Positions 1-64,000 of a DNA stretch of 64,000 nt are shown piece after piece. Numbering within the stretch: the first letter of the stretch is position 1; every line of letters starts with the position of its first letter. Both the position numbers and the translations under genes were made by a program. The notes beneath the pieces are model-generated. The model did not search any database. It had not been told where the DNA came from and saw only the letters and a list, made by a program, of their open reading frames with translations. The stretch is from Clostridiales bacterium (lineage in GTDB: Bacteria > Bacillota > Clostridia > Christensenellales > CAG-138), in contig SVGX01000002.1 of the NCBI GenBank assembly GCA_015056105.1, forward strand, positions 7,417 to 71,416. Direction: 5' to 3'.

Positions 1-1143
1 ACCGCCGCAATCAAGAGCGTTTCTGCCCCCGATGACAAGACCTTCGTCGTTGAGCTGAACTACGCTTACTCCCCCTTCCAGACCTACATTCCCGAGATCT
101 GGATCCTCAGCGAAAAGTTCGTGACCGAGCACAACAACGACCTTAGCGATGCCATGTGCGGCACCGGCCCCTACATGCCCGTCAGCATCGACCGCTCCAT
201 CGCCATCGAAGTGACCGCTTTTGATAAGTACTATGGCGAAGCGCCCAAGATCAAGCACATCAAGTGGAACGTGCTCACCGACTCCGCTGCCGCCGCCATG
301 GCGCTCCAGTCCGGCGACCTCGACTTCCTCGACATCAGCTGGTCCCAGGTTCCCACCATGCAAGCCGACCCGAACCTCAACGTCACCAACATCCCCACCT
401 ATCACACCGCTTACATGTCCTTCAACTGCCAGAGCGAGCTCTACAGCGATGTCCGCGTACGCCAGGCACTTGCCATGCTCATCGATGTTGAAGAAATTGG
501 CCTTGTCGCCTTCGAAGGCTATTGCGACAGCGATCCCCTCGTAATGCACCCCGGCCTCATCGGTATGCCCGATGCGGAAGACCTTGATGCCGTTTCCTTC
601 AAGAAGGATCCCGAAAAGGCCCTTGCCCTGCTCGCCGAAGCCGGTTACGACACCAGCAAGGAAATGCACATGGGCTCTATCATCACCTATCCCGAAAACC
701 ACTACCTCTTCAAGCCCGCGCAGGTCATCCAGGCCCAGCTTGCCGAGTACAACGTGATCGTGGAGCTTGAGCCCCTCGAAGCTTCCGCCTGGTCTGCCAG
801 GTACTATGCCGGCGAATATGATCTCGGCGTTCTCGGCGGCTCCTACGGCACCGACATCACCGGTTACGGCAGCGTCCACGGCTCCACCAGCATGGGTAAG
901 AGCGGCGGCAACGGCACCTTCAACTACAACGAGAAGATCGACGAGCTCTTCACCAAGAGCGGTCAGGAGCAGGATCTTGAAAAGCGTAAGGCCATCGGCC
1001 TTGAGCTGCTGCAGGAGCTCTATAACAGCTGCCCGCAGATCGGCGTAGGCCATAAGTACAACATGGCTGCCTACACCAAAGATCTTAATGCCTTCATCCG
1101 TCTTGATTATCAGATCATCGCCGAATGGTCCTGGGCCGCATAA
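1..1143 (+). CDS. ABC transporter substrate-binding protein, family 5 (peptide/nickel type); 5' end cut by window edge
   Basis: Frame 1 is open from base 1 (TAAIKSVSAPDDKTFVVELNYAYSPFQTYIPEIW...) and runs into listed ORF 121..1143. Sequence is SBP_bac_5-like and is followed directly by DppB/C/D/F-type genes. Confidence 0.85.
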   Translation, partial: TAAIKSVSAPDDKTFVVELNYAYSPFQTYIPEIWILSEKFVTEHNNDLSDAMCGTGPYMPVSIDRSIAIEVTAFDKYYGEAPKIKHIKWNVLTDSAAAAMALQSGDLDFLDISWSQVPTMQADPNLNVTNIPTYHTAYMSFNCQSELYSDVRVRQALAMLIDVEEIGLVAFEGYCDSDPLVMHPGLIGMPDAEDLDAVSFKKDPEKALALLAEAGYDTSKEMHMGSIITYPENHYLFKPAQVIQAQLAEYNVIVELEPLEASAWSARYYAGEYDLGVLGGSYGTDITGYGSVHGSTSMGKSGGNGTFNYNEKIDELFTKSGQEQDLEKRKAIGLELLQELYNSCPQIGVGHKYNMAAYTKDLNAFIRLDYQIIAEWSWAA

Positions 1144-1215
1144 GCACCGTTTCCCTTTGACACTTTGAACTCTAAGAACCCTTTAAACCTTTTTCAAACA
1201 GAAAGGCTTTAAACT

Positions 1216-2148
1216 ATGTGGAAATACATACTCAGACGAATTTTCTTAATGATTCCGGTACTGCTTGCCATATCATTTGTGATTTTCAGTCTGATGACAC
1301 TCTCGCCCGGCGATCCGGGCAGCGCGATCCTGGGGGCCTCCGCTGAGCCGGAGGCCATCCAGGCTTTCAACGAAAGTGTTGGCTATTACGATCCCTTCTT
1401 TGTGCGCTACGGTAACTACCTGAAAAACCTGATCTTCAAATTTGATCTCGGTATTTCCTGGGCTACGAAAAACAGCCTTGCCGCAGAGATCGCCAACCGT
1501 TTCCCCATCACTTTCCAGATCGCCGTTTATTCCATGGTGGTTGCGATCATCGTGGGTATCCCGCTCGGAGTGTTGTCCGCTGTCAAGCAGTATTCCATGC
1601 TGGACCATATCTGCCGCGTTATGGCCATTGCCCTTGCCTCTGTTCCCTTCTTCTGGCTTGGCCTGATGATGATCTATTGGTTCTCATTAAAGCTGCATCT
1701 GCTTCCCGCATTCGGCGCCACCTCCTTTGCCTGCTATGTGCTGCCCTGCGTTGCACTCGGCCTGCACTATGCCGGTAGGGAGCTTCGCATGACCCGTTCC
1801 TGCATGTTGGAAAATCTCAGGCAGGACTTCATCCGTACCGCCCGTGCAAAGGGTGTCAAGGAGGAGCGTGTGATCCTGCACCATGCGCTGCGCAACTCCC
1901 TTCTCCCCATCCTGACCACCATCGGCTCCCATTTCGGTATGCTTCTTGGCGGCGCGATCGTAACGGAAAGCCTCTTCTCCATGCCCGGCATCGGCTATTA
2001 TCTTCTGACCAGTATCCGCTCCAAGGATACTCCCGCCACCATGGCTGTCGCGATGGTCATGGCGCTGTCCTTCTCGGTGGTCATGCTGGTTGTGGACATT
2101 TTGTATGCACAGATCGACCCGCGTATCAAGGCGCGGTTCTCCAAGTAG
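1216..2148 (+). CDS. ABC transporter permease (DppB/OppB-like)
   Basis: N-terminus MWKYILRRIFLMIPVLL and a multi-TM body typical of DppB/OppB permeases; sits in the operon after the SBP gene. Confidence 0.9.
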   Translation: MWKYILRRIFLMIPVLLAISFVIFSLMTLSPGDPGSAILGASAEPEAIQAFNESVGYYDPFFVRYGNYLKNLIFKFDLGISWATKNSLAAEIANRFPITFQIAVYSMVVAIIVGIPLGVLSAVKQYSMLDHICRVMAIALASVPFFWLGLMMIYWFSLKLHLLPAFGATSFACYVLPCVALGLHYAGRELRMTRSCMLENLRQDFIRTARAKGVKEERVILHHALRNSLLPILTTIGSHFGMLLGGAIVTESLFSMPGIGYYLLTSIRSKDTPATMAVAMVMALSFSVVMLVVDILYAQIDPRIKARFSK

Positions 2149-2160
2149 AGAGGAACGCCT

Positions 2161-3036
2161 ATGAGTAAGAATATGAACAACAAAAAGAAAAAAGAGAGCC
2201 AGATAAAGGGCATTTGGCACCGCTTCAAAAAGAATAAATCCGCTTTAGTGGCGTTTTACCTGCTGATCTTCGTAGCACTGGTGGCCATTTTCGCCAGTGT
2301 TATCGTGGATCCGGAGCTTGTGACTAAGCAGGTCATCAGGGAGCGCCTGCAGAGTCCCTCTCTGCAGCATCTCTTCGGCACGGACGGCTACGGCCGCGAC
2401 ATGTTCGCCCGCATCGTGCATGCAGCGAAATATTCCCTTTCCATCGGCATCATTTCCGCATGCTTTTCGCTGATCGCCGGCGCGCTGATCGGCGCGTGTG
2501 CCTCCCTTTACGGCGGCTTTGTGGATAACGTGCTCATGCGCGCCATCGACGTGCTTGCATCCATCCCGGGCACACTTCTTGCCCTTGTTATCGTGGCCTC
2601 CCTTGGCGCCAACATGATCAACCTGCTTGTTGCCATCAGCATTTCAGGCATTCCCGTTTTTGCAAGGCTTGCCCGCTCCTCCATGCTTGGCGTCATCGAT
2701 TCGGACTATGTTGTGGCAGCAAGAATCTACGGCACTTCCGATATGCGCCTTATGGTAAAGCATATCCTGCCCAATGCCCTCGGTCCCCTGATCGTGCAGA
2801 CCACCATGACCGTTTCCGGCAACATCCTTACCGCAGCTTCCCTTTCCTTCATCGGCCTCGGCATCCAGCCTCCGGAGCCCGAATGGGGCAGCCTGCTCAA
2901 TGCCGGCAAGGAGTTCATGCAGGAGCACATCTACCTCCTGGTCATCCCGGGCGTTGCACTTCTTGTTACCGCGCTTGCCGTTAACCTTGTGGGCGACGGT
3001 CTCCGAGATGCCCTTGACCCCAGGCTGAAGTCTTAA
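2161..3036 (+). CDS. ABC transporter permease (DppC/OppC-like)
   Basis: RBS GAGAGGA upstream. The HLFGTDGYGRDMFARIV motif is typical of DppC/OppC, followed by a multi-TM body. Confidence 0.9.
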   Translation: MSKNMNNKKKKESQIKGIWHRFKKNKSALVAFYLLIFVALVAIFASVIVDPELVTKQVIRERLQSPSLQHLFGTDGYGRDMFARIVHAAKYSLSIGIISACFSLIAGALIGACASLYGGFVDNVLMRAIDVLASIPGTLLALVIVASLGANMINLLVAISISGIPVFARLARSSMLGVIDSDYVVAARIYGTSDMRLMVKHILPNALGPLIVQTTMTVSGNILTAASLSFIGLGIQPPEPEWGSLLNAGKEFMQEHIYLLVIPGVALLVTALAVNLVGDGLRDALDPRLKS

Positions 3037-3050
3037 AGGGGGAAGCTAAT

Positions 3051-4052
3051 ATGAGTGAACAGATTTTAAACGTAAAAGGCCTTGAAACCGTTTACAAAAC
3101 GGATAAAGAAACCGTCCGTGCCGTCAACAGCATCTCCTTCACCCTTGACAAAGGTGAAACCCTCGGTATCGTTGGCGAGACCGGCTCCGGCAAAACCACT
3201 ACTGCACTTTCCATCCTGCGCCTTCTTCCCTCCATCAGCGGCAGGATCCTGAACGGCAGCATCGAATTCGACGGCGAAGACCTTCTCAAACTGCCCGAAA
3301 AGCAGATGCGCAAGGTGCGCGGCAAGCGCATCTCCATGATCTTCCAGGATCCCATGACCTCCCTGAACCCGCTTGATACCGTGGAAGAGCAGCTGCGCGA
3401 AGCGCTGAGCGTCCACGCGGAATCCAGCGGCCTCAGCAAGGCCGATATCGAAGCGCGCATCGATGAAGTTCTGACCCTCGTGGGCATCGTCCCCGAGCGC
3501 AAGAGCGAATACCCGCATCAGTTTTCCGGCGGCATGAAGCAGCGCGTGGTCATCGCCATGGCCCTTGCATGCAACCCGGAACTGATCATTGCAGATGAAC
3601 CTACCACCGCCCTTGATGTGACCATTCAGGCGCAGGTGCTTGCCATGATCAACGAGCTTAAGGATAAGCTCAACACCGCCATGATCATGATCACCCATGA
3701 CCTTGGCATCGTGGCGGAGACCTGCGACAAGGTCGCCATCATGTATGCGGGCGAATTCATTGAATCGGGCACCGTGGAAGAGATCATCGAAAGCGAATAT
3801 CACCATCCCTACACCATCGGCCTTTTCGGCTCCATCCCAAGCCTTACCGGCAACGAAACACGTCTTTCGCCGATCCTTGGCCTGATGCCCGACCCGACCG
3901 ACCTGCCCCAGGGCTGCTTCTTCTCGCCCAGGTGCAAGCACTGCACCGAGCGCTGCAAAACGGAGCACCCGCCGGAGTATTGGAACGGCACGCATAAAAT
4001 TCAGTGCTTCCTTTTCGAAGGAAAGGAAAACTGGGAAAAGAAGGGGGAATAA
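3051..4052 (+). CDS. ABC transporter ATP-binding protein (DppD/OppD-like)
   Basis: Walker A GETGSGKT, signature FSGGMKQRV, Walker [12 protein letters not shown], and a C-terminal HPYT/Cys-rich oligopeptide-transporter tail. Confidence 0.92.
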
Positions 4053-4055
4053 AAG

Positions 4056-5017
4056 ATGAGCAACCAGCCGCATCTTCAGATCGAAGGACTTGATAAGTTC
4101 TTTAACGTCCCAAGGGCGTGCTCAAGGCAGTCAACAACGTCAGCTTCAGCGTTGAGAGGGGCAGGACCATCGGCGTTGTCGGTGAATCCGGCTGCGGTAA
4201 ATCCACGCTGGGCAAGACCATCCTGCGTATCCACCAGCCCACCGCCGGCAAGATCCTTCTCAACGGCGAAGACATCATGCAGATGACCAAACAGCAGCAG
4301 AAGAGCTACTACCAGAAAATGCAGATGATCTTCCAGGATCCCAACGCCTGCATCAACCCCCGCATGTCAGTAGCAGACGTGATCGGCGACCCGCTTAAAG
4401 TCAACAAGCTAACCTCCAGCAAAGCGGAACTTGAAGCCAAGGTGGATGACCTGATGGAGACCGTGGGTCTTGCGCAAAGGCTTTACGGCGCCTATCCCCA
4501 CGAGCTGGATGGCGGCCGTCTGCAGCGTGTTGGCATCGCCCGCGCGCTGGCGCTGAACCCGGAATTCATCGTTTGTGACGAGCCGGTTTCCGCCCTTGAC
4601 GTTTCCATTCAGGCCCAGATACTCAACCTTCTGATGGATCTGCAGGACGAAAAGAAACTCACCTATCTTTTCATCACCCACGACCTGAGCGTTGTGCGCC
4701 ACATTTCCAACACCATCATGGTCATGTACCTTGGTCACTGTGTCGAAATGGCGCCCACCAAGGAGCTGTTTGAAAACCCGCAGCATCCCTATACCAAGGC
4801 ATTGCTTGCAGCCATCCCCAAGATCGACCTTGCCTTCCGCAAGAGCGGCAAGAAGCGCCAGCTGATCCAGGGCGAGCTTGTCAGCCCCATCAACCCGAAG
4901 CCCGGCTGCCCCTTCGCTGCCCGATGCGATTATGTAACGGATCAATGCATAGGTGAAGACCTTGAATTGAAGGACCTTGGCAACAACCACTGTGTGGCAT
5001 GCCGCTTGTTTGAATAA
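4056..5017 (+). pseudogene. ABC transporter ATP-binding protein (DppF/OppF-like) with an apparent 1-nt frameshift near the 5' end
   Basis: ATG 4056 has RBS AAGGGGGA upstream and encodes MSNQPHLQIEGLDKFFNVP, which matches the N-terminus of paralogue 30807..31769 (MSTLVEVQNLKKYFKTPRGLLHAVDDINF). The frame changes at C-run 4109-4111 into ORF 4118..5017 (VLKAVNNVSFSVERGRTIGVVGESGCGKST...). Confidence 0.75.
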
Positions 5018-5033
5018 AAGGAGGATCGCCGGA

Positions 5034-6548
5034 ATGAAGATCATCGTTGGAAAAATCGGCCATGAAGCCAACACTTTTGCAGATGGCTGTGCGGATTTTG
5101 CAAAATGGAGCAGCAACGGGTACCATGCCGACGCTGCGCTGCTTAAGCACTTTACAGAAGTGAACAAGCTTGATTATCTTTCCGGCATGATCAGCGTAGC
5201 GCGCGCGGCGGGGGCTGAAGTGATCCCCACCGTTGCGCTGCTCAACGCTGCGCCGCTTATTGCAAAGGACGCCTACGAATATGTGCTTGGCGATCTTTTG
5301 GACAGGATCCGCGCCAACTGTCGGGATGTGGACGGCATTTGCCTTGCGCTCCACGGCGCCGGCTGCGCCGAGGGCGTGGACGATATGGAAGCGGATATCC
5401 TGCAGAAAGTAAGGGAGATCGTGGGCGATGATATGCCCATCACCATTACCCTTGACCTCCACGCCAACATGTCGGATGACATGGTGCGCCTTGCAAACGG
5501 CATCTTTCCTTTGAAGCAATACCCCCATATCGACAGGATCGAAGCTGCCACCCTTGCGATGGAATCGCTGATCGCCATGATCGAAAAGCGCAAAAACCTC
5601 TATATGCGCCTGATCAAAATGCCGCTGCTCATCTCCCCCGCAACGGGAAACACCATGACCATGCCCATGAAGAGCTTCATGGAATATGTAAAAGGCTATG
5701 TGGCGGATACCGGCATTTTGGATGCCAGCCTGCTCCACGGCTTCCCTTATGCGGACAGGTCCATTGCCGGTGCCAGCATCCTGACGGTCTCCGACAAATG
5801 TCAGGAGGAAGCAGACAATGCAGCAGAAGAGCTTGCGCAAAGCGTCTGGAACAGGCGTGAAGAGCTTCTTCCCCATGTGATCAGCGCCAAACAGGGTGTG
5901 GATCTTGCCCTTCAGGACCTTGAAGGCACCGCATCCGGCTATGTTGTGCTGGCCGACAGCTCCGACAATCCCGGCGGCGGTGCCCCCGGCGACAACACGC
6001 TGCTTTTGAAGGAGCTTCTTGACCGGGATATCCCCGGCAGCATCATGGGTTACATTGCGGATGGCGAAACCACCGCCCTTGCCCATGCAGCCGGCGTTGG
6101 CGGCCGCATCAGCGGCATGCTCGGCGGCAAAACCTCCTCCCTCTCCGGACAGCCCATCCCCTTTAAGGATGCCTATGTATGCGCCCTTTCCGACGGCAAT
6201 GTGGTTTACAACACCAACGTTGTCAGCGGCAAAGGCTGCTACGGTAAGTCCGCCAGGATCCGTATCGGCAATGTGGAGGTCGTTGTTGCAGAAAAATTGA
6301 CCCAGCAGACCTTCGACAACACGCCCTTCCTGATGGTAGGTGCGGATATTGACCATTACCGCATCGTAAGCGTCAAATCCTCCAACCATTTTAGAGCCTG
6401 GTTTGCGGGCCGCGCAAAATCCATCTATGTTGTCAGCACGCCCGGCGTGCACACGGCAGATCTTGCTTCGCTCCCGTACAAGCAGATCTCCCGCCCCATC
6501 TATCCGCTGGATTTGGATATCGTTTGGAATGTTCCTCGAAAGGATTGA
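5034..6548 (+). CDS. M81 family metallopeptidase (MlrC-like)
   Basis: RBS AAGGAGG precedes ATG 5034. MKIIVGKIGHEANTF..., ...GICLALHGAG... and ...ITLDLHANMSD... are typical of MlrC/DUF1485 proteins. Confidence 0.85.
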   Translation: MKIIVGKIGHEANTFADGCADFAKWSSNGYHADAALLKHFTEVNKLDYLSGMISVARAAGAEVIPTVALLNAAPLIAKDAYEYVLGDLLDRIRANCRDVDGICLALHGAGCAEGVDDMEADILQKVREIVGDDMPITITLDLHANMSDDMVRLANGIFPLKQYPHIDRIEAATLAMESLIAMIEKRKNLYMRLIKMPLLISPATGNTMTMPMKSFMEYVKGYVADTGILDASLLHGFPYADRSIAGASILTVSDKCQEEADNAAEELAQSVWNRREELLPHVISAKQGVDLALQDLEGTASGYVVLADSSDNPGGGAPGDNTLLLKELLDRDIPGSIMGYIADGETTALAHAAGVGGRISGMLGGKTSSLSGQPIPFKDAYVCALSDGNVVYNTNVVSGKGCYGKSARIRIGNVEVVVAEKLTQQTFDNTPFLMVGADIDHYRIVSVKSSNHFRAWFAGRAKSIYVVSTPGVHTADLASLPYKQISRPIYPLDLDIVWNVPRKD

Positions 6549-6551
6549 CAC

Positions 6552-8096
6552 ATGAGCGATTTGATCAACGGATTTTATGAGAAGCTTTCTGCCGTCTATC
6601 AGGGCGGCGGTGAAAAAGCCGTTGCAGCACAGCATGGCAAGGGTAAATACACCGCAAGGGAACGTTTGGGCCTCCTGTTTGATCCCGGCACCTTTGTTGA
6701 GCTCGATACCTTTGCCAAGCACCGCTGCACAGATTTCGGCATGGAAACCAAAGCCGCTCCCGGCGACGGCGTCATCACGGGCTTTGGCAAGGTCAACGGC
6801 CGCCTGACTTACGCCTATGCACAGGATTTCACCGTGCTCGGCGGTTCCCTCGGCGAAACCCATGCCGCCAAGATCGTAAAAGTGCAGGATTATGCCCTTA
6901 AGAACAGGGCCCCCATCGTCGGCCTGATGGACAGCGGCGGTGCCCGCATTCAGGAAGGTGTCAACGCCCTGGTGGGCTTTGGCGACATCTTCTACCGCAA
7001 CACCATTTCCTCCGGCGTGATCCCGCAGATCTCCGCCATCATGGGCCCCTGCGCCGGCGGTGCGGTCTATTCCCCCGCCATTGCAGACTTCATCATGATG
7101 GTGGACAACACATCCCACATGTTTATTACCGGCCCGGATGTCATCAAATCCGTCACCGGCGAGAATATCACCTTTGAAGCACTGGGCGGAACATCGGCCC
7201 ACTGCAATGTCAGCGGCGTTTCCCATTTCCGCAGCCCGGATGAAAGGCAGTGCATCGAGAAGATCAAGGAACTGCTGGCATTCCTGCCCCAGAGCAACAG
7301 CGTTTCCGTTCCCGATGCGGATTTCGGCGACGCAGCGGAGCGGGTCGCGCCTGAGCTGAACAGCATCATTCCCGACACTGCCCGCCGTGCATACGATATG
7401 TATGATGTGATCCGTCCCATCGTGGATAACGGCTACTTCCTTGAAGTGCACGAGGGTTTTGCCCGAAACATGATCACCTGTTTTGCCCGCATCATGGGCA
7501 AAACCGTAGGCATCATCGCCAACCAGCCCAAGGTGATGGCAGGCTGCATCGATGTCAATGCTTCCGATAAGGCGGCAAGGTTCATCCGTACCTGCGATGC
7601 CTTCAACATCCCCGTTGTGAACTTCGTGGATGTGCCCGGCTTCCTGCCCGGCACCAGCCAGGAGCATCAGGGCATCATCCGCCACGGCGCAAAGCTGCTG
7701 TTCGCCTACAGCGAAGCCACCGTGCCGAAGGTGACCATCGTGACACGCAAAGCCTACGGCGGCGCCTATGTAGCTATGTGCTGTAGAAGCCTTGGCGCAG
7801 ATATGGTTTACGCCTGGCCCAGCGCAGAGATCGCCGTAATGGGTGCGGAAGGCGCAGCCAACATCGTATTCAAAAAGGAGATCGCCGCCGCAGAGGATGC
7901 GCAGGCCAAGCGCCTTGAAAAAGTGGAAGAATACAAGGCCCGGTTCTCCGGCCCCTATCCCGCCGCGGAGCGCGGCTACATCGATGAAGTCATCGAACCC
8001 GCACGCACCCGTAGTTATATCTCCATCGCACTGGAGGCAGGCAAAGAAAAGCAGCAATCTCTCCCCGCGAAAAAGCACGGAAACATTCCGCTGTAA
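6552..8096 (+). CDS. acyl-CoA carboxylase carboxyltransferase subunit (methylmalonyl-CoA carboxyltransferase / propionyl-CoA carboxylase beta type)
   Basis: Strong family resemblance: GKYTARERLGLLFDPGTFVELD, GDGVITGFGKVNGR, DFTVLGGSLGE, MDSGGARIQEGV, MGPCAGGAVYSPA. Start lies 4 nt after the MlrC-like stop. Confidence 0.9.
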   Translation: MSDLINGFYEKLSAVYQGGGEKAVAAQHGKGKYTARERLGLLFDPGTFVELDTFAKHRCTDFGMETKAAPGDGVITGFGKVNGRLTYAYAQDFTVLGGSLGETHAAKIVKVQDYALKNRAPIVGLMDSGGARIQEGVNALVGFGDIFYRNTISSGVIPQISAIMGPCAGGAVYSPAIADFIMMVDNTSHMFITGPDVIKSVTGENITFEALGGTSAHCNVSGVSHFRSPDERQCIEKIKELLAFLPQSNSVSVPDADFGDAAERVAPELNSIIPDTARRAYDMYDVIRPIVDNGYFLEVHEGFARNMITCFARIMGKTVGIIANQPKVMAGCIDVNASDKAARFIRTCDAFNIPVVNFVDVPGFLPGTSQEHQGIIRHGAKLLFAYSEATVPKVTIVTRKAYGGAYVAMCCRSLGADMVYAWPSAEIAVMGAEGAANIVFKKEIAAAEDAQAKRLEKVEEYKARFSGPYPAAERGYIDEVIEPARTRSYISIALEAGKEKQQSLPAKKHGNIPL

Positions 8097-8130
8097 TGCT
8101 TCTTTCATACTGTTCTCTCTAGACCCAAAT

Positions 8131-8179
8131 GCGAAAGCCCCGGGGTATTGGCCTCCCCGGGGCTTTCGCACATCTTTTC
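8131..8179 (+). terminator. intrinsic terminator-like hairpin after the carboxyltransferase gene
   Basis: GCGAAAGCCCCGGGG (8131-8145) pairs with CCCCGGGGCTTTCGC (8155-8169), followed by a T-containing tail CATCTTTTC. Confidence 0.7.
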
Positions 8180-8208
8180 TTGCATCAAAAATCGATTTCC
8201 GTTACAAT
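8180..8208 (+). promoter_or_regulatory. sigma-70-like promoter for the GtrA-family gene
   Basis: TTGCAT (8180-8185), 17-nt spacer, TACAAT (8203-8208). Confidence 0.55.
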
Positions 8209-8252
8209 AAAGCATCATTCCTTTTATTCTTCCTTATGAAAGTGAGAACCTT

Positions 8253-8675
8253 ATGAAAAACGAAAACACAAAAAAAGAATTGCTGCGCACGCTGAAATTC
8301 GTGCTGTTCTCCGCCAGCGCAGGCATCATTCAGGTGGCAAGCTTCACCCTGTTTGAGGAGCTTCTGCACCTTGAGCACTGGCTTTCCTACCTTGTGTCGC
8401 TGGTGCTTTCCGTGCTGTGGAACTTCACGCTGAACCGGAAATTCACCTTCTGTTCCGCCGGCAACATCCCCGTTGCCATGGCAAAAACCGCCCTTTTCTA
8501 TCTGGTGTTCACGCCTCTTTCCACCTGGTGGACCGCAGCGCTGACATCCCCCTCCGTAGGCTGGAACGAATATCTTGTGCTGGCGCTGACCATGGCATCC
8601 AACTTTATTCTTGAATACCTTTATCAGCGTTTCTTTGTGTTCGGCAAAAGCATCGATACAGCAAAAAAGAAATAA
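8253..8675 (+). CDS. GtrA family membrane protein
   Basis: 140 aa with four predicted TM segments. Layout is GtrA-like (FVLFSASAGIIQVASFTLFE..., ...NFTLNRKFTF...). Confidence 0.75.
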   Translation: MKNENTKKELLRTLKFVLFSASAGIIQVASFTLFEELLHLEHWLSYLVSLVLSVLWNFTLNRKFTFCSAGNIPVAMAKTALFYLVFTPLSTWWTAALTSPSVGWNEYLVLALTMASNFILEYLYQRFFVFGKSIDTAKKK

Positions 8676-8682
8676 ACAGCAT

Positions 8683-8712
8683 AAAAAAGAGCGGTTTTCA
8701 CCGCTCTTTTTT
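8683..8712. terminator. bidirectional intrinsic terminator between convergent genes
   Basis: A6-AGAGCGG-TTTTCA-CCGCTCT-T6, symmetric with A/T runs on both sides. Confidence 0.8.
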
Positions 8713-8738
8713 CATATTATATAATATTTAATTTTTTG

Positions 8739-9497
8739 TTATCCGAGCAGCACATCGGAAACAAGCATCAGACAAAAGCCCGCAAGCAGAGCATAGGTAG
8801 CATAGCGCTGCGCGCCGTGGGCATGGGTCTCCGGGATCATCTCATCGCTGATGACGTAAAGCATGGTGCCGCCGGCAAAGGCAAGGGCAAAGGGCAATAC
8901 GGCCGATGCTACCGACACCACAAAGTAGCCGAGCAGCGTGCCCACCACTTCAACAAGCCCCGTTGCCAAAGCGCAGAGGAATGTCTTTTTGAGCGGGATA
9001 CCCGCGGCCAGCATAGGCGCGATGATCACCATGCCTTCCGGAATGTTCTGCAGGGCGATGCCGCCCGCAATCAGCAGCGCCTCCGCCGTGTTGCCGCTGC
9101 CGAAGCCGACGCCCGCGGCGATGCCTTCCGGGAAATTGTGGATGGCGATGGCCATCACAAACAGCAGCACCTTTCCGGTGCGGCCGGCATCCGGGTGCGG
9201 CTCTTCCTGGCCGCTGCCCAGAATGTTATGCAGGTGCGGCACCAGACGGTCGATCACATTGAGGGAAAGCGCGCCGGCAAAGATGCCCGCCACCGTGATG
9301 AGGATACCGAATTTCCCTCCGTATTCAACGGAAGGAAGGATGAGCCCCAGCACCGCTGCCGCCAGCATCACGCCTGCAGCGAATGCAAGCACGGTATCGC
9401 TGAATTGATGCGTCGTTTTTTTGAAGATCACGCCCAGCAGAGCGCCGATGGCTGTTGCTCCGCCCACACCCAGAGCTGTCAATAGTACCATTCCCAT
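8739..9497 (-). CDS. ZIP family metal (zinc) transporter
   Basis: 252 aa, multi-TM and Gly/Ala-rich, with an HNFPEG motif (IAIHNFPEGIAAG) characteristic of ZIP/ZupT proteins. Confidence 0.85.
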   Translation of the reverse strand: MGMVLLTALGVGGATAIGALLGVIFKKTTHQFSDTVLAFAAGVMLAAAVLGLILPSVEYGGKFGILITVAGIFAGALSLNVIDRLVPHLHNILGSGQEEPHPDAGRTGKVLLFVMAIAIHNFPEGIAAGVGFGSGNTAEALLIAGGIALQNIPEGMVIIAPMLAAGIPLKKTFLCALATGLVEVVGTLLGYFVVSVASAVLPFALAFAGGTMLYVISDEMIPETHAHGAQRYATYALLAGFCLMLVSDVLLG

Positions 9498-9820
9498 AAG
9501 GTTGCTGTTCCTTCCATTCTATAAAATGAAAACCGGTCCTTTTACCGCTTTATATATAGTATAGCAGAAAGGCGGTTTTACCGAAAGACCATCTCTATTC
9601 CCCTTTCCCTCCGCTGTTTTCTATGCCGCTCCTCTTTACAAAAATGCAATTCAGGTTTTTTCATTTATTTCATTCTGTTTATGCATCACAAATTGGCTCT
9701 CTATCATTCTATTGTTTATTTACTGCGGCTTGTTCAACTATCATCAATCGAATTTGCGTTTTTTTGCTGAATTTTATATGTAAACCTATAATTAATGCCA
9801 ATTTTAATACAAATTGTCGC

Positions 9821-9849
9821 TTGCGGTATGTCGATCACACTTGTATAAT
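9821..9849 (+). promoter_or_regulatory. candidate sigma-70 promoter inside the AT-rich spacer
   Basis: TTGCGG (9821-9826), 17-nt spacer, TATAAT (9844-9849) preceded by TG. It would give a roughly 400-nt leader to the ABC operon starting at 10253. Confidence 0.4.
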
Positions 9850-10252
9850 AATCTCACAGTGCATAATTGCATATTTTTATGGGAACTCCGGTGTTTTATT
9901 ATTATTTGTAATACTTAGCATGTCACTACGTATTTTTGCGTATACAGCAGCAACTGTTTGCAGTATTTCATCACATATTATCCCGCTGTACCACCAAGGA
10001 GCGCTCATTATCCGTTCAGCAGAGACAAACATTTGTTTTTGTTTTTGAATAAAAACGTTATTACATTCCAATCTTGCCATGCAATTTTAGGATGCAAAAA
10101 TATCATTTTGCTTTTCGACAAAATCCCTTTACCGAAAGGGCAAAAAAGAATACAATGGTCATCGTGTCTGAATTCGCTATGACCTGCCCCCGGTGAAACA
10201 GCCCCCGGGCGGGATCATATAAACCCATCAAGGGAAGGAGAATGAAGAAGAA

Positions 10253-11227
10253 GTGAGTTTACGGTATCTCTCAAAACGACTCATGTATACGCTGTTCGTA
10301 TTTCTGTTTGTCGTTACCTTTAACTTCGTGCTGTTCCGCATGATGCCCGGCGACCCGGTGGCTATGCTTTCAAAGGAAGTGGTTTCGGACCCGGAAGCCC
10401 GTGCCGCGATGGAAAAGCTGTATGGCCTCGATAAGCCCCTGCCGATCCAGTTCCTCAACTACCTCAAGTCCATGATCACCTTCGATTTTGGTCAGTCTTT
10501 CCAGTATCGCGAGGATGTTTGGACCGTTCTGAAGGATAAGATCGCCAACACGCTGATCCTTGGCGCGGCATCGGTTCCGCTCAGCATCATCATAGGCGTT
10601 GTGGGCGGCATTATCGCCGGCGCGAACCACGGCAAAAAAACCGATATCGGCATTACCTCCTTTACGATGCTGGTATACGCGGTGCCGAGTTTCTGGCTGG
10701 CGATGATCTTCCTGCTCATCTTCGGCGTCAAGCTTGGGTGGGCGCCCTTCAATGGCATGTTGACGGCGGGTGTGCAGTATGAATCGGTCAACTGGGCATA
10801 CCTCAAAGACCTGTTCCGTCACCTTGCCCTTCCCGCCATTTCCTATGCGCTTGCCTGCTTCGGCAGCTATCTGATGATCATGCGCGGCAGCATCGTGGAT
10901 ATCTACGGTGAGGATTTCGTTTTGACCGCCCGCGCAAAGGGCCTCAGCGAGCGCCAGGTGCGCAACCGTCACATCGTGCCCAACGCCATGCTGCCCACCA
11001 CCAACATGATCGTGATGAGCCTTGCCTTCATCATCACCGGTGCCTTCTCCATCGAAGTGCTCTTCACCTGGCCGGGCATGGGCCGCGTTATGGTGGACTC
11101 CGTTATGCGCCGGGATTACCCCATGCTGCAGGCTTCCAACTATATCATCGCGCTGATGGTCATTATCGCCAACTTCGTACTTGATATTCTTTACACCTAC
11201 ATCGACCCGCGCGTCAGGGTTGAGTAA
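10253..11227 (+). CDS. ABC transporter permease (DppB/OppB-like)
   Basis: GTG start 12 nt after GGAAGGAG. N-terminus SLRYLSKRLMYTLFVFLFVVTFNFVLFRMMPGDP is typical of DppB-type permeases. Confidence 0.88.
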   Translation: MSLRYLSKRLMYTLFVFLFVVTFNFVLFRMMPGDPVAMLSKEVVSDPEARAAMEKLYGLDKPLPIQFLNYLKSMITFDFGQSFQYREDVWTVLKDKIANTLILGAASVPLSIIIGVVGGIIAGANHGKKTDIGITSFTMLVYAVPSFWLAMIFLLIFGVKLGWAPFNGMLTAGVQYESVNWAYLKDLFRHLALPAISYALACFGSYLMIMRGSIVDIYGEDFVLTARAKGLSERQVRNRHIVPNAMLPTTNMIVMSLAFIITGAFSIEVLFTWPGMGRVMVDSVMRRDYPMLQASNYIIALMVIIANFVLDILYTYIDPRVRVE

Positions 11228-11241
11228 GGAGGCGTACGCTC

Positions 11242-12186
11242 ATGGAAAACATCAACAATACCACCAATATCCCTGAAGCGCAGCAGCCTTCCCCGGAGCT
11301 TCTTGAACAGCTCAAACAGCGCGAAAAGGAGCTCCGCGCCCGCAAGCGCAAAATGAACATGAAGCTGTTTTTCGGCAACAAACGCGCCGTGTTCGGCTGC
11401 TGCCTGTTGGCCTGCTTCTTCATCCTTGCCTTCGTGGTGCCGCTGTTCTATGAATACGACCACGAAGCCTATGCCCTCGGCCCCCGCGTCGGTGCGCCGA
11501 CCCCGGAATATCCCCTTGGCTTTGATGAGCTTGGCCGCGACGTTCTCGGCATTCTGATCTACGGTGCCAAGGCATCCCTTGCCATCGGCGTATTCGTTAC
11601 GCTGATCATCGCCGTCATCGGTACCATCGTGGGCATTTCCTCCGCCTATATCGGCGGCCTTTATGATACCATCGTCATGCGTATTACGGAAGCCTTCATG
11701 ATGGTTCCCTCCCTGCCGCTGATGCTGGTGCTTGCCGCCATCGTTGGCCAGAACTTCACCAACATCATTTGGATCCTCGGCCTTACCGGCTGGACCGGCA
11801 CCGCCCGCCTTGTGCGCTCCCAGACCCTTTCCATCAAGCAGCGCACTTACATTGAGCGTGCCCGTGCCGTCGGCGCCAGCGAAAGCTACATCATGTTCAA
11901 GCACATTCTGCCCAACGTGTTCCCGCTGATCTTCGCGGAGCTCGTTCTCACCGTGCAGAACGCCATCATTTCCGAGACCACCCTTGCCTTCCTTGGCATC
12001 GGCGATCCCAGCGTTCCCACCTGGGGCCAGCTGCTTCGCAGCGCGCGCCAGCAGGGCGCCGTTTCCGGCGGTGCGCTGTGGCTGTTCCTGCCCGCGGGCC
12101 TTTGCATCGTGCTTCTTGCTGCAAGCTTCGTATTCATCGGCTACGGCTTTGATGAGATCCTGAATCCGAAACTGAGGAGGCGCTGA
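11242..12186 (+). CDS. ABC transporter permease (DppC/OppC-like)
   Basis: RBS AAGGAGG upstream, PLGFDELGRDVLGILIYG motif, multi-TM body. Confidence 0.88.
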   Translation: MENINNTTNIPEAQQPSPELLEQLKQREKELRARKRKMNMKLFFGNKRAVFGCCLLACFFILAFVVPLFYEYDHEAYALGPRVGAPTPEYPLGFDELGRDVLGILIYGAKASLAIGVFVTLIIAVIGTIVGISSAYIGGLYDTIVMRITEAFMMVPSLPLMLVLAAIVGQNFTNIIWILGLTGWTGTARLVRSQTLSIKQRTYIERARAVGASESYIMFKHILPNVFPLIFAELVLTVQNAIISETTLAFLGIGDPSVPTWGQLLRSARQQGAVSGGALWLFLPAGLCIVLLAASFVFIGYGFDEILNPKLRRR

Positions 12187-12188
12187 TT

Positions 12189-13142
12189 ATGAGTGAAAGA
12201 CTCCTTGAGGTAAAAGACCTTAGAACCTATTTTAAGATCACCGCCGGCGAAGTAAAAGCCGTTGACGGCGTCAGCTTCTTCCTGAACCACAGCGAAAGCA
12301 TCGGCCTTGTTGGTGAATCCGGCTGCGGCAAAACCACCACCGCCCTTTCCACCATCCGCCTGCTTCCGGATAACGGCTATATCCACAGCGGCCAGATCCT
12401 TTTCGAGGGCCGGGATATCACCAACCTGCCGGAAAAAGAGCTGCGCGATTTCCGCTGGGCGCAGGCTTCCATGATCTTCCAGGGCGCCATGAACGCCCTC
12501 AACCCGGTGCAGAAGGTTTCAAGCCAGATCGCCGAAGCCATCCTGCTTCATGAAAGGGTATCAAGAAACGAGGCCATGGACAGGGTCAAGAACCTGTTCG
12601 AGCTTGTCGGCATCGATGTGAAGCGCGTGAACGCTTATCCCCATGAGTTTTCCGGCGGCATGCGCCAAAGGGCGATCATTGCCATGGCCCTTGCCTGCAA
12701 CCCGAAGCTCGTGATCGGCGATGAGCCCACCACGGCCCTTGACGTCATGGTACAGGCCCAGATCATCGACCTGATCAACAACCTTCGCAGCAAGCTCAAC
12801 ATGAGCATGCTCATGATCACCCATGACCTTTCCATCATCACCGAAACCTGCGACCGCATCGCCGTCATGTATGCGGGCAAGATCGTGGAATACGGCAAAA
12901 CGGATGTTGTTGTCAGAAAGACGCTGCACCCCTATACCGATAAGCTGATCCATGCGTTCCCCAACATTTACCAGCCCCGCGTGATGGTGGAATCCATCCC
13001 GGGCGATCCGCCGGATCTGTTCAACCCGCCTCCGGGCTGCCGCTTCAGCGAGCGCTGCGAGCATGCGGTCAAGGGCCTGTGCGACTGCAGGAGCCCACAC
13101 TTGTGGATATGGGCGGCGAACACTTTGTTGCATGTCATCTGA
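12189..13142 (+). CDS. ABC transporter ATP-binding protein (DppD/OppD-like); 3' end apparently frameshifted
   Basis: Walker A GESGCGKTT, signature FSGGMRQRA, Walker [12 protein letters not shown]. The last roughly 18 codons (CRSPHLWIWAANTLLHVI) look out of frame. The alternative frame from about 13088 gives QEPTLVDMGGEHFVACHLRGGNQ and ends in TAATG overlapping the next start. Confidence 0.85.
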   Translation: MSERLLEVKDLRTYFKITAGEVKAVDGVSFFLNHSESIGLVGESGCGKTTTALSTIRLLPDNGYIHSGQILFEGRDITNLPEKELRDFRWAQASMIFQGAMNALNPVQKVSSQIAEAILLHERVSRNEAMDRVKNLFELVGIDVKRVNAYPHEFSGGMRQRAIIAMALACNPKLVIGDEPTTALDVMVQAQIIDLINNLRSKLNMSMLMITHDLSIITETCDRIAVMYAGKIVEYGKTDVVVRKTLHPYTDKLIHAFPNIYQPRVMVESIPGDPPDLFNPPPGCRFSERCEHAVKGLCDCRSPHLWIWAANTLLHVI

Positions 13143-13158
13143 GGGGAGGTAATCAATA

Positions 13159-14187
13159 ATGGCAGATAAAGATCCGATCGTCTCCTTAAAAGATGTAGAA
13201 GTCAACTTTAACATCCGTCAGGGCTTCATTAAGGAATACATCCTGCGGCAAAAGAAGATCGTGCACGCGGTGGATAAGATCAACCTTGACATCGCCCGCG
13301 GCGAGATCGTTTCCCTTGTGGGCGAATCCGGCAGCGGCAAGACCACCACCGGCCGCGCCATTCTGCGCCTTGCGGATACCACCGCCGGCGACATCACCTT
13401 CAACGGCGAATCCATCACCGGCAAGAAGAGCAAGGAATGGAACCGCGAATTCCGCAAGCATGCCCAGATGATCTTCCAGGATCCCTACCAGAGCCTGAAC
13501 CCCCGCTTCACGGTATTCGATATCGTAACGGAGCCCCTCATCCTCACCAACTCCAAGGCATCCCTTGCGGAAAAGGAAATGCTGGCCATTCAGGCGCTGG
13601 AGTTCGCGGGCCTTCGCCCGGCGGTGGATTACCTGTACCGTTATCCCCATGAGCTTTCCGGCGGCCAGAGGCAGCGCGTGAGCATCGCCACCTGCTTCAT
13701 CATGGCCCCCGAATTCATCGTAGCGGATGAGCCGGTATCCATGCTGGATGCTTCCGTGCGTGCCAACATCCTCAAGCTCTTTGTTGGCCTGAAGGAGGAA
13801 AAAGGAGCCAGCATCCTGTTCATCACCCATGACCTTTCCCTTGCGTGGCTCATCAGCGACCATGTGGCCATCATGTACATGGGCCGCATCGTGGAATACG
13901 GTCCTGCGGATATCATTGCAGGCGGCTGTCTGCATCCATACTCCCAGGCGCTCACCAGCGTTCTTGCCATGGTCGGCGAGAAGCGCCGCATGAAGCGCAT
14001 CATCCTCGAAGGCGAGACCAGCTCCCCGGTCAACCTGCCCAAGGGCTGCCGCTTCGCCTCCCGCTGCCCCATTGCACAGCAGCGCTGCTTTGAGGAAGAC
14101 CCCGAATACCGTCCCATCGGCGAAGACCATTACATCTGCTGCCACTTCCCGCAGCCCATCGGTCAGCTGAACGACGAAGAGGATTGA
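13159..14187 (+). CDS. ABC transporter ATP-binding protein (DppF/OppF-like)
   Basis: Walker A GESGSGKTT, signature LSGGQRQRV, Walker B IVADEPVSMLD, and a C-terminal HPYS/Cys tail. Confidence 0.92.
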   Translation: MADKDPIVSLKDVEVNFNIRQGFIKEYILRQKKIVHAVDKINLDIARGEIVSLVGESGSGKTTTGRAILRLADTTAGDITFNGESITGKKSKEWNREFRKHAQMIFQDPYQSLNPRFTVFDIVTEPLILTNSKASLAEKEMLAIQALEFAGLRPAVDYLYRYPHELSGGQRQRVSIATCFIMAPEFIVADEPVSMLDASVRANILKLFVGLKEEKGASILFITHDLSLAWLISDHVAIMYMGRIVEYGPADIIAGGCLHPYSQALTSVLAMVGEKRRMKRIILEGETSSPVNLPKGCRFASRCPIAQQRCFEEDPEYRPIGEDHYICCHFPQPIGQLNDEED

Positions 14188-14265
14188 TCCTCATTCCCTT
14201 GTGTTTCTGCCGGGCATCCGGCGTTAGATACTAACATCAAAACCAAAAAAACAGGAGGACGAACA

Positions 14266-15969
14266 ATGAAAAAATGGATTTCCCTCATCCTGGTGGTTTG
14301 CATGATGGCTCTTGCGTTCGCAGCTTGCGGTCAGCCCGCCGGCACCACCGAACCCGAGACCTCCACTGCCCCCGAAACCTCCACCGCTCCCGAAGCTTCC
14401 GGCAGCGAAGCTCCTGAAGCAAATGCCGACCCCATCGTGTTCCGTTACGGCAACATGGGCACCTGGGCCGACACCAAGAACCCCTACCTCTCCGTTGTTT
14501 CCGCGGGCAACCTGATGTTCAAGGACAACATCTATGAAAGCCTTTGCACCAAGGATCCCAACAACGAGCTCATGGGCGTTCTCGCGGAGAGCTGGGAAGT
14601 GAGCCCCGATGGCTGCACCTGGACCTTCAAGATCCGCGAAGGCGTAAAATGGCATGACGGCGAGACCATGGACGCCAACGACGTCTACAACTCCTACCGC
14701 ATGGCTGTTGAGTATGAGATCCCGATCACCTGGGCCAACATGAAGTGGATCAAGGATTATCAGCTGATCGACGATTATCATTTCTCCATCACCACTGAGC
14801 AGCCCAAGGCTGACATCATCGTCTGCCTCGGCCTTATGATCACCCCCGAGCACATCTGGAACCAGTTCCAGAACTACGAAGAGATCGCCGCTTTTGAAAA
14901 CGCCAACCCCGTTGGTACCGGCATGTTCTACTACATCGACGATAAGGTTGACGAATATGTCCGCCTTGGCGCCAACAAGGATTACTGGGGAACCCCCGTT
15001 ACCGGTTTCGATGAGCTGATGTTCGTCAACTTCTCCGATAACGACGCTATGTTCCAGGCTCTCCAGGCCGGCGATATCGACTACTGCACCATCACCACCA
15101 CCCAGCTCGAGGCTGCTGAGAACTCCGAAGGCGTTACCGCTCACCGCTTCAACCAGTCCGGTTGGCGCGAGATCGGCTTCAACTGCTGGCAGGATCCCGC
15201 CTCCAAGGGCAATCCCCTGATCCTTGACAAGGTTATCCGTCAGGCGATCGACTACTCCATCGATTATCAGAAGATCATCGACTACTACAAGGGCGGCATC
15301 GCACTCACCGAGAAGTGCCTCCTCCCCGCTACCCACGGTAAGTATCACGTCACCTTCGACGAGAACCATCCCCTCTACAGGCCCTACGATCCTGAAGCCG
15401 GTAAGGCTCTCCTTGAGGCCAACGGCTATAAGGACACCGACGGCGACGGCATCCGCGAATCCGCCGCGGGCGAACCTCTTGCATTCCGCATGGCGGTTAT
15501 CGAAGAAAACGCCCGTGAAATGGGTCTCCTCGTTGAGAGCGATATAGAAAAGATCGGCATCGACATCGAGATCATCTGGGTTGACGGCGCTCGCATGAAC
15601 GAGATTATCTACGATCAGGGCTTCGACACCGACATCTACATCTGGGGTTGGGATCTTGGTCCCGACGATCCGTCCTACACCCTCTCCATCATGATCACCG
15701 ACAACATCGGCGGCCGCAGCGACTGCAACTACAGCAACCCCTACTACGATGAGCTGTATGAGAAGCAGGCTACCACCCTTGATGAAGAAGAGCGCGTGAA
15801 GATCGTCCACGAGATGGTCGAGATCATCTACGAGGATGTTCCCTACATCATCGCTTACGGCGATATCGGCCTTGAAGCCTACGCTTCCGGTTGGACCGGC
15901 TGGCAGACCCAGTGGGAAGACAGCGGTTACTGGCATAGGTTCTCCTGGCCGACCATGAAGCTTGCTTAA
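14266..15969 (+). CDS. ABC transporter substrate-binding lipoprotein, family 5
   Basis: RBS AGGAGG upstream, lipobox LAFAAC, a Thr/Ser/Pro/Glu linker, then an SBP_bac_5-like body. Confidence 0.9.
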   Translation: MKKWISLILVVCMMALAFAACGQPAGTTEPETSTAPETSTAPEASGSEAPEANADPIVFRYGNMGTWADTKNPYLSVVSAGNLMFKDNIYESLCTKDPNNELMGVLAESWEVSPDGCTWTFKIREGVKWHDGETMDANDVYNSYRMAVEYEIPITWANMKWIKDYQLIDDYHFSITTEQPKADIIVCLGLMITPEHIWNQFQNYEEIAAFENANPVGTGMFYYIDDKVDEYVRLGANKDYWGTPVTGFDELMFVNFSDNDAMFQALQAGDIDYCTITTTQLEAAENSEGVTAHRFNQSGWREIGFNCWQDPASKGNPLILDKVIRQAIDYSIDYQKIIDYYKGGIALTEKCLLPATHGKYHVTFDENHPLYRPYDPEAGKALLEANGYKDTDGDGIRESAAGEPLAFRMAVIEENAREMGLLVESDIEKIGIDIEIIWVDGARMNEIIYDQGFDTDIYIWGWDLGPDDPSYTLSIMITDNIGGRSDCNYSNPYYDELYEKQATTLDEEERVKIVHEMVEIIYEDVPYIIAYGDIGLEAYASGWTGWQTQWEDSGYWHRFSWPTMKLA

Positions 15970-15994
15970 TTTAAGCGTCTTCTAAACGAACAAC

Positions 15995-16025
15995 AGGGCC
16001 GGGGCATTTTGCCCCGGCCTTTTTG
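15995..16025 (+). terminator. intrinsic terminator after the SBP gene
   Basis: GGCCGGGGC (15997-16005), loop ATTTT, GCCCCGGCC (16011-16019), then T5. Confidence 0.85.
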
Positions 16026-16173
16026 TGTGTAAAAAAAAGTACACGTTTGCACTTTGGCAGTACTGCAGCAGATGTGCAGCACCCTTTCTGTTATGCGGAG
16101 GAGGGCTCCTCCCTTCTCCCCCTATCCGCTGTGCTCTGAGGCCGCAGGAAAGATCATTCTTCAACCGATATAA

Positions 16174-16202
16174 GAAAGCCCCGAAGATGCTTCGGGGCTT
16201 TC
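16174..16202 (-). terminator. terminator-like hairpin downstream of the DMT transporter gene
   Basis: GAAAGCCCCGAAG (16174-16186) pairs with CTTCGGGGCTTTC (16190-16202), about 20 nt past the stop at 16223. The U-tail is weak. Confidence 0.55.
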
Positions 16203-16222
16203 TCGTATTCATTCGGTTTCGT

Positions 16223-17065
16223 TCAGACGTTCAACAGTACGATGGCTGCAAGGATGATTCCCACCGCGATCCATTGGCGCTTGCCGAGCTTTTCGCGGAA
16301 CAGCAGCACGCCTGCAAGGCTCACCGCCAGGATGGCACCGGCGTTATAGGTGGGAAACACGACCACCGCCGGTAGGTGTTCAATGGCCTTGAGGATGACG
16401 CGGGCGGAAAAATAATTCGGGATGCCGATGAGCGCACCGAAGAGCACATCCTTTGCATTGGGGCGCTCATGGCGCAGCAGCATCATCCCCGTGCAAAGGA
16501 TGACCGCCGTCACAAAAGTAACGAACAAAAACTGCTCCTCATACTGCAGCGGGCCCGTCTCCTCGAAGATCTTGCTCATAATATCGGAACAGCCGCCCGC
16601 CAGCAGCAGCAGCGGCAAGCCGATACGAAAGCGCATCACAGTTTCTTCCTTCTCATAATGGATGAGCACGATGGCCGCGATGGCGGCAACAATGCCGACA
16701 AACTGCAGCATACCGGGCCTTTCGCCGAAAAAGAGCACGGACATCAGAAGCGGTACCAGCAGCCCCAGCTTCATGAAGGTAGCGCTTAGCACAACGCCGT
16801 TGCGGCTCACATTCAGCTGCAGCATCACAAAGCCCAGCACATAAAAGATGCCGTTCACACCGCCCATCCAAAGGGCAGTGCCCATTCCCTCCCCCGTGGC
16901 CGTGTTTTCACCGCCTGCACCCATATAAATTCCCGCAAGGATCAGGCTTATCATATAGCTGACCGCCAGCAGCGGCATCTTGCCGGAAACGTGTTTTTCG
17001 CTCAGGCGCATTACAACGGTGTTGAGGGCGCTCGTAAGGATCGCAAGCAGCAAATACAGCATCAA
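16223..17065 (-). CDS. DMT superfamily (EamA-like) transporter
   Basis: 280 aa with about 10 TM segments arranged as two similar halves. No closer assignment is possible by eye. Confidence 0.6.
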   Translation of the reverse strand: MMLYLLLAILTSALNTVVMRLSEKHVSGKMPLLAVSYMISLILAGIYMGAGGENTATGEGMGTALWMGGVNGIFYVLGFVMLQLNVSRNGVVLSATFMKLGLLVPLLMSVLFFGERPGMLQFVGIVAAIAAIVLIHYEKEETVMRFRIGLPLLLLAGGCSDIMSKIFEETGPLQYEEQFLFVTFVTAVILCTGMMLLRHERPNAKDVLFGALIGIPNYFSARVILKAIEHLPAVVVFPTYNAGAILAVSLAGVLLFREKLGKRQWIAVGIILAAIVLLNV

Positions 17066-17080
17066 TACTCTCCTTCTTGT

Positions 17081-18247
17081 TTACTCCCGCTTCAGCTTTG
17101 CTGTTTTGGATGCAGCGGTTACACCCGCAAGGATCAGAAACAAAACAAGGATGAAATACGGCAGCATCGCCGGGGCGATCAGCTGCGCGACAAGACCAAA
17201 AAGCGCCGGCATGGTCATGAAGCCAAGGCTTGCGCAAGCCGCCTGTGTGCCCATGACGGAGCGGGCCGCCTCAAGGCCGAATCGGTACGGCGTCATATGC
17301 ATGAGATTCGGGTATATGGGGCCTATGCCGAAGCCTGCAAGGAAAAGCCCTGCCGCCGCCACAACGGGCCCAAAGGGCAAAACCAGCAGCATGATGGCAG
17401 TTCCCACAATGCATTCGCCCAGCACCACCAGCCGCCCTGCGCTCAGGCGCAGGGAGAGAATGCCTGAAAAAAACCGGCCGAGGGCCAGGCCAAGATAATA
17501 AAGCGTCACAAAGCCCGCGGCGACATCCGCACCGAAACCCTTTGTTTCCACAAGGAAAGTGCTTCCCCATTGGCCGCAGGTAGACTCGATGGCACAGGCG
17601 GAAAAGAACAGCACCCAGGTGGATGGCACACCCTTGATCCGCACAAGCTCCCGGAAGGGAACATCCCGGCTTTCCGGCTCCTTCAAACTGCTGCCGCCGC
17701 GCTGTTTTCGCCAAAGGGGCAGCGACGCTGCCACGATCACGGTGATGGCCACCTGCAGAAGCGCCACCGTTCTGTAGCCGCCGCGCCAGCCGCCTGCCCC
17801 GGCAAGGGCAAAGGAAAGAATGAAGGGGCTTACGGTGACGCCGATGCCGTAGGAACAGTGCAGCATGTTCATCTGCAGAGCGCTGTAATGGATGGCCACA
17901 TAGCCGTTGAGCGCCGCATCGATACAGCCGCCGCCAAAGCCAAGGGGAACGGACAACACCACGAACCAGATAAAGCTTGGCGCAACAGAAAAGCCAAAGA
18001 GGGCCACTGCCGTCAGCGCGGTGGAGATAAGCGCCACTTTATAAGTGCCGAGGCGGTTGATGACCCTGGCACTTACAAGGCTGGACAAAAAGGAAAATAC
18101 CGAGTTGATGGAATTGACAAAAGTAGCGAAGGATACAGGCAGCCCCCACTCCGCATAAATGGCAGGCCACGCCGTGCCGAACAGCGAATCCGGCACACCA
18201 AGCCCCACAAAGGAGATATAGATCACGATCAGCAGCAGCGTTGCCAT
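17081..18247 (-). CDS. MFS transporter
   Basis: Start chosen at MATLLLIVIYISF (ATG 18247, RBS GGAGGA upstream). About 12 TM segments with MFS-like loops. Confidence 0.8.
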   Translation of the reverse strand: MATLLLIVIYISFVGLGVPDSLFGTAWPAIYAEWGLPVSFATFVNSINSVFSFLSSLVSARVINRLGTYKVALISTALTAVALFGFSVAPSFIWFVVLSVPLGFGGGCIDAALNGYVAIHYSALQMNMLHCSYGIGVTVSPFILSFALAGAGGWRGGYRTVALLQVAITVIVAASLPLWRKQRGGSSLKEPESRDVPFRELVRIKGVPSTWVLFFSACAIESTCGQWGSTFLVETKGFGADVAAGFVTLYYLGLALGRFFSGILSLRLSAGRLVVLGECIVGTAIMLLVLPFGPVVAAAGLFLAGFGIGPIYPNLMHMTPYRFGLEAARSVMGTQAACASLGFMTMPALFGLVAQLIAPAMLPYFILVLFLILAGVTAASKTAKLKRE

Positions 18248-18381
18248 GTTATCCTCCGGCAAAAGATATCCAACTTTTATATCATACCGCAAATTCCCTT
18301 TCCGGGAAAGTAAGAAGATATCTCTCGCCGCACAAAAAAGGAGCACAGCGGCTCCTTTTCCTGTTTATCCTTTTTTGCCGA

Positions 18382-19476
18382 TCATTTCAGGGCATGCATT
18401 TGTCGGGCAAGTTCCAGCAGCTGTTTGCGGGAAGATACCTCCAGCTTGCTGTAGATGTTCTTGTTGTGGTATTTGAGCGTGTTTTCCTTGATGTTCAGCT
18501 CCGTCAGGATCTCCTTTGTGCTTTTACCCGCAAGATAAAGGTCGTAAACGGCGCGCTCCGTCTGGGTCAGAAATGCAAGGCTTTCCCCGAAGCGCCGGAT
18601 GCGGCGCTGCAGGTTTTCCGCAGCATCCTCTTCCGTCTGTACTGCAGATGCAGCATCCTGCTCTTCCTGCGGCTGCAGCAGGGGCACATCATACTGCGCC
18701 TGCTCCGCCGCACCGGCATGCGCCTGCTCTTCCTGCACGATAAGGTAAAGGCCGAGAAGAAACAGCTCGCTGATGATATAGGAAACGGAAAGGAACTCAA
18801 AATCCAGCTTTACGATCTGCTCGAGCAGCCAGATGCCGATGTTCACCAGTACCGCCAGCGCAAGGATCAGCGCATGCAGGAAGGAACGGAGCCGCTTCTT
18901 TGCCGCCGCATAGGCGATGGCTGCGATCATGGCTGTAAAGTGGAACAGCAGATAGCACAGGTTCAGCACATGCCAGGGGCCGTAGACCTTGTGGAGCACC
19001 GCAACGCCGTTGACGATCTCAAGGGAAACTTCCTTGTAATAAATATCAAGATAGCCCGGGCTGGCAGCCACAAGAAACACCACCACGCTGAGCGCCGCAA
19101 GAACAATGGGCAGCCACTTTTTATAGCGGAAATCCGTCACGTTCAGTATCGTCATCAGCATGGAAAGGGGCAGAAATACGGAACCGAGATAGGCGATCCG
19201 GTTTGCAAGCAGCGCCTCTTCCAGCGTTTTCGATGCGGCGAGGCTCACATAGCCGATATTCACCACCAGCACCGATACGAACAACAGCAAAAACCAGATC
19301 TCCTTTTTCCGCACGAAGAAGCAGTATGCGATCAGCAGCAAAAAGGAGCATGCCGCCATAATGCCGTATACCATGGTAATGCTTTGCGATTTTTCTCCGA
19401 TATGGCTGCAGCCGCCAAGCAGCAGAAAAAGAAGCGGCAGCAGCGCGGCAATGCATTTATTTTTATATGCCTTCAT
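18382..19476 (-). CDS. LuxR/GerE-family transcriptional regulator with N-terminal multi-TM domain
   Basis: The C-terminus ERAVYDLYLAGKSTKEILTELNIKENTLKYHNKNIYSKLEVSSRKQLLELA is a GerE-type HTH. The N-terminal roughly 230 aa are hydrophobic, about 6-7 TM. Confidence 0.8.
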   Translation of the reverse strand: MKAYKNKCIAALLPLLFLLLGGCSHIGEKSQSITMVYGIMAACSFLLLIAYCFFVRKKEIWFLLLFVSVLVVNIGYVSLAASKTLEEALLANRIAYLGSVFLPLSMLMTILNVTDFRYKKWLPIVLAALSVVVFLVAASPGYLDIYYKEVSLEIVNGVAVLHKVYGPWHVLNLCYLLFHFTAMIAAIAYAAAKKRLRSFLHALILALAVLVNIGIWLLEQIVKLDFEFLSVSYIISELFLLGLYLIVQEEQAHAGAAEQAQYDVPLLQPQEEQDAASAVQTEEDAAENLQRRIRRFGESLAFLTQTERAVYDLYLAGKSTKEILTELNIKENTLKYHNKNIYSKLEVSSRKQLLELARQMHALK

Positions 19477-19526
19477 AGGACCTCCCCGGATTCAACACGA
19501 ACCGACAGCACAGCGTCCCACCCTTT

Positions 19527-19578
19527 TCCCACACTTTTTCCCACACTTTTGTCGAAAATAGCGTGTTCGGTGTGGGGA
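19527..19578. promoter_or_regulatory. candidate operator: 12-bp tandem direct repeat plus an inverted partial copy
   Basis: TCCCACACTTTT occurs at 19527-19538 and again at 19539-19550. GGTGTGGGGA (19569-19578) is an imperfect inverted copy. Located in the divergent LuxR / zinc-ribbon intergenic region. Confidence 0.4.
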
Positions 19579-19926
19579 CAGAATCGGATCCTTTCCTTAT
19601 AATATAAATATAAACTGGTAGGACTGTGGAAATTTTGCGGCGCTTTCGGCAGCCCGGCAGGAAAGAACTTCCTGTTCTGCGGTTTTCACATCTGCAGTTC
19701 CCGTTTTCCCCTGCTTTTTTCATCGGCATGCCGTCCGGCGCAGCCGCAATGCTTTCCTGTTCCGACAGATATTAAATTATACCATAAAGCAGCCCTTTCT
19801 TCAATTGATCTTTCACCCGGCATCCATACCCGCTGTCCAAATGTGATCCCATCCGTACCGTGTTGTTTCCGGCATGTTCGGATCCGTTTTTTGACATATC
19901 TTTCAGCAAAAAGGAGGAACCAGGCC

Positions 19927-22344
19927 ATGGCATTTTGTACCAACTGCGGCATGAAGCTCGAAGGAACACCCAAATTCTGCCCGAATTGCGGCACCCCCGT
20001 TGCGGAAGCACCTGCTCCCGTTGTGGAAGCACCCGTTTACACTGCGCCTGTAGCGGAAGAGCCCGCTCCCGTTGCGGAAGCGCCCGTTTACACCGCGCCC
20101 ATCGAAGAAGAACCCGCTCCCGTTGCGGAAGCGCCCGTTTACACCGCGCCCATCGCGGAAGAACCCGCTCCCGTTGCGGAAGCACCCGTTTACACCGCGC
20201 CTGTGGCGGAAGAGCCCGCCCCCATTGTGGAAGCACCCGTTTACACTGCGCCTGTGGCGGAAGAGCCTGCTCCCGTTGCGGAAGCGCCCGTTTACACTGC
20301 TCCCGTTGTGGAAGCACCCGCTCCCGCTCCTGTGGTAGAAGAGGAGCCGGAAGTTATCACCGGCAGCTACACTTTCCCCACTGTACCCGTACAGCAGCAG
20401 TATCAGCAGCCCGTACAGCAGTATCAGCAGCCCGTACAGCAGTATCAGCAGCCCGTGCAACAGTATCAGCAGCCCGTGCAGCAGTATCAGCAGCCTGTGC
20501 AGCAGCAGTATCAGCAGCCTGTGCAGCAGCAGTATCAGCAGCCCGTGCAGGCGGAAAAGCCGAAAAAGCAGAAACCGCCCAAGGCCCCCAGGCAAGGCGG
20601 AAAGAATAAGGCGCTGCCCTTCATCATCGGCGGCGGCGTGCTGCTTGTCGTGCTCATCGTTGTCCTTGTTCTTGTTCTTGGCGGCAAGGGCAGCAAAAAC
20701 GATGTTACCGGCATTTACTACGGCCACAGCATCAATATGTTCGGCGAGGTCGTGCCCATGAACGAAGCCTATGGCGATGATTCCTCCATCGAGCTCAAAA
20801 AGGGCGGCGAAGCCCTCTTTACCCTTGACGGCGACACCTTCCCCTGCAATTGGGAGCTTGCCAATACCGATTTCCTGCTGAGCGTGGAGGATATCCGCTG
20901 CCCCGGCACCCTTGAAGACGGCGTTCTCACCATCGATTACATGGAAATGGGCATGATGATGACCTTTGCCAAGGAGGGCGCGGAAGTTCCCGAAATCATT
21001 CCCGCACCGGGCAGCGATACGGATACGGAATTTGAGCTTTTCGGCACCTATCCCCTCTACAGCGCCGTGATCGGCGGCCATGAAACGCTCCTCGCTTCGC
21101 TGCAGCAATCCGGCCTTGCGGAAGGCTATGTTGCCTTCAACGATGACGGCACCGGCGAATACCTGATCGGCGGCGGCGAACCCATGGCCTTCACCTATGA
21201 ATACGACGGCTTTGAAGAAGGCACCATCACCTTTACCGACGGCACCACCGCCCCCTTTGCCGTGGATATGGATGAGATCACCGTGGAACTGAACAACCTC
21301 AACATGGTGATGACCCATGTGTATGAATACAGCGATGTATGGAACGGGAGCGATGAACCCACCGAACCCACCGAGCCGAAATCCCCTGCCTATGTGATCG
21401 AAAATCCCAGCGATTGGTACGGCTGGTTCGCCTTTGTGGAATATTGGGGCGATACCGCCTACACGGATGATATTTGTGACGGCTGGGCCGTTGTTCGCAC
21501 GGACAGCACCGGCACCGCTTATTTCGAAGTTTATCAGAGCCCCGAAATGGATGATAGCCCCGTATTCTCCATGTATGCAGCCATTGAAGATTATTCCGTT
21601 ATCCCCGTGATCGGCGATGGCGATGCCTGGATCCGGGATCAGATCCTTGACCCCGACGCCGATGCTTCCCTTTATACCGGCCATCTTCTCAGCAACGGCA
21701 CCCTTTGCTTCGAATTCCCCTATGAATCCCCCGATGGCGAATTCGGCTGCGTTGCGCTCATGTGCTTCCGCCCCGAAGGCGAAGTGTGGGATGAGCTGAA
21801 CGATACCCTGCCCCCGAGCTATGCGGAATATGCCGAAGCCCTTGGCGTCAGCAGCAGCACCGCCACCGAGGCGCCCGGCAGCAACACTTCCGCTCCGGAA
21901 AGCGGAGCAGCCACCGGCTTTGGCGGCGAAAACACATGCACCATTGAAGAGTTCTTCAGCGATGAAACCAAGGACATCACCTTCACGCTGCCCGAAAGCG
22001 GCTTTGTGGTGGATAACGGCAGCAGCAGCACCGCCTATATCTACAAGGCGGCCTCGCTGGATGATGCCTATTCCGATACGCCCCGCATCCAGTTTGAGCT
22101 GAAGGATTCCCTTGACAGCGTGAACACCTACATGGGCAGCATGACGGACATCAAGGAGATCGACAGCCGCACCGTGGGCGGCGTTACCCTTACGGGCCGT
22201 ACCTACAAGCAATACGGCATGGAATGGACCGAATATTACGGCGAACTCTCCGATGGCTTCTGGCTCGTGATCAAGATCTCCGAAGTGAATATCGCCCCCG
22301 GCAGCGAAGGCGCCGCCATCCTTGACAGCGTCAAGATCGGGTGA
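19927..22344 (+). CDS. zinc-ribbon membrane protein with two internal tandem-repeat linkers and a large C-terminal extracytoplasmic region
   Basis: RBS AAGGAGG precedes ATG 19927. N-terminus MAFCTNCGMKLEGTPKFCPNCG is a zinc ribbon, followed by APV/YTAP repeats, QQYQQPV repeats, a single TM (LPFIIGGGVLLVVLIVVLVLVLGG) and about 550 aa of unknown fold. Confidence 0.8.
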   Translation: MAFCTNCGMKLEGTPKFCPNCGTPVAEAPAPVVEAPVYTAPVAEEPAPVAEAPVYTAPIEEEPAPVAEAPVYTAPIAEEPAPVAEAPVYTAPVAEEPAPIVEAPVYTAPVAEEPAPVAEAPVYTAPVVEAPAPAPVVEEEPEVITGSYTFPTVPVQQQYQQPVQQYQQPVQQYQQPVQQYQQPVQQYQQPVQQQYQQPVQQQYQQPVQAEKPKKQKPPKAPRQGGKNKALPFIIGGGVLLVVLIVVLVLVLGGKGSKNDVTGIYYGHSINMFGEVVPMNEAYGDDSSIELKKGGEALFTLDGDTFPCNWELANTDFLLSVEDIRCPGTLEDGVLTIDYMEMGMMMTFAKEGAEVPEIIPAPGSDTDTEFELFGTYPLYSAVIGGHETLLASLQQSGLAEGYVAFNDDGTGEYLIGGGEPMAFTYEYDGFEEGTITFTDGTTAPFAVDMDEITVELNNLNMVMTHVYEYSDVWNGSDEPTEPTEPKSPAYVIENPSDWYGWFAFVEYWGDTAYTDDICDGWAVVRTDSTGTAYFEVYQSPEMDDSPVFSMYAAIEDYSVIPVIGDGDAWIRDQILDPDADASLYTGHLLSNGTLCFEFPYESPDGEFGCVALMCFRPEGEVWDELNDTLPPSYAEYAEALGVSSSTATEAPGSNTSAPESGAATGFGGENTCTIEEFFSDETKDITFTLPESGFVVDNGSSSTAYIYKAASLDDAYSDTPRIQFELKDSLDSVNTYMGSMTDIKEIDSRTVGGVTLTGRTYKQYGMEWTEYYGELSDGFWLVIKISEVNIAPGSEGAAILDSVKIG
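20008..20335 (+). repeat. 51-bp in-frame tandem repeat, about 6 copies
   Basis: Units start at 20029, 20080, 20131, 20182, 20233 and 20284, each encoding APVYTAP(V/I)(A/E)EEPAPVAE. Neighbouring copies differ at only a few bases. Confidence 0.9.
20392..20550 (+). repeat. 21-bp (some 24-bp) in-frame tandem repeat, about 7 copies
   Basis: CAGCAGTATCAGCAGCCCGT(A/G) is repeated, encoding QQYQQPV. The last two units carry an extra CAG. Confidence 0.9.
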
Positions 22345-22388
22345 CGAAAGAACAAAACGAACACAGCAAACAGGAAAGGAGAAATCAT

Positions 22389-23072
22389 ATGCAATACAGA
22401 ATCGAAGGCGGCAGCCTGCCCTGCGTGATCATCGATCTTCAACCCGGCGAGACCCTCATCAGCCAGTCCGGCGGGCGAACCTGGAGCCGCGGCCCCATCG
22501 CCCTTGAAACCAAGGCGGAGGGCGGCATCGGCAAGTCCCTTGGCCGCATGCTTTCCGGCGACAGCCTTTTCATGAGCCGCTATACGGCACAGGGCCTCGC
22601 AGAGATCGCTTTCTCCTCCTCTTTCCCCGGCAGAATCGTGCCCCGGGTGCTGCAGAGCGGTGAAAGCATCATCTGCCAGAAGAGCGCTTTCCTTTGCGGC
22701 ACCGCCGGCATTGACCTTGCCATCCATTTCCAGAAGAAGCTCGGTGTGGGCCTTGTAGGCGGCGAAGGCTTCATCATGCAGCGCGTGACCGGCCCCGGCC
22801 TCGTGTTCCTCGAGGTGGATGGTTTCTGCAAAGAGTATGACCTTGCCCCCGGTGAGCAGCTCATCTGCGATACCGGCGTGCTTGCCATTATGGATGCCAC
22901 CTGCCAGATGGATGTGCAGATGGTAAAGGGCGCTAAAAACATGATCTTCGGCGGCGAGGGCCTGTTCGATACCGTCATCACCGGCCCGGGCAAGGTGCAC
23001 CTGCAGACGATGACCGTCAGCAAGCTTGCGAAGCTGATGATCCCCTTCCTGCCCTTTGAACAGAAAAAATAA
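22389..23072 (+). CDS. AIM24 / TIGR00266 family protein
   Basis: RBS AAAGGAG precedes ATG 22389. MQYRIEGGSLPCVIIDLQPGETLISQSGG..., ...GEGFIMQRVTGPGLVFLE... and ...GEGLFDTVITGPGKVHLQTM are typical of this family. Confidence 0.85.
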   Translation: MQYRIEGGSLPCVIIDLQPGETLISQSGGRTWSRGPIALETKAEGGIGKSLGRMLSGDSLFMSRYTAQGLAEIAFSSSFPGRIVPRVLQSGESIICQKSAFLCGTAGIDLAIHFQKKLGVGLVGGEGFIMQRVTGPGLVFLEVDGFCKEYDLAPGEQLICDTGVLAIMDATCQMDVQMVKGAKNMIFGGEGLFDTVITGPGKVHLQTMTVSKLAKLMIPFLPFEQKK

Positions 23073-23111
23073 ATCATCGGCCATTGGTGCCGAAGCATAA
23101 GGACAACTGTT

Positions 23112-24254
23112 ATGAAACACAACATGAAACAAGTATTTTCCCTTTTCCTTTCCCTGGTTTTCGTTCTTGCGGCCCTTGCGGGCTGCGGCAGCAGCAATGA
23201 CGATGCCCTTGCCGCCATGCAGCAGCAGCTTGATGCCATGCAGCAGCAGCTTGACGAAGCGGAGCAGCAGGGCTATACCCCCGGCGTGAAGGCGCCTGCC
23301 GCACCCAAGCCCACGCCCACCCCCGCTGCAGAGGAGCCCCTGCCCCTGCAGGAGAACGTCCTTCTTTTCAACGCTGCGGTGAACGGCGAAACCTGCGTGC
23401 CCGTTTCCGGTGAAGCAATGACCGCGGAGGCCGTGATTGCCGAAGAGGGGATCCGTGTGGATCACTGGGCGGTGAACGGCGTGCATTTCCCCGAAGAGAC
23501 GATGGATACCTTCACATTCACGGCGGATTCTGCCGCCGCCGTGGAAGCGGTGCTGCGCCCGGAAAAGAAGGTGACCACCATCAACGCCGAAATGCACTTC
23601 CTGAACGAAAAGGGCAAGCCCGCCGGCGAACCCTTCACCGAGTTTGTGTTCGAATCAAAGCCCTATGATGCGCCCTACAAGCATCCCCTTACCGGGGCGG
23701 ATGTGGAAAACGGCACCGTGACCGTGCATGTGGAAGCTGTTGTGCCCCGGGGCTACAGGATCGCTTACTGGCTGATCAACGATGTGCCTTATTACTTTGA
23801 TGACACCGTGGAAGAATTCACCGTTGTGGATCTTGACGAAACCACCGTGTATGAAGTCGTACTGGAAGAAAAGAGTAGTTCTTCCTCCGCAAGCAAGCCT
23901 TCCCCCACCCCCACGCCCAAGCCCGGTACCCTCACCGGCGGCAGCAGCGGCGGCAACCAGTTCATTGTGGATATCGAGAAGCCGGAAAGCTCTCCGGAGC
24001 CCGATACCTCCGCCACCGTGTATTATACTGTTACCTGCTTCGATTGCAGCTTCTCCGGCGGCGGCGCAGGCGGTTCAAGCGGCCAGGTGCCCGCAGGCAC
24101 CAAAATCAGCGTATCCACCGATTACGCTTCCGGCACCTTCTACTGGACGGGTGATTACAGCAACGGTGATAACCGCAACCCCAGCACAAAAACATCCTTC
24201 TCCTACACCGTGAACAGCGATTGCTTCTTCCAGGCGATCTACATCGTTAACTGA
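23112..24254 (+). CDS. lipoprotein of unknown function
   Basis: Signal peptide with lipobox LAGC (MKHNMKQVFSLFLSLVFVLAALAGCGSS), a short repeat AMQQQLDAMQQQLDEAEQQ and a Pro/Thr linker. No recognisable catalytic motif. Confidence 0.7.
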   Translation: MKHNMKQVFSLFLSLVFVLAALAGCGSSNDDALAAMQQQLDAMQQQLDEAEQQGYTPGVKAPAAPKPTPTPAAEEPLPLQENVLLFNAAVNGETCVPVSGEAMTAEAVIAEEGIRVDHWAVNGVHFPEETMDTFTFTADSAAAVEAVLRPEKKVTTINAEMHFLNEKGKPAGEPFTEFVFESKPYDAPYKHPLTGADVENGTVTVHVEAVVPRGYRIAYWLINDVPYYFDDTVEEFTVVDLDETTVYEVVLEEKSSSSSASKPSPTPTPKPGTLTGGSSGGNQFIVDIEKPESSPEPDTSATVYYTVTCFDCSFSGGGAGGSSGQVPAGTKISVSTDYASGTFYWTGDYSNGDNRNPSTKTSFSYTVNSDCFFQAIYIVN

Positions 24255-24272
24255 TTTCCGGCCAAAGCATGC

Positions 24273-24313
24273 ATGCCCTGTGCCGCAGCGGCGCAGGGCA
24301 TATTCCCTTTTTG
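24273..24313 (+). terminator. intrinsic terminator-like hairpin
   Basis: TGCCCTGTGC (24274-24283) pairs with GCGCAGGGCA (24291-24300), followed by TATTCCCTTTTT. A second weaker hairpin lies at 24312-24329. Confidence 0.6.
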
Positions 24314-24358
24314 CGGGCGCCTGCCCGCAGCAGACTTTTTTGATAAGGAGAAAACGGT

Positions 24359-24850
24359 ATGGTCACATTCACCGCACTTCCCGATTCCCTTTCCGCCTTC
24401 CGGGCGCTGCCGCAGCTTGATCTTTCCAACCCGGAAAACACCTGTGCGCTGCTGCTTGCGGCGCTGAACCTTTATGTAAAAAACAAGGAAGCAGGCATTG
24501 AAGCCATCAACATGCTCAGAGGCCCTCGCCCCATGAGCCCCTTTGAGGTGCAGTTTGTGCGGGATAGGCTCATCGATAAGCCCTACCTGCCCCTTTCCTA
24601 TTTCAGCGGCGCCACGGTACAGAACAGCTATACTCCCTCCGTACCCTATACGCTCTCCTTCCTGCCGGATCCCCGCCCGCAGGATGTGGAAGAAGGCTAC
24701 ATGCGCCTTTATGTGCGCTCCGCCGGGGCGGATTCCCCAAGAGTCATCACCCTGCGGCGCAAGGCAAGCGGCAATGAATGGTTCCTTTGGGAATATTCCG
24801 GCGTTTTTCTCGGCATCCGTATTCCCGCCAATGAAGACCCCTGGGCGTAA
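24359..24850 (+). CDS. hypothetical protein
   Basis: RBS AAGGAG precedes ATG 24359. 163 aa, soluble, no family recognised by eye. Confidence 0.6.
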   Translation: MVTFTALPDSLSAFRALPQLDLSNPENTCALLLAALNLYVKNKEAGIEAINMLRGPRPMSPFEVQFVRDRLIDKPYLPLSYFSGATVQNSYTPSVPYTLSFLPDPRPQDVEEGYMRLYVRSAGADSPRVITLRRKASGNEWFLWEYSGVFLGIRIPANEDPWA

Positions 24851-25004
24851 GAACAGGCGATATCACGAGAATGCATCCTTCTGCAGAAACATCCTGTGCC
24901 CGGCAGGCCGCAAAGATCCCTGCGGTGACATTCTGCCGCCTGATGCGGAGCTGATCCGGGCAAATCAGGATGCTTTTGTCTCGTGGGATGTTTAAGGAGG
25001 CAAT

Positions 25005-25754
25005 ATGATGAAGGAGAAAACAAAAACGATGTGGGCGATCATTCTTGTCCTGTCTGCACTTGGGATCATACTTTGCCTTGCAGGCTGTTCAAAAGGAAAC
25101 AGATACAAGGTGGATCTTGACGGCAGCGACTTTTGCTATGAGGGGGTAAAGGAATCCTACCGTGCCGGGAATGATGTGACGCTTTATTATACATTGATCG
25201 CCACGGATACGGATTATTCCTTTTACCTTGATGGCGAGCCCATCAATTTCGAGTATGATGAGAAAAAAGGCTTCGTCATTCGGTTCACCATGCCGGAGCA
25301 TGATGTGAAGCTCGAATGCAATGCGAAAGAAAGCATGACCTATGTACTCTCCGGATGGAACGGGGAAGCGGATGTGATGCTTCTTGATTTATATCGGGCT
25401 GAGACTGCTGCCGAAGGCAGCAAGGAAAGTCGGGAATATGTGATCACCACCATCGATGATCCTGATCAGGTGCGCCTCGATGTGTATGTCAAAGAAGGCG
25501 GGGAAGAAGAGACCTGCACAAGCTGCAGCATCCCCTACGAGAATGCACATGAGCTTCTCTGCTTCGTTTATGATAACGGCCTTGATGCGTGGAACGACCT
25601 TGAAGAGTGGGTCAGCCTTGACGGCACGCAAACGGTCTGCAAATTCTGGAACGGAGAAGAACATATTCGTGTTTCCACCGACCGCATGCCGGAAGGCGGC
25701 GAGAAAACGCTGGACGAGTTGTTCAAATTGCTGGAAGGCTGCGTGCAGCAGTAA
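25005..25754 (+). CDS. lipoprotein of unknown function
   Basis: RBS AAGGAGG upstream and lipobox LAGC (MMKEKTKTMWAIILVLSALGIILCLAGCSKG). Confidence 0.7.
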   Translation: MMKEKTKTMWAIILVLSALGIILCLAGCSKGNRYKVDLDGSDFCYEGVKESYRAGNDVTLYYTLIATDTDYSFYLDGEPINFEYDEKKGFVIRFTMPEHDVKLECNAKESMTYVLSGWNGEADVMLLDLYRAETAAEGSKESREYVITTIDDPDQVRLDVYVKEGGEEETCTSCSIPYENAHELLCFVYDNGLDAWNDLEEWVSLDGTQTVCKFWNGEEHIRVSTDRMPEGGEKTLDELFKLLEGCVQQ

Positions 25755-25853
25755 ATCAGTATTCGACAAACAAAGATGCAGCATTGTATAATATCATTAG
25801 TATTATTGTGAAATAAATCAGCCAATCAAATAATTAAGAAAAGGAGAAAAACG

Positions 25854-26627
25854 ATGGGCCTGTTTGACAAAAAGTATTGTGATGTATGCGGCGAAAAGAT
25901 CGGCCTTTTCGGCAACCGCAAGCTCGAAGACGGCAACCTTTGCAAGGATTGCGCCAGCAAGCTTTCCCGCTGGTTTGATGACCGCCGCAACAGCACCGTG
26001 GATGAGATCCGCGCACAGCTTGATTATCGGGCTGTAAACCTTGAAAAGGTAAAGGCCTTCAGTGCTACCCGCAGCTTCGGCCGCAATGCAAAGCTGCTCC
26101 TTGATGAGGATAAGCAGCTTTTTATGGTGGCGTTTACCTCCAAATTGCTGGATGAAAACCCGGATGTGCTCGACTTTTCCCAGGTCACCGGCTGCGATCT
26201 TACCATTGATGAAGATCGGGATGAAGAGATGCGTGAGCTGGAGGATGGCAAGGAAGTCAGCTATAACCCGCCCCACTATATCTGGAATTACACCTTTACC
26301 ATGACCATCCGCGTCAACCATCCTTATTTTGACGATATGCAGTTCGACCTGAATTCCGGCAGCAGGCTCGAGATTCAGCCGGATTACCGCAACGCCTTTG
26401 CCGCAAGGAATTTCGATCCCCGCAAGGATGCGCGCTACCTTGAATATGTCAAGATGGGCGAAGAGATCAAGGATGCCCTTACCTCGATCCGCACGGAGCA
26501 CCGCGAAGCGGTAGCCGCCGCCAACGCGCCGAAGGCACCCGCGGTCTGCACCGCCTGCGGCGCCACAAGCCTGCCCGATGCCAACGGCTGCTGCGAATAC
26601 TGCGGCACGCCCCTGCCCAAAGCATAA
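25854..26627 (+). CDS. DUF4428-like zinc-ribbon protein
   Basis: RBS AAGGAG upstream. N-terminus MGLFDKKYCDVCGEKIGLFGNRKLEDGNLCKDCASKLS matches my memory of DUF4428 N-termini. A second Cys4 motif lies at the C-terminus (CTACGA...CCEYCG). Confidence 0.75.
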   Translation: MGLFDKKYCDVCGEKIGLFGNRKLEDGNLCKDCASKLSRWFDDRRNSTVDEIRAQLDYRAVNLEKVKAFSATRSFGRNAKLLLDEDKQLFMVAFTSKLLDENPDVLDFSQVTGCDLTIDEDRDEEMRELEDGKEVSYNPPHYIWNYTFTMTIRVNHPYFDDMQFDLNSGSRLEIQPDYRNAFAARNFDPRKDARYLEYVKMGEEIKDALTSIRTEHREAVAAANAPKAPAVCTACGATSLPDANGCCEYCGTPLPKA

Positions 26628-26643
26628 CGCCATTTGGACGCAA

Positions 26644-26950
26644 AAAAGCCTTGATCCTTTAGGGGCGCTGAGCTAAGAAAACAATGCCGCAAAACGGATC
26701 CATTCCGGGCAACTGCATCGTCATTGTCGGTCGGAATACCTACGGGTATGCCTCCCTCCTCTTCCTTGCATTTACCCAAAAGCGATCCATTTTGCGGTCG
26801 AAGAGTCTAAAAAGGCAAGACCGGTTCTATCAGAAGGCGCGTGGTCGAAGGAATAGTGGTGCTATTTCAAGACCGCGCAACACACTGATAGGGCCGGTCT
26901 TGCCTTTCTTAGACCGTTGTTTTTTAACTCAGCGCCCCTTCAAGGCTTTT
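26644..26950. other. roughly 310-nt composite inverted-repeat / structured-RNA candidate nested in a terminator-like stem
   Basis: Outer helix 26644-26672 pairs with 26928-26950. Inner helix A: 26687-26700 with 26784-26797 (13 of 14 bp). Inner helix B: 26805-26833 with 26885-26914 (29 bp with one bulge), capped by helix 26839-26846 / 26871-26878. No credible ORF. Confidence 0.55.
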
Positions 26951-26968
26951 CTTTATTTTGTACGGATT

Positions 26969-27664
26969 TTACGCAAACAGCGGCAGCAGGAAGGGCATCA
27001 GCACCGCTGTCAAAATGCCCGCTACCACAAGGGAAAGGCTGCTGACGGCACCCGTCAGCTCATTGAGCTCTGCTGCCTTTGCGGTGCCCGCAACGTGGGA
27101 TGCGGTGCCGAATGCAACGCCCTGGGCGATGGGATGTTTGATCTTTGCGATCCGGCACAGGCCTTCCCCCGCCACATTGCCGAGAATGCCGGAAAGAATG
27201 ACCGCCGCCGCCGTCAGCGGCACCAGCCCACCCGCCTCCGTCGCAAGGGGGATCGCCATGGCGGTGGTAACGCTTTTCGGCAGCAGGGCAATGCTTACAG
27301 CGTTTTCCGTTCGGAAAAAGAAGCACATCCCGGCGATCAGAAAAATGCCGGATGCGGCGCCCGCAAAAACGCCCGCAAAGATGGCCGTAAGGTTGCCCTT
27401 GAGCCTGTCGAGCTGCTTATAGAGGGGAATGCCGAAGCAGACCGTACAGGGCGTAAGCAAAAAGGAAAGGTGGGTCACACCGGCCTGATACTGCGCGTTC
27501 GGCACCTTGAATACGATAAGCAGAAGGATGATCAGCGCCGCACCGGTAAGAATGGGCGAAAGGGCGGCGATGCGGGTCTTTTTCTGCACCCATGCGCCAA
27601 GCTGGTAAGCGCCTGCGGTAAGGCAGATCGCCCAGAGAGCGCTTGCGGAAAGAAACTCACTCAT
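26969..27664 (-). CDS. lrgB: LrgB family protein
   Basis: Start at MSEFLSASALW (ATG 27664, RBS AAGGAGGA upstream), overlapping the lrgA stop (ATGAGTGA). Multi-TM LrgB-like sequence. Confidence 0.85.
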   Translation of the reverse strand: MSEFLSASALWAICLTAGAYQLGAWVQKKTRIAALSPILTGAALIILLLIVFKVPNAQYQAGVTHLSFLLTPCTVCFGIPLYKQLDRLKGNLTAIFAGVFAGAASGIFLIAGMCFFFRTENAVSIALLPKSVTTAMAIPLATEAGGLVPLTAAAVILSGILGNVAGEGLCRIAKIKHPIAQGVAFGTASHVAGTAKAAELNELTGAVSSLSLVVAGILTAVLMPFLLPLFA

Positions 27665-28019
27665 GGTGCTTTTCCTCCTTTTTCTGCAGCACAAGCTCCG
27701 TGACCCTGCCGGAAAGGTAAAAGATAAACACGGTGGAAACAACGATCACCGCAAGGCTCGGCAGCAGCGCGTTTTTCATCACATCCCAGCAATCCATCAG
27801 ATCCACCATAGGTGCCACAAACAAAAGCGGCAGCAGGCTGATCAGCATATTGCCCGCCGTTTCCACCTGCTCCACACGCAGAAGCTTTGTCTTCAGCGCA
27901 AGGAACAGCAGCAGCAGCCCATAAATGGAAGCAGGTATGGGCAGCGGCAGCAGTGCGCTCAGCGCCTCCCCCAAAAAAGTAAAGGCGAAAATGATCAGAA
28001 GCTGCGAAAGATATTTCAT
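27657..28019 (-). CDS. lrgA: CidA/LrgA family holin-like protein
   Basis: Start at MKYLSQLLIIFAFTFLGEAL (ATG 28019). About 120 aa with 4 TM, typical of LrgA/CidA and paired with lrgB. Confidence 0.85.
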   Translation of the reverse strand: MKYLSQLLIIFAFTFLGEALSALLPLPIPASIYGLLLLFLALKTKLLRVEQVETAGNMLISLLPLLFVAPMVDLMDCWDVMKNALLPSLAVIVVSTVFIFYLSGRVTELVLQKKEEKHHE

Positions 28020-28164
28020 GAAGATCCCCTCGGATAACGGTTCTGTTTTCTTTGTTTTGCCCGGAAAAAGGCCGGAAAGCCGCTTTTTTCGGGCGCCCTG
28101 ATATATTTTACACAATTGCCGCGCTTTTGCAAGCCCACATCAAATATTTAATGAAAAAACTGCC

Positions 28165-28212
28165 GAAAAGAAGAAAAACGAGCGCCCCGCAGCATGATGC
28201 CGCGGGGCGCTC
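28165..28212 (-). terminator. intrinsic terminator ending the ABC / amidohydrolase operon
   Basis: Minus strand: GAGCGCCCCGC, 11-nt loop, GCGGGGCGCT (28180-28212), then a U-rich tail GTTTTTCTTCTTTT. Confidence 0.8.
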
Positions 28213-28234
28213 CAGCAAAGTGCGGAAACAGCTC

Positions 28235-29074
28235 TTATTTCTTGAAGAGCTTGTAGACATCCTCACGCCTGTTTTCAAGGGTGATGACCTGCTTTTTGAC
28301 CTTCATACGGTATTCGGGATCGATCTCCGCGGTGATCACGCAGGGCTTGTCATGGGCCTTGGCGATGATGTTGCCCCAGGGATCGATGATCAGGGAACGG
28401 CCATAGGTGGGGCCGTCATACTTCACGCCGCACTGGCCGCCCGCAAGCAGGTAGCAGCTGTTTTCAATGGCGCGGCTCTGGAGCAGGATATCCCAGTGAT
28501 CCTTACCGGTCATGAGATAGAAGCTGGAAGGAACGAAGAAAAGGTCCGCACCTTCCATGGCCATCAGACGGAAGAGCTCGGGGAAGCGAAGATCATAGCA
28601 GATGGAAAGACCAAGCTGGCCGATCTCCTTGGTATCGTAGACAACGATATCCTTGCCGGGGCACTTGTGGTCACTCTCGCGGTAGGCGTGGGCGCCGGCA
28701 ACATCCATATCGGAAGCATGGATCTTGCGGTACTTGGCAACAAGCTCACCCTTGGGGTTGAAGAGCATGCTGGTGTTGTGGGGGCGCGGGTCAGCGGGGT
28801 TTTCGTTTTTCTCGCTGGAGCTGCCGCTGTGGATCCACATGTTGTACTTCACCGCCAGCTCGCTGAGCATGGTGGCAAGACGGCCGCCGGGCATATCTTC
28901 CGCATAGTCGCGGTAATCGTTGCCCTGGTAGGTCCAGTTTTCGGGCAGGGTGACAAGCTTTGCCTGACGGGCGCCGGCTTCGCCGATAAAGTCCGCAGCC
29001 GCTTTCAGGTTTTCTTCGTAGTTTTCGTTGGTATCAAGCTGGATGACCGCAGCAACATATTTCTTATCGAACAT
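28235..29074 (-). CDS. carbon-nitrogen hydrolase family protein (nitrilase superfamily), paralogue 1
   Basis: The Glu-Lys-Cys triad motifs are all present: LVTLPE, YRKIH, LSICYDLRFPE. 279 aa. Confidence 0.9.
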   Translation of the reverse strand: MFDKKYVAAVIQLDTNENYEENLKAAADFIGEAGARQAKLVTLPENWTYQGNDYRDYAEDMPGGRLATMLSELAVKYNMWIHSGSSSEKNENPADPRPHNTSMLFNPKGELVAKYRKIHASDMDVAGAHAYRESDHKCPGKDIVVYDTKEIGQLGLSICYDLRFPELFRLMAMEGADLFFVPSSFYLMTGKDHWDILLQSRAIENSCYLLAGGQCGVKYDGPTYGRSLIIDPWGNIIAKAHDKPCVITAEIDPEYRMKVKKQVITLENRREDVYKLFKK

Positions 29075-29110
29075 AATCGTTTCCCTCTTACTGATATTGT
29101 TTGATGAACG

Positions 29111-29149
29111 GAAAAATGCGGCGTGGGAGGGGGATCTCTCCCGCGCCGC
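29111..29149 (-). terminator. hairpin plus U-run between the two C-N hydrolase paralogues
   Basis: GCGGCGTGGGAG (29118-29129) pairs with CTCCCGCGCCGC (29138-29149). The A5 run at 29112-29116 gives a U-run on the minus strand. Confidence 0.6.
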
Positions 29150-29158
29150 CCGTATCGC

Positions 29159-29998
29159 TTAGACCTTGCTGAGGTTGTAGACGTCTTCACGCCTGTTTTC
29201 AAGGGTGATGACCTGCTTCTTGACCTTCATGCGATAGTTGGGATCGATCTCCGCAGTGATGACGCAGGAATAGTCCGGCGCCTTGGCAATCACATTGCCC
29301 CAGGGATCGATGATCAGGGAGCGGCCGTAGGTGGGGCCGTCATACTTGACGCCGCACTGGTCGGCAGCCATCAGATAGCAGCTGTTTTCAATGGCGCGGG
29401 CACGGAGAAGAACTTCCCAGTGATCCTTGCCGCTCATGAGAACGAAGCTGGCGGGATTGAAGAACACATCCGCGCCTTCCATGGCCATCAGACGGAACTG
29501 CTCCGGGAAGCGGAGGTCGTAGCAGATGGCAAGACCGAGCTTACCGACTTCCTTGGTGTCGTACACAACGATCTCGTTGCCGGGGCACTTGCTCTCGGAC
29601 TCACGGAAGCTGCCGCCGCCGATGATATCCACGTCAAACATATGAACCTGGGTGTACTTGGCAACAAGCTCGCCGTTGGGGTTGATGAGCATGCTGGTGT
29701 TCAGGGGACGGGGATCTTCGGGGTTGGGGTTCTTCTGGCTGGAGCTGCCGCTGTGGATCCACATGTTGTACTTCTTGGCCAGCTCGCTGAGCATGGTGCA
29801 GGTACGGCCGCCGGGCATATCTTCCGCATAGTCGCGGTAATGATGGCCCTGATAGGTCCAGTTCTCCGGCATGGTGATGAGCTTCGCGCCGCGGGAAGCG
29901 GCTTCGCCGATCAGATCCGCAGCGCACTTCAGATTGTGCTCGTAATTGTCATTGGTGTCGAGCTGAATACATGCAGCAATATACTTCTGGTCAAACAT
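29159..29998 (-). CDS. carbon-nitrogen hydrolase family protein, paralogue 2 (catalytic Lys position is Gln)
   Basis: 279 aa and colinear with paralogue 1 without gaps. LITMPE and LAICYDLRFPE are present, but the YRKIH box reads YTQVH. Confidence 0.88.
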   Translation of the reverse strand: MFDQKYIAACIQLDTNDNYEHNLKCAADLIGEAASRGAKLITMPENWTYQGHHYRDYAEDMPGGRTCTMLSELAKKYNMWIHSGSSSQKNPNPEDPRPLNTSMLINPNGELVAKYTQVHMFDVDIIGGGSFRESESKCPGNEIVVYDTKEVGKLGLAICYDLRFPEQFRLMAMEGADVFFNPASFVLMSGKDHWEVLLRARAIENSCYLMAADQCGVKYDGPTYGRSLIIDPWGNVIAKAPDYSCVITAEIDPNYRMKVKKQVITLENRREDVYNLSKV

Positions 29999-30027
29999 GG
30001 TTTTATCTCCCTTCAGAAATCAAGTGC

Positions 30028-30777
30028 TCAGCAGTTGAACTTCCACTGCATATACTCCGCGATGCGGGCTACGCAGCGTTCCACAACTTCCTTACCCTTT
30101 TCGGCGGTAGCGATGGTGGCGTCACCAAGGATGCCGTTTTCGGTGGTCTCATTAAATACGGTGAAGTCGATGATGTCGCCGTACTTTTCGTATTCATCGC
30201 CCTCTTTGGGGGTGACCTTTTCGGCCTTGGACATATCCACATACTCGGGATGCAGGTGGAGCATGACGGAAGTGCCGCACTCGCTGGCATGGCCATGGCA
30301 CATCCAGCCGGTGGTCTCGCATACGCCGAGAGCCTGGTTGCGGGTGAAGCGCCACCAGTCAACCTGCGCGCACTTGATGCCAAGCTCGCGCTCAAGGGGA
30401 CGGCAAACCTGACCCACCATGGGTACATTGCCCGCATGGCCGTTGATGAACATGAAGTTCTTGAAGCCAAGGTGCATCAGGGAGGTCATGTAATCCTCAA
30501 TGATGGCGGTCCAGGTGCTGGGACGGATGTACATGGTGCCGGGATACTTGGTAAGGGAATAGGATTCGCCGACCTCAAGGGAGGGACCGATCATGGCGTT
30601 GACGCGGTCAGCAACGCGCTCCGCGATATCCTGTGCGCAAATGATATCGCTGCCCATGGGCATATGGGGGCCGTACACTTCGATGGCGCCGACAGGGATG
30701 ATGACGGTGTCACAGGTCTTTTTGCGCTCCGCAAACTCGGTGGAGCTCATCAGTTTGATCCAATTGGTGTTCTGCAT
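30028..30777 (-). CDS. creatininase family amidohydrolase
   Basis: Start at MQNTNWIKL (ATG 30777, RBS GGAGGA upstream). VIIPVGAIEVYGPHMPMGSD and FINGHAGN motifs are typical of the creatininase (PF02633-like) family. Confidence 0.85.
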   Translation of the reverse strand: MQNTNWIKLMSSTEFAERKKTCDTVIIPVGAIEVYGPHMPMGSDIICAQDIAERVADRVNAMIGPSLEVGESYSLTKYPGTMYIRPSTWTAIIEDYMTSLMHLGFKNFMFINGHAGNVPMVGQVCRPLERELGIKCAQVDWWRFTRNQALGVCETTGWMCHGHASECGTSVMLHLHPEYVDMSKAEKVTPKEGDEYEKYGDIIDFTVFNETTENGILGDATIATAEKGKEVVERCVARIAEYMQWKFNC

Positions 30778-30806
30778 AATGTTTGTTTTCCTCCGCATTC
30801 ACCAGC

Positions 30807-31769
30807 TTAAAGCTGATTGATTTCCTTTACATTGTGACAGGCCACGAAATGGCCTTCGATCGCTTCCTCAAGCTGCGGATTCTCCTGGTAGCAGATATCC
30901 GTTGCGTAGGGGCAGCGGGCGGCAAAGCGGCAGCCGGGCTTCGGGTCGATGGGAGAGGTGATCTCGCCGGTCAGAAGCTGGCGCTTCCTGCCTTCGATGA
31001 TCTCCGGGATCGGCACAGCCGCAAGCAGCGCCTTGGTATAGGGATGCAGGCGGTTTTTGAAGATCTCCTCCGCGGAAGAGAACTCCACCATGTTGCCAAG
31101 GTACATGATCATGATGTTGTCGCTGATATGCTTGACAACGCTCATGTTGTGGGTGATGAACATGTAGGTCAGGTCAAACTCATCCTGAAGATCCTGCATC
31201 AGGTTGAGGATCTGCGCCTGAATGGAAACGTCAAGGGCGGAAACCGGCTCATCGCAGACGATAAATTCCGGGTTCAGCGCCAGCGCGCGTGCGATGCCGA
31301 TACGCTGACGGCGGCCGCCGTCCAGCTCGTGGGGATAGGAATTGGCAAAACGCCTTGCAAGACCAACGGTGTCCATCAGGCGGCCCACTTCCTTGCCGAG
31401 CTCTGCGCTGTTCTTCGTGGTCTTATAGATCAGAAGGGGCTCTGCGATCAGCTGGCTGACGCTCATACGCGGGTTGAGCGAGGAGAAGGGATCCTGGAAG
31501 ATCATCTGCACATGGGAGCGGAATTCCTTCAGCTCATGCTTGGTCAGGTCGCTCACATCGCGGCCGTCAAAGAAGATCTTGCCGTCCGTGCGCTCATGCA
31601 GGTGGATGACCGTACGGCCAAGGGTGGACTTACCGCAGCCGGATTCACCGACCACGCCCAGGGTCTGGCCGCGCTCGATCTTGAAGTTGATATCATCCAC
31701 AGCGTGGAGCAGGCCGCGGGGGGTCTTGAAGTATTTCTTTAAGTTTTGGACTTCAACTAAGGTAGACAT
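30807..31769 (-). CDS. ABC transporter ATP-binding protein (DppF/OppF-like)
   Basis: Start at MSTLVEVQNLKKYF (ATG 31769, RBS AAGGAG upstream). Walker A GESGCGKST and Walker B IVCDEPVSALD. Confidence 0.92.
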   Translation of the reverse strand: MSTLVEVQNLKKYFKTPRGLLHAVDDINFKIERGQTLGVVGESGCGKSTLGRTVIHLHERTDGKIFFDGRDVSDLTKHELKEFRSHVQMIFQDPFSSLNPRMSVSQLIAEPLLIYKTTKNSAELGKEVGRLMDTVGLARRFANSYPHELDGGRRQRIGIARALALNPEFIVCDEPVSALDVSIQAQILNLMQDLQDEFDLTYMFITHNMSVVKHISDNIMIMYLGNMVEFSSAEEIFKNRLHPYTKALLAAVPIPEIIEGRKRQLLTGEITSPIDPKPGCRFAARCPYATDICYQENPQLEEAIEGHFVACHNVKEINQL

Positions 31770-31770
31770 T

Positions 31771-32745
31771 TCAGTTCTCCTTTCCCGCAAACTTCGTGCA
31801 GCGCACCATATGGCCGGGCTCGATCTCAATGTAGGGCACCGCGCCCTTCATGCACTTCTCGCAGGCCTCGCCGCAGCGCTCCGCAAAGGCACAGCCTGCG
31901 GGCAGCTTGGTGGGGTCGGGCATCAGGCCGGGAATGGGCTTGAGGCGGGTCACGGTCTCGTTGAGGTTCGGGATGGAACCGAACAAGCCGACGGTATAGG
32001 GGTGAGAAGGATTCTTATAAATATGCTCCAGCGTGCCGTATTCCACGATCTCGCCCGCATAGATGATCGCAACCTTGTTGCACACTTCCGCCACAACACC
32101 AAGGTCATGGGTGATGAGCAAAAGGGAGGTATCATACTTCACCTTCAGCTGCTCGATGAGCTCAAGCACCTGCGCCTGAATGGTCACGTCAAGGGCGGTG
32201 GTGGGCTCGTCTGCGATGAGCAGGGAAGGATTACAGGCAAGGGCGATGGCAATGACGATACGCTGCTTCATGCCGCCGGAGAACTGGTGAGGATATTCGG
32301 TGGCGCGGCCGCCTTCAATGCCGACGATCTCCATCATTTCCTTGGCGCGCTGGAAGGCTTCCGCCTTGGTCACGTTCTGGTGCAGGCGGATCACCTCTGC
32401 GATCTGGTCGCCAACGGTGAGCATGGGGTTCAGAGCCGTCATGGGATCCTGGAAGATCATGGAGATCTCATTGCCGCGGATCTTGCGCATTTCCTTCTCG
32501 CTCTTCTCGCGCAGGTTTTCGCCGCGGTAGAGGATCTCGCCGCCGGTGATCTTGCCCGGCGGGTTGGGAATGAGACCCATGATGGAAAGGGCGGTGGTGG
32601 TCTTGCCGGCACCGGTCTCGCCGACGAGGCCGAGGGATTCGCCCTTTTCAAGGCTCAGCGTAATGCCGTTTACGGCGCGAACGGTATCCTTACCGGCACT
32701 GTACTGCACATAGAGGTCTTTGATTTCAAGAATGTTTTCGCTCAT
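31771..32745 (-). CDS. ABC transporter ATP-binding protein (DppD/OppD-like)
   Basis: Walker [10 protein letters not shown], signature FSGGMKQRI, Walker [12 protein letters not shown]. Confidence 0.92.
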
Positions 32746-32759
32746 AGTTTTTCACCTCA

Positions 32760-33665
32760 TTAGGTCTTGAGCTTGGGATCGAGCGCGTCACGCAGGCCGT
32801 CTCCGAAGAGGTTGAAGGAGAACGCGGCCGTCATGATGGCAAGGCCCGGGAACGTGACCAACCACCAGTAATCGCGGATATAGGCACGGGCAGAAGACGC
32901 CATGGAGCCCCATTCCGGTGTCGGTGGCGGAACGCCGAGGCCAAGGAAGCTCAGGCCCGTTGCGCTCATGATGGTGGTGGCGATGCTCATGGTCGCCTGT
33001 ACGATGATGGGCGCAAGGCAGTTGGGCAGGATGTACTTGAAGATGATGCGCGCATCGCTGGCGCCGGTGGAATAGGCCGCTTCCACGTATTCGGAGCCCT
33101 TGGCGGAAAGCACGCTGACGCGTGTAACGCGGGCATAACCGGCGATGGAACCGATAGAAAGCGCGATGATCAAATTCGGGATGGTGCTGCCGAGAGCCGC
33201 CACGATGGAGATACCAAGCAGCGTATTCGGGATGGCCATCAGGATATCGATGAAGCGCATCAGAAGGTTATCGGTGACGCCGCTGTAGAAGCCGGCGACC
33301 GCACCGATGATAACGCCGATGACACAGGAGATCACCACCGTCACAATACCGATCTCCATGGAGGTACGGCAGCCGTAGATCACGCGGGCGAAGATATCGC
33401 GGCCGTATTCATCCGTGCCGAAAAGGTGTTCGCTGCTCGGCGGGAGGAAGCGGGCACGAAGATCCTGCGCGATCGGATCATACTTGGTGAGCAGCTGGGG
33501 GAACATGGCCGCAAAGAGGAGAAATGCAACGATCACAAGGCCGAACACGGCGGCTTTGTTGCGCATGAAGCGACCGATGATCTCCTTCGCCTGACCGTGA
33601 CCGCCAACGGCGATTTCATTGGAAGAAGCGTTTACAGCTTGCTTGTTTTTCTTGATCGCAGCCAT
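32760..33665 (-). CDS. ABC transporter permease (DppC/OppC-like)
   Basis: HLFGTDEYGRDIFARVIYG motif and multi-TM body. Abuts the upstream permease gene (33666). Confidence 0.9.
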   Translation of the reverse strand: MAAIKKNKQAVNASSNEIAVGGHGQAKEIIGRFMRNKAAVFGLVIVAFLLFAAMFPQLLTKYDPIAQDLRARFLPPSSEHLFGTDEYGRDIFARVIYGCRTSMEIGIVTVVISCVIGVIIGAVAGFYSGVTDNLLMRFIDILMAIPNTLLGISIVAALGSTIPNLIIALSIGSIAGYARVTRVSVLSAKGSEYVEAAYSTGASDARIIFKYILPNCLAPIIVQATMSIATTIMSATGLSFLGLGVPPPTPEWGSMASSARAYIRDYWWLVTFPGLAIMTAAFSFNLFGDGLRDALDPKLKT

Positions 33666-34631
33666 TTAGCTCACCTTCTCTTTCCTGGGCGCCTTCTTTT
33701 TGCCGCTGACATACTGGGAACGGATGCGCGGGTCAACGAAGGCATAGATAATGTCGATCATAAGGTTGATAAGAGACATCGCGATGGCAACAAACAGGAT
33801 GCCGCCCTGCACAAGGGGCGCATTCTTGGTGTTGATGCCGTCAACGATCATCTTGCCGATACCGTTGATGGAGAATACCGTTTCAATAACCGCCGCGCCG
33901 CCAAGAAGCTTTGCAAAGTCGGTACCGGCAACGGTGATGATGGGCAGCACCGCGTTGCGGAACGCGTGCTTCATGACCACCACGAATTCGCTCTGGCCCT
34001 TGGCCCGCGCCGTGCGGACATAGTCCTCACGGATGGCCTCCAGCATGCTGGAACGGGTCATACGCATGCAGGCTGCAAGGCCCCAGGTGCTCAAGGTGAA
34101 CGCGGGGAGGATCCAGTGCTTCCAGCTCGAAAGGCCGGAAGGCGGCAACCATCCAAGGATGACCGAGAAGAGGATAATCAGCATAAGACCTTCCCAGAAG
34201 CTGGGGAGGGAAACGCCGACCATAGCAAACATACGGGTGGCGTTATCGAGGAAGCTGTATTGCTTCACCGCCGAAACAACACCCAGCGTTACGCCGATCA
34301 CGATGGCGAACACCTCCGCCCAGAGCGAAAGCTTCATCGTCGTGGGGAAGGCTGACATAATCTCTTTCATGACGGGCTGGCGGGTGGCATAGGAAATGCC
34401 GAAATCGCCGGTGACCGCATTTGCCACATAGCTGACATACTGCACGATAAAGGGTCGGTTCAGACCGTTCTGCTCGTTGAAAAGGGCCTTGTCTTCTTCC
34501 GTGGCCAATTCACCGAGGATATAATCCGCAGTCTCACCCGGCGAAAAATACATCATGGAAAATGTAATGAACGTTACGCCAAGCATTACCGGGATCATCA
34601 TGATGATCCGTTTGAAGATGTACTTGAGCAT
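33666..34631 (-). CDS. ABC transporter permease (DppB/OppB-like)
   Basis: MLKYIFKRIIMMIPVMLGVTFITF N-terminus and multi-TM body. Confidence 0.9.
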   Translation of the reverse strand: MLKYIFKRIIMMIPVMLGVTFITFSMMYFSPGETADYILGELATEEDKALFNEQNGLNRPFIVQYVSYVANAVTGDFGISYATRQPVMKEIMSAFPTTMKLSLWAEVFAIVIGVTLGVVSAVKQYSFLDNATRMFAMVGVSLPSFWEGLMLIILFSVILGWLPPSGLSSWKHWILPAFTLSTWGLAACMRMTRSSMLEAIREDYVRTARAKGQSEFVVVMKHAFRNAVLPIITVAGTDFAKLLGGAAVIETVFSINGIGKMIVDGINTKNAPLVQGGILFVAIAMSLINLMIDIIYAFVDPRIRSQYVSGKKKAPRKEKVS

Positions 34632-34657
34632 CTTGTTTCCTCCGGCTTTAAATCTTG

Positions 34658-34694
34658 GAAAAACCGGCTGCCAGGCTCTCTGCCCGGCAGCCGG
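34658..34694 (-). terminator. intra-operon hairpin plus U-run between the SBP and permease genes
   Basis: CCGGCTGCCAGG (34664-34675) pairs with CCCGGCAGCCGG (34683-34694). The A5 run at 34659-34663 gives a U-run on the minus strand. Confidence 0.6.
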
Positions 34695-34747
34695 CCATCT
34701 TGCGGCTCAAGCGCCGCCGTTATTGATTGGGGATATGCTGTTGAAGC

Positions 34748-36358
34748 TTATTCGTAGACTACCCAGTCAGCAATGTGCTTCATGTGGTCAATGGCGGGAT
34801 GGAACTCGAAGCCTTCGAGCTTCTCGCTGACCGCATAGTTGATGGGCATGTTGCCGTAGGGATAGGAATAACGCTTCTCGTAGAGGTAGTTGTTGACTTC
34901 GTCGATGCAGACTTCGCGCTGCGGATCATCATAGTAGTAGGTACGCAGCTCAAGGAGCTTCGCATCCAACCAATCATCGTTGCCCTGGAGACGGGAACCG
35001 AAGGAGGACTCATAGATGATGTACATGTTGGAAGCTTCGGAAGCCGTGGAGTCGCGGATGCAGATCTGGAACTGGCCGTTGTTGGCAGCATCGTAGGTAG
35101 CAAGCGCGCTGGAAACGATGTTCACGTTAACGCCGATCTCAGCCCACATGGCCTGAAGGATCTCAGCAGCCTTTTCGTAAACGGGCAGGGGCTCGATGTG
35201 GAGCTCGATGTCGAAACCGTTGGGATAGCCGGCCTTGGCCAGATATTCCTTAGCCTTCTCAACATCATAGGGCCAGGGTTCCATTTCCTTCCAGTCGCTG
35301 GCAGGCATGGAGATCATACCGTTGTTGACACGGCCTAGACCATCGGTGGAAGCCTCAACGAGGATTTCCTTATCGATAGCATAGGACAGAGCATAACGGA
35401 CATCCTGGTTCTTGAGGATCTCGTGCTGCATGCTGTAGGTGATAACGAGGTAACGGTAAGCATGGCCGGATTCAACGCGATAGTCTTCAAACTCATCAAC
35501 GCGGGCAACGTCGTTGCCTTCGATGTAGTAAGCGATATCGGCAGCGCCGGTTTCACACTCGATCACGCGGCTGGTGGCTTCGGGGATGAACTTGATGAGG
35601 ATGTTCTCGGTCTTCGCAGGCTCGCCCCAGTAATGCTCGTTGCGGGTGAGGGAGATGGAAGTGCCGGGGAGCCATTCAACAACCTTGTAGGGGCCGGAGC
35701 AGATGGGAGCGCGGCTGAAGTCAGCTTCGCCCATCTCTTCGAAAGCCTTCTCGCTTACGAGGGTACCGCGGCCGGTGGAAAGGGTGTTCTGGAAGGGAGC
35801 CCACGCCTGGTTCATCTTGATGGTGAAGTGGGTGTCATCCTGAGCAACGGTGCCTTCGGGGTTCACGAACGCGAAGTTGGAAGCGCTGCGGGGAGCTTCC
35901 TTCAGACGGTTGAGCTCCCAAACGATATCCTGAGCGGTGAGGGGCTCGCCGTTGGACCACTTGAGGCCTTCCTTGAGCACGAAGTTGACGGTGGTGTCGT
36001 CAACCATCTCGTAGGATTCGCAGACGCCGCCGAGGGTCATGGTGCCGTCAGCCTGAAGATCGAAGAGGTGATCGCCGATCATGCCAAGAACGATGCAGAT
36101 CGCGTCGGTGTTGGCGCTGGCGGGATCAAGGGTCTCGGGCTCGGACTCGGTAACAAGAACGATGGTGTCCTTCTGTACCTTGTCAGCGGTCTCGGTGGAT
36201 TCGCTGCCGGAAGCTTCGGGTGCGGTGGAAGCTTCGGGAGCGGTGCTGGTGGCGGGCTCATTGCCGGATTCGGGTTCGTTGGTCGCGTCTTTGGCGCAGC
36301 CGGCGAACGCAAAAGCAACAAGCAGCAGTGCAAGAAGCAGTGCCAGTGTACGTTTCAC
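34748..36358 (-). CDS. ABC transporter substrate-binding lipoprotein, family 5
   Basis: GTG 36358 lies 8 nt after AGGAGG. Lipobox FAFAGC, a TSTAPEASTAPEASGSE linker, then an SBP_bac_5-like body. Confidence 0.9.
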   Translation of the reverse strand: MKRTLALLLALLLVAFAFAGCAKDATNEPESGNEPATSTAPEASTAPEASGSESTETADKVQKDTIVLVTESEPETLDPASANTDAICIVLGMIGDHLFDLQADGTMTLGGVCESYEMVDDTTVNFVLKEGLKWSNGEPLTAQDIVWELNRLKEAPRSASNFAFVNPEGTVAQDDTHFTIKMNQAWAPFQNTLSTGRGTLVSEKAFEEMGEADFSRAPICSGPYKVVEWLPGTSISLTRNEHYWGEPAKTENILIKFIPEATSRVIECETGAADIAYYIEGNDVARVDEFEDYRVESGHAYRYLVITYSMQHEILKNQDVRYALSYAIDKEILVEASTDGLGRVNNGMISMPASDWKEMEPWPYDVEKAKEYLAKAGYPNGFDIELHIEPLPVYEKAAEILQAMWAEIGVNVNIVSSALATYDAANNGQFQICIRDSTASEASNMYIIYESSFGSRLQGNDDWLDAKLLELRTYYYDDPQREVCIDEVNNYLYEKRYSYPYGNMPINYAVSEKLEGFEFHPAIDHMKHIADWVVYE

Positions 36359-36409
36359 TTTTATTTCCTCCTGATTTTTATTGCGCAGGCGCGAGACCCG
36401 CAAACTTGT

Positions 36410-36425
36410 ATAACAATTTTGTTAT
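36410..36425. promoter_or_regulatory. 16-bp near-palindrome, candidate operator upstream of the minus-strand ABC operon
   Basis: ATAACAAT / TTTGTTAT, 7 of 8 arm positions complementary, about 50 nt upstream of the SBP start. Followed by a tandem ATGATTTTCG x2 at 36432-36451. Confidence 0.4.
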
Positions 36426-36534
36426 TTCAATATGATTTTCGATGATTTTCGCTGTTGCAGCAGATCGAATTCCGTTTGCCCGAGATGCGTTTTTTTCACG
36501 CTGGCGAAGTGGCACAAATCACGATAATGTTGTG

Positions 36535-36563
36535 TTGACTTTTCTTACCCAGCCTGTTACTAT
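36535..36563 (+). promoter_or_regulatory. sigma-70-like promoter for the RraA-family gene
   Basis: TTGACT (36535-36540), 17-nt spacer, TACTAT (36558-36563). Confidence 0.5.
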
Positions 36564-36741
36564 ACAAATCGAGCATGGTGTTCAGTATCTGAACTTGCTT
36601 CAAAGTATAAAGACCGTACGATTTTTGTCAATACGGAAGTTTATATTTTTGTTTTATGTTGGTTCGGTATTAAACACTTTTGCCCATTTTCAACATTATT
36701 CTCATTATGAAAAACACATGTCTCAAGGAGGAAACAAACCA

Positions 36742-37407
36742 ATGGCACTTTCCGAAGAACTCATTCGCCGTTTCAAAGCCGTTGACCCTGCCACCATGGG
36801 TCACTACATCGGCGGCGGCTACATGCGCCCTGAAATGAAGCCCCTCAACATCGGCGAACGCCGCATGGTGGGTCCCGCCTACACCCTGCGCATCCCCGGC
36901 AAGGATTCCTGCGGCATCTACTACGCCATCTCCAAGGCGCCCAAGGGCAGCGTTATCGTTGTGGACCGCTGCGGCGATGATACCTTCGCCTGCTGCGGCG
37001 AAATGGTCGCCACCTATGCCCAGGGCTGCGGCATGGCCGGCCTTGTGATCGACGGCCCCGCCACCGACTCCGTTGCCATCAAAAAGCTTGATATCCCCGT
37101 GTTCTGCACCGGTATTTCCTGCGTGACCACCGTGATCCTCGGCGTCACCGGCGAAGTCCAGATCCCGATCACCTGCTCCGGCACCATCGTCAACCCCGGT
37201 GACATCGTCTTCGGCGACGCGGACGGCGTGGTTGTTCTTCCTCCGGATGGTTATGAAGAAGCCCTGCGCAAATCCGAAGAGTCCGTTGCTGCGGAAGTTA
37301 CCCAGCGCCAGATCTTCGGCCGCGGCGAGCTCCCCGGCTGGGACATTGAGCGCCTCTTTGAGACCAATACCGTCCCCATGCTGCTCGAGCTGCGCAAAAA
37401 GAACTGA
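36742..37407 (+). CDS. RraA family protein (putative 4-hydroxy-4-methyl-2-oxoglutarate aldolase / oxaloacetate decarboxylase type)
   Basis: ATG 36742 lies 10 nt after AAGGAGG. GSVIVVDRCGD, ACCGEMVATYAQ and GLVIDGPATD motifs are RraA-like. Confidence 0.8.
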   Translation: MALSEELIRRFKAVDPATMGHYIGGGYMRPEMKPLNIGERRMVGPAYTLRIPGKDSCGIYYAISKAPKGSVIVVDRCGDDTFACCGEMVATYAQGCGMAGLVIDGPATDSVAIKKLDIPVFCTGISCVTTVILGVTGEVQIPITCSGTIVNPGDIVFGDADGVVVLPPDGYEEALRKSEESVAAEVTQRQIFGRGELPGWDIERLFETNTVPMLLELRKKN

Positions 37408-37417
37408 CCGTTTTCCG

Positions 37418-37446
37418 AAGCGCCGGATTTTTTCCGGCGCTTTTTT
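37418..37446 (+). terminator. intrinsic terminator
   Basis: GCGCCGGA (37420-37427), loop TTTTT, TCCGGCGC (37433-37440), then T6. Confidence 0.85.
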
Positions 37447-37696
37447 CATAACGGGCATTGTTTTTCGAAAAAAACGGTTATATAATGATGCCATGGGAGT
37501 TGTTTCGAAATAAAACAACTTTTATAGCCGTCGGGGTGTAATCTATTTAAGCAAGTCATTTCGCATTTGTTGAAAATTCCTTTCCTGCAGCCCGATAAAG
37601 TAATGATATGTTTAGTACATATATGAAAAAACTATGCTCTGGGAACACAATATATGCCGCAGGAACCATTCTGCGGCGGAAAAGAGGAACCCGCCT

Positions 37697-38218
37697 ATGC
37701 TTGTCATCCACCAGGAAAATGTCTGGGAAACTTACCCCTATTATCAGCTGAGCAACCTGATCTTCGACTATTCGCTCCGCTATACCGACCGCAATATGAA
37801 GCTGAAGGATTACGGCACCGGCGAGCTTTATTCCCCCGTGGAAGCGCACCTGCTTGAAAAGATCTTTTTCAACCCGGGCATCACCGTGACGGATCTTGCC
37901 AAGAAAAGCAACCGCAGCAAAGGCGCCATTTCCCAGGTCGTTACAAAGCTGATCGAAAAGGGTCTTGTGATCAAAACGAGCCAGGAGTTTCACAAAAAGC
38001 GCATGTCCCTTTGGGCAACGCCTAAGGGCAAACAGCTCACCAAGGCCCATTTAAAATACGATGATGAAAAGACAGGCGAATTCTTCAAGCAACTGCTGGA
38101 GCATTACACCTCCGAGCAGATCGATGCCTTTTTCAAGGTGATGGAATCCTGCCTTTACCTGCTGCATGACGATTATGAGAGCGCACTGATGCAGAATCTG
38201 CCCAACCCGCTCAAATAA
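37697..38218 (+). CDS. MarR-family (winged-helix) transcriptional regulator
   Basis: The winged-helix core ITVTDLAKKSNRSKGAISQVVTKLIEKGLV...PKGKQL is MarR-like. The start is uncertain: ATG 37697 is preferred over ATG 37634. Confidence 0.7.
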   Translation: MLVIHQENVWETYPYYQLSNLIFDYSLRYTDRNMKLKDYGTGELYSPVEAHLLEKIFFNPGITVTDLAKKSNRSKGAISQVVTKLIEKGLVIKTSQEFHKKRMSLWATPKGKQLTKAHLKYDDEKTGEFFKQLLEHYTSEQIDAFFKVMESCLYLLHDDYESALMQNLPNPLK

Positions 38219-38257
38219 CCGCATCCCCAATTGGAAGCCGGAAGGAGACCGAAACCC

Positions 38258-39220
38258 ATGTTCCGCGTGCTGCATTATATTTATGAAGTCTACCGGGAAA
38301 GCAGCTTTTCCAAAGCAGCGCAGAAGCTCTTTCTTTCCCAGTCCTCTTTGAGTTTGACCATCAAGCGCTACGAAAGCGAGATCGGCGTGCAGATCTTTGA
38401 CCGCAGCACCATGCCCGTGAAGCTGACAGACGCCGGCGTGATCATCATCAACGAAATACAGAAGCTCCTCGCCATTGAGCAGGATATGCAGACCTATCTT
38501 GAAGATTACCGTGAGCTTAAGACCGGCAGCCTGACCATCGGCGTGCCCCACATGTTCGCAAGCTATCTTCTGCCCCGCTATATCGCAAAATTTCTGCATC
38601 TTTACCCGGACATCAAGGTCAACATCGCCGAATCGGATCTTCATTCCCTGCAGGAGATCATCCTGAACGGCGATGCGGACCTTCTCATCGAGTGCCACGA
38701 TTTCGATCCGGAGCTTTTCCGCATCTATCCGCTGTTTGAAGAGCATATCCTTCTTGCGGTGCCGGCGAACGACCCCATCAACCGGAAGAACACCAAAGCC
38801 CTTCTCACCGCGGCGGATATCCTTGCCGACAAACATGTTTCCGCTGCCTGTCCCGCCATCTCCCTTACGCCCTTTGAAAAGCATCCCTTCCTGATGCTGG
38901 AGCGGGGCTATGACCTGCACAGCAGGGGCCTTCGCTTCTGCCGGGAAAGCGGCTTTGAACCGCAGGTATTCATGTACCTTAACCAGCTTGCCACCGTTTA
39001 CAGCTTTGCCAAGCAGCACCTTGGCGTCACCTTTGTTTCGGATACCGCCATAAAGCTTTCCAACCCCGGCAGCGAGCTTGTGTATTATAAGATCGCCGCG
39101 GAAAACACCACCCGCAGCGTCAACATGGTGCACAAGCGCAACCGCTATATTTCCAAAGCCGCGGGCGCTTTTATCGAGCTTGCATCCATGCTGGATATGC
39201 ACGATCTTGTGACACCGTAA
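38258..39220 (+). CDS. LysR family transcriptional regulator
   Basis: ATG 38258 follows GGAAGGAG. The N-terminal HTH FSKAAQKLFLSQSSLSLTIKRYESEIGVQIFDR is followed by a LysR substrate-binding-like C-terminal domain. Confidence 0.88.
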   Translation: MFRVLHYIYEVYRESSFSKAAQKLFLSQSSLSLTIKRYESEIGVQIFDRSTMPVKLTDAGVIIINEIQKLLAIEQDMQTYLEDYRELKTGSLTIGVPHMFASYLLPRYIAKFLHLYPDIKVNIAESDLHSLQEIILNGDADLLIECHDFDPELFRIYPLFEEHILLAVPANDPINRKNTKALLTAADILADKHVSAACPAISLTPFEKHPFLMLERGYDLHSRGLRFCRESGFEPQVFMYLNQLATVYSFAKQHLGVTFVSDTAIKLSNPGSELVYYKIAAENTTRSVNMVHKRNRYISKAAGAFIELASMLDMHDLVTP

Positions 39221-39368
39221 TGCGGTTCTTACCTTATTATTGATAAACATCAATACTTCACCTCCTTTCTTTGTATTTGACGAATATCCCACCCCATCGG
39301 ATAATGAAGGATGGAACAAAGCCGTTCAAAACGGCAGGCAATACAGTAATCTGAAACCGGAGGCATTT

Positions 39369-40262
39369 ATGTTTGAACTGAAAGGCATCTACTGTCCCAT
39401 CGCAACCCCCTTTGTGAACGACAAGATCGCTTACGACAAGCTGGATCAGAACATGGAATTCTGGACCGCTTCCAAGCTTGAGGGCATCGTGGTCATGGGC
39501 TCCAACGGCGAGTTCACCTCCCTGCGCGAAAGCGAAAAGGAAGAGCTCATCCGCCACTGCTGCAAAGTGATCGACGGCAAAAAGCGCGTTGTGGTCGGCA
39601 CCGGCAGCAACTGCATGGATGAAACCCTTCACCTTTGCCGGGTCTCTGCAGACTGCGGTGCGGATGCGGCCCTCGTTGTCACTCCCTTCTATTTCAAGGG
39701 TGCCATGAACGACGCAAACCTTGAAAACTACTACACCACCCTTGCGGACAAATCCCCCCTGCCCATCATCGTGTACAACATGCCCCTCAACGCCGGCGTG
39801 AACACCTCCTATGAGCTGCTCTGCCGCCTTTCCAAGCACCCCAACATCGTGGGCGTGAAGGATACCTCCGGCAACATCGTGCAGATCTGCCAGACCATCT
39901 TCAACTGCGAAAAGGATTTCTCCGTTCTCGCAGGCAACTGGGCATTCCTTCTCCCCGCGCTGTTCCTCGGCGCCAAGGGCGGCACGCTGGCCCTTTCCAA
40001 CATCTTCCCCAACGAGTGCGCCTCCATGGTGGAACTTTACAACGAAGGCAAGTATGATGAGTGCCGTGCCCTCGCAAAGCGCCTGATCCCCATCAACGCT
40101 GCCGTTACCACCAAGTACGGCATCGGCGGTCTCAAGGTCGCCATGGAATATGTAGGCCTCTTCGGCGGCGAACCCCGCCTGCCCCTGCGCCTGCCCAACG
40201 ATGATGTCAAGAAGGCCATCCGCGAAGCCCTCGAATATGCAGGCGCGGAAGTTCGCGCATAA
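39369..40262 (+). CDS. dihydrodipicolinate synthase family lyase (DapA/NAL superfamily), substrate unknown
   Basis: ATG 39369 follows GGAGG. GIYCPIATPF, GIVVMGSNGEF, VVGTGSN, VVTPFYFK and VGVKDTSG motifs are characteristic of class I aldolases of the DHDPS family. Confidence 0.85.
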   Translation: MFELKGIYCPIATPFVNDKIAYDKLDQNMEFWTASKLEGIVVMGSNGEFTSLRESEKEELIRHCCKVIDGKKRVVVGTGSNCMDETLHLCRVSADCGADAALVVTPFYFKGAMNDANLENYYTTLADKSPLPIIVYNMPLNAGVNTSYELLCRLSKHPNIVGVKDTSGNIVQICQTIFNCEKDFSVLAGNWAFLLPALFLGAKGGTLALSNIFPNECASMVELYNEGKYDECRALAKRLIPINAAVTTKYGIGGLKVAMEYVGLFGGEPRLPLRLPNDDVKKAIREALEYAGAEVRA

Positions 40263-40322
40263 AAAGCGATACCCGGCCCCCCGGGGCTTACCAAATTGAA
40301 TCAACAGAAAAGGAGCAATATT

Positions 40323-41468
40323 ATGGAAAAGAACGTTCTTGTTATGATCCCGGGTCCCACCCCCGTCGTCAGGTCCATCCAGGAGCAGATGGGCCGTGAG
40401 ATCCAGGCCTTCGGCGATCCCCGCTTCGTAAAGGATTACAAAGAGCTCATCGATGATCTCGGCAAGCTCTTCAACTGCAGCGGCCAGACCTTCCCCCTCG
40501 CCGGCACCGGCACCCTTGCCATGGAAATGGCCATCGCCAACACCACCAAGCGCGGTGACAACGTCCTGATCGTCTCCAACGGCTTCTTCGGCGACAGGTT
40601 CATCGATATCTGCACCCGCAAGGGCCTCAACGTGGATGTCATCAGCGCTGAGTGGGGCAGCTGCGTTTCTCCCGCCGAGATCGAAAAGAAGCTCGCCGAG
40701 AAGAACTACGCCGTGATGACCGTTACCCATGTTGATACCTCCACCGCCGTTGTCGCGCCCATCGCGGAGATCGGCAAAGTGGCCGCCAAGTTCCCCGAAA
40801 CCCTTTACATCGTGGACGGCGTCGCTGCCACCGCCGGCGAATATGCCGATGTGGACGGCATGAACATCGACCTTATGCTCACCGGTTCCCAGAAGGCCTT
40901 CGGCGTATGCCCCGGCATGTTCATCGTCTGGGCCGGCAAGAAGGCCCTTGAGCGCCGCAAGGCCCTCGGCACCATCCCCGAGTATTATGTGGACTTTGAA
41001 AAGTGGCTGCCCATCATGGAGAACCCGGGCAAGTACTTTGCCACCCCCGCCATCAACCTCGTATGGGCGCTGAAGGAATCCGCCGCCATCATCGCAGAGG
41101 AAGGCCTCAAGGCCCGCGCCGAACGCCACAGCAAGCATGCGAAGGCTGTCCATAAGGCCCTCGAAGCCCTCGGCTTCCAGATCCTTGCCAAAGAAGAATG
41201 CCGCGCCAGCACCCTGAGTGTCTGCATCTACCCCGAAGGCGTGGAAGATGTCAAGTTCCGCAACTGCATGTTTGAAGAAGGTGCCATCGTTGCCGGTGCG
41301 CTCGGCGCTTATGCCGGCAAGGCATTCCGCCTCGGCCACATGGGCAACATCGACATCAACACCCTCGTGCAGACCCTCGGCTGCGTAGAGCGCTCCCTCA
41401 AGGCCTGCGGCGTTGCCGTGAAGGAAGGCACCGCTGTCGGCGCTTACATGGCTGCCCTCGCGGAATAA
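40323..41468 (+). CDS. class V aminotransferase (serine-pyruvate / alanine-glyoxylate type)
   Basis: ATG 40323 follows AAGGAG. MIPGPTPV at the N-terminus, a SGSQKAF-like lysine box (TGSQKAFG) and overall AGT-family resemblance. Confidence 0.85.
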   Translation: MEKNVLVMIPGPTPVVRSIQEQMGREIQAFGDPRFVKDYKELIDDLGKLFNCSGQTFPLAGTGTLAMEMAIANTTKRGDNVLIVSNGFFGDRFIDICTRKGLNVDVISAEWGSCVSPAEIEKKLAEKNYAVMTVTHVDTSTAVVAPIAEIGKVAAKFPETLYIVDGVAATAGEYADVDGMNIDLMLTGSQKAFGVCPGMFIVWAGKKALERRKALGTIPEYYVDFEKWLPIMENPGKYFATPAINLVWALKESAAIIAEEGLKARAERHSKHAKAVHKALEALGFQILAKEECRASTLSVCIYPEGVEDVKFRNCMFEEGAIVAGALGAYAGKAFRLGHMGNIDINTLVQTLGCVERSLKACGVAVKEGTAVGAYMAALAE

Positions 41469-41498
41469 GCAGAGCCGCTCCACAGGAAGGAGACCCGC

Positions 41499-42464
41499 AT
41501 GCAATACACCACCCTCGGCAATTCCGGCATTGAGATCTCAAGGCTCTGCCTCGGCTGTCTCGGCTTCGGTGAACCCTCGCCGGATTCCCACGTTTGGACC
41601 CTTGATCCCGCCGCCACGGAAGTGATCGTAAAGCGGGCCCTTGATCTCGGCATCAACTTCTTCGATACCGCCAACACCTATTCCCACGGTACCAGCGAAG
41701 AATATCTCGGCCGGGCGCTCAAAAACCTCGTGCCCCGCGACAAGGTGGTCATTGCCACAAAGGTCTACTTCAATGAAGGTCACCTTTCCAAAAAGGCTAT
41801 CTTCCGGGAGATCGACCTTTCCCTCAAGCGCCTTGGGACGGACTATGTGGATCTTTATATCCTGCACCGGTTCGACCCCACCACCCCCATCGAGGAGACC
41901 CTTGAAGCCCTTGACACCATCGTCAAGGCGGGCAAGGTGCGCGCCCTTGGCGCTTCCGCCATGTACGGCTACCGCTTCCACACCATGCAGGTGTGCGCGG
42001 AGCGCAACGGCTGGACACCCTTCGTTTCCATGCAGAACCACTACAACCTCCTTTACCGGGAGGATGAGCGGGAGATCATCCCCCTCTGCCTGCAGGAAAA
42101 GGTGGCACTGACGCCCTTCAGTCCCCTTGCGGCCGGCAGGCTCGCCCGCCCCGAATGGAATGCGGACACCCACCGCAGCAGGACGGACACCACCGCCGCC
42201 GGCAAATATGACCGGACGGAGGCGACGGACAGGGAGATCGCAAGGCGCGTGCATGAAACGGCGGAAAAATACGGCGCCAGCATGACGCAGGTAGCTTTGG
42301 CGTGGCAGTTCAAAAAGGGCATCACCGCCCCCATTGTCGGCGCCACGAAGGCCAAATACCTTGATGACGCCGTGGGCGCTTTCGATGTCGCCCTGACGGA
42401 TGCGGATATCGCCTTCCTGGAAGAACCCTATGAACCCCACAGGGTCGTCGGGTTCGGCACATAA
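41499..42464 (+). CDS. aldo/keto reductase
   Basis: MQYTTLGNSGIEISRLCLGCLGFG, INFFDTANTYSHGTSEEYLGRAL and YVDLYILHRFD are classic AKR motifs. Confidence 0.9.
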   Translation: MQYTTLGNSGIEISRLCLGCLGFGEPSPDSHVWTLDPAATEVIVKRALDLGINFFDTANTYSHGTSEEYLGRALKNLVPRDKVVIATKVYFNEGHLSKKAIFREIDLSLKRLGTDYVDLYILHRFDPTTPIEETLEALDTIVKAGKVRALGASAMYGYRFHTMQVCAERNGWTPFVSMQNHYNLLYREDEREIIPLCLQEKVALTPFSPLAAGRLARPEWNADTHRSRTDTTAAGKYDRTEATDREIARRVHETAEKYGASMTQVALAWQFKKGITAPIVGATKAKYLDDAVGAFDVALTDADIAFLEEPYEPHRVVGFGT

Positions 42465-42473
42465 CAGACAAGC

Positions 42474-42517
42474 AAAAACCCCCGTCTGCGCAGCGCGCAG
42501 GCGGGGGTTTTGTTTTT
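42474..42517. terminator. bidirectional intrinsic terminator between convergent genes
   Basis: A5, CCCCCGTCTGCG (42479-42490), 5-nt loop, CGCAGGCGGGGG (42496-42507), then a T-rich tail. Confidence 0.85.
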
Positions 42518-42548
42518 CTTTCCTTATTATCTATGATATTCCATACCG

Positions 42549-43934
42549 TCAGATCTCATTGCCCGGGAACCTGGGGATGCCCGCAAGTCCCTTCATAATG
42601 TCCGCATCCGTGGGAACGGTATCGGTCATCTCGCCATCGTTGTAACGGCCGTATGCCACAAGGTCGAAATAGCCGGTTCCCGTCAGGCAGAAGAGGATGG
42701 TCTTTTCTTCGCCGGTCTCACGGCAGCGGATGGCTTCATCCATGGCAACGCGGATGGCGTGGCTCGATTCCGGCGCGGGCAGGATGCCTTCCACCCTGGC
42801 AAATTCCTGCGCAGCGGCAAAAACGGAGGTCTGGGGCACGCTGACGGCTTCCATCAGCCCGTCATCGTACAGTTGGGATACGATGCTGCTCATGCCGTGA
42901 TAGCGAAGGCCGCCGGCGTGGGTACCCGCGGGGATATAGCCCGCGCCGAGGGTATACATTTTCGAAAGGGGGCAGATGCGGCCCGTATCGCAGTAATCGT
43001 AAACATATTTGCCCCGGGTAAGGCTTGGGCAGGTCTCCGGCTCCACGGCGATGAAGCGATAATCCTTTTCGCCCCGAAGCTTTTCGCCCATGAAGGGAGA
43101 GATAAAGCCGCCCAGGTTGCTTCCGCCGCCGGCACAGCCGATGATCACATCCGGCGTGATGTTGTATTTATCCATGGCAGCCTTGGTCTCAAGGCCGATG
43201 ATGGTCTGGTGCAGCAGCACCTGGGAAAGCACGCTGCCCAGCACATAGCGGTAGCCTTCCATGCTGGTGGCGGTCTCCACCGCTTCGGAGATGGCGCAGC
43301 CGAGGCTTCCCGTGGTGCCCGGATGCTCCGCAAGGATCTTTCTGCCGACCGCTGTGGTCACGGAAGGGGAAGGAGTGACGGAAGCGCCGTAGGTGCGCAT
43401 GACTTCCCGGCGGAAGGGCTTCTGTTCATAGGATACCTTGACCATGAACACCCGGCAGTCAAGCCCAAGATATGCGCAGGCCATGGAAAGAGCGGTGCCC
43501 CACTGCCCGGCGCCGGTCTCTGTCGTCACGCCCTTAAGGCCCTGCTTTTTGGCGTAAAATGCCTGGGCGATGGCGGAATTGAGCTTATGGCTGCCGCTTG
43601 TGTTGTTGCCTTCGAATTTATAGTAGATCTTTGCCGGTGTGTTAAGATGCTTTTCAAGGCAGTACGCGCGCACAAGGGGCGCGGGGCGGTACATTTTATA
43701 GAAATCGAGGATCTCTTCCGGGATGTCGATATAGGCGTTGGTATCGTCAAGCTCCTGCTTCACGAGCTCGCTGCAAAATACCTTCTCAAGCTCTGCCGCG
43801 GTCATGGGTTCTTTCGTAACAGGATCAAGCAGCGGCGCGGGCTTATTCTTCATATCCGCCCGGACGTTATACCACTGCTTCGGCATTTCGGATTCGCTGA
43901 GATAAATTTTGTAAGGGATCTTTTCTTCGCGCAT
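42549..43934 (-). CDS. trpB: TrpB-like PLP-dependent enzyme (tryptophan synthase beta, TrpB2 type)
   Basis: ATG 43934 follows AAGGAG. YKFEGNNTSGSHKLNSA carries the PLP lysine box, and GVTTETGAGQWG is present. The long N-terminal extension is typical of the TrpB2 clade. No trpA is adjacent. Confidence 0.88.
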   Translation of the reverse strand: MREEKIPYKIYLSESEMPKQWYNVRADMKNKPAPLLDPVTKEPMTAAELEKVFCSELVKQELDDTNAYIDIPEEILDFYKMYRPAPLVRAYCLEKHLNTPAKIYYKFEGNNTSGSHKLNSAIAQAFYAKKQGLKGVTTETGAGQWGTALSMACAYLGLDCRVFMVKVSYEQKPFRREVMRTYGASVTPSPSVTTAVGRKILAEHPGTTGSLGCAISEAVETATSMEGYRYVLGSVLSQVLLHQTIIGLETKAAMDKYNITPDVIIGCAGGGSNLGGFISPFMGEKLRGEKDYRFIAVEPETCPSLTRGKYVYDYCDTGRICPLSKMYTLGAGYIPAGTHAGGLRYHGMSSIVSQLYDDGLMEAVSVPQTSVFAAAQEFARVEGILPAPESSHAIRVAMDEAIRCRETGEEKTILFCLTGTGYFDLVAYGRYNDGEMTDTVPTDADIMKGLAGIPRFPGNEI

Positions 43935-44009
43935 GGTTCGCACTCCTTTCATTTTGCCTTTCTGGCTTTTCGGCGGTGTTTCCGCCCTTTCCCCGGGACA
44001 GGAGGCAAC

Positions 44010-44280
44010 AAAAAAAGCCCTGTCCCCACTTTCATCTGCAGGGACAGGAGCCGTAACTCCTGCGGTGCCACCCGGCTTGGCGCATTCGCGCCCACTTTGT
44101 GCATACTGTCATATGCCGGCGTTTGATAACGGAGCGCCATCTCCGGCTTGCCTACTGAAAATTCAGCGCGCCCTCAGGAGCCCATTCGGCCCGGCCCGCC
44201 CTGCCGCGATTCCACCGCCCGCGGCTCTCTTGAAAGGGGATATCCGAACTTACTTACTCTCCCTCAACGGTTTTGATTTG
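44010..44280 (-). promoter_or_regulatory. T-box riboswitch leader with probable Trp (UGG) specifier
   Basis: Minus-strand reading. T-box core CCGGGTGGCACCGCAGG is the reverse complement of 44059-44075. Terminator CCTGTCCC-N13-GGGACAGG plus U8 spans 44011-44048. Stem I elements: GAGGGAGAGUA, AGAGAG bulge, GGUGGAAU distal loop. Specifier loop GAA-UGG-G has the codon at 44182-44184. Confidence 0.85.
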
Positions 44281-44286
44281 TTTGCA

Positions 44287-44315
44287 AGTATAAGCACTTT
44301 GTCGCCGCCTGTCAA
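44287..44315 (-). promoter_or_regulatory. sigma-70 promoter driving the T-box leader
   Basis: Minus strand: TTGACA (reverse complement of 44310-44315), 17-nt spacer, TATACT (reverse complement of 44287-44292). Confidence 0.75.
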
Positions 44316-44357
44316 GTTTTTTTTGCAGAAAACACAGGGGCTTGCCGTGTCTTTTCT

Positions 44358-44930
44358 TCAGAATATGCCGAGGCGGTCCAAAGGCGATACACGAAGAAAT
44401 GCCCTGCCCCGGATGCGGGAGGCTTCTACCGTCAGCTTATCCGCATCCACAAGGGCATGCGTTCTGTCATCCGGCAGGATGAAATAATGCCCTTCGGGAA
44501 CGGTATGGGCCGTGATCTCCCCGGAAAGGGCGCCCGATGCGTAGCCCCGCTCATCAAGGAGCAGACCGCCGATATAGACCCTGCCCTCATAAACATCCAC
44601 CTTTTCGCCGGGCAGAGCCACGATGCGGCCGATATAGGTGCCCGCGCCCGTCATGCCGGAATAGGCCACCACATCCCCCCGGTCAGGCGCTTTCACATGC
44701 TTTGCAAGGCGGTCAAAGAGGATCACATCCCCGGGCATAACGGAGGGCGCCATGCCCACATCCCGCACCTGCACGCCGAAAAGCCAAAGGGTAAAAAACG
44801 CCGCCACCACCGCAAGGGATGCAAGCAGCGTAAACACCCATGTGTACATTCTGAGGGTGCGGTATTCCTTTTGTTTGCCCGCGGTTCGCCGAAGGGGCAT
44901 TTCCTTTGCGATGTTCTCTTTGCTTTCCAT
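44358..44930 (-). CDS. signal peptidase I homologue with degenerate catalytic boxes
   Basis: It aligns with the neighbouring canonical SPase (APDRGDVV / APERGDII; VPEGHYF / VPEGHVF). Box D reads YIGRIVALPGEKV (Gly at the general-base Lys position) and box E reads LPDDRTHALVDAD instead of GDNRNESSDSR. Confidence 0.75.
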   Translation of the reverse strand: MESKENIAKEMPLRRTAGKQKEYRTLRMYTWVFTLLASLAVVAAFFTLWLFGVQVRDVGMAPSVMPGDVILFDRLAKHVKAPDRGDVVAYSGMTGAGTYIGRIVALPGEKVDVYEGRVYIGGLLLDERGYASGALSGEITAHTVPEGHYFILPDDRTHALVDADKLTVEASRIRGRAFLRVSPLDRLGIF

Positions 44931-44951
44931 TGCTGTTCCGCCTTCTGTGTG

Positions 44952-45542
44952 TTAAATGCGCCTTGCCTCATCAAAGGGCCAGACCACGCCGATGACCTTT
45001 CCTACCACCCGCTCAAGAGGAATGGCACCCACAAGGGGGTTGCGGCTGTCGGAGGATTCGTTGCGGTTGTCGCCCACCACGAAAACATGGCCTTCGGGCA
45101 CAAGGTATTCCGCCATATCCTGATCGATGCGGTCTTCCCAGTATGCGGATTCGTTCAGCTTTTCCCCGTTCAGATACAGGATGCCGTCCCGGATCTCCAC
45201 GCTGTCGCCGCCGATGCCGATCACCCGCTTCACGCAGCTTGTGGTATGGTGGGGATAAAAGCAGATGATGATATCCCCCCGCTCCGGCGCATTGAACCAA
45301 TAGCTGAATTTTTCCACCAGCATCCTTTCGCCGCTCACAAGGGTATCGTGCATGGAATCGCCCACCACGCGCACGGGTTCAAACAGGAACAGCCGGAGCG
45401 CAAATGCCGCCGCCAGCACGATCACAAGCCAAAGCACAAACTCCTTATCCGCCGCCCGCTTGTAGGGCGCATCCTTTGCGTGGATGGCCTCCGCATCCTT
45501 CAAAAGCGCCGCACGCAGGGTTTTATCGATCTTCTCCGACAT
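44952..45542 (-). CDS. lepB: signal peptidase I
   Basis: All canonical boxes are present: GDSMHDTL (Ser), VKRVIGIGGDSV (Lys) and GDNRNESSDSR. An N-terminal TM anchor is present. Confidence 0.9.
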   Translation of the reverse strand: MSEKIDKTLRAALLKDAEAIHAKDAPYKRAADKEFVLWLVIVLAAAFALRLFLFEPVRVVGDSMHDTLVSGERMLVEKFSYWFNAPERGDIIICFYPHHTTSCVKRVIGIGGDSVEIRDGILYLNGEKLNESAYWEDRIDQDMAEYLVPEGHVFVVGDNRNESSDSRNPLVGAIPLERVVGKVIGVVWPFDEARRI

Positions 45543-45741
45543 GGTTTTCCTCTTTCTTTTGTGTCAGGTTTTTCCGGGCGCTGCGAAGAAAATCCCCCCG
45601 GTCCAGCATCACGAGCCGGTCGCAGCGGCTGCAGCGCAGCTTGATATCCGCCCCCGTGCGGGTGACGATCCATTCGTTGGCGCCGCAAGCATGAGGCTTT
45701 TTCATCACGATATGATCCCCAAGCTCAAAATGTTCGATCAT
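45523..45741 (-). CDS. DUF951 family protein
   Basis: ATG 45741 follows AAGGAG. MIEHFELGDHIVMKKPHACGANEWIVTRTGADIKLRCSRCDRLVML matches the DUF951 pattern. The 3' end overlaps the SPase start by 20 nt. Confidence 0.8.
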   Translation of the reverse strand: MIEHFELGDHIVMKKPHACGANEWIVTRTGADIKLRCSRCDRLVMLDRGDFLRSARKNLTQKKEENHVGEDR

Positions 45742-45752
45742 ACGGTTTCTCC

Positions 45753-46604
45753 TTATTGAAGAAGCTCTACCCTTGCCTTGGGCAGGGCGATGCCTTCCTT
45801 GACAAAGCGGGACACGATGCGCTTTCTGAGCTCCCGCTCCACGCCCCAATGTTCAAGGGGTTTGACCCGCTGTACTACCCGGAGCACCATTTCGCCGCCG
45901 GCAAGCTGCACGGCGCCCACCACCTCCGGCTCCGCCGTGGCGATATCGCCAAGCTCGCCGTAATAGCGCGCCGCCTCTTCCTTCATCAGAGAAAGGGCAA
46001 GGGCGGTATCCGCTTCCTGGGAAACGGGGATCTCCGCAATGGCAAGGGAATCGGTACGGGAATAGTTTGTCAATACGCCGATGCTGCCGTTGGGGACGAT
46101 GCTCACTTCCCCGCCGTACTGGCGGATGGTCACCGTGCGCAGGGATACCGCCTCCACGGTGCCGGTCACACCCGCAAGGGAAACATAATCCCCCACGCTG
46201 AGCTGGTCTTCAAACAGCATGGAGATACCGGCAGCCACATCTTTGATGATGTTCTGCGCGCCGATGCCGATGGCAAGGCTGCCGATGCCCGCTGCCGCCA
46301 GCATGGAATTCATGGCACCAGAATAGCCGAGCTCGCCCACAGCGATGGCGATGGCGATAAAAAACACCGCATAGCGGATCACGCTCATCAGGAGCGTGCC
46401 CGCTGTCATGAGCCGCCGCGCCTTGTGTTCTTCAAGCACGCCCGCCCGGCTTCTGACGATGCCGGAAATGATGCGCTTCGCCGCGGCGATCAGAAGCGAA
46501 GCAAGCAGAAACGTAATGATGATATCGATCACCGTTGAAAGGAAGGAAAGTCCCTTCCCGGCAAGGGCAGCATCAGCGGCGGGAATAAAAAGCAACGTGC
46601 GCAT
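45753..46604 (-). CDS. mechanosensitive ion channel family protein (MscS-like)
   Basis: The MscS beta-domain signature region is present (LFEDQLSVGDYVSLAGVTGTVEAVSLRTVTIRQYGGEVSIVPNGSI). The start is uncertain; ATG 46604 was chosen. Confidence 0.82.
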   Translation of the reverse strand: MRTLLFIPAADAALAGKGLSFLSTVIDIIITFLLASLLIAAAKRIISGIVRSRAGVLEEHKARRLMTAGTLLMSVIRYAVFFIAIAIAVGELGYSGAMNSMLAAAGIGSLAIGIGAQNIIKDVAAGISMLFEDQLSVGDYVSLAGVTGTVEAVSLRTVTIRQYGGEVSIVPNGSIGVLTNYSRTDSLAIAEIPVSQEADTALALSLMKEEAARYYGELGDIATAEPEVVGAVQLAGGEMVLRVVQRVKPLEHWGVERELRKRIVSRFVKEGIALPKARVELLQ

Positions 46605-46757
46605 ACGGTTCCTCTTCCGTGGGTCTCTTTCGCCGAAATACCTCGGCATAATATAACAGTATACCATGCTCCTTCGTTTTTGTGGAGCGCAGTCGACGGC
46701 AAAGTATAGATTTTTCATATTCTCTTCATATTTTTATCCTTTTTTCGTTCATAAAAG

Positions 46758-46786
46758 TTGACAGCCGGTAACGGTTGCGTTATGCT
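46758..46786 (+). promoter_or_regulatory. sigma-70 promoter for the amino-acid permease gene
   Basis: TTGACA (46758-46763), 17-nt spacer, TATGCT (46781-46786). Confidence 0.6.
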
Positions 46787-46921
46787 ATGGGTTACGAAAT
46801 AATATATTTTCGTTTTCTGTGCGGACCGGTTTTGTTTTCCGGGCACAGAAATCCCCCAACACGGTTCCACTTTTTCCGGGGTATAACCCCAAAACAAAAA
46901 AAACGAAACGGAGCATTTCAA

Positions 46922-48277
46922 ATGGAAAACAACGGATTGCACAAAAAATATGGCCTTCTGACCGCCATCTGCATGGTCGTGGGCATCGTTATCGGCAGCG
47001 GCGTCTTTTTCAAAGCGGAAAAGATCCTCAACGAAACCGGCGGCAACCTTCCCCTCGGCATTCTTGCGTGGAGCATCGGCGCCGCCATCATGGTGGCCTG
47101 CGCATACGCCTTCTCCCTGCTTGCCACCCGCTATGAGCGTGTGAACGGCATCGTGGACTATGCGGAAGCCATCGTCGGCAAGAAATACGGCTACTATGTT
47201 GGCTGGTTCCTGACCACCATGTATTATCCTTCCATGACCAGCGTTCTCGCCTGGGTCAGTTCCCGTTATCTTTGCGTGCTTTTCGGCTTCGCCCCCACCA
47301 GCGCCGAGTGTTTGACCATCGCCGGTTTCTTCCTTGTCGCCAGCTATGTGCTCAACGCCATTTCCCCCATTCTTGCGGGTAAATTCCAGGTTTCCACCAC
47401 CGTGATCAAGATGGTTCCCCTTTCCCTGATGGCTGTCGTAGGTCTGATCGTGGGCCTTTCGAACGGCATGACCGTTGAAAACTTCACCACCGTTGTGGAT
47501 GCTTCCAAGAACCCCGGCATGGCGCTTTTCACCGCTGTCGTTGCCACCGCCTTCGCTTTTGAAGGCTGGATCATCGCCACCAGCATCAACGCGGAGCTCA
47601 AGGATGCGAAAAAGAACCTGCCCCGCGCCCTCGTGATCGGTACCCTTATCGTGGCCGCCACCTACATCCTCTACTATGTGGGCCTTGCGGGCACCGTGAC
47701 CAATGCGGAGCTGATGAGCAGCGGCGAAGCCGGCGTGCGCGTTGCCTTCGAGACCCTCTTCTCCAGGGTCGGCGGCACCATCCTTTCCGTGCTGGTGGTC
47801 ATCTCCTGCCTTGGCACCCTCAACGGCCTCATGCTCGGCACCAGCCGCGGCATGTATGCCCTTGCCGCCCGCGGCCGCGGCCCCGCCCCGAAGGTATTCT
47901 CCCGCGTGGATCCCCACACGGATATGCCCACCAACTCCGCGGTGATCGGCCTGCTCTTCTGCGCTTTCTGGCTTCTGTACTTCTACGGTTCCCAGCTGAC
48001 CGCGCCCATGTTCGGCTTCTTCAAGTTCGACTCTTCCGAGCTGCCCATCATCACCATCTACGGCGCTTACCTGCCCATCTTCATCATCGCCATGAAGAAG
48101 GAAAAGACCCTCAGCAAGGTGAATCGCTTTGTCGCTTTCCCGCTTGCCTGCGCCGGCAGCCTGTTCATGGTGGTGGCAGCGATCTTCGCCCACCATGCCA
48201 CCGTGGTCTCCTACCTTGTGGCCTTCGTCATCTTCATGGTCATCGGCATCTTCTTCCGCAAGGAGCAGGAGATCTGA
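46922..48277 (+). CDS. APC family amino acid permease
   Basis: Start at MENNGLHKKYGLLTAICMVVGIVIGSGVFFK, with about 12 TM segments. The GSGVF motif is typical of APC permeases. Confidence 0.88.
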   Translation: MENNGLHKKYGLLTAICMVVGIVIGSGVFFKAEKILNETGGNLPLGILAWSIGAAIMVACAYAFSLLATRYERVNGIVDYAEAIVGKKYGYYVGWFLTTMYYPSMTSVLAWVSSRYLCVLFGFAPTSAECLTIAGFFLVASYVLNAISPILAGKFQVSTTVIKMVPLSLMAVVGLIVGLSNGMTVENFTTVVDASKNPGMALFTAVVATAFAFEGWIIATSINAELKDAKKNLPRALVIGTLIVAATYILYYVGLAGTVTNAELMSSGEAGVRVAFETLFSRVGGTILSVLVVISCLGTLNGLMLGTSRGMYALAARGRGPAPKVFSRVDPHTDMPTNSAVIGLLFCAFWLLYFYGSQLTAPMFGFFKFDSSELPIITIYGAYLPIFIIAMKKEKTLSKVNRFVAFPLACAGSLFMVVAAIFAHHATVVSYLVAFVIFMVIGIFFRKEQEI

Positions 48278-48302
48278 AGCATCAAAAAACCAAATGCGTT
48301 TT

Positions 48303-48332
48303 GCCGCGCGGGAATTCCCGCGCGGCTTTTTT
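48303..48332 (+). terminator. intrinsic terminator
   Basis: GCCGCGCGGG (48303-48312), loop AATT, CCCGCGCGGC (48317-48326), then T6. Confidence 0.88.
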
Positions 48333-48409
48333 GCTTCCGCATCCAATAATTTCCACTTTGTTTTTCTTTTCCACATCCGAATCGCGCCGCGTTGTGGTAT
48401 ACTGACATT

Positions 48410-49954
48410 ATGGACAATAAAAAAGAAAAAAAGCCTCTTTCCCGGGCAAAAAAGATCTGTATCGCGCTCATCGCCGCGGCGCTTCTTGCGCTGGCGGCCG
48501 TTGCGGCACGCTTTCTCTATGTCATGTTCGTGAATCCCATGAGTGCCTTTCCCGGCAGGCCCACGCCCGTGCCAACGGCGGCACCCACGCCCACGGCTTC
48601 GCCCACGCCTATGCCGACGCCGGAGCCCACACCCACGCCGACCCCACAGGCTACGGCTTCGCCCACGCCTGCGGCGGAGCCCACGCCGGAGCCCACGCCC
48701 ACGCCGACCCCTGCGCCCACCTATACGCCGCAGGAGCTTGCGGACCTTTCCTTTATGAAAAACAGGGTGAACATCCTCATGCTGGGTTGGGATGAAAGCC
48801 CGGAGCGCAACGAGGAGGGCAGCGGCCTTTACCGGGATGAGGAAAATAACTTCCGCAGTGATGTTATCATGCTGCTGACGGTGGATTTCAAGCGGGAGCG
48901 GGCGGATCTGATCTCCATCCCCCGGGATACCTTTTCAAAGGTCTACACCGATACCGGCGAGCGCTACGGCAAAGGTCACTGGAAGATCAATGCCGCCTTC
49001 GCAAAGGGCGGCAGCGTGGAAGGCAAAGGCTTCGAATACGCCATGGAAAGCGTATCGAAGCTCCTTGGCGGCATCCCCATCGATTATTATGCCGGCGTTG
49101 ACATGACGGGTCTTAAAGCCGTGGTGGATGCCATGGGCGGCGTTTGGTACGATGTGGATGTACGCATTGAGCTCAACGGCCGCATTCTTGAAACCGGTTA
49201 CCAGCATCTTGATGGGCAAAAAGTGCTTGATTATTGCCGTGCCAGAAAGGGCATCAGCACGGATGTTGGCCGCGCGGACCGGCAGCAGCGGATTCTTTTT
49301 ACGGTGTTTGAACAGCTTAAATCCCGCGATCAGCTTAAAAATCTGGTTGGCGTCTACAATTCCGTGAAAGACTATGTGGTAACGAACCTGACTGCGGAGC
49401 AGATCGCCGCCCTCGGCGTGCTGGGCATGAATCTTGATGCGGATACCCTCAATCGCCATACCTTAAAGGGCGAATATGTAAGCAATACCTCTTACGGCGG
49501 GGCAAGCTATTATGTGCTCAGCAACGAAAAGCTGGTGGCGCTCATCGAGAAGGTGTTCCGCGTTACCATTGTGCCCGATCCCACAGCGGATATCGCCCAT
49601 GTGAAGGGAGAAAAGGCGGCGATGACCGCGGCGCGCTATCTGACGGGCGCGGAATATATCCTCTCCCTTGCGGAGAATGAGGCCGCCCGCCTCGGCCTGT
49701 TTGCACCGGAGGCGGATACCCTCAGAAAGCAGTGCTTTACCGCGGAGGAAGCGGTAAACGCCCTTATCCCTCTCATTACCCGGGAACCGGGCATCTCTAC
49801 GGACGTGCCCCTTGATCACGAAGCCATCGATGCTGCTATCGAGGCGCTGCACAGCGAGCTGCTCGGCATAGCAAACAGCCTTGGGCTCAACCGCAAAACC
49901 GCAGACAGCGAGCTTCTCCCCGGCGATCTGTATCAGGATCTTCCCCGAAAATAA
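48410..49954 (+). CDS. LCP (LytR-CpsA-Psr) family protein with TM anchor and Pro/Thr-rich linker
   Basis: [10 protein letters not shown]..., ...[11 protein letters not shown]..., ...LISIPRDT... and ...INAAFAKGG are LCP motifs. The ATG 48410 start has no SD and may be leaderless. Confidence 0.85.
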
Positions 49955-49972
49955 CAGGAAGGAGAATTTCCC

Positions 49973-51172
49973 ATGCCCTTTGACCCGCGTACCGATGCGC
50001 TCAAGCCGCAGCTTTTTGCGTGGCAGGCGCACCTTCACGAAAACCCGGAGCTCTCCTTTGAAGAGTTCGAGACCACCGCTTACCTTGAAACGGCCCTTTC
50101 CGCCATGGAAGGCGTCCGTATCAGCCGCCCCACCAAGACCGGCCTTGTGGCCAGCATCTTCGGTGAAAAGCCGGGCGAAACAGCCGTTCTCGGTATCCGC
50201 GGGGATATCGATGCCCTGCCCATTCAGGAAGAAACTGATCTCCCCTATATTTCAAAAAAACCGGGCGTGATGCACGCCTGCGGCCACGATGGCCACACAG
50301 CGATCCTTCTCGGCCTTGCGCAGCTTCTGAGCGAAAACCGCGGCAGCTTTTCCGGCGAGGCGCGGCTCTTTTTTCAGCATGCGGAGGAGCTGCCCCCGGG
50401 CGGTGCCGTGGAGATGGTGCGTGCCGGCGCGGCGGAGGGTGTTGACGCCATGCTGGGCCTGCACCTTTCCACCAACTGGAAAACCGGCGTGTTCGGCATC
50501 CGCAGCGGCGTGCTGACCGCCGCTGTGGACAGGTTCGACATCACCATAAAGGGAAAGGGCGCCCACTGCTCCTTCCCGGAACAGGGTACCGATGTGATCG
50601 TGACCGCGGCGCAGCTGATCCTTGCGCTGCAGACCATCTCTTCCCGCCGCGTGGCGGCAAACGACCCCGTGATCGTATCCGTCTGCATGGCGAATGCCGG
50701 CACCGCCTACAATATCCTTCCCAATGAGATGGCGCTGACGGGCGCCGTGCGCTCCTTCTCCCCGGAAACGAGAAAGAAGATCGAGCGGCTCATCGGCGAG
50801 ATCACCGCAGGCGTCTGCATGAGCGCCGGCGCAGGCTATGATTACAAATGGGATGCGGGCTATGCTTCCGTATTCAACGATGATGCCCTGTATTCCCTTG
50901 CGGAGGAAACGCTGCTGTCCCGCTTCGGCGAAGCCCATATCGATCACATCGATCCTATTATGCCCGGCGAGGATTTCTACGCCTTCCTGGAAGGCAGGCC
51001 CGGCTTCTTTCTGGAGCTCGGCTCCCGGGCGGCGGAAAAGGGCTGCGATATGCCCCACCACAACGCAAAATACAAGCTTGATCAGGAAGCACTGCCTTAC
51101 GGCGTGCAGTATCTTTTCGATATGACGCTTAGGCTTCTTGACGGCACAAGACCCTTTGACAAAACGAGGTAG
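49973..51172 (+). CDS. M20 family amidohydrolase (N-acyl-L-amino acid amidohydrolase / hippuricase type)
   Basis: RBS AGGAAGGAG upstream. Motifs MHACGHDGHTAILLG and FQHAEELPPGGA. Confidence 0.88.
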   Translation: MPFDPRTDALKPQLFAWQAHLHENPELSFEEFETTAYLETALSAMEGVRISRPTKTGLVASIFGEKPGETAVLGIRGDIDALPIQEETDLPYISKKPGVMHACGHDGHTAILLGLAQLLSENRGSFSGEARLFFQHAEELPPGGAVEMVRAGAAEGVDAMLGLHLSTNWKTGVFGIRSGVLTAAVDRFDITIKGKGAHCSFPEQGTDVIVTAAQLILALQTISSRRVAANDPVIVSVCMANAGTAYNILPNEMALTGAVRSFSPETRKKIERLIGEITAGVCMSAGAGYDYKWDAGYASVFNDDALYSLAEETLLSRFGEAHIDHIDPIMPGEDFYAFLEGRPGFFLELGSRAAEKGCDMPHHNAKYKLDQEALPYGVQYLFDMTLRLLDGTRPFDKTR

Positions 51173-51175
51173 CGG

Positions 51176-51976
51176 ATGAAGATCACCGTTCTGATGGACA
51201 ATTATACCTATATCGACAGATATTACCTTGGCGAACCGGCAGCGGCCTACCTGTTGGAGACGGGGGAAAAGACTATCCTGCTCGACACCGGCTATTCCGC
51301 CGTGACCCTTGAAAACGCCCGCAGGATGGGCATTGATCTTTCTCGGGTGACGGATGTGGTGATCTCCCACGGCCACAACGACCATACCGGCGGCCTCATC
51401 CCTTTCCTTGAAGCGCACTCCCAAAAAGTGAAAATCCATCTCCATCCGGACGCGCTGCTCAAAAAGCGCTTCGACGGGCTCGATGTGGGCATCCCCTTTG
51501 ACCCTGCCGCCCTGCCCGGCAATGCAAAGCTCTGCCTTTCCAACGTGCCGAAGGAGATTGCAAAAAACGTACTCTTCCTTGGGGAGATCCCCCGGGTGAA
51601 TCCTCTTGAAGCGCCCGCTGTGGGCGAGACAGACCGCCGCGGTGTCTTTGAGCCGGATTATCTTCTTGACGACACCGCCCTTGCCTTGCGGACGGCGGAT
51701 GGGCTTTTCATTCTGACAGGCTGTTCCCATGCGGGCATCTGCAACATGGTGCAGTATGCCTCCGCCCTGACCGGGGAACGCCGCATCGCCGGCATCCTCG
51801 GCGGGCTTCACCTGTTTGACCCGGGGCCGCAGGTAGATTTTGTGATCGAGCGGCTCGCCGCCCTTGGCGTCAAAAAGCTTTACCCCTGTCACTGCACATC
51901 CCTTGCGGTCAAAACGCTGCTCGCACAGCATTTTGATGTGGCGGAAGTAGGCGTCGGCTTTACGCTGACGGTGTGA
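51176..51976 (+). CDS. MBL-fold metallo-hydrolase
   Basis: VVISHGHNDHTGGL (HxHxDH motif). Start lies 4 nt after the M20 stop. Confidence 0.85.
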   Translation: MKITVLMDNYTYIDRYYLGEPAAAYLLETGEKTILLDTGYSAVTLENARRMGIDLSRVTDVVISHGHNDHTGGLIPFLEAHSQKVKIHLHPDALLKKRFDGLDVGIPFDPAALPGNAKLCLSNVPKEIAKNVLFLGEIPRVNPLEAPAVGETDRRGVFEPDYLLDDTALALRTADGLFILTGCSHAGICNMVQYASALTGERRIAGILGGLHLFDPGPQVDFVIERLAALGVKKLYPCHCTSLAVKTLLAQHFDVAEVGVGFTLTV

Positions 51977-52049
51977 AGGCGGAAAGCAGAAAACAGACCT
52001 GCGGCATATACCGACAGGTTATCACCAAATCATCATTCATGAGGTAAAC

Positions 52050-52352
52050 ATGGATTTGAGAGCAGCGCAAAAAGCCGTATATAAAAATAAGGTGGATAAG
52101 GGCTTCAATGTAACAGATGTGAGTAAAGAGTTTTGCTTGTTGTACGGTGAAGTCGCCGAAGCGTATGAAGCATGGAAAAGAAGGCACGATAATGTCGGCG
52201 AAGAATTGGCAGATATTGCTATTTACTTGCTCGGATTGTCTGAAATATTAGGCGTTGATTTGGCTTCAGAAGTAGAAAGCAAGATGAAGATCAATCAAGA
52301 CCGTGAATATGAGATCATTGACGGGATTTTAAACCGTGTTTCCAAAAGGTAA
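52050..52352 (+). CDS. MazG-like nucleotide pyrophosphohydrolase domain protein
   Basis: 100 aa. EFCLLYGEVAEAYEAW...EELADIAIYLLGL is the EExxE/D helix pattern of small MazG-type proteins. It lies in a visibly AT-rich patch. Confidence 0.75.
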   Translation: MDLRAAQKAVYKNKVDKGFNVTDVSKEFCLLYGEVAEAYEAWKRRHDNVGEELADIAIYLLGLSEILGVDLASEVESKMKINQDREYEIIDGILNRVSKR

Positions 52353-52496
52353 ATTGAAGTTTGCCTGATAGATAACGGCAGGTTTCCATACACCTCCTGG
52401 CACATCGTATCATGTGCAATTCCGCACCGCACCAAAGAACCTCCCTCTGATGAGGGAGGTGGCAAAAATCTTTGATTTTTGACGGAGGGAGAGATC

Positions 52497-52931
52497 GTGA
52501 AAGCGTATAATAAGGCAAATATCCCTTTGGCAAAGGCATTGAGAAGAAACATGACACCATGGGAGCAAAAGTTGTGATATCAATTTTTAAGGAACTATCC
52601 TGTTCGTTTTCAAAGGCAAAAGGTGATCGGCAATTATATCGTGGATTTTTATTGCGCCAAGGCAAAACTGGTCGTAGAGCTTGACGGCAGAGGTCATTAT
52701 ACTCCGGATCAGACCGAAAAAGATGCCGTTCGTACCAAAGATTTGGAAGCCATGGATTTAGCTGTGCTGCGAGTTTGCAATTTGGACATTGACCGCAATT
52801 TCAGCGGGGTATGTGATTCTATTGATCTTGCCGTCAGGAAATCTCTCCCTCAGCCAGCTTCGCTGACAGCTCCCTCGTCAGAGGGAGCCCGTCATTCCAA
52901 CAAGTCAATACACAAACAGACCTGTGAATGA
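52497..52931 (+). pseudogene. DUF559 (Vsr-like endonuclease domain) gene interrupted by an in-frame TGA
   Basis: From GTG 52497: VKAYNKANIPLAKALRRNMTPWEQKL-TGA(52575-52577)-YQFLRNYPVRFQRQKVIGNYIVDFYCAKAKLVVELDG. The stop sits where family members have Trp (..KLWY.FLR..). Confidence 0.75.
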
Positions 52932-52946
52932 TCACAGGTCTGTTTT
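52914..52946. terminator. bidirectional terminator hairpin
   Basis: A perfect 14-bp stem AAACAGACCTGTGA (52914-52927) / TCACAGGTCTGTTT (52932-52945) with a 4-nt loop, flanked by T/A runs. Confidence 0.8.
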
Positions 52947-53001
52947 ACTATCGTATGATTATCTGACAAAAGATGATGTTTTTATGCTGCCCGCCTTCAC
53001 A

Positions 53002-53499
53002 TCAGTCTTTGAAGATCCTCTCTTTATATTTTTCCACCACCGCAAGGAGCGGCATGCCGAGGCCGTAGCAGGCGATCAGCTGGCCCGCCGCCACATAGGC
53101 GGTTGCGGCAAGAAAACCGATCTCGCCGGGCATGTAGACATATTTCATCAGCGCGCCCACAATGAGCGCATTCGCGAGGACAGGGGGCAGCGGCGCAAGC
53201 CACTTGGAAAGGCCCTGTCTGCGCACAAGATACGTCAGCAGCGCGCCAAGAAGCGTTGCAAGGCTGCCGAAGATCACATCATAAAGGGGTGCGCCGCAAA
53301 GGAAATTGGCGGCAACACAGCCAATGAAAAGACCCGGCACAGCGGTAGGGGTCAGATAGGGCAGCACCGTCAGTGCCTCGGAAACACGCACCTGTACCAG
53401 CGAAAAGCTGATGGGTGCGCAGGCCATCGTCACAACGGCATAAAGCGCCCCGATCAGGGCGCTTTGCACAAGCGTTCTTGTTTTGAAGAACCGCTTCAT
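53002..53499 (-). CDS. queT: QueT family queuosine-precursor transporter
   Basis: 165 aa, multi-TM. ...SALIGALYAVVTMACAPISF...VRVSEALTVLPYL... resembles the QueT family. No obvious SD, so probably coupled to the upstream ORF. Confidence 0.75.
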   Translation of the reverse strand: MKRFFKTRTLVQSALIGALYAVVTMACAPISFSLVQVRVSEALTVLPYLTPTAVPGLFIGCVAANFLCGAPLYDVIFGSLATLLGALLTYLVRRQGLSKWLAPLPPVLANALIVGALMKYVYMPGEIGFLAATAYVAAGQLIACYGLGMPLLAVVEKYKERIFKD

Positions 53500-53503
53500 T
53501 TTT

Positions 53504-53701
53504 TTATTTGGATTCGATATAGGCGTTCAGCTTTTCCACCAGCACATCCACATCGATACCGTGTACGGCACAAGCCTGCTCCAGATCTTCACCCTTTGCC
53601 ATCACGCAGCCAAGGCAATGCATGCCGCTTTCCATGAAAACTTCCGCAGTGCCGACATCGGTACGAAGAACCTGCTCAATGGTCATATGCTTGTTGATCA
53701 T
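53504..53701 (-). CDS. DUF1858 domain protein (hybrid-cluster-associated redox disulfide type)
   Basis: RBS GGAGGA lies 8 nt upstream. MTIEQVLRTDVGTAEVFMESGMHCLGCVMAKGEDLEQACAVHGID is the typical DUF1858 CxxC motif. Confidence 0.8.
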   Translation of the reverse strand: MINKHMTIEQVLRTDVGTAEVFMESGMHCLGCVMAKGEDLEQACAVHGIDVDVLVEKLNAYIESK

Positions 53702-53833
53702 GTGTTATTTCCTCCATCATGGTTTTTTCTTTGCTTTTCGCGCTTATTTTGCGCTGTGGGCATTGTATCACATTCTTTTTTGCCTTTCAACGGGCACTTT
53801 TTCGGAAAAATGCCCGCCGCCCGGCCGCCGTTT

Positions 53834-55300
53834 TCAGGAGATCATATGGGCATAAAGGTCTTCGTAGCGGGCAGAAGCCTCTTCCCAGGAATAGTCCGCT
53901 TCCATGCCGCGGCGCACGAGCCTTTCCCACATGGCCCTGTCGCCATGGTAGTATGCCACAGCATGCTGCACGGTATAAAGGAGCTCATGGGCATTGTAGT
54001 TAAGGAAGGCAAAGCCCACGCCCGTATCGGTATATTTGTTGTAGGGCGCCACGCTGTCTGCAAGGCCGCCGGTCTCTCTTACTACCGGCACCGCGCCGTA
54101 GCGAAGGGCAATGAGCTGGGAAAGACCGCAGGGTTCGAAGCGGGAGGGCATCAGGAAAAGATCCGCGCCCGCATAGATGCGGTGAGAAAGGGCTTCATCA
54201 TAGGCAAGGCGTACGCCTACCCTTCCGGGATAGCGCGCTGCCGCCTGTGCGAACATGTTTTCATACCGTTTATCGCCGGTGCCCAGCACCACAAGGGCCA
54301 TATCAAGGCACATCAGCTCATCAAGCACATGGGCGATCAGATCAAGGCCCTTCTGGTCGGTAAGCCTTGTCACAACGGCGGCAACGGGGGTATCCGGCGA
54401 AACGCCGAGGCCGAATTCCCTAAGGAGTGCCTGCTTGCAGACCGCTTTGCCCGCCATATCATCAACGCTGAAATTCTCCGCAAGGGCGGGATCCTTCGAA
54501 GGGTCGAAGAAGTCCGCATCGATGCCGTTCAAAAGGCCGCTGAGGGCATTTTCCCGCTCCCGGAGAACGCCGTCAAGCTGCTCGCCGTAATAGGGGGTCA
54601 AGATCTCCCTTGCATAGGTGGGGCTGACGGTGCTGACCCTGTCCGCATAGACGATGCCGCCTTTGAGGTAATTCACCGCGCCGTAAAACTCAAGACAGCG
54701 GGGATCGAAGGCGGCGCTGCCAAGGGAAAGCAGCTCATCGGTAAAGCCCCGGTCAAACACGCCCTGAAACTTCAGGTTGTGGATGGTCATCAGCGTGCGG
54801 ATACGGCTGTAGGCGGGGTCCTTCGCATACTGCAGCCGGAGAAGCGGCGCGCACATGGCGCACTGCCAATCGTTGAGATGCAGCACCTCCGGCACAAAGC
54901 CGATGCGGGGCATCATTTCAAGGATGGCTTTGGAGAAGAAGCCGAAGCGCTCCGCCTCTTCGCTGTCGAAGCTGCCGTAGATATAGTCTCTGCCGAAATA
55001 GTATTCGTTTTCAATGAAATAATAGGTAACGCCATCCCGGGTAAGGGTGCGCACCGTGCAGGGCTGACAGCGCCAGCCAAGCCGCACCGGGAACTCGCAG
55101 AGACATTCCATCCGCTCGCCCCATGCCTCCCAAACGCGCTTGTAAAGGGGCAGCACCACCCTTGCATCCGTGCCGTTTTTGCAAAGCTGCTTCGGAAGCG
55201 CACCCGCCACATCCGCAAGACCGCCGGTCTTGATAAAGGGCAGGCATTCGGAGGCGGCAAACAGCACGCGCATGCGGGGCATGTCTTGTTTTTTCGTCAT
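53834..55300 (-). CDS. glgA: glycogen synthase
   Basis: RVLFAASECLPFIKTGGLADVAGALP N-terminal motif and GT5-like body. Last gene of the glg operon. Confidence 0.93.
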   Translation of the reverse strand: MTKKQDMPRMRVLFAASECLPFIKTGGLADVAGALPKQLCKNGTDARVVLPLYKRVWEAWGERMECLCEFPVRLGWRCQPCTVRTLTRDGVTYYFIENEYYFGRDYIYGSFDSEEAERFGFFSKAILEMMPRIGFVPEVLHLNDWQCAMCAPLLRLQYAKDPAYSRIRTLMTIHNLKFQGVFDRGFTDELLSLGSAAFDPRCLEFYGAVNYLKGGIVYADRVSTVSPTYAREILTPYYGEQLDGVLRERENALSGLLNGIDADFFDPSKDPALAENFSVDDMAGKAVCKQALLREFGLGVSPDTPVAAVVTRLTDQKGLDLIAHVLDELMCLDMALVVLGTGDKRYENMFAQAAARYPGRVGVRLAYDEALSHRIYAGADLFLMPSRFEPCGLSQLIALRYGAVPVVRETGGLADSVAPYNKYTDTGVGFAFLNYNAHELLYTVQHAVAYYHGDRAMWERLVRRGMEADYSWEEASARYEDLYAHMIS

Positions 55301-55361
55301 AGGTTTCCTTTCTTTTTGCGGCGGGCGAAAAACGCCCGCCGCTTCTCTGTCTTCTTCTCGG

Positions 55362-56486
55362 TCAGATCACGCTGCCCTTGCGGATGATGATGGGGAAGCT
55401 TTCGTAGCCCGCAAGGCGGCGGTCCTTCTTCACAAGCACGCCCTTGTCGAGGGCCACATAGGAAAGTTCCGCGCCGTTCTGCACTTCCGCAGCCTGCATG
55501 AGGATGCAGTTTTTGACCACCGCGCCGGGGGCAACATGCACACCGCGGAACAGGATGCTGTTTTCAACGGTGCCTTCCACAACGCAGCCATCCGCCACAA
55601 GGCTGTTTTTCACCGATGCTTCCACGCCGTAGCGGGCGGGCGCTTCATCCTTGACCTTGGTATAGATGGGGTGATCCCGGTTGAACAGATCTTCCCTTAC
55701 GGGGCGCTCCAGCACCGCCATGTTGTGGCGGAAAAATTCGCCCAGGGAATCGAGTCTTGCCACATATCCGCCGTAGCGCCAGCCGTAGATTTTGAGTTCG
55801 TTCACCTTTTTGAGGAGGATATCCCTTGTGAAGTCGAGAAGATCGTGGGCTGCCGCTTCTTCGATCAGGTACTCGAGCAGCGTTTTTTCCATAATGAACA
55901 CATCGCAGCTGCGGCAGCGGCTTTCCGTGCGGTAGGGATTGTATTCCATATCGAGCACGCGGCCGTTCTGCTGCATGGTCAGGCGAAGGTCATCGTACTG
56001 CTCTTCCGTGTTGAGGCTGTTTTCCTCGTTGTACATCACGGTGATATCCGCACCGGTCCTGATATGCTGCTGCAGCATCTCATCAAAGGTGGTATTGAAG
56101 ATGGTGTGGCTGCCGGTGAGGATCACGTAGCGCTGCGCGCTGCGGCGGATATAGCCGAGCACGGAACGAAGGGCATCCACCGTGCCGCGGTAAAGGCCGG
56201 TATTATCCCTTGTCACAAAGGGCGGCAGGATAAAAAGACCGTCGCGCTTGCGGTGAAGATCCCATTCCTTGCCGGACTCCAGGTGATCCATCAGAGAATG
56301 GTAGTTTTTCTGGGTGATGATGCCCACATTGGTGATGCCCGTGTTCACAAGGTTCGAAAGAATGAAGTCCACGCAGCGGTAGCGGCCCGCAAAGGGCACC
56401 GCCGCCACGGAGCGGGAATAGGTCAGCTCTCTGAGCTGTACATTGGAACTGCCGGTATAAATAAGGCCGAATGCTTTGTCTGCCAT
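55362..56486 (-). CDS. glgD: glucose-1-phosphate adenylyltransferase, GlgD subunit
   Basis: It resembles GlgC but lacks the GGxGxRL box (FGLIYTGSSNVQLRELT...). Positioned after glgC, as in Firmicutes. Confidence 0.88.
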   Translation of the reverse strand: MADKAFGLIYTGSSNVQLRELTYSRSVAAVPFAGRYRCVDFILSNLVNTGITNVGIITQKNYHSLMDHLESGKEWDLHRKRDGLFILPPFVTRDNTGLYRGTVDALRSVLGYIRRSAQRYVILTGSHTIFNTTFDEMLQQHIRTGADITVMYNEENSLNTEEQYDDLRLTMQQNGRVLDMEYNPYRTESRCRSCDVFIMEKTLLEYLIEEAAAHDLLDFTRDILLKKVNELKIYGWRYGGYVARLDSLGEFFRHNMAVLERPVREDLFNRDHPIYTKVKDEAPARYGVEASVKNSLVADGCVVEGTVENSILFRGVHVAPGAVVKNCILMQAAEVQNGAELSYVALDKGVLVKKDRRLAGYESFPIIIRKGSVI

Positions 56487-56489
56487 GGT

Positions 56490-57716
56490 TTAGCCCTCCT
56501 TGATGCCGAAAGTGTCTGCGTTGACGATCATACCGGCGGGCACCCTTGCGCCCGGGCGGATGGAGGTATTGCTTGCAACAAGGGTGATATCGCCGGTGAG
56601 GGCGGTATCATAGCTTTCCCCCGCTTCCGGCGCCGCGCCGAGCACAGCCCCATCGCCCACGGCGGCGTTTTCACCCACGATGGCCTTTGTGACCACCGCC
56701 TTCGCGCCGATGCGCGCGCCGGGCAGCACCACGGAATCCTTTACCACCGCGCCCTCGCCGATGGTTACGCCGGAAAAGAGCACGCTGTGGGAAACGCTGC
56801 CATCCACATAGCAGCCCTCGGTGATGATGGAGCGGCAGACGCTGCTCTCCTTGCCGAGATAGTGGGCAGGCAGGATCGCGCTGCGGCTGTAAATGCGCCA
56901 ATCCTTATCGTTGAGGTCAAGCTCCGGCTTTTCCTCGATGAGGTCCATGTTGGCCTCCCACAGGCTCTGCACGGTACCCACATCCTTCCAGTAACCCTTG
57001 AAGCGGTAGGCAAACATGCGCTTGCCGCCATGAAGCATCTTCGGGATGATGTTTTTGCCGAAATCATGGGCGGAGGCAGTATCCTTATCATCCTCCGCAA
57101 GGTAAGCGCGCAGCACGGGCCAGTTGAAGATGTAAATGCCCATGGAAGCGTTGTTGCTCTTGGGGTTCTTGGGCTTCTCTTCAAATTCCACAATGCGGCT
57201 TTCCGCATCCGTGTTCATGATGCCGAAGCGGTGCGCTTCTTCCATGGGCACTTCGAGCACGGCGATGGTGGCATCCGCGCCCTTTTCCACATGGTGTTTG
57301 AGCATATCGGCGTAATCCATCTTGTAGATGTGGTCGCCGGAAAGGATCAGCACATATTCCGGGGAATACTGGTCGATAAAGGCCATATTCTGACAGATGG
57401 CGTTGGCGGTACCGGAATACCATTGGCCGCTTGAGCCGGAAACATAAGGCGGAAGCACATAGACGCCGCCCGAATTGCGGTCAAGATCCCAGGCGCTGCC
57501 GTTGCCAAGGTAGCTGTTGAGCTCAAGGGGTTCATACTGGGTGAGGACACCCACGGTGTCAATGCCGGAATTGACACAATTGGAAAGCGGAAAATCGATG
57601 ATGCGGTATTTTCCGCCGAAGGGGACTGCCGGTTTTGCGGTGCGGTTGGTGAGCACGCCGAGGCGCGTGCCCTGGCCGCCCGCCAGCAGCATTGCGACCA
57701 TGCGTTTTTTGATCAT
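56490..57716 (-). CDS. glgC: glucose-1-phosphate adenylyltransferase
   Basis: [44 protein letters not shown]. Confidence 0.95.
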
Positions 57717-57752
57717 GCGCGTTCCTCCTGAAAGTGATGTTGTGGGGTCCTG

Positions 57753-59603
57753 TTATCTTTTTTTGCCGGTGTATTCCACCCGGTAAAATACAGCTTCATA
57801 GCCGGAAAGGGGAATGGGAGCGTAAAAGCTTCCATCCGCCGCCTGTTCCGTCATCAAGGTGGCGGGCGCATCCGTCAGCCTGGAGGAAAGCAGCCTTGTA
57901 AGCTTCGCCTCTCCGGAAAGCGGGATGCCGTAGGGGGAGCGGGGAACGGGGGTAAAGTTGAACAGGCAGAGGATCTCGCCATCCTCCCCGAAGCGGCTGA
58001 AGGCGATGACACTTTCGGCGGCGTTATCCACAACGCGCCAATGGAAGCCCTCCCAGCCGTCATCACGGGAATAGAGGGCAGGGGTGGAGCGATAAAGGCG
58101 GTTGAGGGATTTGACGAATTCCCTTAGCGCCGCATGCTGGGGGTAATCGAGCAGGTGCCAATCAAGAGAGCGGCGGAAATCCCACTCCGCAAACTGGCCG
58201 AACTCGCCGCCCATGAAAAGGAGCTTTTTGCCGGGGTGGGCGTACTGGTACATATAGAGCATGCGAAGCTGCAGGAACATTTCATCATAGCTGCCGGGGA
58301 AGCGGCCGATGAGGGAATTCTTGAGGTGTACCACCTCATCATGGGAGAAAGGCAGCACATAATGCTCCGTGAAAGCATAGCACATGGAGAAGGTGAGCTT
58401 GTCGTGATGGTAGCGGCGGTAAATGCTGTCCAGCTTGCAGTAGGAAAGGGTATCGTTCATCCAGCCCATGTTCCATTTCAGGTCAAAACCGAGCCCGCCA
58501 TCCTTTGCGGGAGCGGTCACGCGGGGGAAGGCGGTGCTTTCCTCCGCAATGAGCAGCGCGCCCGGGCACTCCCGGTGCACGGTCTCCGAAAGCTCGCAGA
58601 AAAAGCTGATGGCGTCAAGGTTTTCCCTGCCGCCCTGCTCGTTGGGCAGATAGTTGCCGCCCCGACCGTAGTCAAGGTAGAGCATACTTGTCACCGCATC
58701 CACCCGAAGGGCATCGATATGGTATTCCTTCAGAAGGAACACAGCGTTGGAAATAAGGAAGCCCCTTACCTCGCTGCGGGCAAAGTTGAACACCATGGTG
58801 CCCCACTCCGGCTGCTCGCCCCGGCGGGAGTCGGGATGTTCAAACAGGGCAGTTCCGTCAAAACGGCGAAGGCCGTGGGCATCCCGGGTAAAATGGGCGG
58901 GCACCCAATCAAGGATCACACCGATCCCCGCCCTGTGGCAGGCATCCACAAGGGCTTTGAACTGTTCCGGCGTGCCATAGCGGGAAGTAATGGCATAATA
59001 GCCCGTGACCTGATAGCCCCAGCTGTCATCAAGGGGATATTCCGACAGGGGCATCAGTTCGATATGGGTATAACCCATATCCACCACATAGTTCACAAGT
59101 TCATAGGCAAGGGCTTCGTAATCAAGCCCCTTGCGCCAGGAGCCGAGGTGTACCTCATAGATGTTCATGGGGGCCGTGTGGGCATTCGCCTTTTTGCGCG
59201 CCTCCATATGGGCCGCATCTTTCCAAATATAACCTTCACTGTCCCAGACAACGGAGGCGGTATCGGGCCTGTGCTGCGCGAAAAATGCAAAAGGGTCCGC
59301 CTTGTAGAGCATCTGCCCGGTAGCGGTCTGGATGGCGAATTTGTAGGTGTCGCCCTTGTGTACATTGCCGACGCAGCAGCTCCACACGCCGGTCTCACCA
59401 AAACGCTGCATGGGCGCAGCGGAAGCATCATAGCCGTTGAAGCTGCCCACCACGCTCACAGCGCGGGCACCCGGCGCCCAAACGGCAAAACGGTATGTAT
59501 CCTTTTCTTCTTCGACACGGTGGCAGCCAAGTTCCCTGTAGGCATAGACGTTTTTGCCCTGATTGAACAGGTAAACCGCTGTTTCGTCCAGGTGTTTCCG
59601 CAT
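57753..59603 (-). CDS. glgB: 1,4-alpha-glucan branching enzyme
   Basis: Start at MRKHLDETAVYLF (ATG 59603, RBS GAGGAG upstream). GH13 motifs GVILDWVPAHF, DALRVDAV and LIAEEST. Confidence 0.93.
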   Translation of the reverse strand: MRKHLDETAVYLFNQGKNVYAYRELGCHRVEEEKDTYRFAVWAPGARAVSVVGSFNGYDASAAPMQRFGETGVWSCCVGNVHKGDTYKFAIQTATGQMLYKADPFAFFAQHRPDTASVVWDSEGYIWKDAAHMEARKKANAHTAPMNIYEVHLGSWRKGLDYEALAYELVNYVVDMGYTHIELMPLSEYPLDDSWGYQVTGYYAITSRYGTPEQFKALVDACHRAGIGVILDWVPAHFTRDAHGLRRFDGTALFEHPDSRRGEQPEWGTMVFNFARSEVRGFLISNAVFLLKEYHIDALRVDAVTSMLYLDYGRGGNYLPNEQGGRENLDAISFFCELSETVHRECPGALLIAEESTAFPRVTAPAKDGGLGFDLKWNMGWMNDTLSYCKLDSIYRRYHHDKLTFSMCYAFTEHYVLPFSHDEVVHLKNSLIGRFPGSYDEMFLQLRMLYMYQYAHPGKKLLFMGGEFGQFAEWDFRRSLDWHLLDYPQHAALREFVKSLNRLYRSTPALYSRDDGWEGFHWRVVDNAAESVIAFSRFGEDGEILCLFNFTPVPRSPYGIPLSGEAKLTRLLSSRLTDAPATLMTEQAADGSFYAPIPLSGYEAVFYRVEYTGKKR

Positions 59604-59843
59604 CGTCGTTCTCCTCTTATCCGTAATTTCAACAGGGGATATCCCCGCCGGCATATTATTCTTATCTATCATATTATTGTATACCATATCCGCGCCAAAA
59701 GGTAGGCACATTCTTCCGCAAGCAATGAAAAAATGATACAATATTTGCCCGAAAACCGCATTTCCCATAACATATGCTTACCGCAAAGCCGCATCCGCCC
59801 CTTTTCTTTCCCGGCGCAAGGGGGTAAAATAAAACCACAAAGC

Positions 59844-59866
59844 AAAAAAGCGCTCCCCGGGAGCGC
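59844..59866 (-). terminator. minus-strand intrinsic terminator lying in the trmO 5' leader
   Basis: Minus strand: GCGCTCC-CGG-GGAGCGC, the reverse complement of plus-strand 59850-59866, followed by TTTTTT (reverse complement of A6 at 59844-59849). Confidence 0.65.
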
Positions 59867-59878
59867 GGAAGGACAGCC

Positions 59879-60595
59879 ATGCGCGATACGATTGCATTGA
59901 AGGTCATCGCCCGCATCAAAAGCGATTTTACCACAAAGTTCGGCATTCCCCGGCAAAGCGGCCTTGTACCGGAGCAGGAATCCATGATCGTCTTTGAACG
60001 CGAATACCGGGACCGCAACGCCCTGAGGGGGCTCGAGGGATATTCCCACATCTGGCTCATCTGGGGCTTTTCCATGGTGGAAAAGGAAGGCTGGTCGCCC
60101 ATGGTGAAGCCGCCGCGCCTTGGGGGCAACAAGCGCATGGGCGTGTTTGCCACCCGCTCCCCCTTCCGCCCGAACCCCATCGGGCTTTCCTCGGTAAAGC
60201 TGCTTCGGACGGAAACAAGGCCGAACCTTGGCACGGTGCTCATCGTTTCGGGCGCGGACCTGATGGACGGCACCCCCATCTACGATATCAAACCTTATCT
60301 GACCTTTACCGATTCCCACCCGGAGGCGGAGGATGGCTTTGCCGGGGAAAAATACGCCTATTCCCTTGAAGTGGAATTCCCGGAGGAATGGCTTTCCATG
60401 ATCCCGGAAGAAAAGCGGGAAGCGCTCAAAGCATCCCTTGCACAGGATCCCCGCCCCGCATACCGGGATGATCCCGAAGAGCGCTACGGCTTCGAGTTCG
60501 CGGGCTTTGATGTGCGTTTCCGCGTAAAGGAAGGCGTGCTGACGGTGTGCGAGGCGGTACCCCTTACCGGTTCAGAAACCACACGGCAAAATTGA
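59879..60595 (+). CDS. trmO: tRNA (N6-threonylcarbamoyladenosine(37)-N6)-methyltransferase TrmO (TsaA/YaeB family)
   Basis: FGIPRQSGLV, GYSHIWLIWGF, RSPFRPNPIGLS and DLMDGTPIYDIKPY are TsaA-family motifs. Confidence 0.88.
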   Translation: MRDTIALKVIARIKSDFTTKFGIPRQSGLVPEQESMIVFEREYRDRNALRGLEGYSHIWLIWGFSMVEKEGWSPMVKPPRLGGNKRMGVFATRSPFRPNPIGLSSVKLLRTETRPNLGTVLIVSGADLMDGTPIYDIKPYLTFTDSHPEAEDGFAGEKYAYSLEVEFPEEWLSMIPEEKREALKASLAQDPRPAYRDDPEERYGFEFAGFDVRFRVKEGVLTVCEAVPLTGSETTRQN

Positions 60596-61046
60596 GGATG
60601 CCCGCAAAGGCCGTCCACAGCGCATAAGGGATCTGCAGCCGGGCAGCGGTCTTTGATACCTTCATAAAAGAAAGGATCATGCTGACCACAAGGAACAAAA
60701 GCAAAAGCAGCCACAGGAAGGAAAAAAGAAACGCCCGCAGCAAGAAAAAGAGCAGCGGCCAGAAGAAATTGACAAGAAGCTGCAGCCCATAGGGCACAAG
60801 CGCAGCCATACGCTTCGCATGGGGCGCATCCGCGGCACAAACAAGATAGCTGCTGACGCCCATCAAAAGATACAGCGCGCCCCAGACAAAGGGAAAGAGC
60901 TTCCCCGGCGGCGCAAAGGAAGGCTTTGCGATGGTCTCATACACGCCCATGCTATTTTTTGTGATGAGCGCCGCAAGGCCGCCCACCGCAAGGGGAACGG
61001 CGAGGGCGATCAGAAAATGTTTCAGCTTTTTTCCGTCATGTTTCAT
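60564..61046 (-). CDS. tspO: TspO/MBR family tryptophan-rich sensory protein
   Basis: 160 aa with 5 TM. KPSFAPPGKLFPFVWGALYLLMGVS is typical. The 3' end overlaps the trmO 3' end by 32 nt (convergent). Confidence 0.85.
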   Translation of the reverse strand: MKHDGKKLKHFLIALAVPLAVGGLAALITKNSMGVYETIAKPSFAPPGKLFPFVWGALYLLMGVSSYLVCAADAPHAKRMAALVPYGLQLLVNFFWPLLFFLLRAFLFSFLWLLLLLFLVVSMILSFMKVSKTAARLQIPYALWTAFAGILNFAVWFLNR

Positions 61047-61111
61047 AGAAAAGGGCCTTTCCGTTTTTTCTTATTCTATGCCCCCTTGTCCGCTTCCATG
61101 CGCGCAGCCGC

Positions 61112-61140
61112 TTGCTATTCGCCGGCCCCGGTGCTATAAT
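61112..61140 (+). promoter_or_regulatory. sigma-70 promoter for ppa
   Basis: TTGCTA (61112-61117), 17-nt spacer ending in TGC (extended -10 TG), TATAAT (61135-61140). Confidence 0.7.
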
Positions 61141-61205
61141 ACATGTGAAACATCTATCAATAATAACTCCATAAAAAATCAATAAAAAGGAGCGTCATCT
61201 GGTGT

Positions 61206-61736
61206 ATGAACATTTGGCACGATATTTCTCCCAAGCGCATCAAGCCGGAAGATTTCCTTGCCGTCATTGAGATCAGCAAGGGCAGCAAGACCAAATATGA
61301 GCTTGATAAGGAAACCGGCGTGCTCCGCCTTGACCGGGTGCTTTATACCTCCACCCACTACCCTGCCAACTACGGCTTCATTCCCCGTACCTACGCGGCG
61401 GATAAGGACCCGCTCGATGTGCTGGTGCTTTGCTCAGAGCCTATCCAGCCCATGACGCTCATCCAGTGCTATCCCATCGGCATGATCAGCATGATGGACA
61501 ACGGCTTTGCGGATGATAAGATCATCGCCATCCCTTATGAAGACCCCACCTACAACAGCTATCAGGATATTTCCGAGATCCCGCGCCATGTGTTCAACGA
61601 AATGTCCCATTTCTTCCAGGTGTATAAGTCCCTTGAGCGCAAGCAGACCGCCACCGATGAGATCCAGGACCGTGCCGCCGCCGTCCGCGTCATCAGGGAA
61701 TCCATCGATACCTATATCGAGCTGTTCTGCAGGTAA
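61206..61736 (+). CDS. ppa: inorganic pyrophosphatase (family I)
   Basis: VIEISKGSKTKYELDKETG, YPANYGFIPRT and DPLDVLVL motifs. Confidence 0.93.
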   Translation: MNIWHDISPKRIKPEDFLAVIEISKGSKTKYELDKETGVLRLDRVLYTSTHYPANYGFIPRTYAADKDPLDVLVLCSEPIQPMTLIQCYPIGMISMMDNGFADDKIIAIPYEDPTYNSYQDISEIPRHVFNEMSHFFQVYKSLERKQTATDEIQDRAAAVRVIRESIDTYIELFCR

Positions 61737-61747
61737 AACAGGAAATG

Positions 61748-61786
61748 CAGGGGCCCCCGAAATAATTCGGAGGCCCTGTTTTTTTG
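61748..61786 (+). terminator. intrinsic terminator after ppa
   Basis: CAGGGGCCCCCGAA (61748-61761) pairs with TTCGGAGGCCCTG (61766-61778), then T7. Confidence 0.8.
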
Positions 61787-61934
61787 CATAAAACCAGTGA
61801 AAACAAAGAAAAACGAGCTGTTGGAGCTCGTTTTTTCTCTCAGACGGAAACCCCAGCAACACGAGGACTGCGTTACTTGGATTTCAACATCATCTTATCC
61901 CAGTTTATCCTGCTTGTCAACAGATTATGCAAAA

Positions 61935-62715
61935 CTAATCATCTCTGTTACAGTCTTCCCCATCGGAAGGGCTCATTTTAAAACAATGATCTGGCATCAG
62001 ATATATGCCATTGTATGTTTTTCCTTTCCACGATATCGTTTTGGCACGATCCAGGATCACGGAATACAGGCTGAAAAGCCATTCCTCATATTCGGAAGCC
62101 GGCTGCCTGTTTTGCAGCCCCAGCTGGTGATAACACCGGATCAACCCGGCGCAGATATCCGCAAGTTCGATTGTTGTGGTAACGCTGGAACTTACAAAAA
62201 ACGGCGACACCAACACTTTTTTGATAGCCTGTCCTTCCTGTGAGCGAAACAGAAAGTTGTTAAACCCCGTTGCATACAGCTTATCCCTGCCATCATCTGT
62301 TTCATCAAAAACAAAGATTGCATTCTTTGCGCCGCAAGCATAGCAATACATATCAACTCGCCGTATCAATTTGTGATGCTGCACCGGCAGCTGCCCCTCG
62401 GGTATATAGGGCAGATACTCCGGCCGATTCATCACGACGGCAGAAACAGAACAATCATATGTCTTCAAAAACGAAATGATGATATTTGCATATTCCTGAT
62501 TGATGGTTCTTTTCTTTTAGATCGTTTTTGTATTGAACAGATTGGTGGATTTGATCTCGGTTTGCTTGTGATAAAGCCGGTCTTTTAATTTATTTATACA
62601 TCGCATGTGTGATGTTGCGCACCTGAGATTCATCGATACAAACCGCAGCCAAAACAGAAACTGTGTTTGTATCGGAAGGAATAGGGTATCCGCTTTCATC
62701 AACGTAAACTAACAT
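61935..62715 (-). pseudogene. DUF3800 family gene disrupted by a frameshift and an in-frame TAA
   Basis: Minus-strand reading. [17 protein letters not shown]...ITHAMYK then stop (62590-62592). A frame change gives INKLKDRLYHKQTEIKSTNLFNTKTI then TAA (62517-62519). The same frame continues KKRTINQEYANIIISFLKTYDCSVSAVVM... to 61935. YVDESG is the DUF3800 N-terminal signature. Confidence 0.75.
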
Positions 62716-62898
62716 ATACCCTACCGATCCTGTCATGATTCTGCATTCAGTATAGCATCTGCATTCTTCCGCTTCAATGGTCATCTTCTCTCTCACACCT
62801 GTTTTCTCAACAGCCCCGCTTGCCTTTTCCGCCCGGTTGTGATATCGTTTCAGTATATGTCGGCAGAGCCGGCACAAGACAGAAAAGGGGACTTTTTT

Positions 62899-64000
62899 AT
62901 GATGAGAAACGCATATGACGTGCTGGAAGAACGCGGCTTTATCAAGCAGTCTTCCCATCCCGAAGAGCTCAGGGAGCTTTTGAGCAAGGAAAGCGTCACT
63001 TTTTATATCGGTTTTGATCCCACGGCGGACAGCCTTCACATCGGCCACTATGTAGCGCTGATGACCATGGCCCACATGCAGCGCTGCGGCCACAGGCCCA
63101 TCGTACTCCTTGGCGGCGGCACCGCTGCCATCGGCGATCCTTCCGGCAAAACGGATATGCGCCGCATGATGACCATGGAAGAGCTTGACCACAACGCCTC
63201 CTGCTTCCAGAAGCAGATGGCACGGCTCATCAACTTCGAAGGCGAAAACGCCGCCATCCTCGCCAACAACGCGGAATGGCTCCGCAGCCTCAACTTCCTT
63301 GCGTTCATGCGCGATATCGGCGTGCATTTCTCCGTGAACCAGATGCTCCGCGCGGAGTGCTACAAGCAGCGCATGGAGCGCGGCCTCACCTTCTTCGAAA
63401 TGGGCTACATGCTCATGCAGAGCTACGACTTCCTCATGCTCAACCGCAAGCACGGCTGCGTGCTGCAGATGGGCGGCGATGACCAGTGGTCCAACATCCT
63501 CGGCGGCGCGGATCTGATCCGCCGCAAGGAGCGCAAGGCGGCTTATGCCCTTACCACCGCCCTTCTCACTACCAGCGAAGGCAAGAAGATGGGCAAGACC
63601 GAAAAGGGCGCCCTGTGGCTTGACCCCGAAAAGACCAGCGTGTACGATTTCTATCAGTACTGGCGCAACGTGGACGATGCGGATGTGAAGAAGTGCCTGA
63701 GCCTTCTCACCTTCATCCCCATGGAAGAAGTCGAAGCCATGACCGCCGAGGGCGGCGCGGCCCTCAACGCCGCGAAGCGTACCCTTGCCTTCACCCTCAC
63801 TGCGCAGGTGCACGGCGAAGAGGAAGCCGCAAAGGCCCAGCAGGCGGCGGAAGCCCTCTTTGGCGGCGGCGGCAGCCTTGATAACATGCCCACCGTTACC
63901 CTGACCGCGGCGGATGTGGAAGCCACCGGCCTTCGGGTCGTAGACCTTCTTGTGATGGGCAAGCTCTGCAAAAGCAAGAGCGATGCCCGCCGCATGATCG
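62899..64000 (+). CDS. tyrS: tyrosine--tRNA ligase; 3' end cut by window edge
   Basis: Not in the ORF track because no stop lies in the window. From ATG 62899: [17 protein letters not shown]..., HIGH box (SLHIGHY), GGDDQWSNI and KMSKS-like KMGKT. Confidence 0.92.

What the first reader, a model, noticed from the sequence alone, without database searches (positions are those of the whole stretch)
28235..42464. Roughly 14-kb putative catabolic island for an unidentified amide or amino-acid-like compound
Minus-strand operon: SBP, two permeases, two ATPases, creatininase-family amidohydrolase, two C-N hydrolases. Transcribed divergently from it: an RraA-like aldolase/decarboxylase, MarR and LysR regulators, a DapA-family lyase, a class V aminotransferase and an aldo/keto reductase. 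The enzyme set (ring or linear amide hydrolysis, omega-amidase-type deamidation, transamination, aldol cleavage, carbonyl reduction) would suit stepwise breakdown of a cyclic amide or modified amino acid to central metabolites. I cannot map it to a described pathway. The substrate assignment is pure inference.
Basis: inference. Interest (0 to 1): 0.55.

Follow-up and report, generated by a model that had tools for sequence, protein, structure and literature searches.

The report
Two-part amide-breakdown gene island
All 15 genes are present as one bounded block. Nine of them form an importer-plus-amidase operon of unknown substrate that recurs in many anaerobes; the other six (two regulators and a glyoxylate-type enzyme trio) join it only in this genus.

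Summary
All 15 genes belong to the stated families. Strong terminators at 28180-28212 (-) and 42475-42511 (+) bound the block. A congeneric species carries the same 15 genes in different flanks.

Module A is conserved across Clostridia, Spirochaetes, Synergistaceae and Bifidobacterium in at least six gene orders. It holds a Dpp-type ABC importer, a creatininase-family hydrolase, a Nit1/Nit2-type amidase and an RraA-like protein. The hydrolase lacks both ligands of creatininase's second metal. The RraA-like protein has Thr where HMG/CHA aldolase has its catalytic Arg. Neither is the enzyme its name suggests.

Module B holds MarR, LysR, a HOGA1-type aldolase, an AGXT-type aminotransferase and an AKR. 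It is attached only in this genus-level clade. Its aminotransferase and AKR orthologues sit in unrelated contexts elsewhere.

In a 301-genome sample of the order, module A was found only in this genus. A conserved palindrome sits between overlapping divergent promoters and is probably the MarR operator.

The most likely function is import and two-step hydrolysis of an acidic amide or unusual dipeptide, with glycine/glyoxylate handling added here. The substrate is still unknown. No paper describing the cluster was found. The scan had noted the same cluster in another genome, without follow-up.

The parts
28180..28212 (-). Intrinsic terminator that ends the minus-strand operon
   Evidence: 15-bp stem with 12 GC pairs and a T-run. 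It lies 23 nt after the stop of the last C-N hydrolase gene.
28235..29074 (-). Nit-type C-N hydrolase CN1 (279 aa) with an intact Glu-Lys-Glu-Cys tetrad
   Evidence: PF00795, 184 bits. Best solved relatives are Nit1/Nit2/Nit3 at E 1e-46 to 1e-49. Catalytic motifs shown.
29159..29998 (-). Tandem paralogue CN2 (77% identical to CN1), with Gln in place of the catalytic Lys
   Evidence: Codon CAG at 29648-29650, against AAG in the 98%-identical relative L002.
30028..30798 (-). Creatininase-family metal hydrolase (homologues are 249 aa). It is not a creatininase.
   Evidence: PF02633, 213 bits. TIGR04448 scores 139, below the cut-off of 235. His36 is Tyr and Glu122 is Gly relative to P. putida creatininase. 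Both changes are fixed in the family alignment A1.
30807..32745 (-). Two Opp/Dpp-type ABC ATPases
   Evidence: ABC_tran plus oligo_HPY domains.
32760..34631 (-). Two ABC permeases (DppC-like and DppB-like)
   Evidence: BPD_transp_1 with OppC_N, and BPD_transp_1 with BPD_transp_1_N.
34748..36358 (-). Family-5 substrate-binding lipoprotein
   Evidence: SBP_bac_5, 254 bits. Lipobox and start codon. Nearest solved relatives are an unnamed SBP, GsiB/YliB, AccA, DppA and NikA, all distant.
36535..36631 (.). Overlapping divergent promoters with the palindrome GTTCAG-TAT-CTGAAC (36582-36596) between them; probable MarR operator
   Evidence: Plus strand: TTGACT-17-TACTAT. Minus strand: TTGACA-16-TATACT. 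The hexamers and the inverted repeat are kept in L002, L003, L004, L096 and L006, and the repeat arms co-vary (GTTCAG/CTGAAC against GTTAA/TTAAC).
36742..37407 (+). RraA-like protein of a distinct subfamily, here called 'RraA_T' (221 aa)
   Evidence: PF03737. Aligned to 3NOJ, Arg123 is Thr, while Asp124 and Glu199 are kept and Asp102 is Glu. The motif DGPATD, or a close variant with the same Thr-Asp, occurs in 42 of 43 cluster-linked homologues.
37634..38218 (+). MarR-family regulator (true start uncertain)
   Evidence: PF01047 and PF12802. It follows the RraA-like gene in the close clade and, at 47% identity, at the contig end of L006.
38231..39220 (+). LysR-family regulator
   Evidence: HTH_1 plus LysR_substrate. 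Best NCBIfam match is CidR at 168 bits, far below the cut-off of 415.
39277..39305 (+). Promoter-like site in front of the aldolase-aminotransferase-AKR genes
   Evidence: TTGACG-17-GATAAT, 10 of 12 matches. It lies in the 148-nt gap between LysR and the corrected aldolase start.
39369..40262 (+). HOGA1-type (4-hydroxy-2-oxoglutarate aldolase-like) member of the DHDPS family
   Evidence: Human HOGA1 scores 209 bits, against 163 bits for the best DHDPS. The GSNGEF motif and the loop lengths are shared with HOGA1. It is the only DHDPS-family gene in the genome, and no dapB was found.
40296..41468 (+). Class V aminotransferase of the serine-pyruvate / alanine-glyoxylate type
   Evidence: PF00266. 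Best solved relatives are SPT/AGXT/SGAT enzymes at E 1e-54 to 1e-43. BhcA scores 213, below the cut-off of 650.
41499..42464 (+). Aldo/keto reductase
   Evidence: PF00248, 233 bits. Best NCBIfam match is YdjG methylglyoxal reductase at 139 bits, below the cut-off of 550.
42475..42511 (+). Intrinsic terminator that ends the plus-strand genes
   Evidence: 17-bp stem and a T-run.

Best explanation
The locus is a horizontally distributed catabolic island made of two modules.

Module A (28235-37407 plus MarR) is an undescribed operon that recurs widely. The proposed steps are:
1. A lipoprotein SBP and a DppBCDF-type importer take up an acidic amide. This could be a protease-resistant dipeptide or a cyclic amide of an aspartate- or glutamate-like acid.
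2. A creatininase-family hydrolase with a probably mononuclear metal site cuts or opens the first C-N bond.
3. A Nit1/Nit2-type amidase cuts the second C-N bond. This releases ammonia or an amine plus a 2-oxo-dicarboxylate of the oxaloacetate/2-oxoglutarate type.
4. The RraA_T protein acts on that product. In some genomes a PEP-mutase/isocitrate-lyase-family protein stands in its place.
5. MarR probably represses both divergent promoters through the conserved palindrome.

Module B (LysR, HOGA1-type aldolase, AGXT-type aminotransferase, AKR) is a lineage-specific add-on with its own promoter. It interconverts 4-hydroxy-2-oxoglutarate, pyruvate, glyoxylate and glycine, and reduces a reactive carbonyl. 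Here it deals with a C2 (glycine/glyoxylate) or 2-oxo-acid product of module A.

Shown: gene content, boundaries, conservation pattern, active-site differences.
Inferred: every reaction and the substrate class.
For: 1. Linkage. Of 80 genome loci holding a homologue of the creatininase-family gene, 61 hold the Nit gene within 7 kb, about 50 the Dpp-type ABC genes, and 41 RraA_T. Thirty-five have all of these. They occur in at least six gene orders, often as one co-directional operon. The hosts include Lachnospiraceae, Oscillospiraceae, Tissierellia, Sedimentibacter, Treponemataceae, Synergistaceae and Bifidobacterium.
2. RraA_T or a PEP-mutase-family gene occurs only where Nit is present: 47 of 61 loci against 0 of 19. 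This fits action on the Nit product. Both families are known to include oxaloacetate decarboxylases (established knowledge).
3. Where the ABC importer is missing, the transporter next to the hydrolase genes is GltS-like, DcuC, 2HCT or TRAP. All of these carry carboxylates.
4. The Nit proteins sit in the Nit1/Nit2 omega-amidase clade. They score 182 bits on the deaminated-glutathione amidase model against 95 bits on the carbamoylputrescine amidase model.
5. Module B: HOGA1 is the best solved relative of the aldolase, and the GSNGEF motif is shared. AGXT/SPT enzymes are the best relatives of the aminotransferase.
6. In another lineage (L010, L011, L013, L015) divergent GcvPA/GcvPB-like genes follow the ATPase genes after gaps of 12-24 nt (L010, L011, L015) or with an overlap of the called ORFs (L013). 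A second lineage-specific add-on therefore also points at glycine-type chemistry.
7. A distant metagenome locus (L110) again joins RraA_T, a DapA-like gene, an AKR and an M20 hydrolase.
8. The promoters and the co-varying palindrome are conserved across the clade.
Against: - No substrate is identified, and no enzyme reaches an equivalog cut-off.
- RraA_T lacks the Arg that is essential in HMG/CHA aldolase. Its proposed lyase or decarboxylase role may be wrong, and it could even be non-catalytic.
- In 14 or more loci an M20D N-acyl-amino-acid amidohydrolase takes the place of Nit. The second step may therefore be an N-deacylation rather than an omega-deamidation.
- The GltS-like match is weak (49 bits).
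- Module B may have no functional tie to module A. Orthologues of its aminotransferase sit next to alanine and glutamate dehydrogenase genes or stand alone. The AKR is a common gene, found in 28 of 301 genomes.
- The related loci share ancestry, so the counts are not independent events.
- Promoter and terminator calls are consensus matches only.
Confidence: 0.55

Rival explanations
1. One integrated 15-gene pathway for a single substrate built on a 4-hydroxyglutamate or hydroxyproline skeleton, such as a hydroxylated pyroglutamate or lactam, or a collagen-derived dipeptide. The left arm would import and hydrolyse it. The aminotransferase would make 4-hydroxy-2-oxoglutarate. The HOGA1-type aldolase would split that into pyruvate and glyoxylate, and the AKR would reduce glyoxylate.
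For: - All 15 genes lie between two strong terminators and move as one block between two species.
- RraA_T, a module A gene everywhere else, heads the plus-strand gene row here.
- The aldolase is HOGA1-type and the aminotransferase AGXT-type.
- L110 and L103 show that DapA-like, RraA_T, AKR and class V aminotransferase genes meet again in other lineages.
- Pro-Hyp rises in mouse faeces when anaerobes are removed (PMC4079339).
Against: - Outside the genus-level clade, none of about 75 module A loci has the aldolase, aminotransferase or AKR nearby.
- The aldolase row has its own promoter-like site.
- Orthologues of the aminotransferase and the AKR live in unrelated contexts.
Confidence: 0.2
2. 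Catabolism of omega-linked acidic peptides: beta-aspartyl or gamma-glutamyl dipeptides such as beta-Asp-Gly, or glutathione-like compounds. The route would run through transamination and a Nit1-type amidase. The free alpha-amino group is transaminated. The Nit enzyme splits the resulting 2-oxo-acyl amide into oxaloacetate or 2-oxoglutarate plus the amine. RraA_T or the PEP-mutase-like protein removes oxaloacetate. The creatininase-family enzyme opens a cyclic imide or lactam form, or cuts the released dipeptide.
For: - Deaminated-glutathione amidase is the best NCBIfam match of both Nit proteins.
- Nit1 and Nit2 are the best solved relatives.
- The importer is Dpp-type, and GsiB is among the nearest SBPs.
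- The lineage-specific add-ons handle glycine or amino groups: an AGXT-type aminotransferase here, GcvP-like genes in L010-L015, a class I/II aminotransferase in L047.
- Beta-aspartylglycine and gamma-glutamyl amino acids persist in the gut only when the anaerobic flora is missing (PMC4079339).
Against: - No aminotransferase belongs to the conserved core.
- Many loci use GltS-like, DcuC or 2HCT carriers, which are unlikely to carry peptides.
- Scores are far below the equivalog cut-offs (182 against 500).
- The role given to the creatininase-family enzyme is ad hoc.
Confidence: 0.15
3. A hydantoinase-carbamoylase-type route for a creatinine-, hydantoin- or ureide-like ring that carries a carboxylate, such as 5-carboxymethylhydantoin, hydantoin-5-propionate or dihydroorotate. 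The creatininase-family enzyme would open the ring. The Nit enzyme (or M20 in other genomes) would remove the carbamoyl group and free aspartate or glutamate.
For: - Creatinine is itself a hydantoin-like ring, and the family fold is shared.
- Both CN_hydrolase and M20 families contain carbamoylases (established knowledge), and the two alternate next to the creatininase-family gene.
- An Asp/Glu/hydantoin racemase sits in the related L110 cluster.
- The neighbouring transporters are of acidic type.
Against: - The Nit proteins belong to the Nit1/Nit2 branch, not a carbamoylase branch (182 against 95 bits).
- The M20 partners are M20D N-acyl-amino-acid amidohydrolases (TIGR01891), not the AmaB/allantoate amidohydrolase type.
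- The creatininase-family protein lacks two of the five metal ligands of creatininase.
Confidence: 0.1

Closest known systems
Creatinine amidohydrolase (creatininase, EC 3.5.2.10; PDB 1J2T, 1V7Z)
   Same: Same Pfam family (PF02633). The metal-1 ligands Glu34, Asp45 and His120 and the catalytic His178 are conserved.
   Different: Both metal-2-specific ligands are lost: His36 is Tyr and Glu122 is Gly, and both changes are fixed in the subfamily. TIGR04448 scores 139 against a cut-off of 235. No creatinase partner is present. The partners are instead a Nit amidase and RraA_T.
Nit1 deaminated-glutathione amidase and Nit2 omega-amidase (nitrilase superfamily; PDB 1EMS, 2W1V, 1F89, 4H5U)
   Same: Best sequence relatives, at E about 1e-47. 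The Glu-Lys-Glu-Cys tetrad is intact in CN1 and in 67 of the 68 other aligned sequences; window CN2 is the exception.
   Different: Scores are far below the equivalog cut-offs: 182 against 500, and 139-141 against 355. Here the gene sits in a transporter operon rather than acting as a housekeeping repair enzyme. CN2 of this genome has Gln at the catalytic Lys.
HMG/CHA aldolase / oxaloacetate decarboxylase (LigK, GalC; PDB 3NOJ) of the RraA-like family
   Same: Same fold family. Asp124 and Glu199 are kept and Asp102 is conservatively Glu.
   Different: Arg123, the residue I recall as contacting the pyruvate carbonyl and being essential, is Thr in 42 of 43 cluster-linked homologues. TIGR02798 scores 101 against a cut-off of 304. 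No protocatechuate or gallate pathway genes are nearby.
Mammalian glyoxylate-handling set HOGA1 / AGXT / GRHPR (last steps of hydroxyproline breakdown)
   Same: The aldolase aligns to human HOGA1 over nearly its full length (209 bits) and shares the GSNGEF motif. The aminotransferase is AGXT/SPT-type. A carbonyl reductase follows.
   Different: The reductase is an AKR, not a D-2-hydroxyacid dehydrogenase. No proline or hydroxyproline dehydrogenase genes are present. No activity has been tested. The three genes are linked only in this genus-level clade.
GsiABCD / DppABCDF peptide-type ABC importers
   Same: Five-component architecture, with oligo_HPY ATPases and a family-5 SBP.
   Different: The SBP is only distantly related to GsiB, DppA, NikA and AccA (about 100-137 bits). 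Its ligand is unknown.

Membership tests
Creatininase (EC 3.5.2.10, TIGR04448) | Score at or above the curated equivalog cut-off | tested here: not met
   139.3 bits against a cut-off of 235.
Creatininase (EC 3.5.2.10, TIGR04448) | Binuclear metal site: Glu34, His36, Asp45, His120, Glu122 (ligand assignment recalled from the published structures) | tested here: not met
   Alignment to 1J2T: Glu, Asp and His120 are kept; His36 is Tyr42 and Glu122 is Gly123. Tyr42 is invariant and Gly123 nearly invariant in A1.
Creatininase Pfam family PF02633 | Pfam gathering score, and the catalytic His178 equivalent | tested here: met
   212.7 bits against 31.3. The HGHASECG motif is invariant.
Nit1/Nit2 branch of the nitrilase superfamily | Glu-Lys-Glu-Cys catalytic tetrad | tested here: met
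   CN1 and 67 of the 68 other aligned sequences keep it. Window CN2 alone has Gln for Lys.
Deaminated glutathione amidase (NF043013, NF033621) | Score at or above the curated cut-off | tested here: not met
   182 against 500, and 139-141 against 355.
HMG/CHA aldolase / oxaloacetate decarboxylase (TIGR02798) | Catalytic Arg123 next to metal ligand Asp124, and the curated cut-off | tested here: not met
   Arg123 is Thr. 101 bits against a cut-off of 304.5.
4-hydroxy-tetrahydrodipicolinate synthase DapA (TIGR00674) | Equivalog cut-off, GTTGE-type motif, and a dapB partner in the genome | tested here: not met
   205.3 bits against 206.15. The motif is GSNGEF, as in HOGA1. No DapB_C match in G000 (86.6% complete) or in G282 (95% complete), while family members of other genera have dapA (about 292-300 bits) next to dapB.
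HOGA1-type 4-hydroxy-2-oxoglutarate aldolase | Closest to HOGA1 among solved DHDPS-family proteins; Schiff-base Lys and Ser-Asn motif; activity on 4-hydroxy-2-oxoglutarate | tested here: inconclusive
   The sequence criteria are met: 209 against 163 bits, with GSNGEF and VKDTSG motifs. Activity cannot be tested with these tools.
Genomic island (accessory, horizontally spread block) | Patchy distribution, different flanks in kin, mobility genes or deviant composition | tested here: inconclusive
   Patchy distribution: the creatininase-family, RraA_T and aldolase orthologues were found in 2 of 301 genomes of the order. Flanks differ in G282. No integrase or transposase was seen next to the block, and GC is like the rest of the window.

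The most novel reading that the evidence does not exclude
The operon of creatininase-family hydrolase, Nit amidase, RraA_T and a transporter encodes an undescribed pathway that is widespread in anaerobes. Gut and digester bacteria would use it to consume a protease-resistant acidic amide, such as beta-aspartylglycine, gamma-glutamyl peptides or pyroglutamyl peptides. It would involve two enzyme subfamilies with new chemistry: a mononuclear creatininase-fold hydrolase and an Arg-less RraA-fold enzyme. It would also explain the old observation that such peptides vanish from faeces only when the anaerobic flora is present.
Probability: 0.12. Interest if true: 0.7.

Novelty: new variant of a known kind. 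Interest (0 to 1): 0.45.

Why it matters
Catabolic operons built from an importer and amidases are common, so the kind is known. This particular combination recurs in many phyla of anaerobes, including cultured human-gut species. I found no described pathway for it. Two of its members differ from their characterised relatives at catalytic positions. Finding the substrate would assign function to three large groups of 'family protein' annotations in gut metagenomes. It could also identify how anaerobes remove unusual peptides or cyclic amides that host and ordinary bacterial peptidases leave behind. The HOGA1/AGXT-type pair is of side interest for glyoxylate and oxalate metabolism in the gut.

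Tried and rejected
Gene neighbourhoods came from the search for related loci, the genome search and my own scripts instead.
2. Literature: seven full-text searches found no paper on this gene combination. The Listeria 'creatinine amidohydrolase' hits concern an unrelated PTS/aldolase island.
3. Riboswitch in the roughly 240-nt SBP leader: no Rfam match better than E 0.87, and the fold z-score is -0.76. The leader length is not conserved. Rejected.
4. The DapA-like gene as the housekeeping DapA: rejected.
5. Fusion proteins that might hint at the RraA_T function: only archaeal-type Fae/Hps-like fusions were found, none informative. The ESM Atlas gave only the family name.
6. An empty site in family members lacking the island: the flanking lrgAB and trpB2 genes are not syntenic in other genera, so no empty site could be defined.
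7. LrgAB as part of the operon: rejected. A strong terminator and a separate promoter-like site lie between them and the block, and they are absent beside the block in G282.
8. SBP ligand from solved relatives: the hits are too distant and too mixed.

Full report
**What is there.** None reaches an NCBIfam equivalog cut-off. Three starts need correction:
- The SBP is a lipoprotein that starts at GTG 36358.
- The RraA-like gene starts at ATG 36742, giving 221 aa.
- The DapA-like gene starts near 39369, giving 297 aa.

The two strongest terminator-like hairpins in an 18-kb scan lie just outside the block, at 28212-28180 (-) and 42475-42511 (+). The genome is a 1.8-Mb MAG that is 86.6% complete. 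Its nearest records are goat- and human-gut Clostridia/Christensenellales MAGs.

**Is it a block?** Yes, within the genus. In a second species of the same genus (G282 = L082), proteins are 62-92% identical. Collinearity with the window begins at 28232 and ends at 42455, and the flanks on both sides are unrelated. Human-gut metagenome contigs show the same row of genes.

In a sample of 301 genomes (150 genera) of the order, the counts were:

| Gene | Genomes with an orthologue |
|---|---|
| Creatininase-family gene | 2 (this genus only) |
| RraA-like gene | 2 (this genus only) |
| DapA-like gene | 2 (this genus only) |
| Aminotransferase | 4 |
| AKR | 28 |

The locus is therefore an accessory island. 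No mobility genes or compositional shift were seen.

**It is composite.** I collected 80 genome loci that encode homologues of the creatininase-family protein (40-98% identity) and scored them for the window's proteins.
- 61 have a Nit-type C-N hydrolase within 7 kb.
- About 50 have the Dpp-type ABC genes.
- 41 have the RraA-like gene.
- 35 have all of these.

They occur in at least six different orders, often as one co-directional operon. Hosts include Lachnospiraceae, Oscillospiraceae, Tissierellia, Sedimentibacter, Fusibacter, Treponemataceae, Synergistaceae and Bifidobacterium.

LysR, the DapA-like gene, the aminotransferase and the AKR accompany them only in the four closest loci. MarR does so there and, at 47% identity, at the contig end of L006. 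Aminotransferase orthologues at 74% identity sit beside alanine and glutamate dehydrogenase genes, or stand alone.

**Module A in detail.**
- *Creatininase-family protein.* It keeps Glu34, Asp45, His120 and His178 of P. putida creatininase. It has Tyr for His36 and Gly for Glu122. From the published structures, as I recall them, those are the two residues specific to the second metal. Both changes are fixed in the subfamily. It is probably a mononuclear hydrolase and is not a creatininase.
- *C-N hydrolases.* Both belong to the Nit1/Nit2 omega-amidase branch and are a clade-specific tandem duplicate.
- *RraA-like protein.* Aligned with HMG/CHA aldolase 3NOJ, it keeps Asp124 and Glu199, with Asp102 conservatively Glu. 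It has Thr at Arg123. A Thr-Asp at that spot, usually as DGPATD, occurs in 42 of 43 cluster-linked homologues. An unlinked paralogue keeps Arg-Asp. I call this subfamily RraA_T. Its chemistry cannot be assumed to be aldol cleavage.
- *Partner pattern.* RraA_T, or in six loci a PEP-mutase/isocitrate-lyase-family protein, is present only where Nit is present: 47 of 61 loci against 0 of 19.
- *Transporters.* Where the ABC system is absent, the neighbouring transporter is GltS-like, DcuC, 2HCT or TRAP.
- *Alternative second hydrolase.* In at least 14 loci an M20D N-acyl-amino-acid amidohydrolase replaces Nit.

Together these features point to a small acidic substrate with two hydrolysable C-N bonds, and to a 2-oxo-dicarboxylate product of the Nit step. 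All of this is inference.

**Regulation.** Two promoter-like sites face away from each other and overlap: TTGACT-17-TACTAT on the plus strand and TTGACA-16-TATACT on the minus strand. The palindrome GTTCAG-TAT-CTGAAC (36582-36596) lies between their -10 boxes.

The hexamers and the inverted repeat are kept in five relatives, down to 76% protein identity. Its arms change together: GTTCAG/CTGAAC becomes GTTAA/TTAAC. A dimeric repressor, most simply the MarR encoded downstream of RraA_T, would block both operons there.

The leader contains no known riboswitch. A separate promoter-like site at 39277-39305 precedes the aldolase gene, and no strong terminator lies between RraA_T and the AKR.

**Module B in detail.**
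- *Aldolase.* Its best solved relative is human HOGA1 (209 bits over residues 3-284). The best DHDPS scores 163 bits. It shares HOGA1's GSNGEF motif and loop lengths. It is the only DHDPS-family gene in the genome. The genus lacks canonical dapA and dapB, whereas sister genera have them side by side.
- *Aminotransferase.* It is nearest to serine-pyruvate and alanine-glyoxylate aminotransferases.
- *With the AKR.* The trio resembles the HOGA1/AGXT/glyoxylate-reductase set of animal glyoxylate metabolism.

There are hints that the link to module A is more than adjacency:
- RraA_T heads the plus-strand row here.
- In L010, L011, L013 and L015 divergent GcvP-like genes are joined to the ABC operon.
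- L110 joins RraA_T, a DapA-like gene, a canonical RraA-like gene, an AKR, an M20 hydrolase and a hydantoin/Asp/Glu racemase.
- L103 has LysR, a DapA-like gene, a class V aminotransferase and an FAH-family gene.

**Substrate.** The substrate is unknown. The candidates that fit best are protease-resistant acidic peptides and lactams. A metabolomics paper reports that beta-aspartylglycine, gamma-glutamyl amino acids, Pro-Hyp and pyroglutamyl-glutamine persist in mouse faeces only when the anaerobic flora is absent (PMC4079339). A hydantoin/carbamoylase route is less likely, because the Nit and M20 partners are of the wrong subtypes.

**Verdict.** This is a real, bounded island. It contains a conserved and undescribed importer-amidase operon, plus a lineage-specific glyoxylate-type module. 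I rate it a new variant of a known kind, of moderate interest. The scan had already noted the same cluster in another genome (e1-3614872) without follow-up.

Noticed in passing
window 29648-29650 (minus strand, CN2 codon 117): The catalytic Lys of the second C-N hydrolase is Gln (CAG). The 98%-identical relative L002 has AAG, and the other 68 aligned sequences, window CN1 included, have Lys. This is a single-base change private to this MAG. It could be a recent inactivation, a strain variant or an assembly error.
   Followed up: yes
L005:5584-5744 and L095: Two independent assemblies of close relatives carry a deletion of about 2.6 kb. It removes the SBP gene (all but its last 28 codons), the divergent control region and RraA_T. 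L095 also lacks the two ATPase genes. The module is decaying in some strains.
   Followed up: partly
G000 and G282 whole genomes: This genus lacks canonical dapA and dapB, although DapF domains are present (G000:C25:29707-30510). Sister genera have dapA next to dapB. This suggests dependence on external lysine or diaminopimelate. G000 is only 86.6% complete.
   Followed up: partly
window 26969-28115 (minus strand): lrgA-lrgB genes lie just past the island's terminator and have their own promoter-like site. The island's LysR is most similar, though far below cut-off, to CidR, the regulator of cid/lrg-type operons. lrgAB is not next to the block in G282.
   Followed up: partly
L010:674-3639, with the same arrangement in L011, L013 and L015: Divergent GcvPA/GcvPB-like PLP genes (weak GDC-P and GcvP2_C matches) follow the ABC ATPase genes after gaps of 12-24 nt (the called ORFs overlap in L013), in Lachnospiraceae and Oscillospiraceae. 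L011 also has a second GcvPA/PB pair nearby.
   Followed up: partly
L110:3150-11390: A metagenome contig holds M20 hydrolase, MFS transporter, 3-hydroxyisobutyrate-dehydrogenase-like, RraA_T, DapA-like, canonical RraA-like, AKR and Asp/Glu/hydantoin racemase genes in one row. It is a distant cousin of the island, built from the same families.
   Followed up: partly
window about 18310-26969: This stretch has no counterpart in the otherwise collinear close relative L002 (85-93% nucleotide identity on either side). It holds the plus-strand unknown-function gene row and the structured repeat noted by others. It is an indel between near relatives.
   Followed up: no
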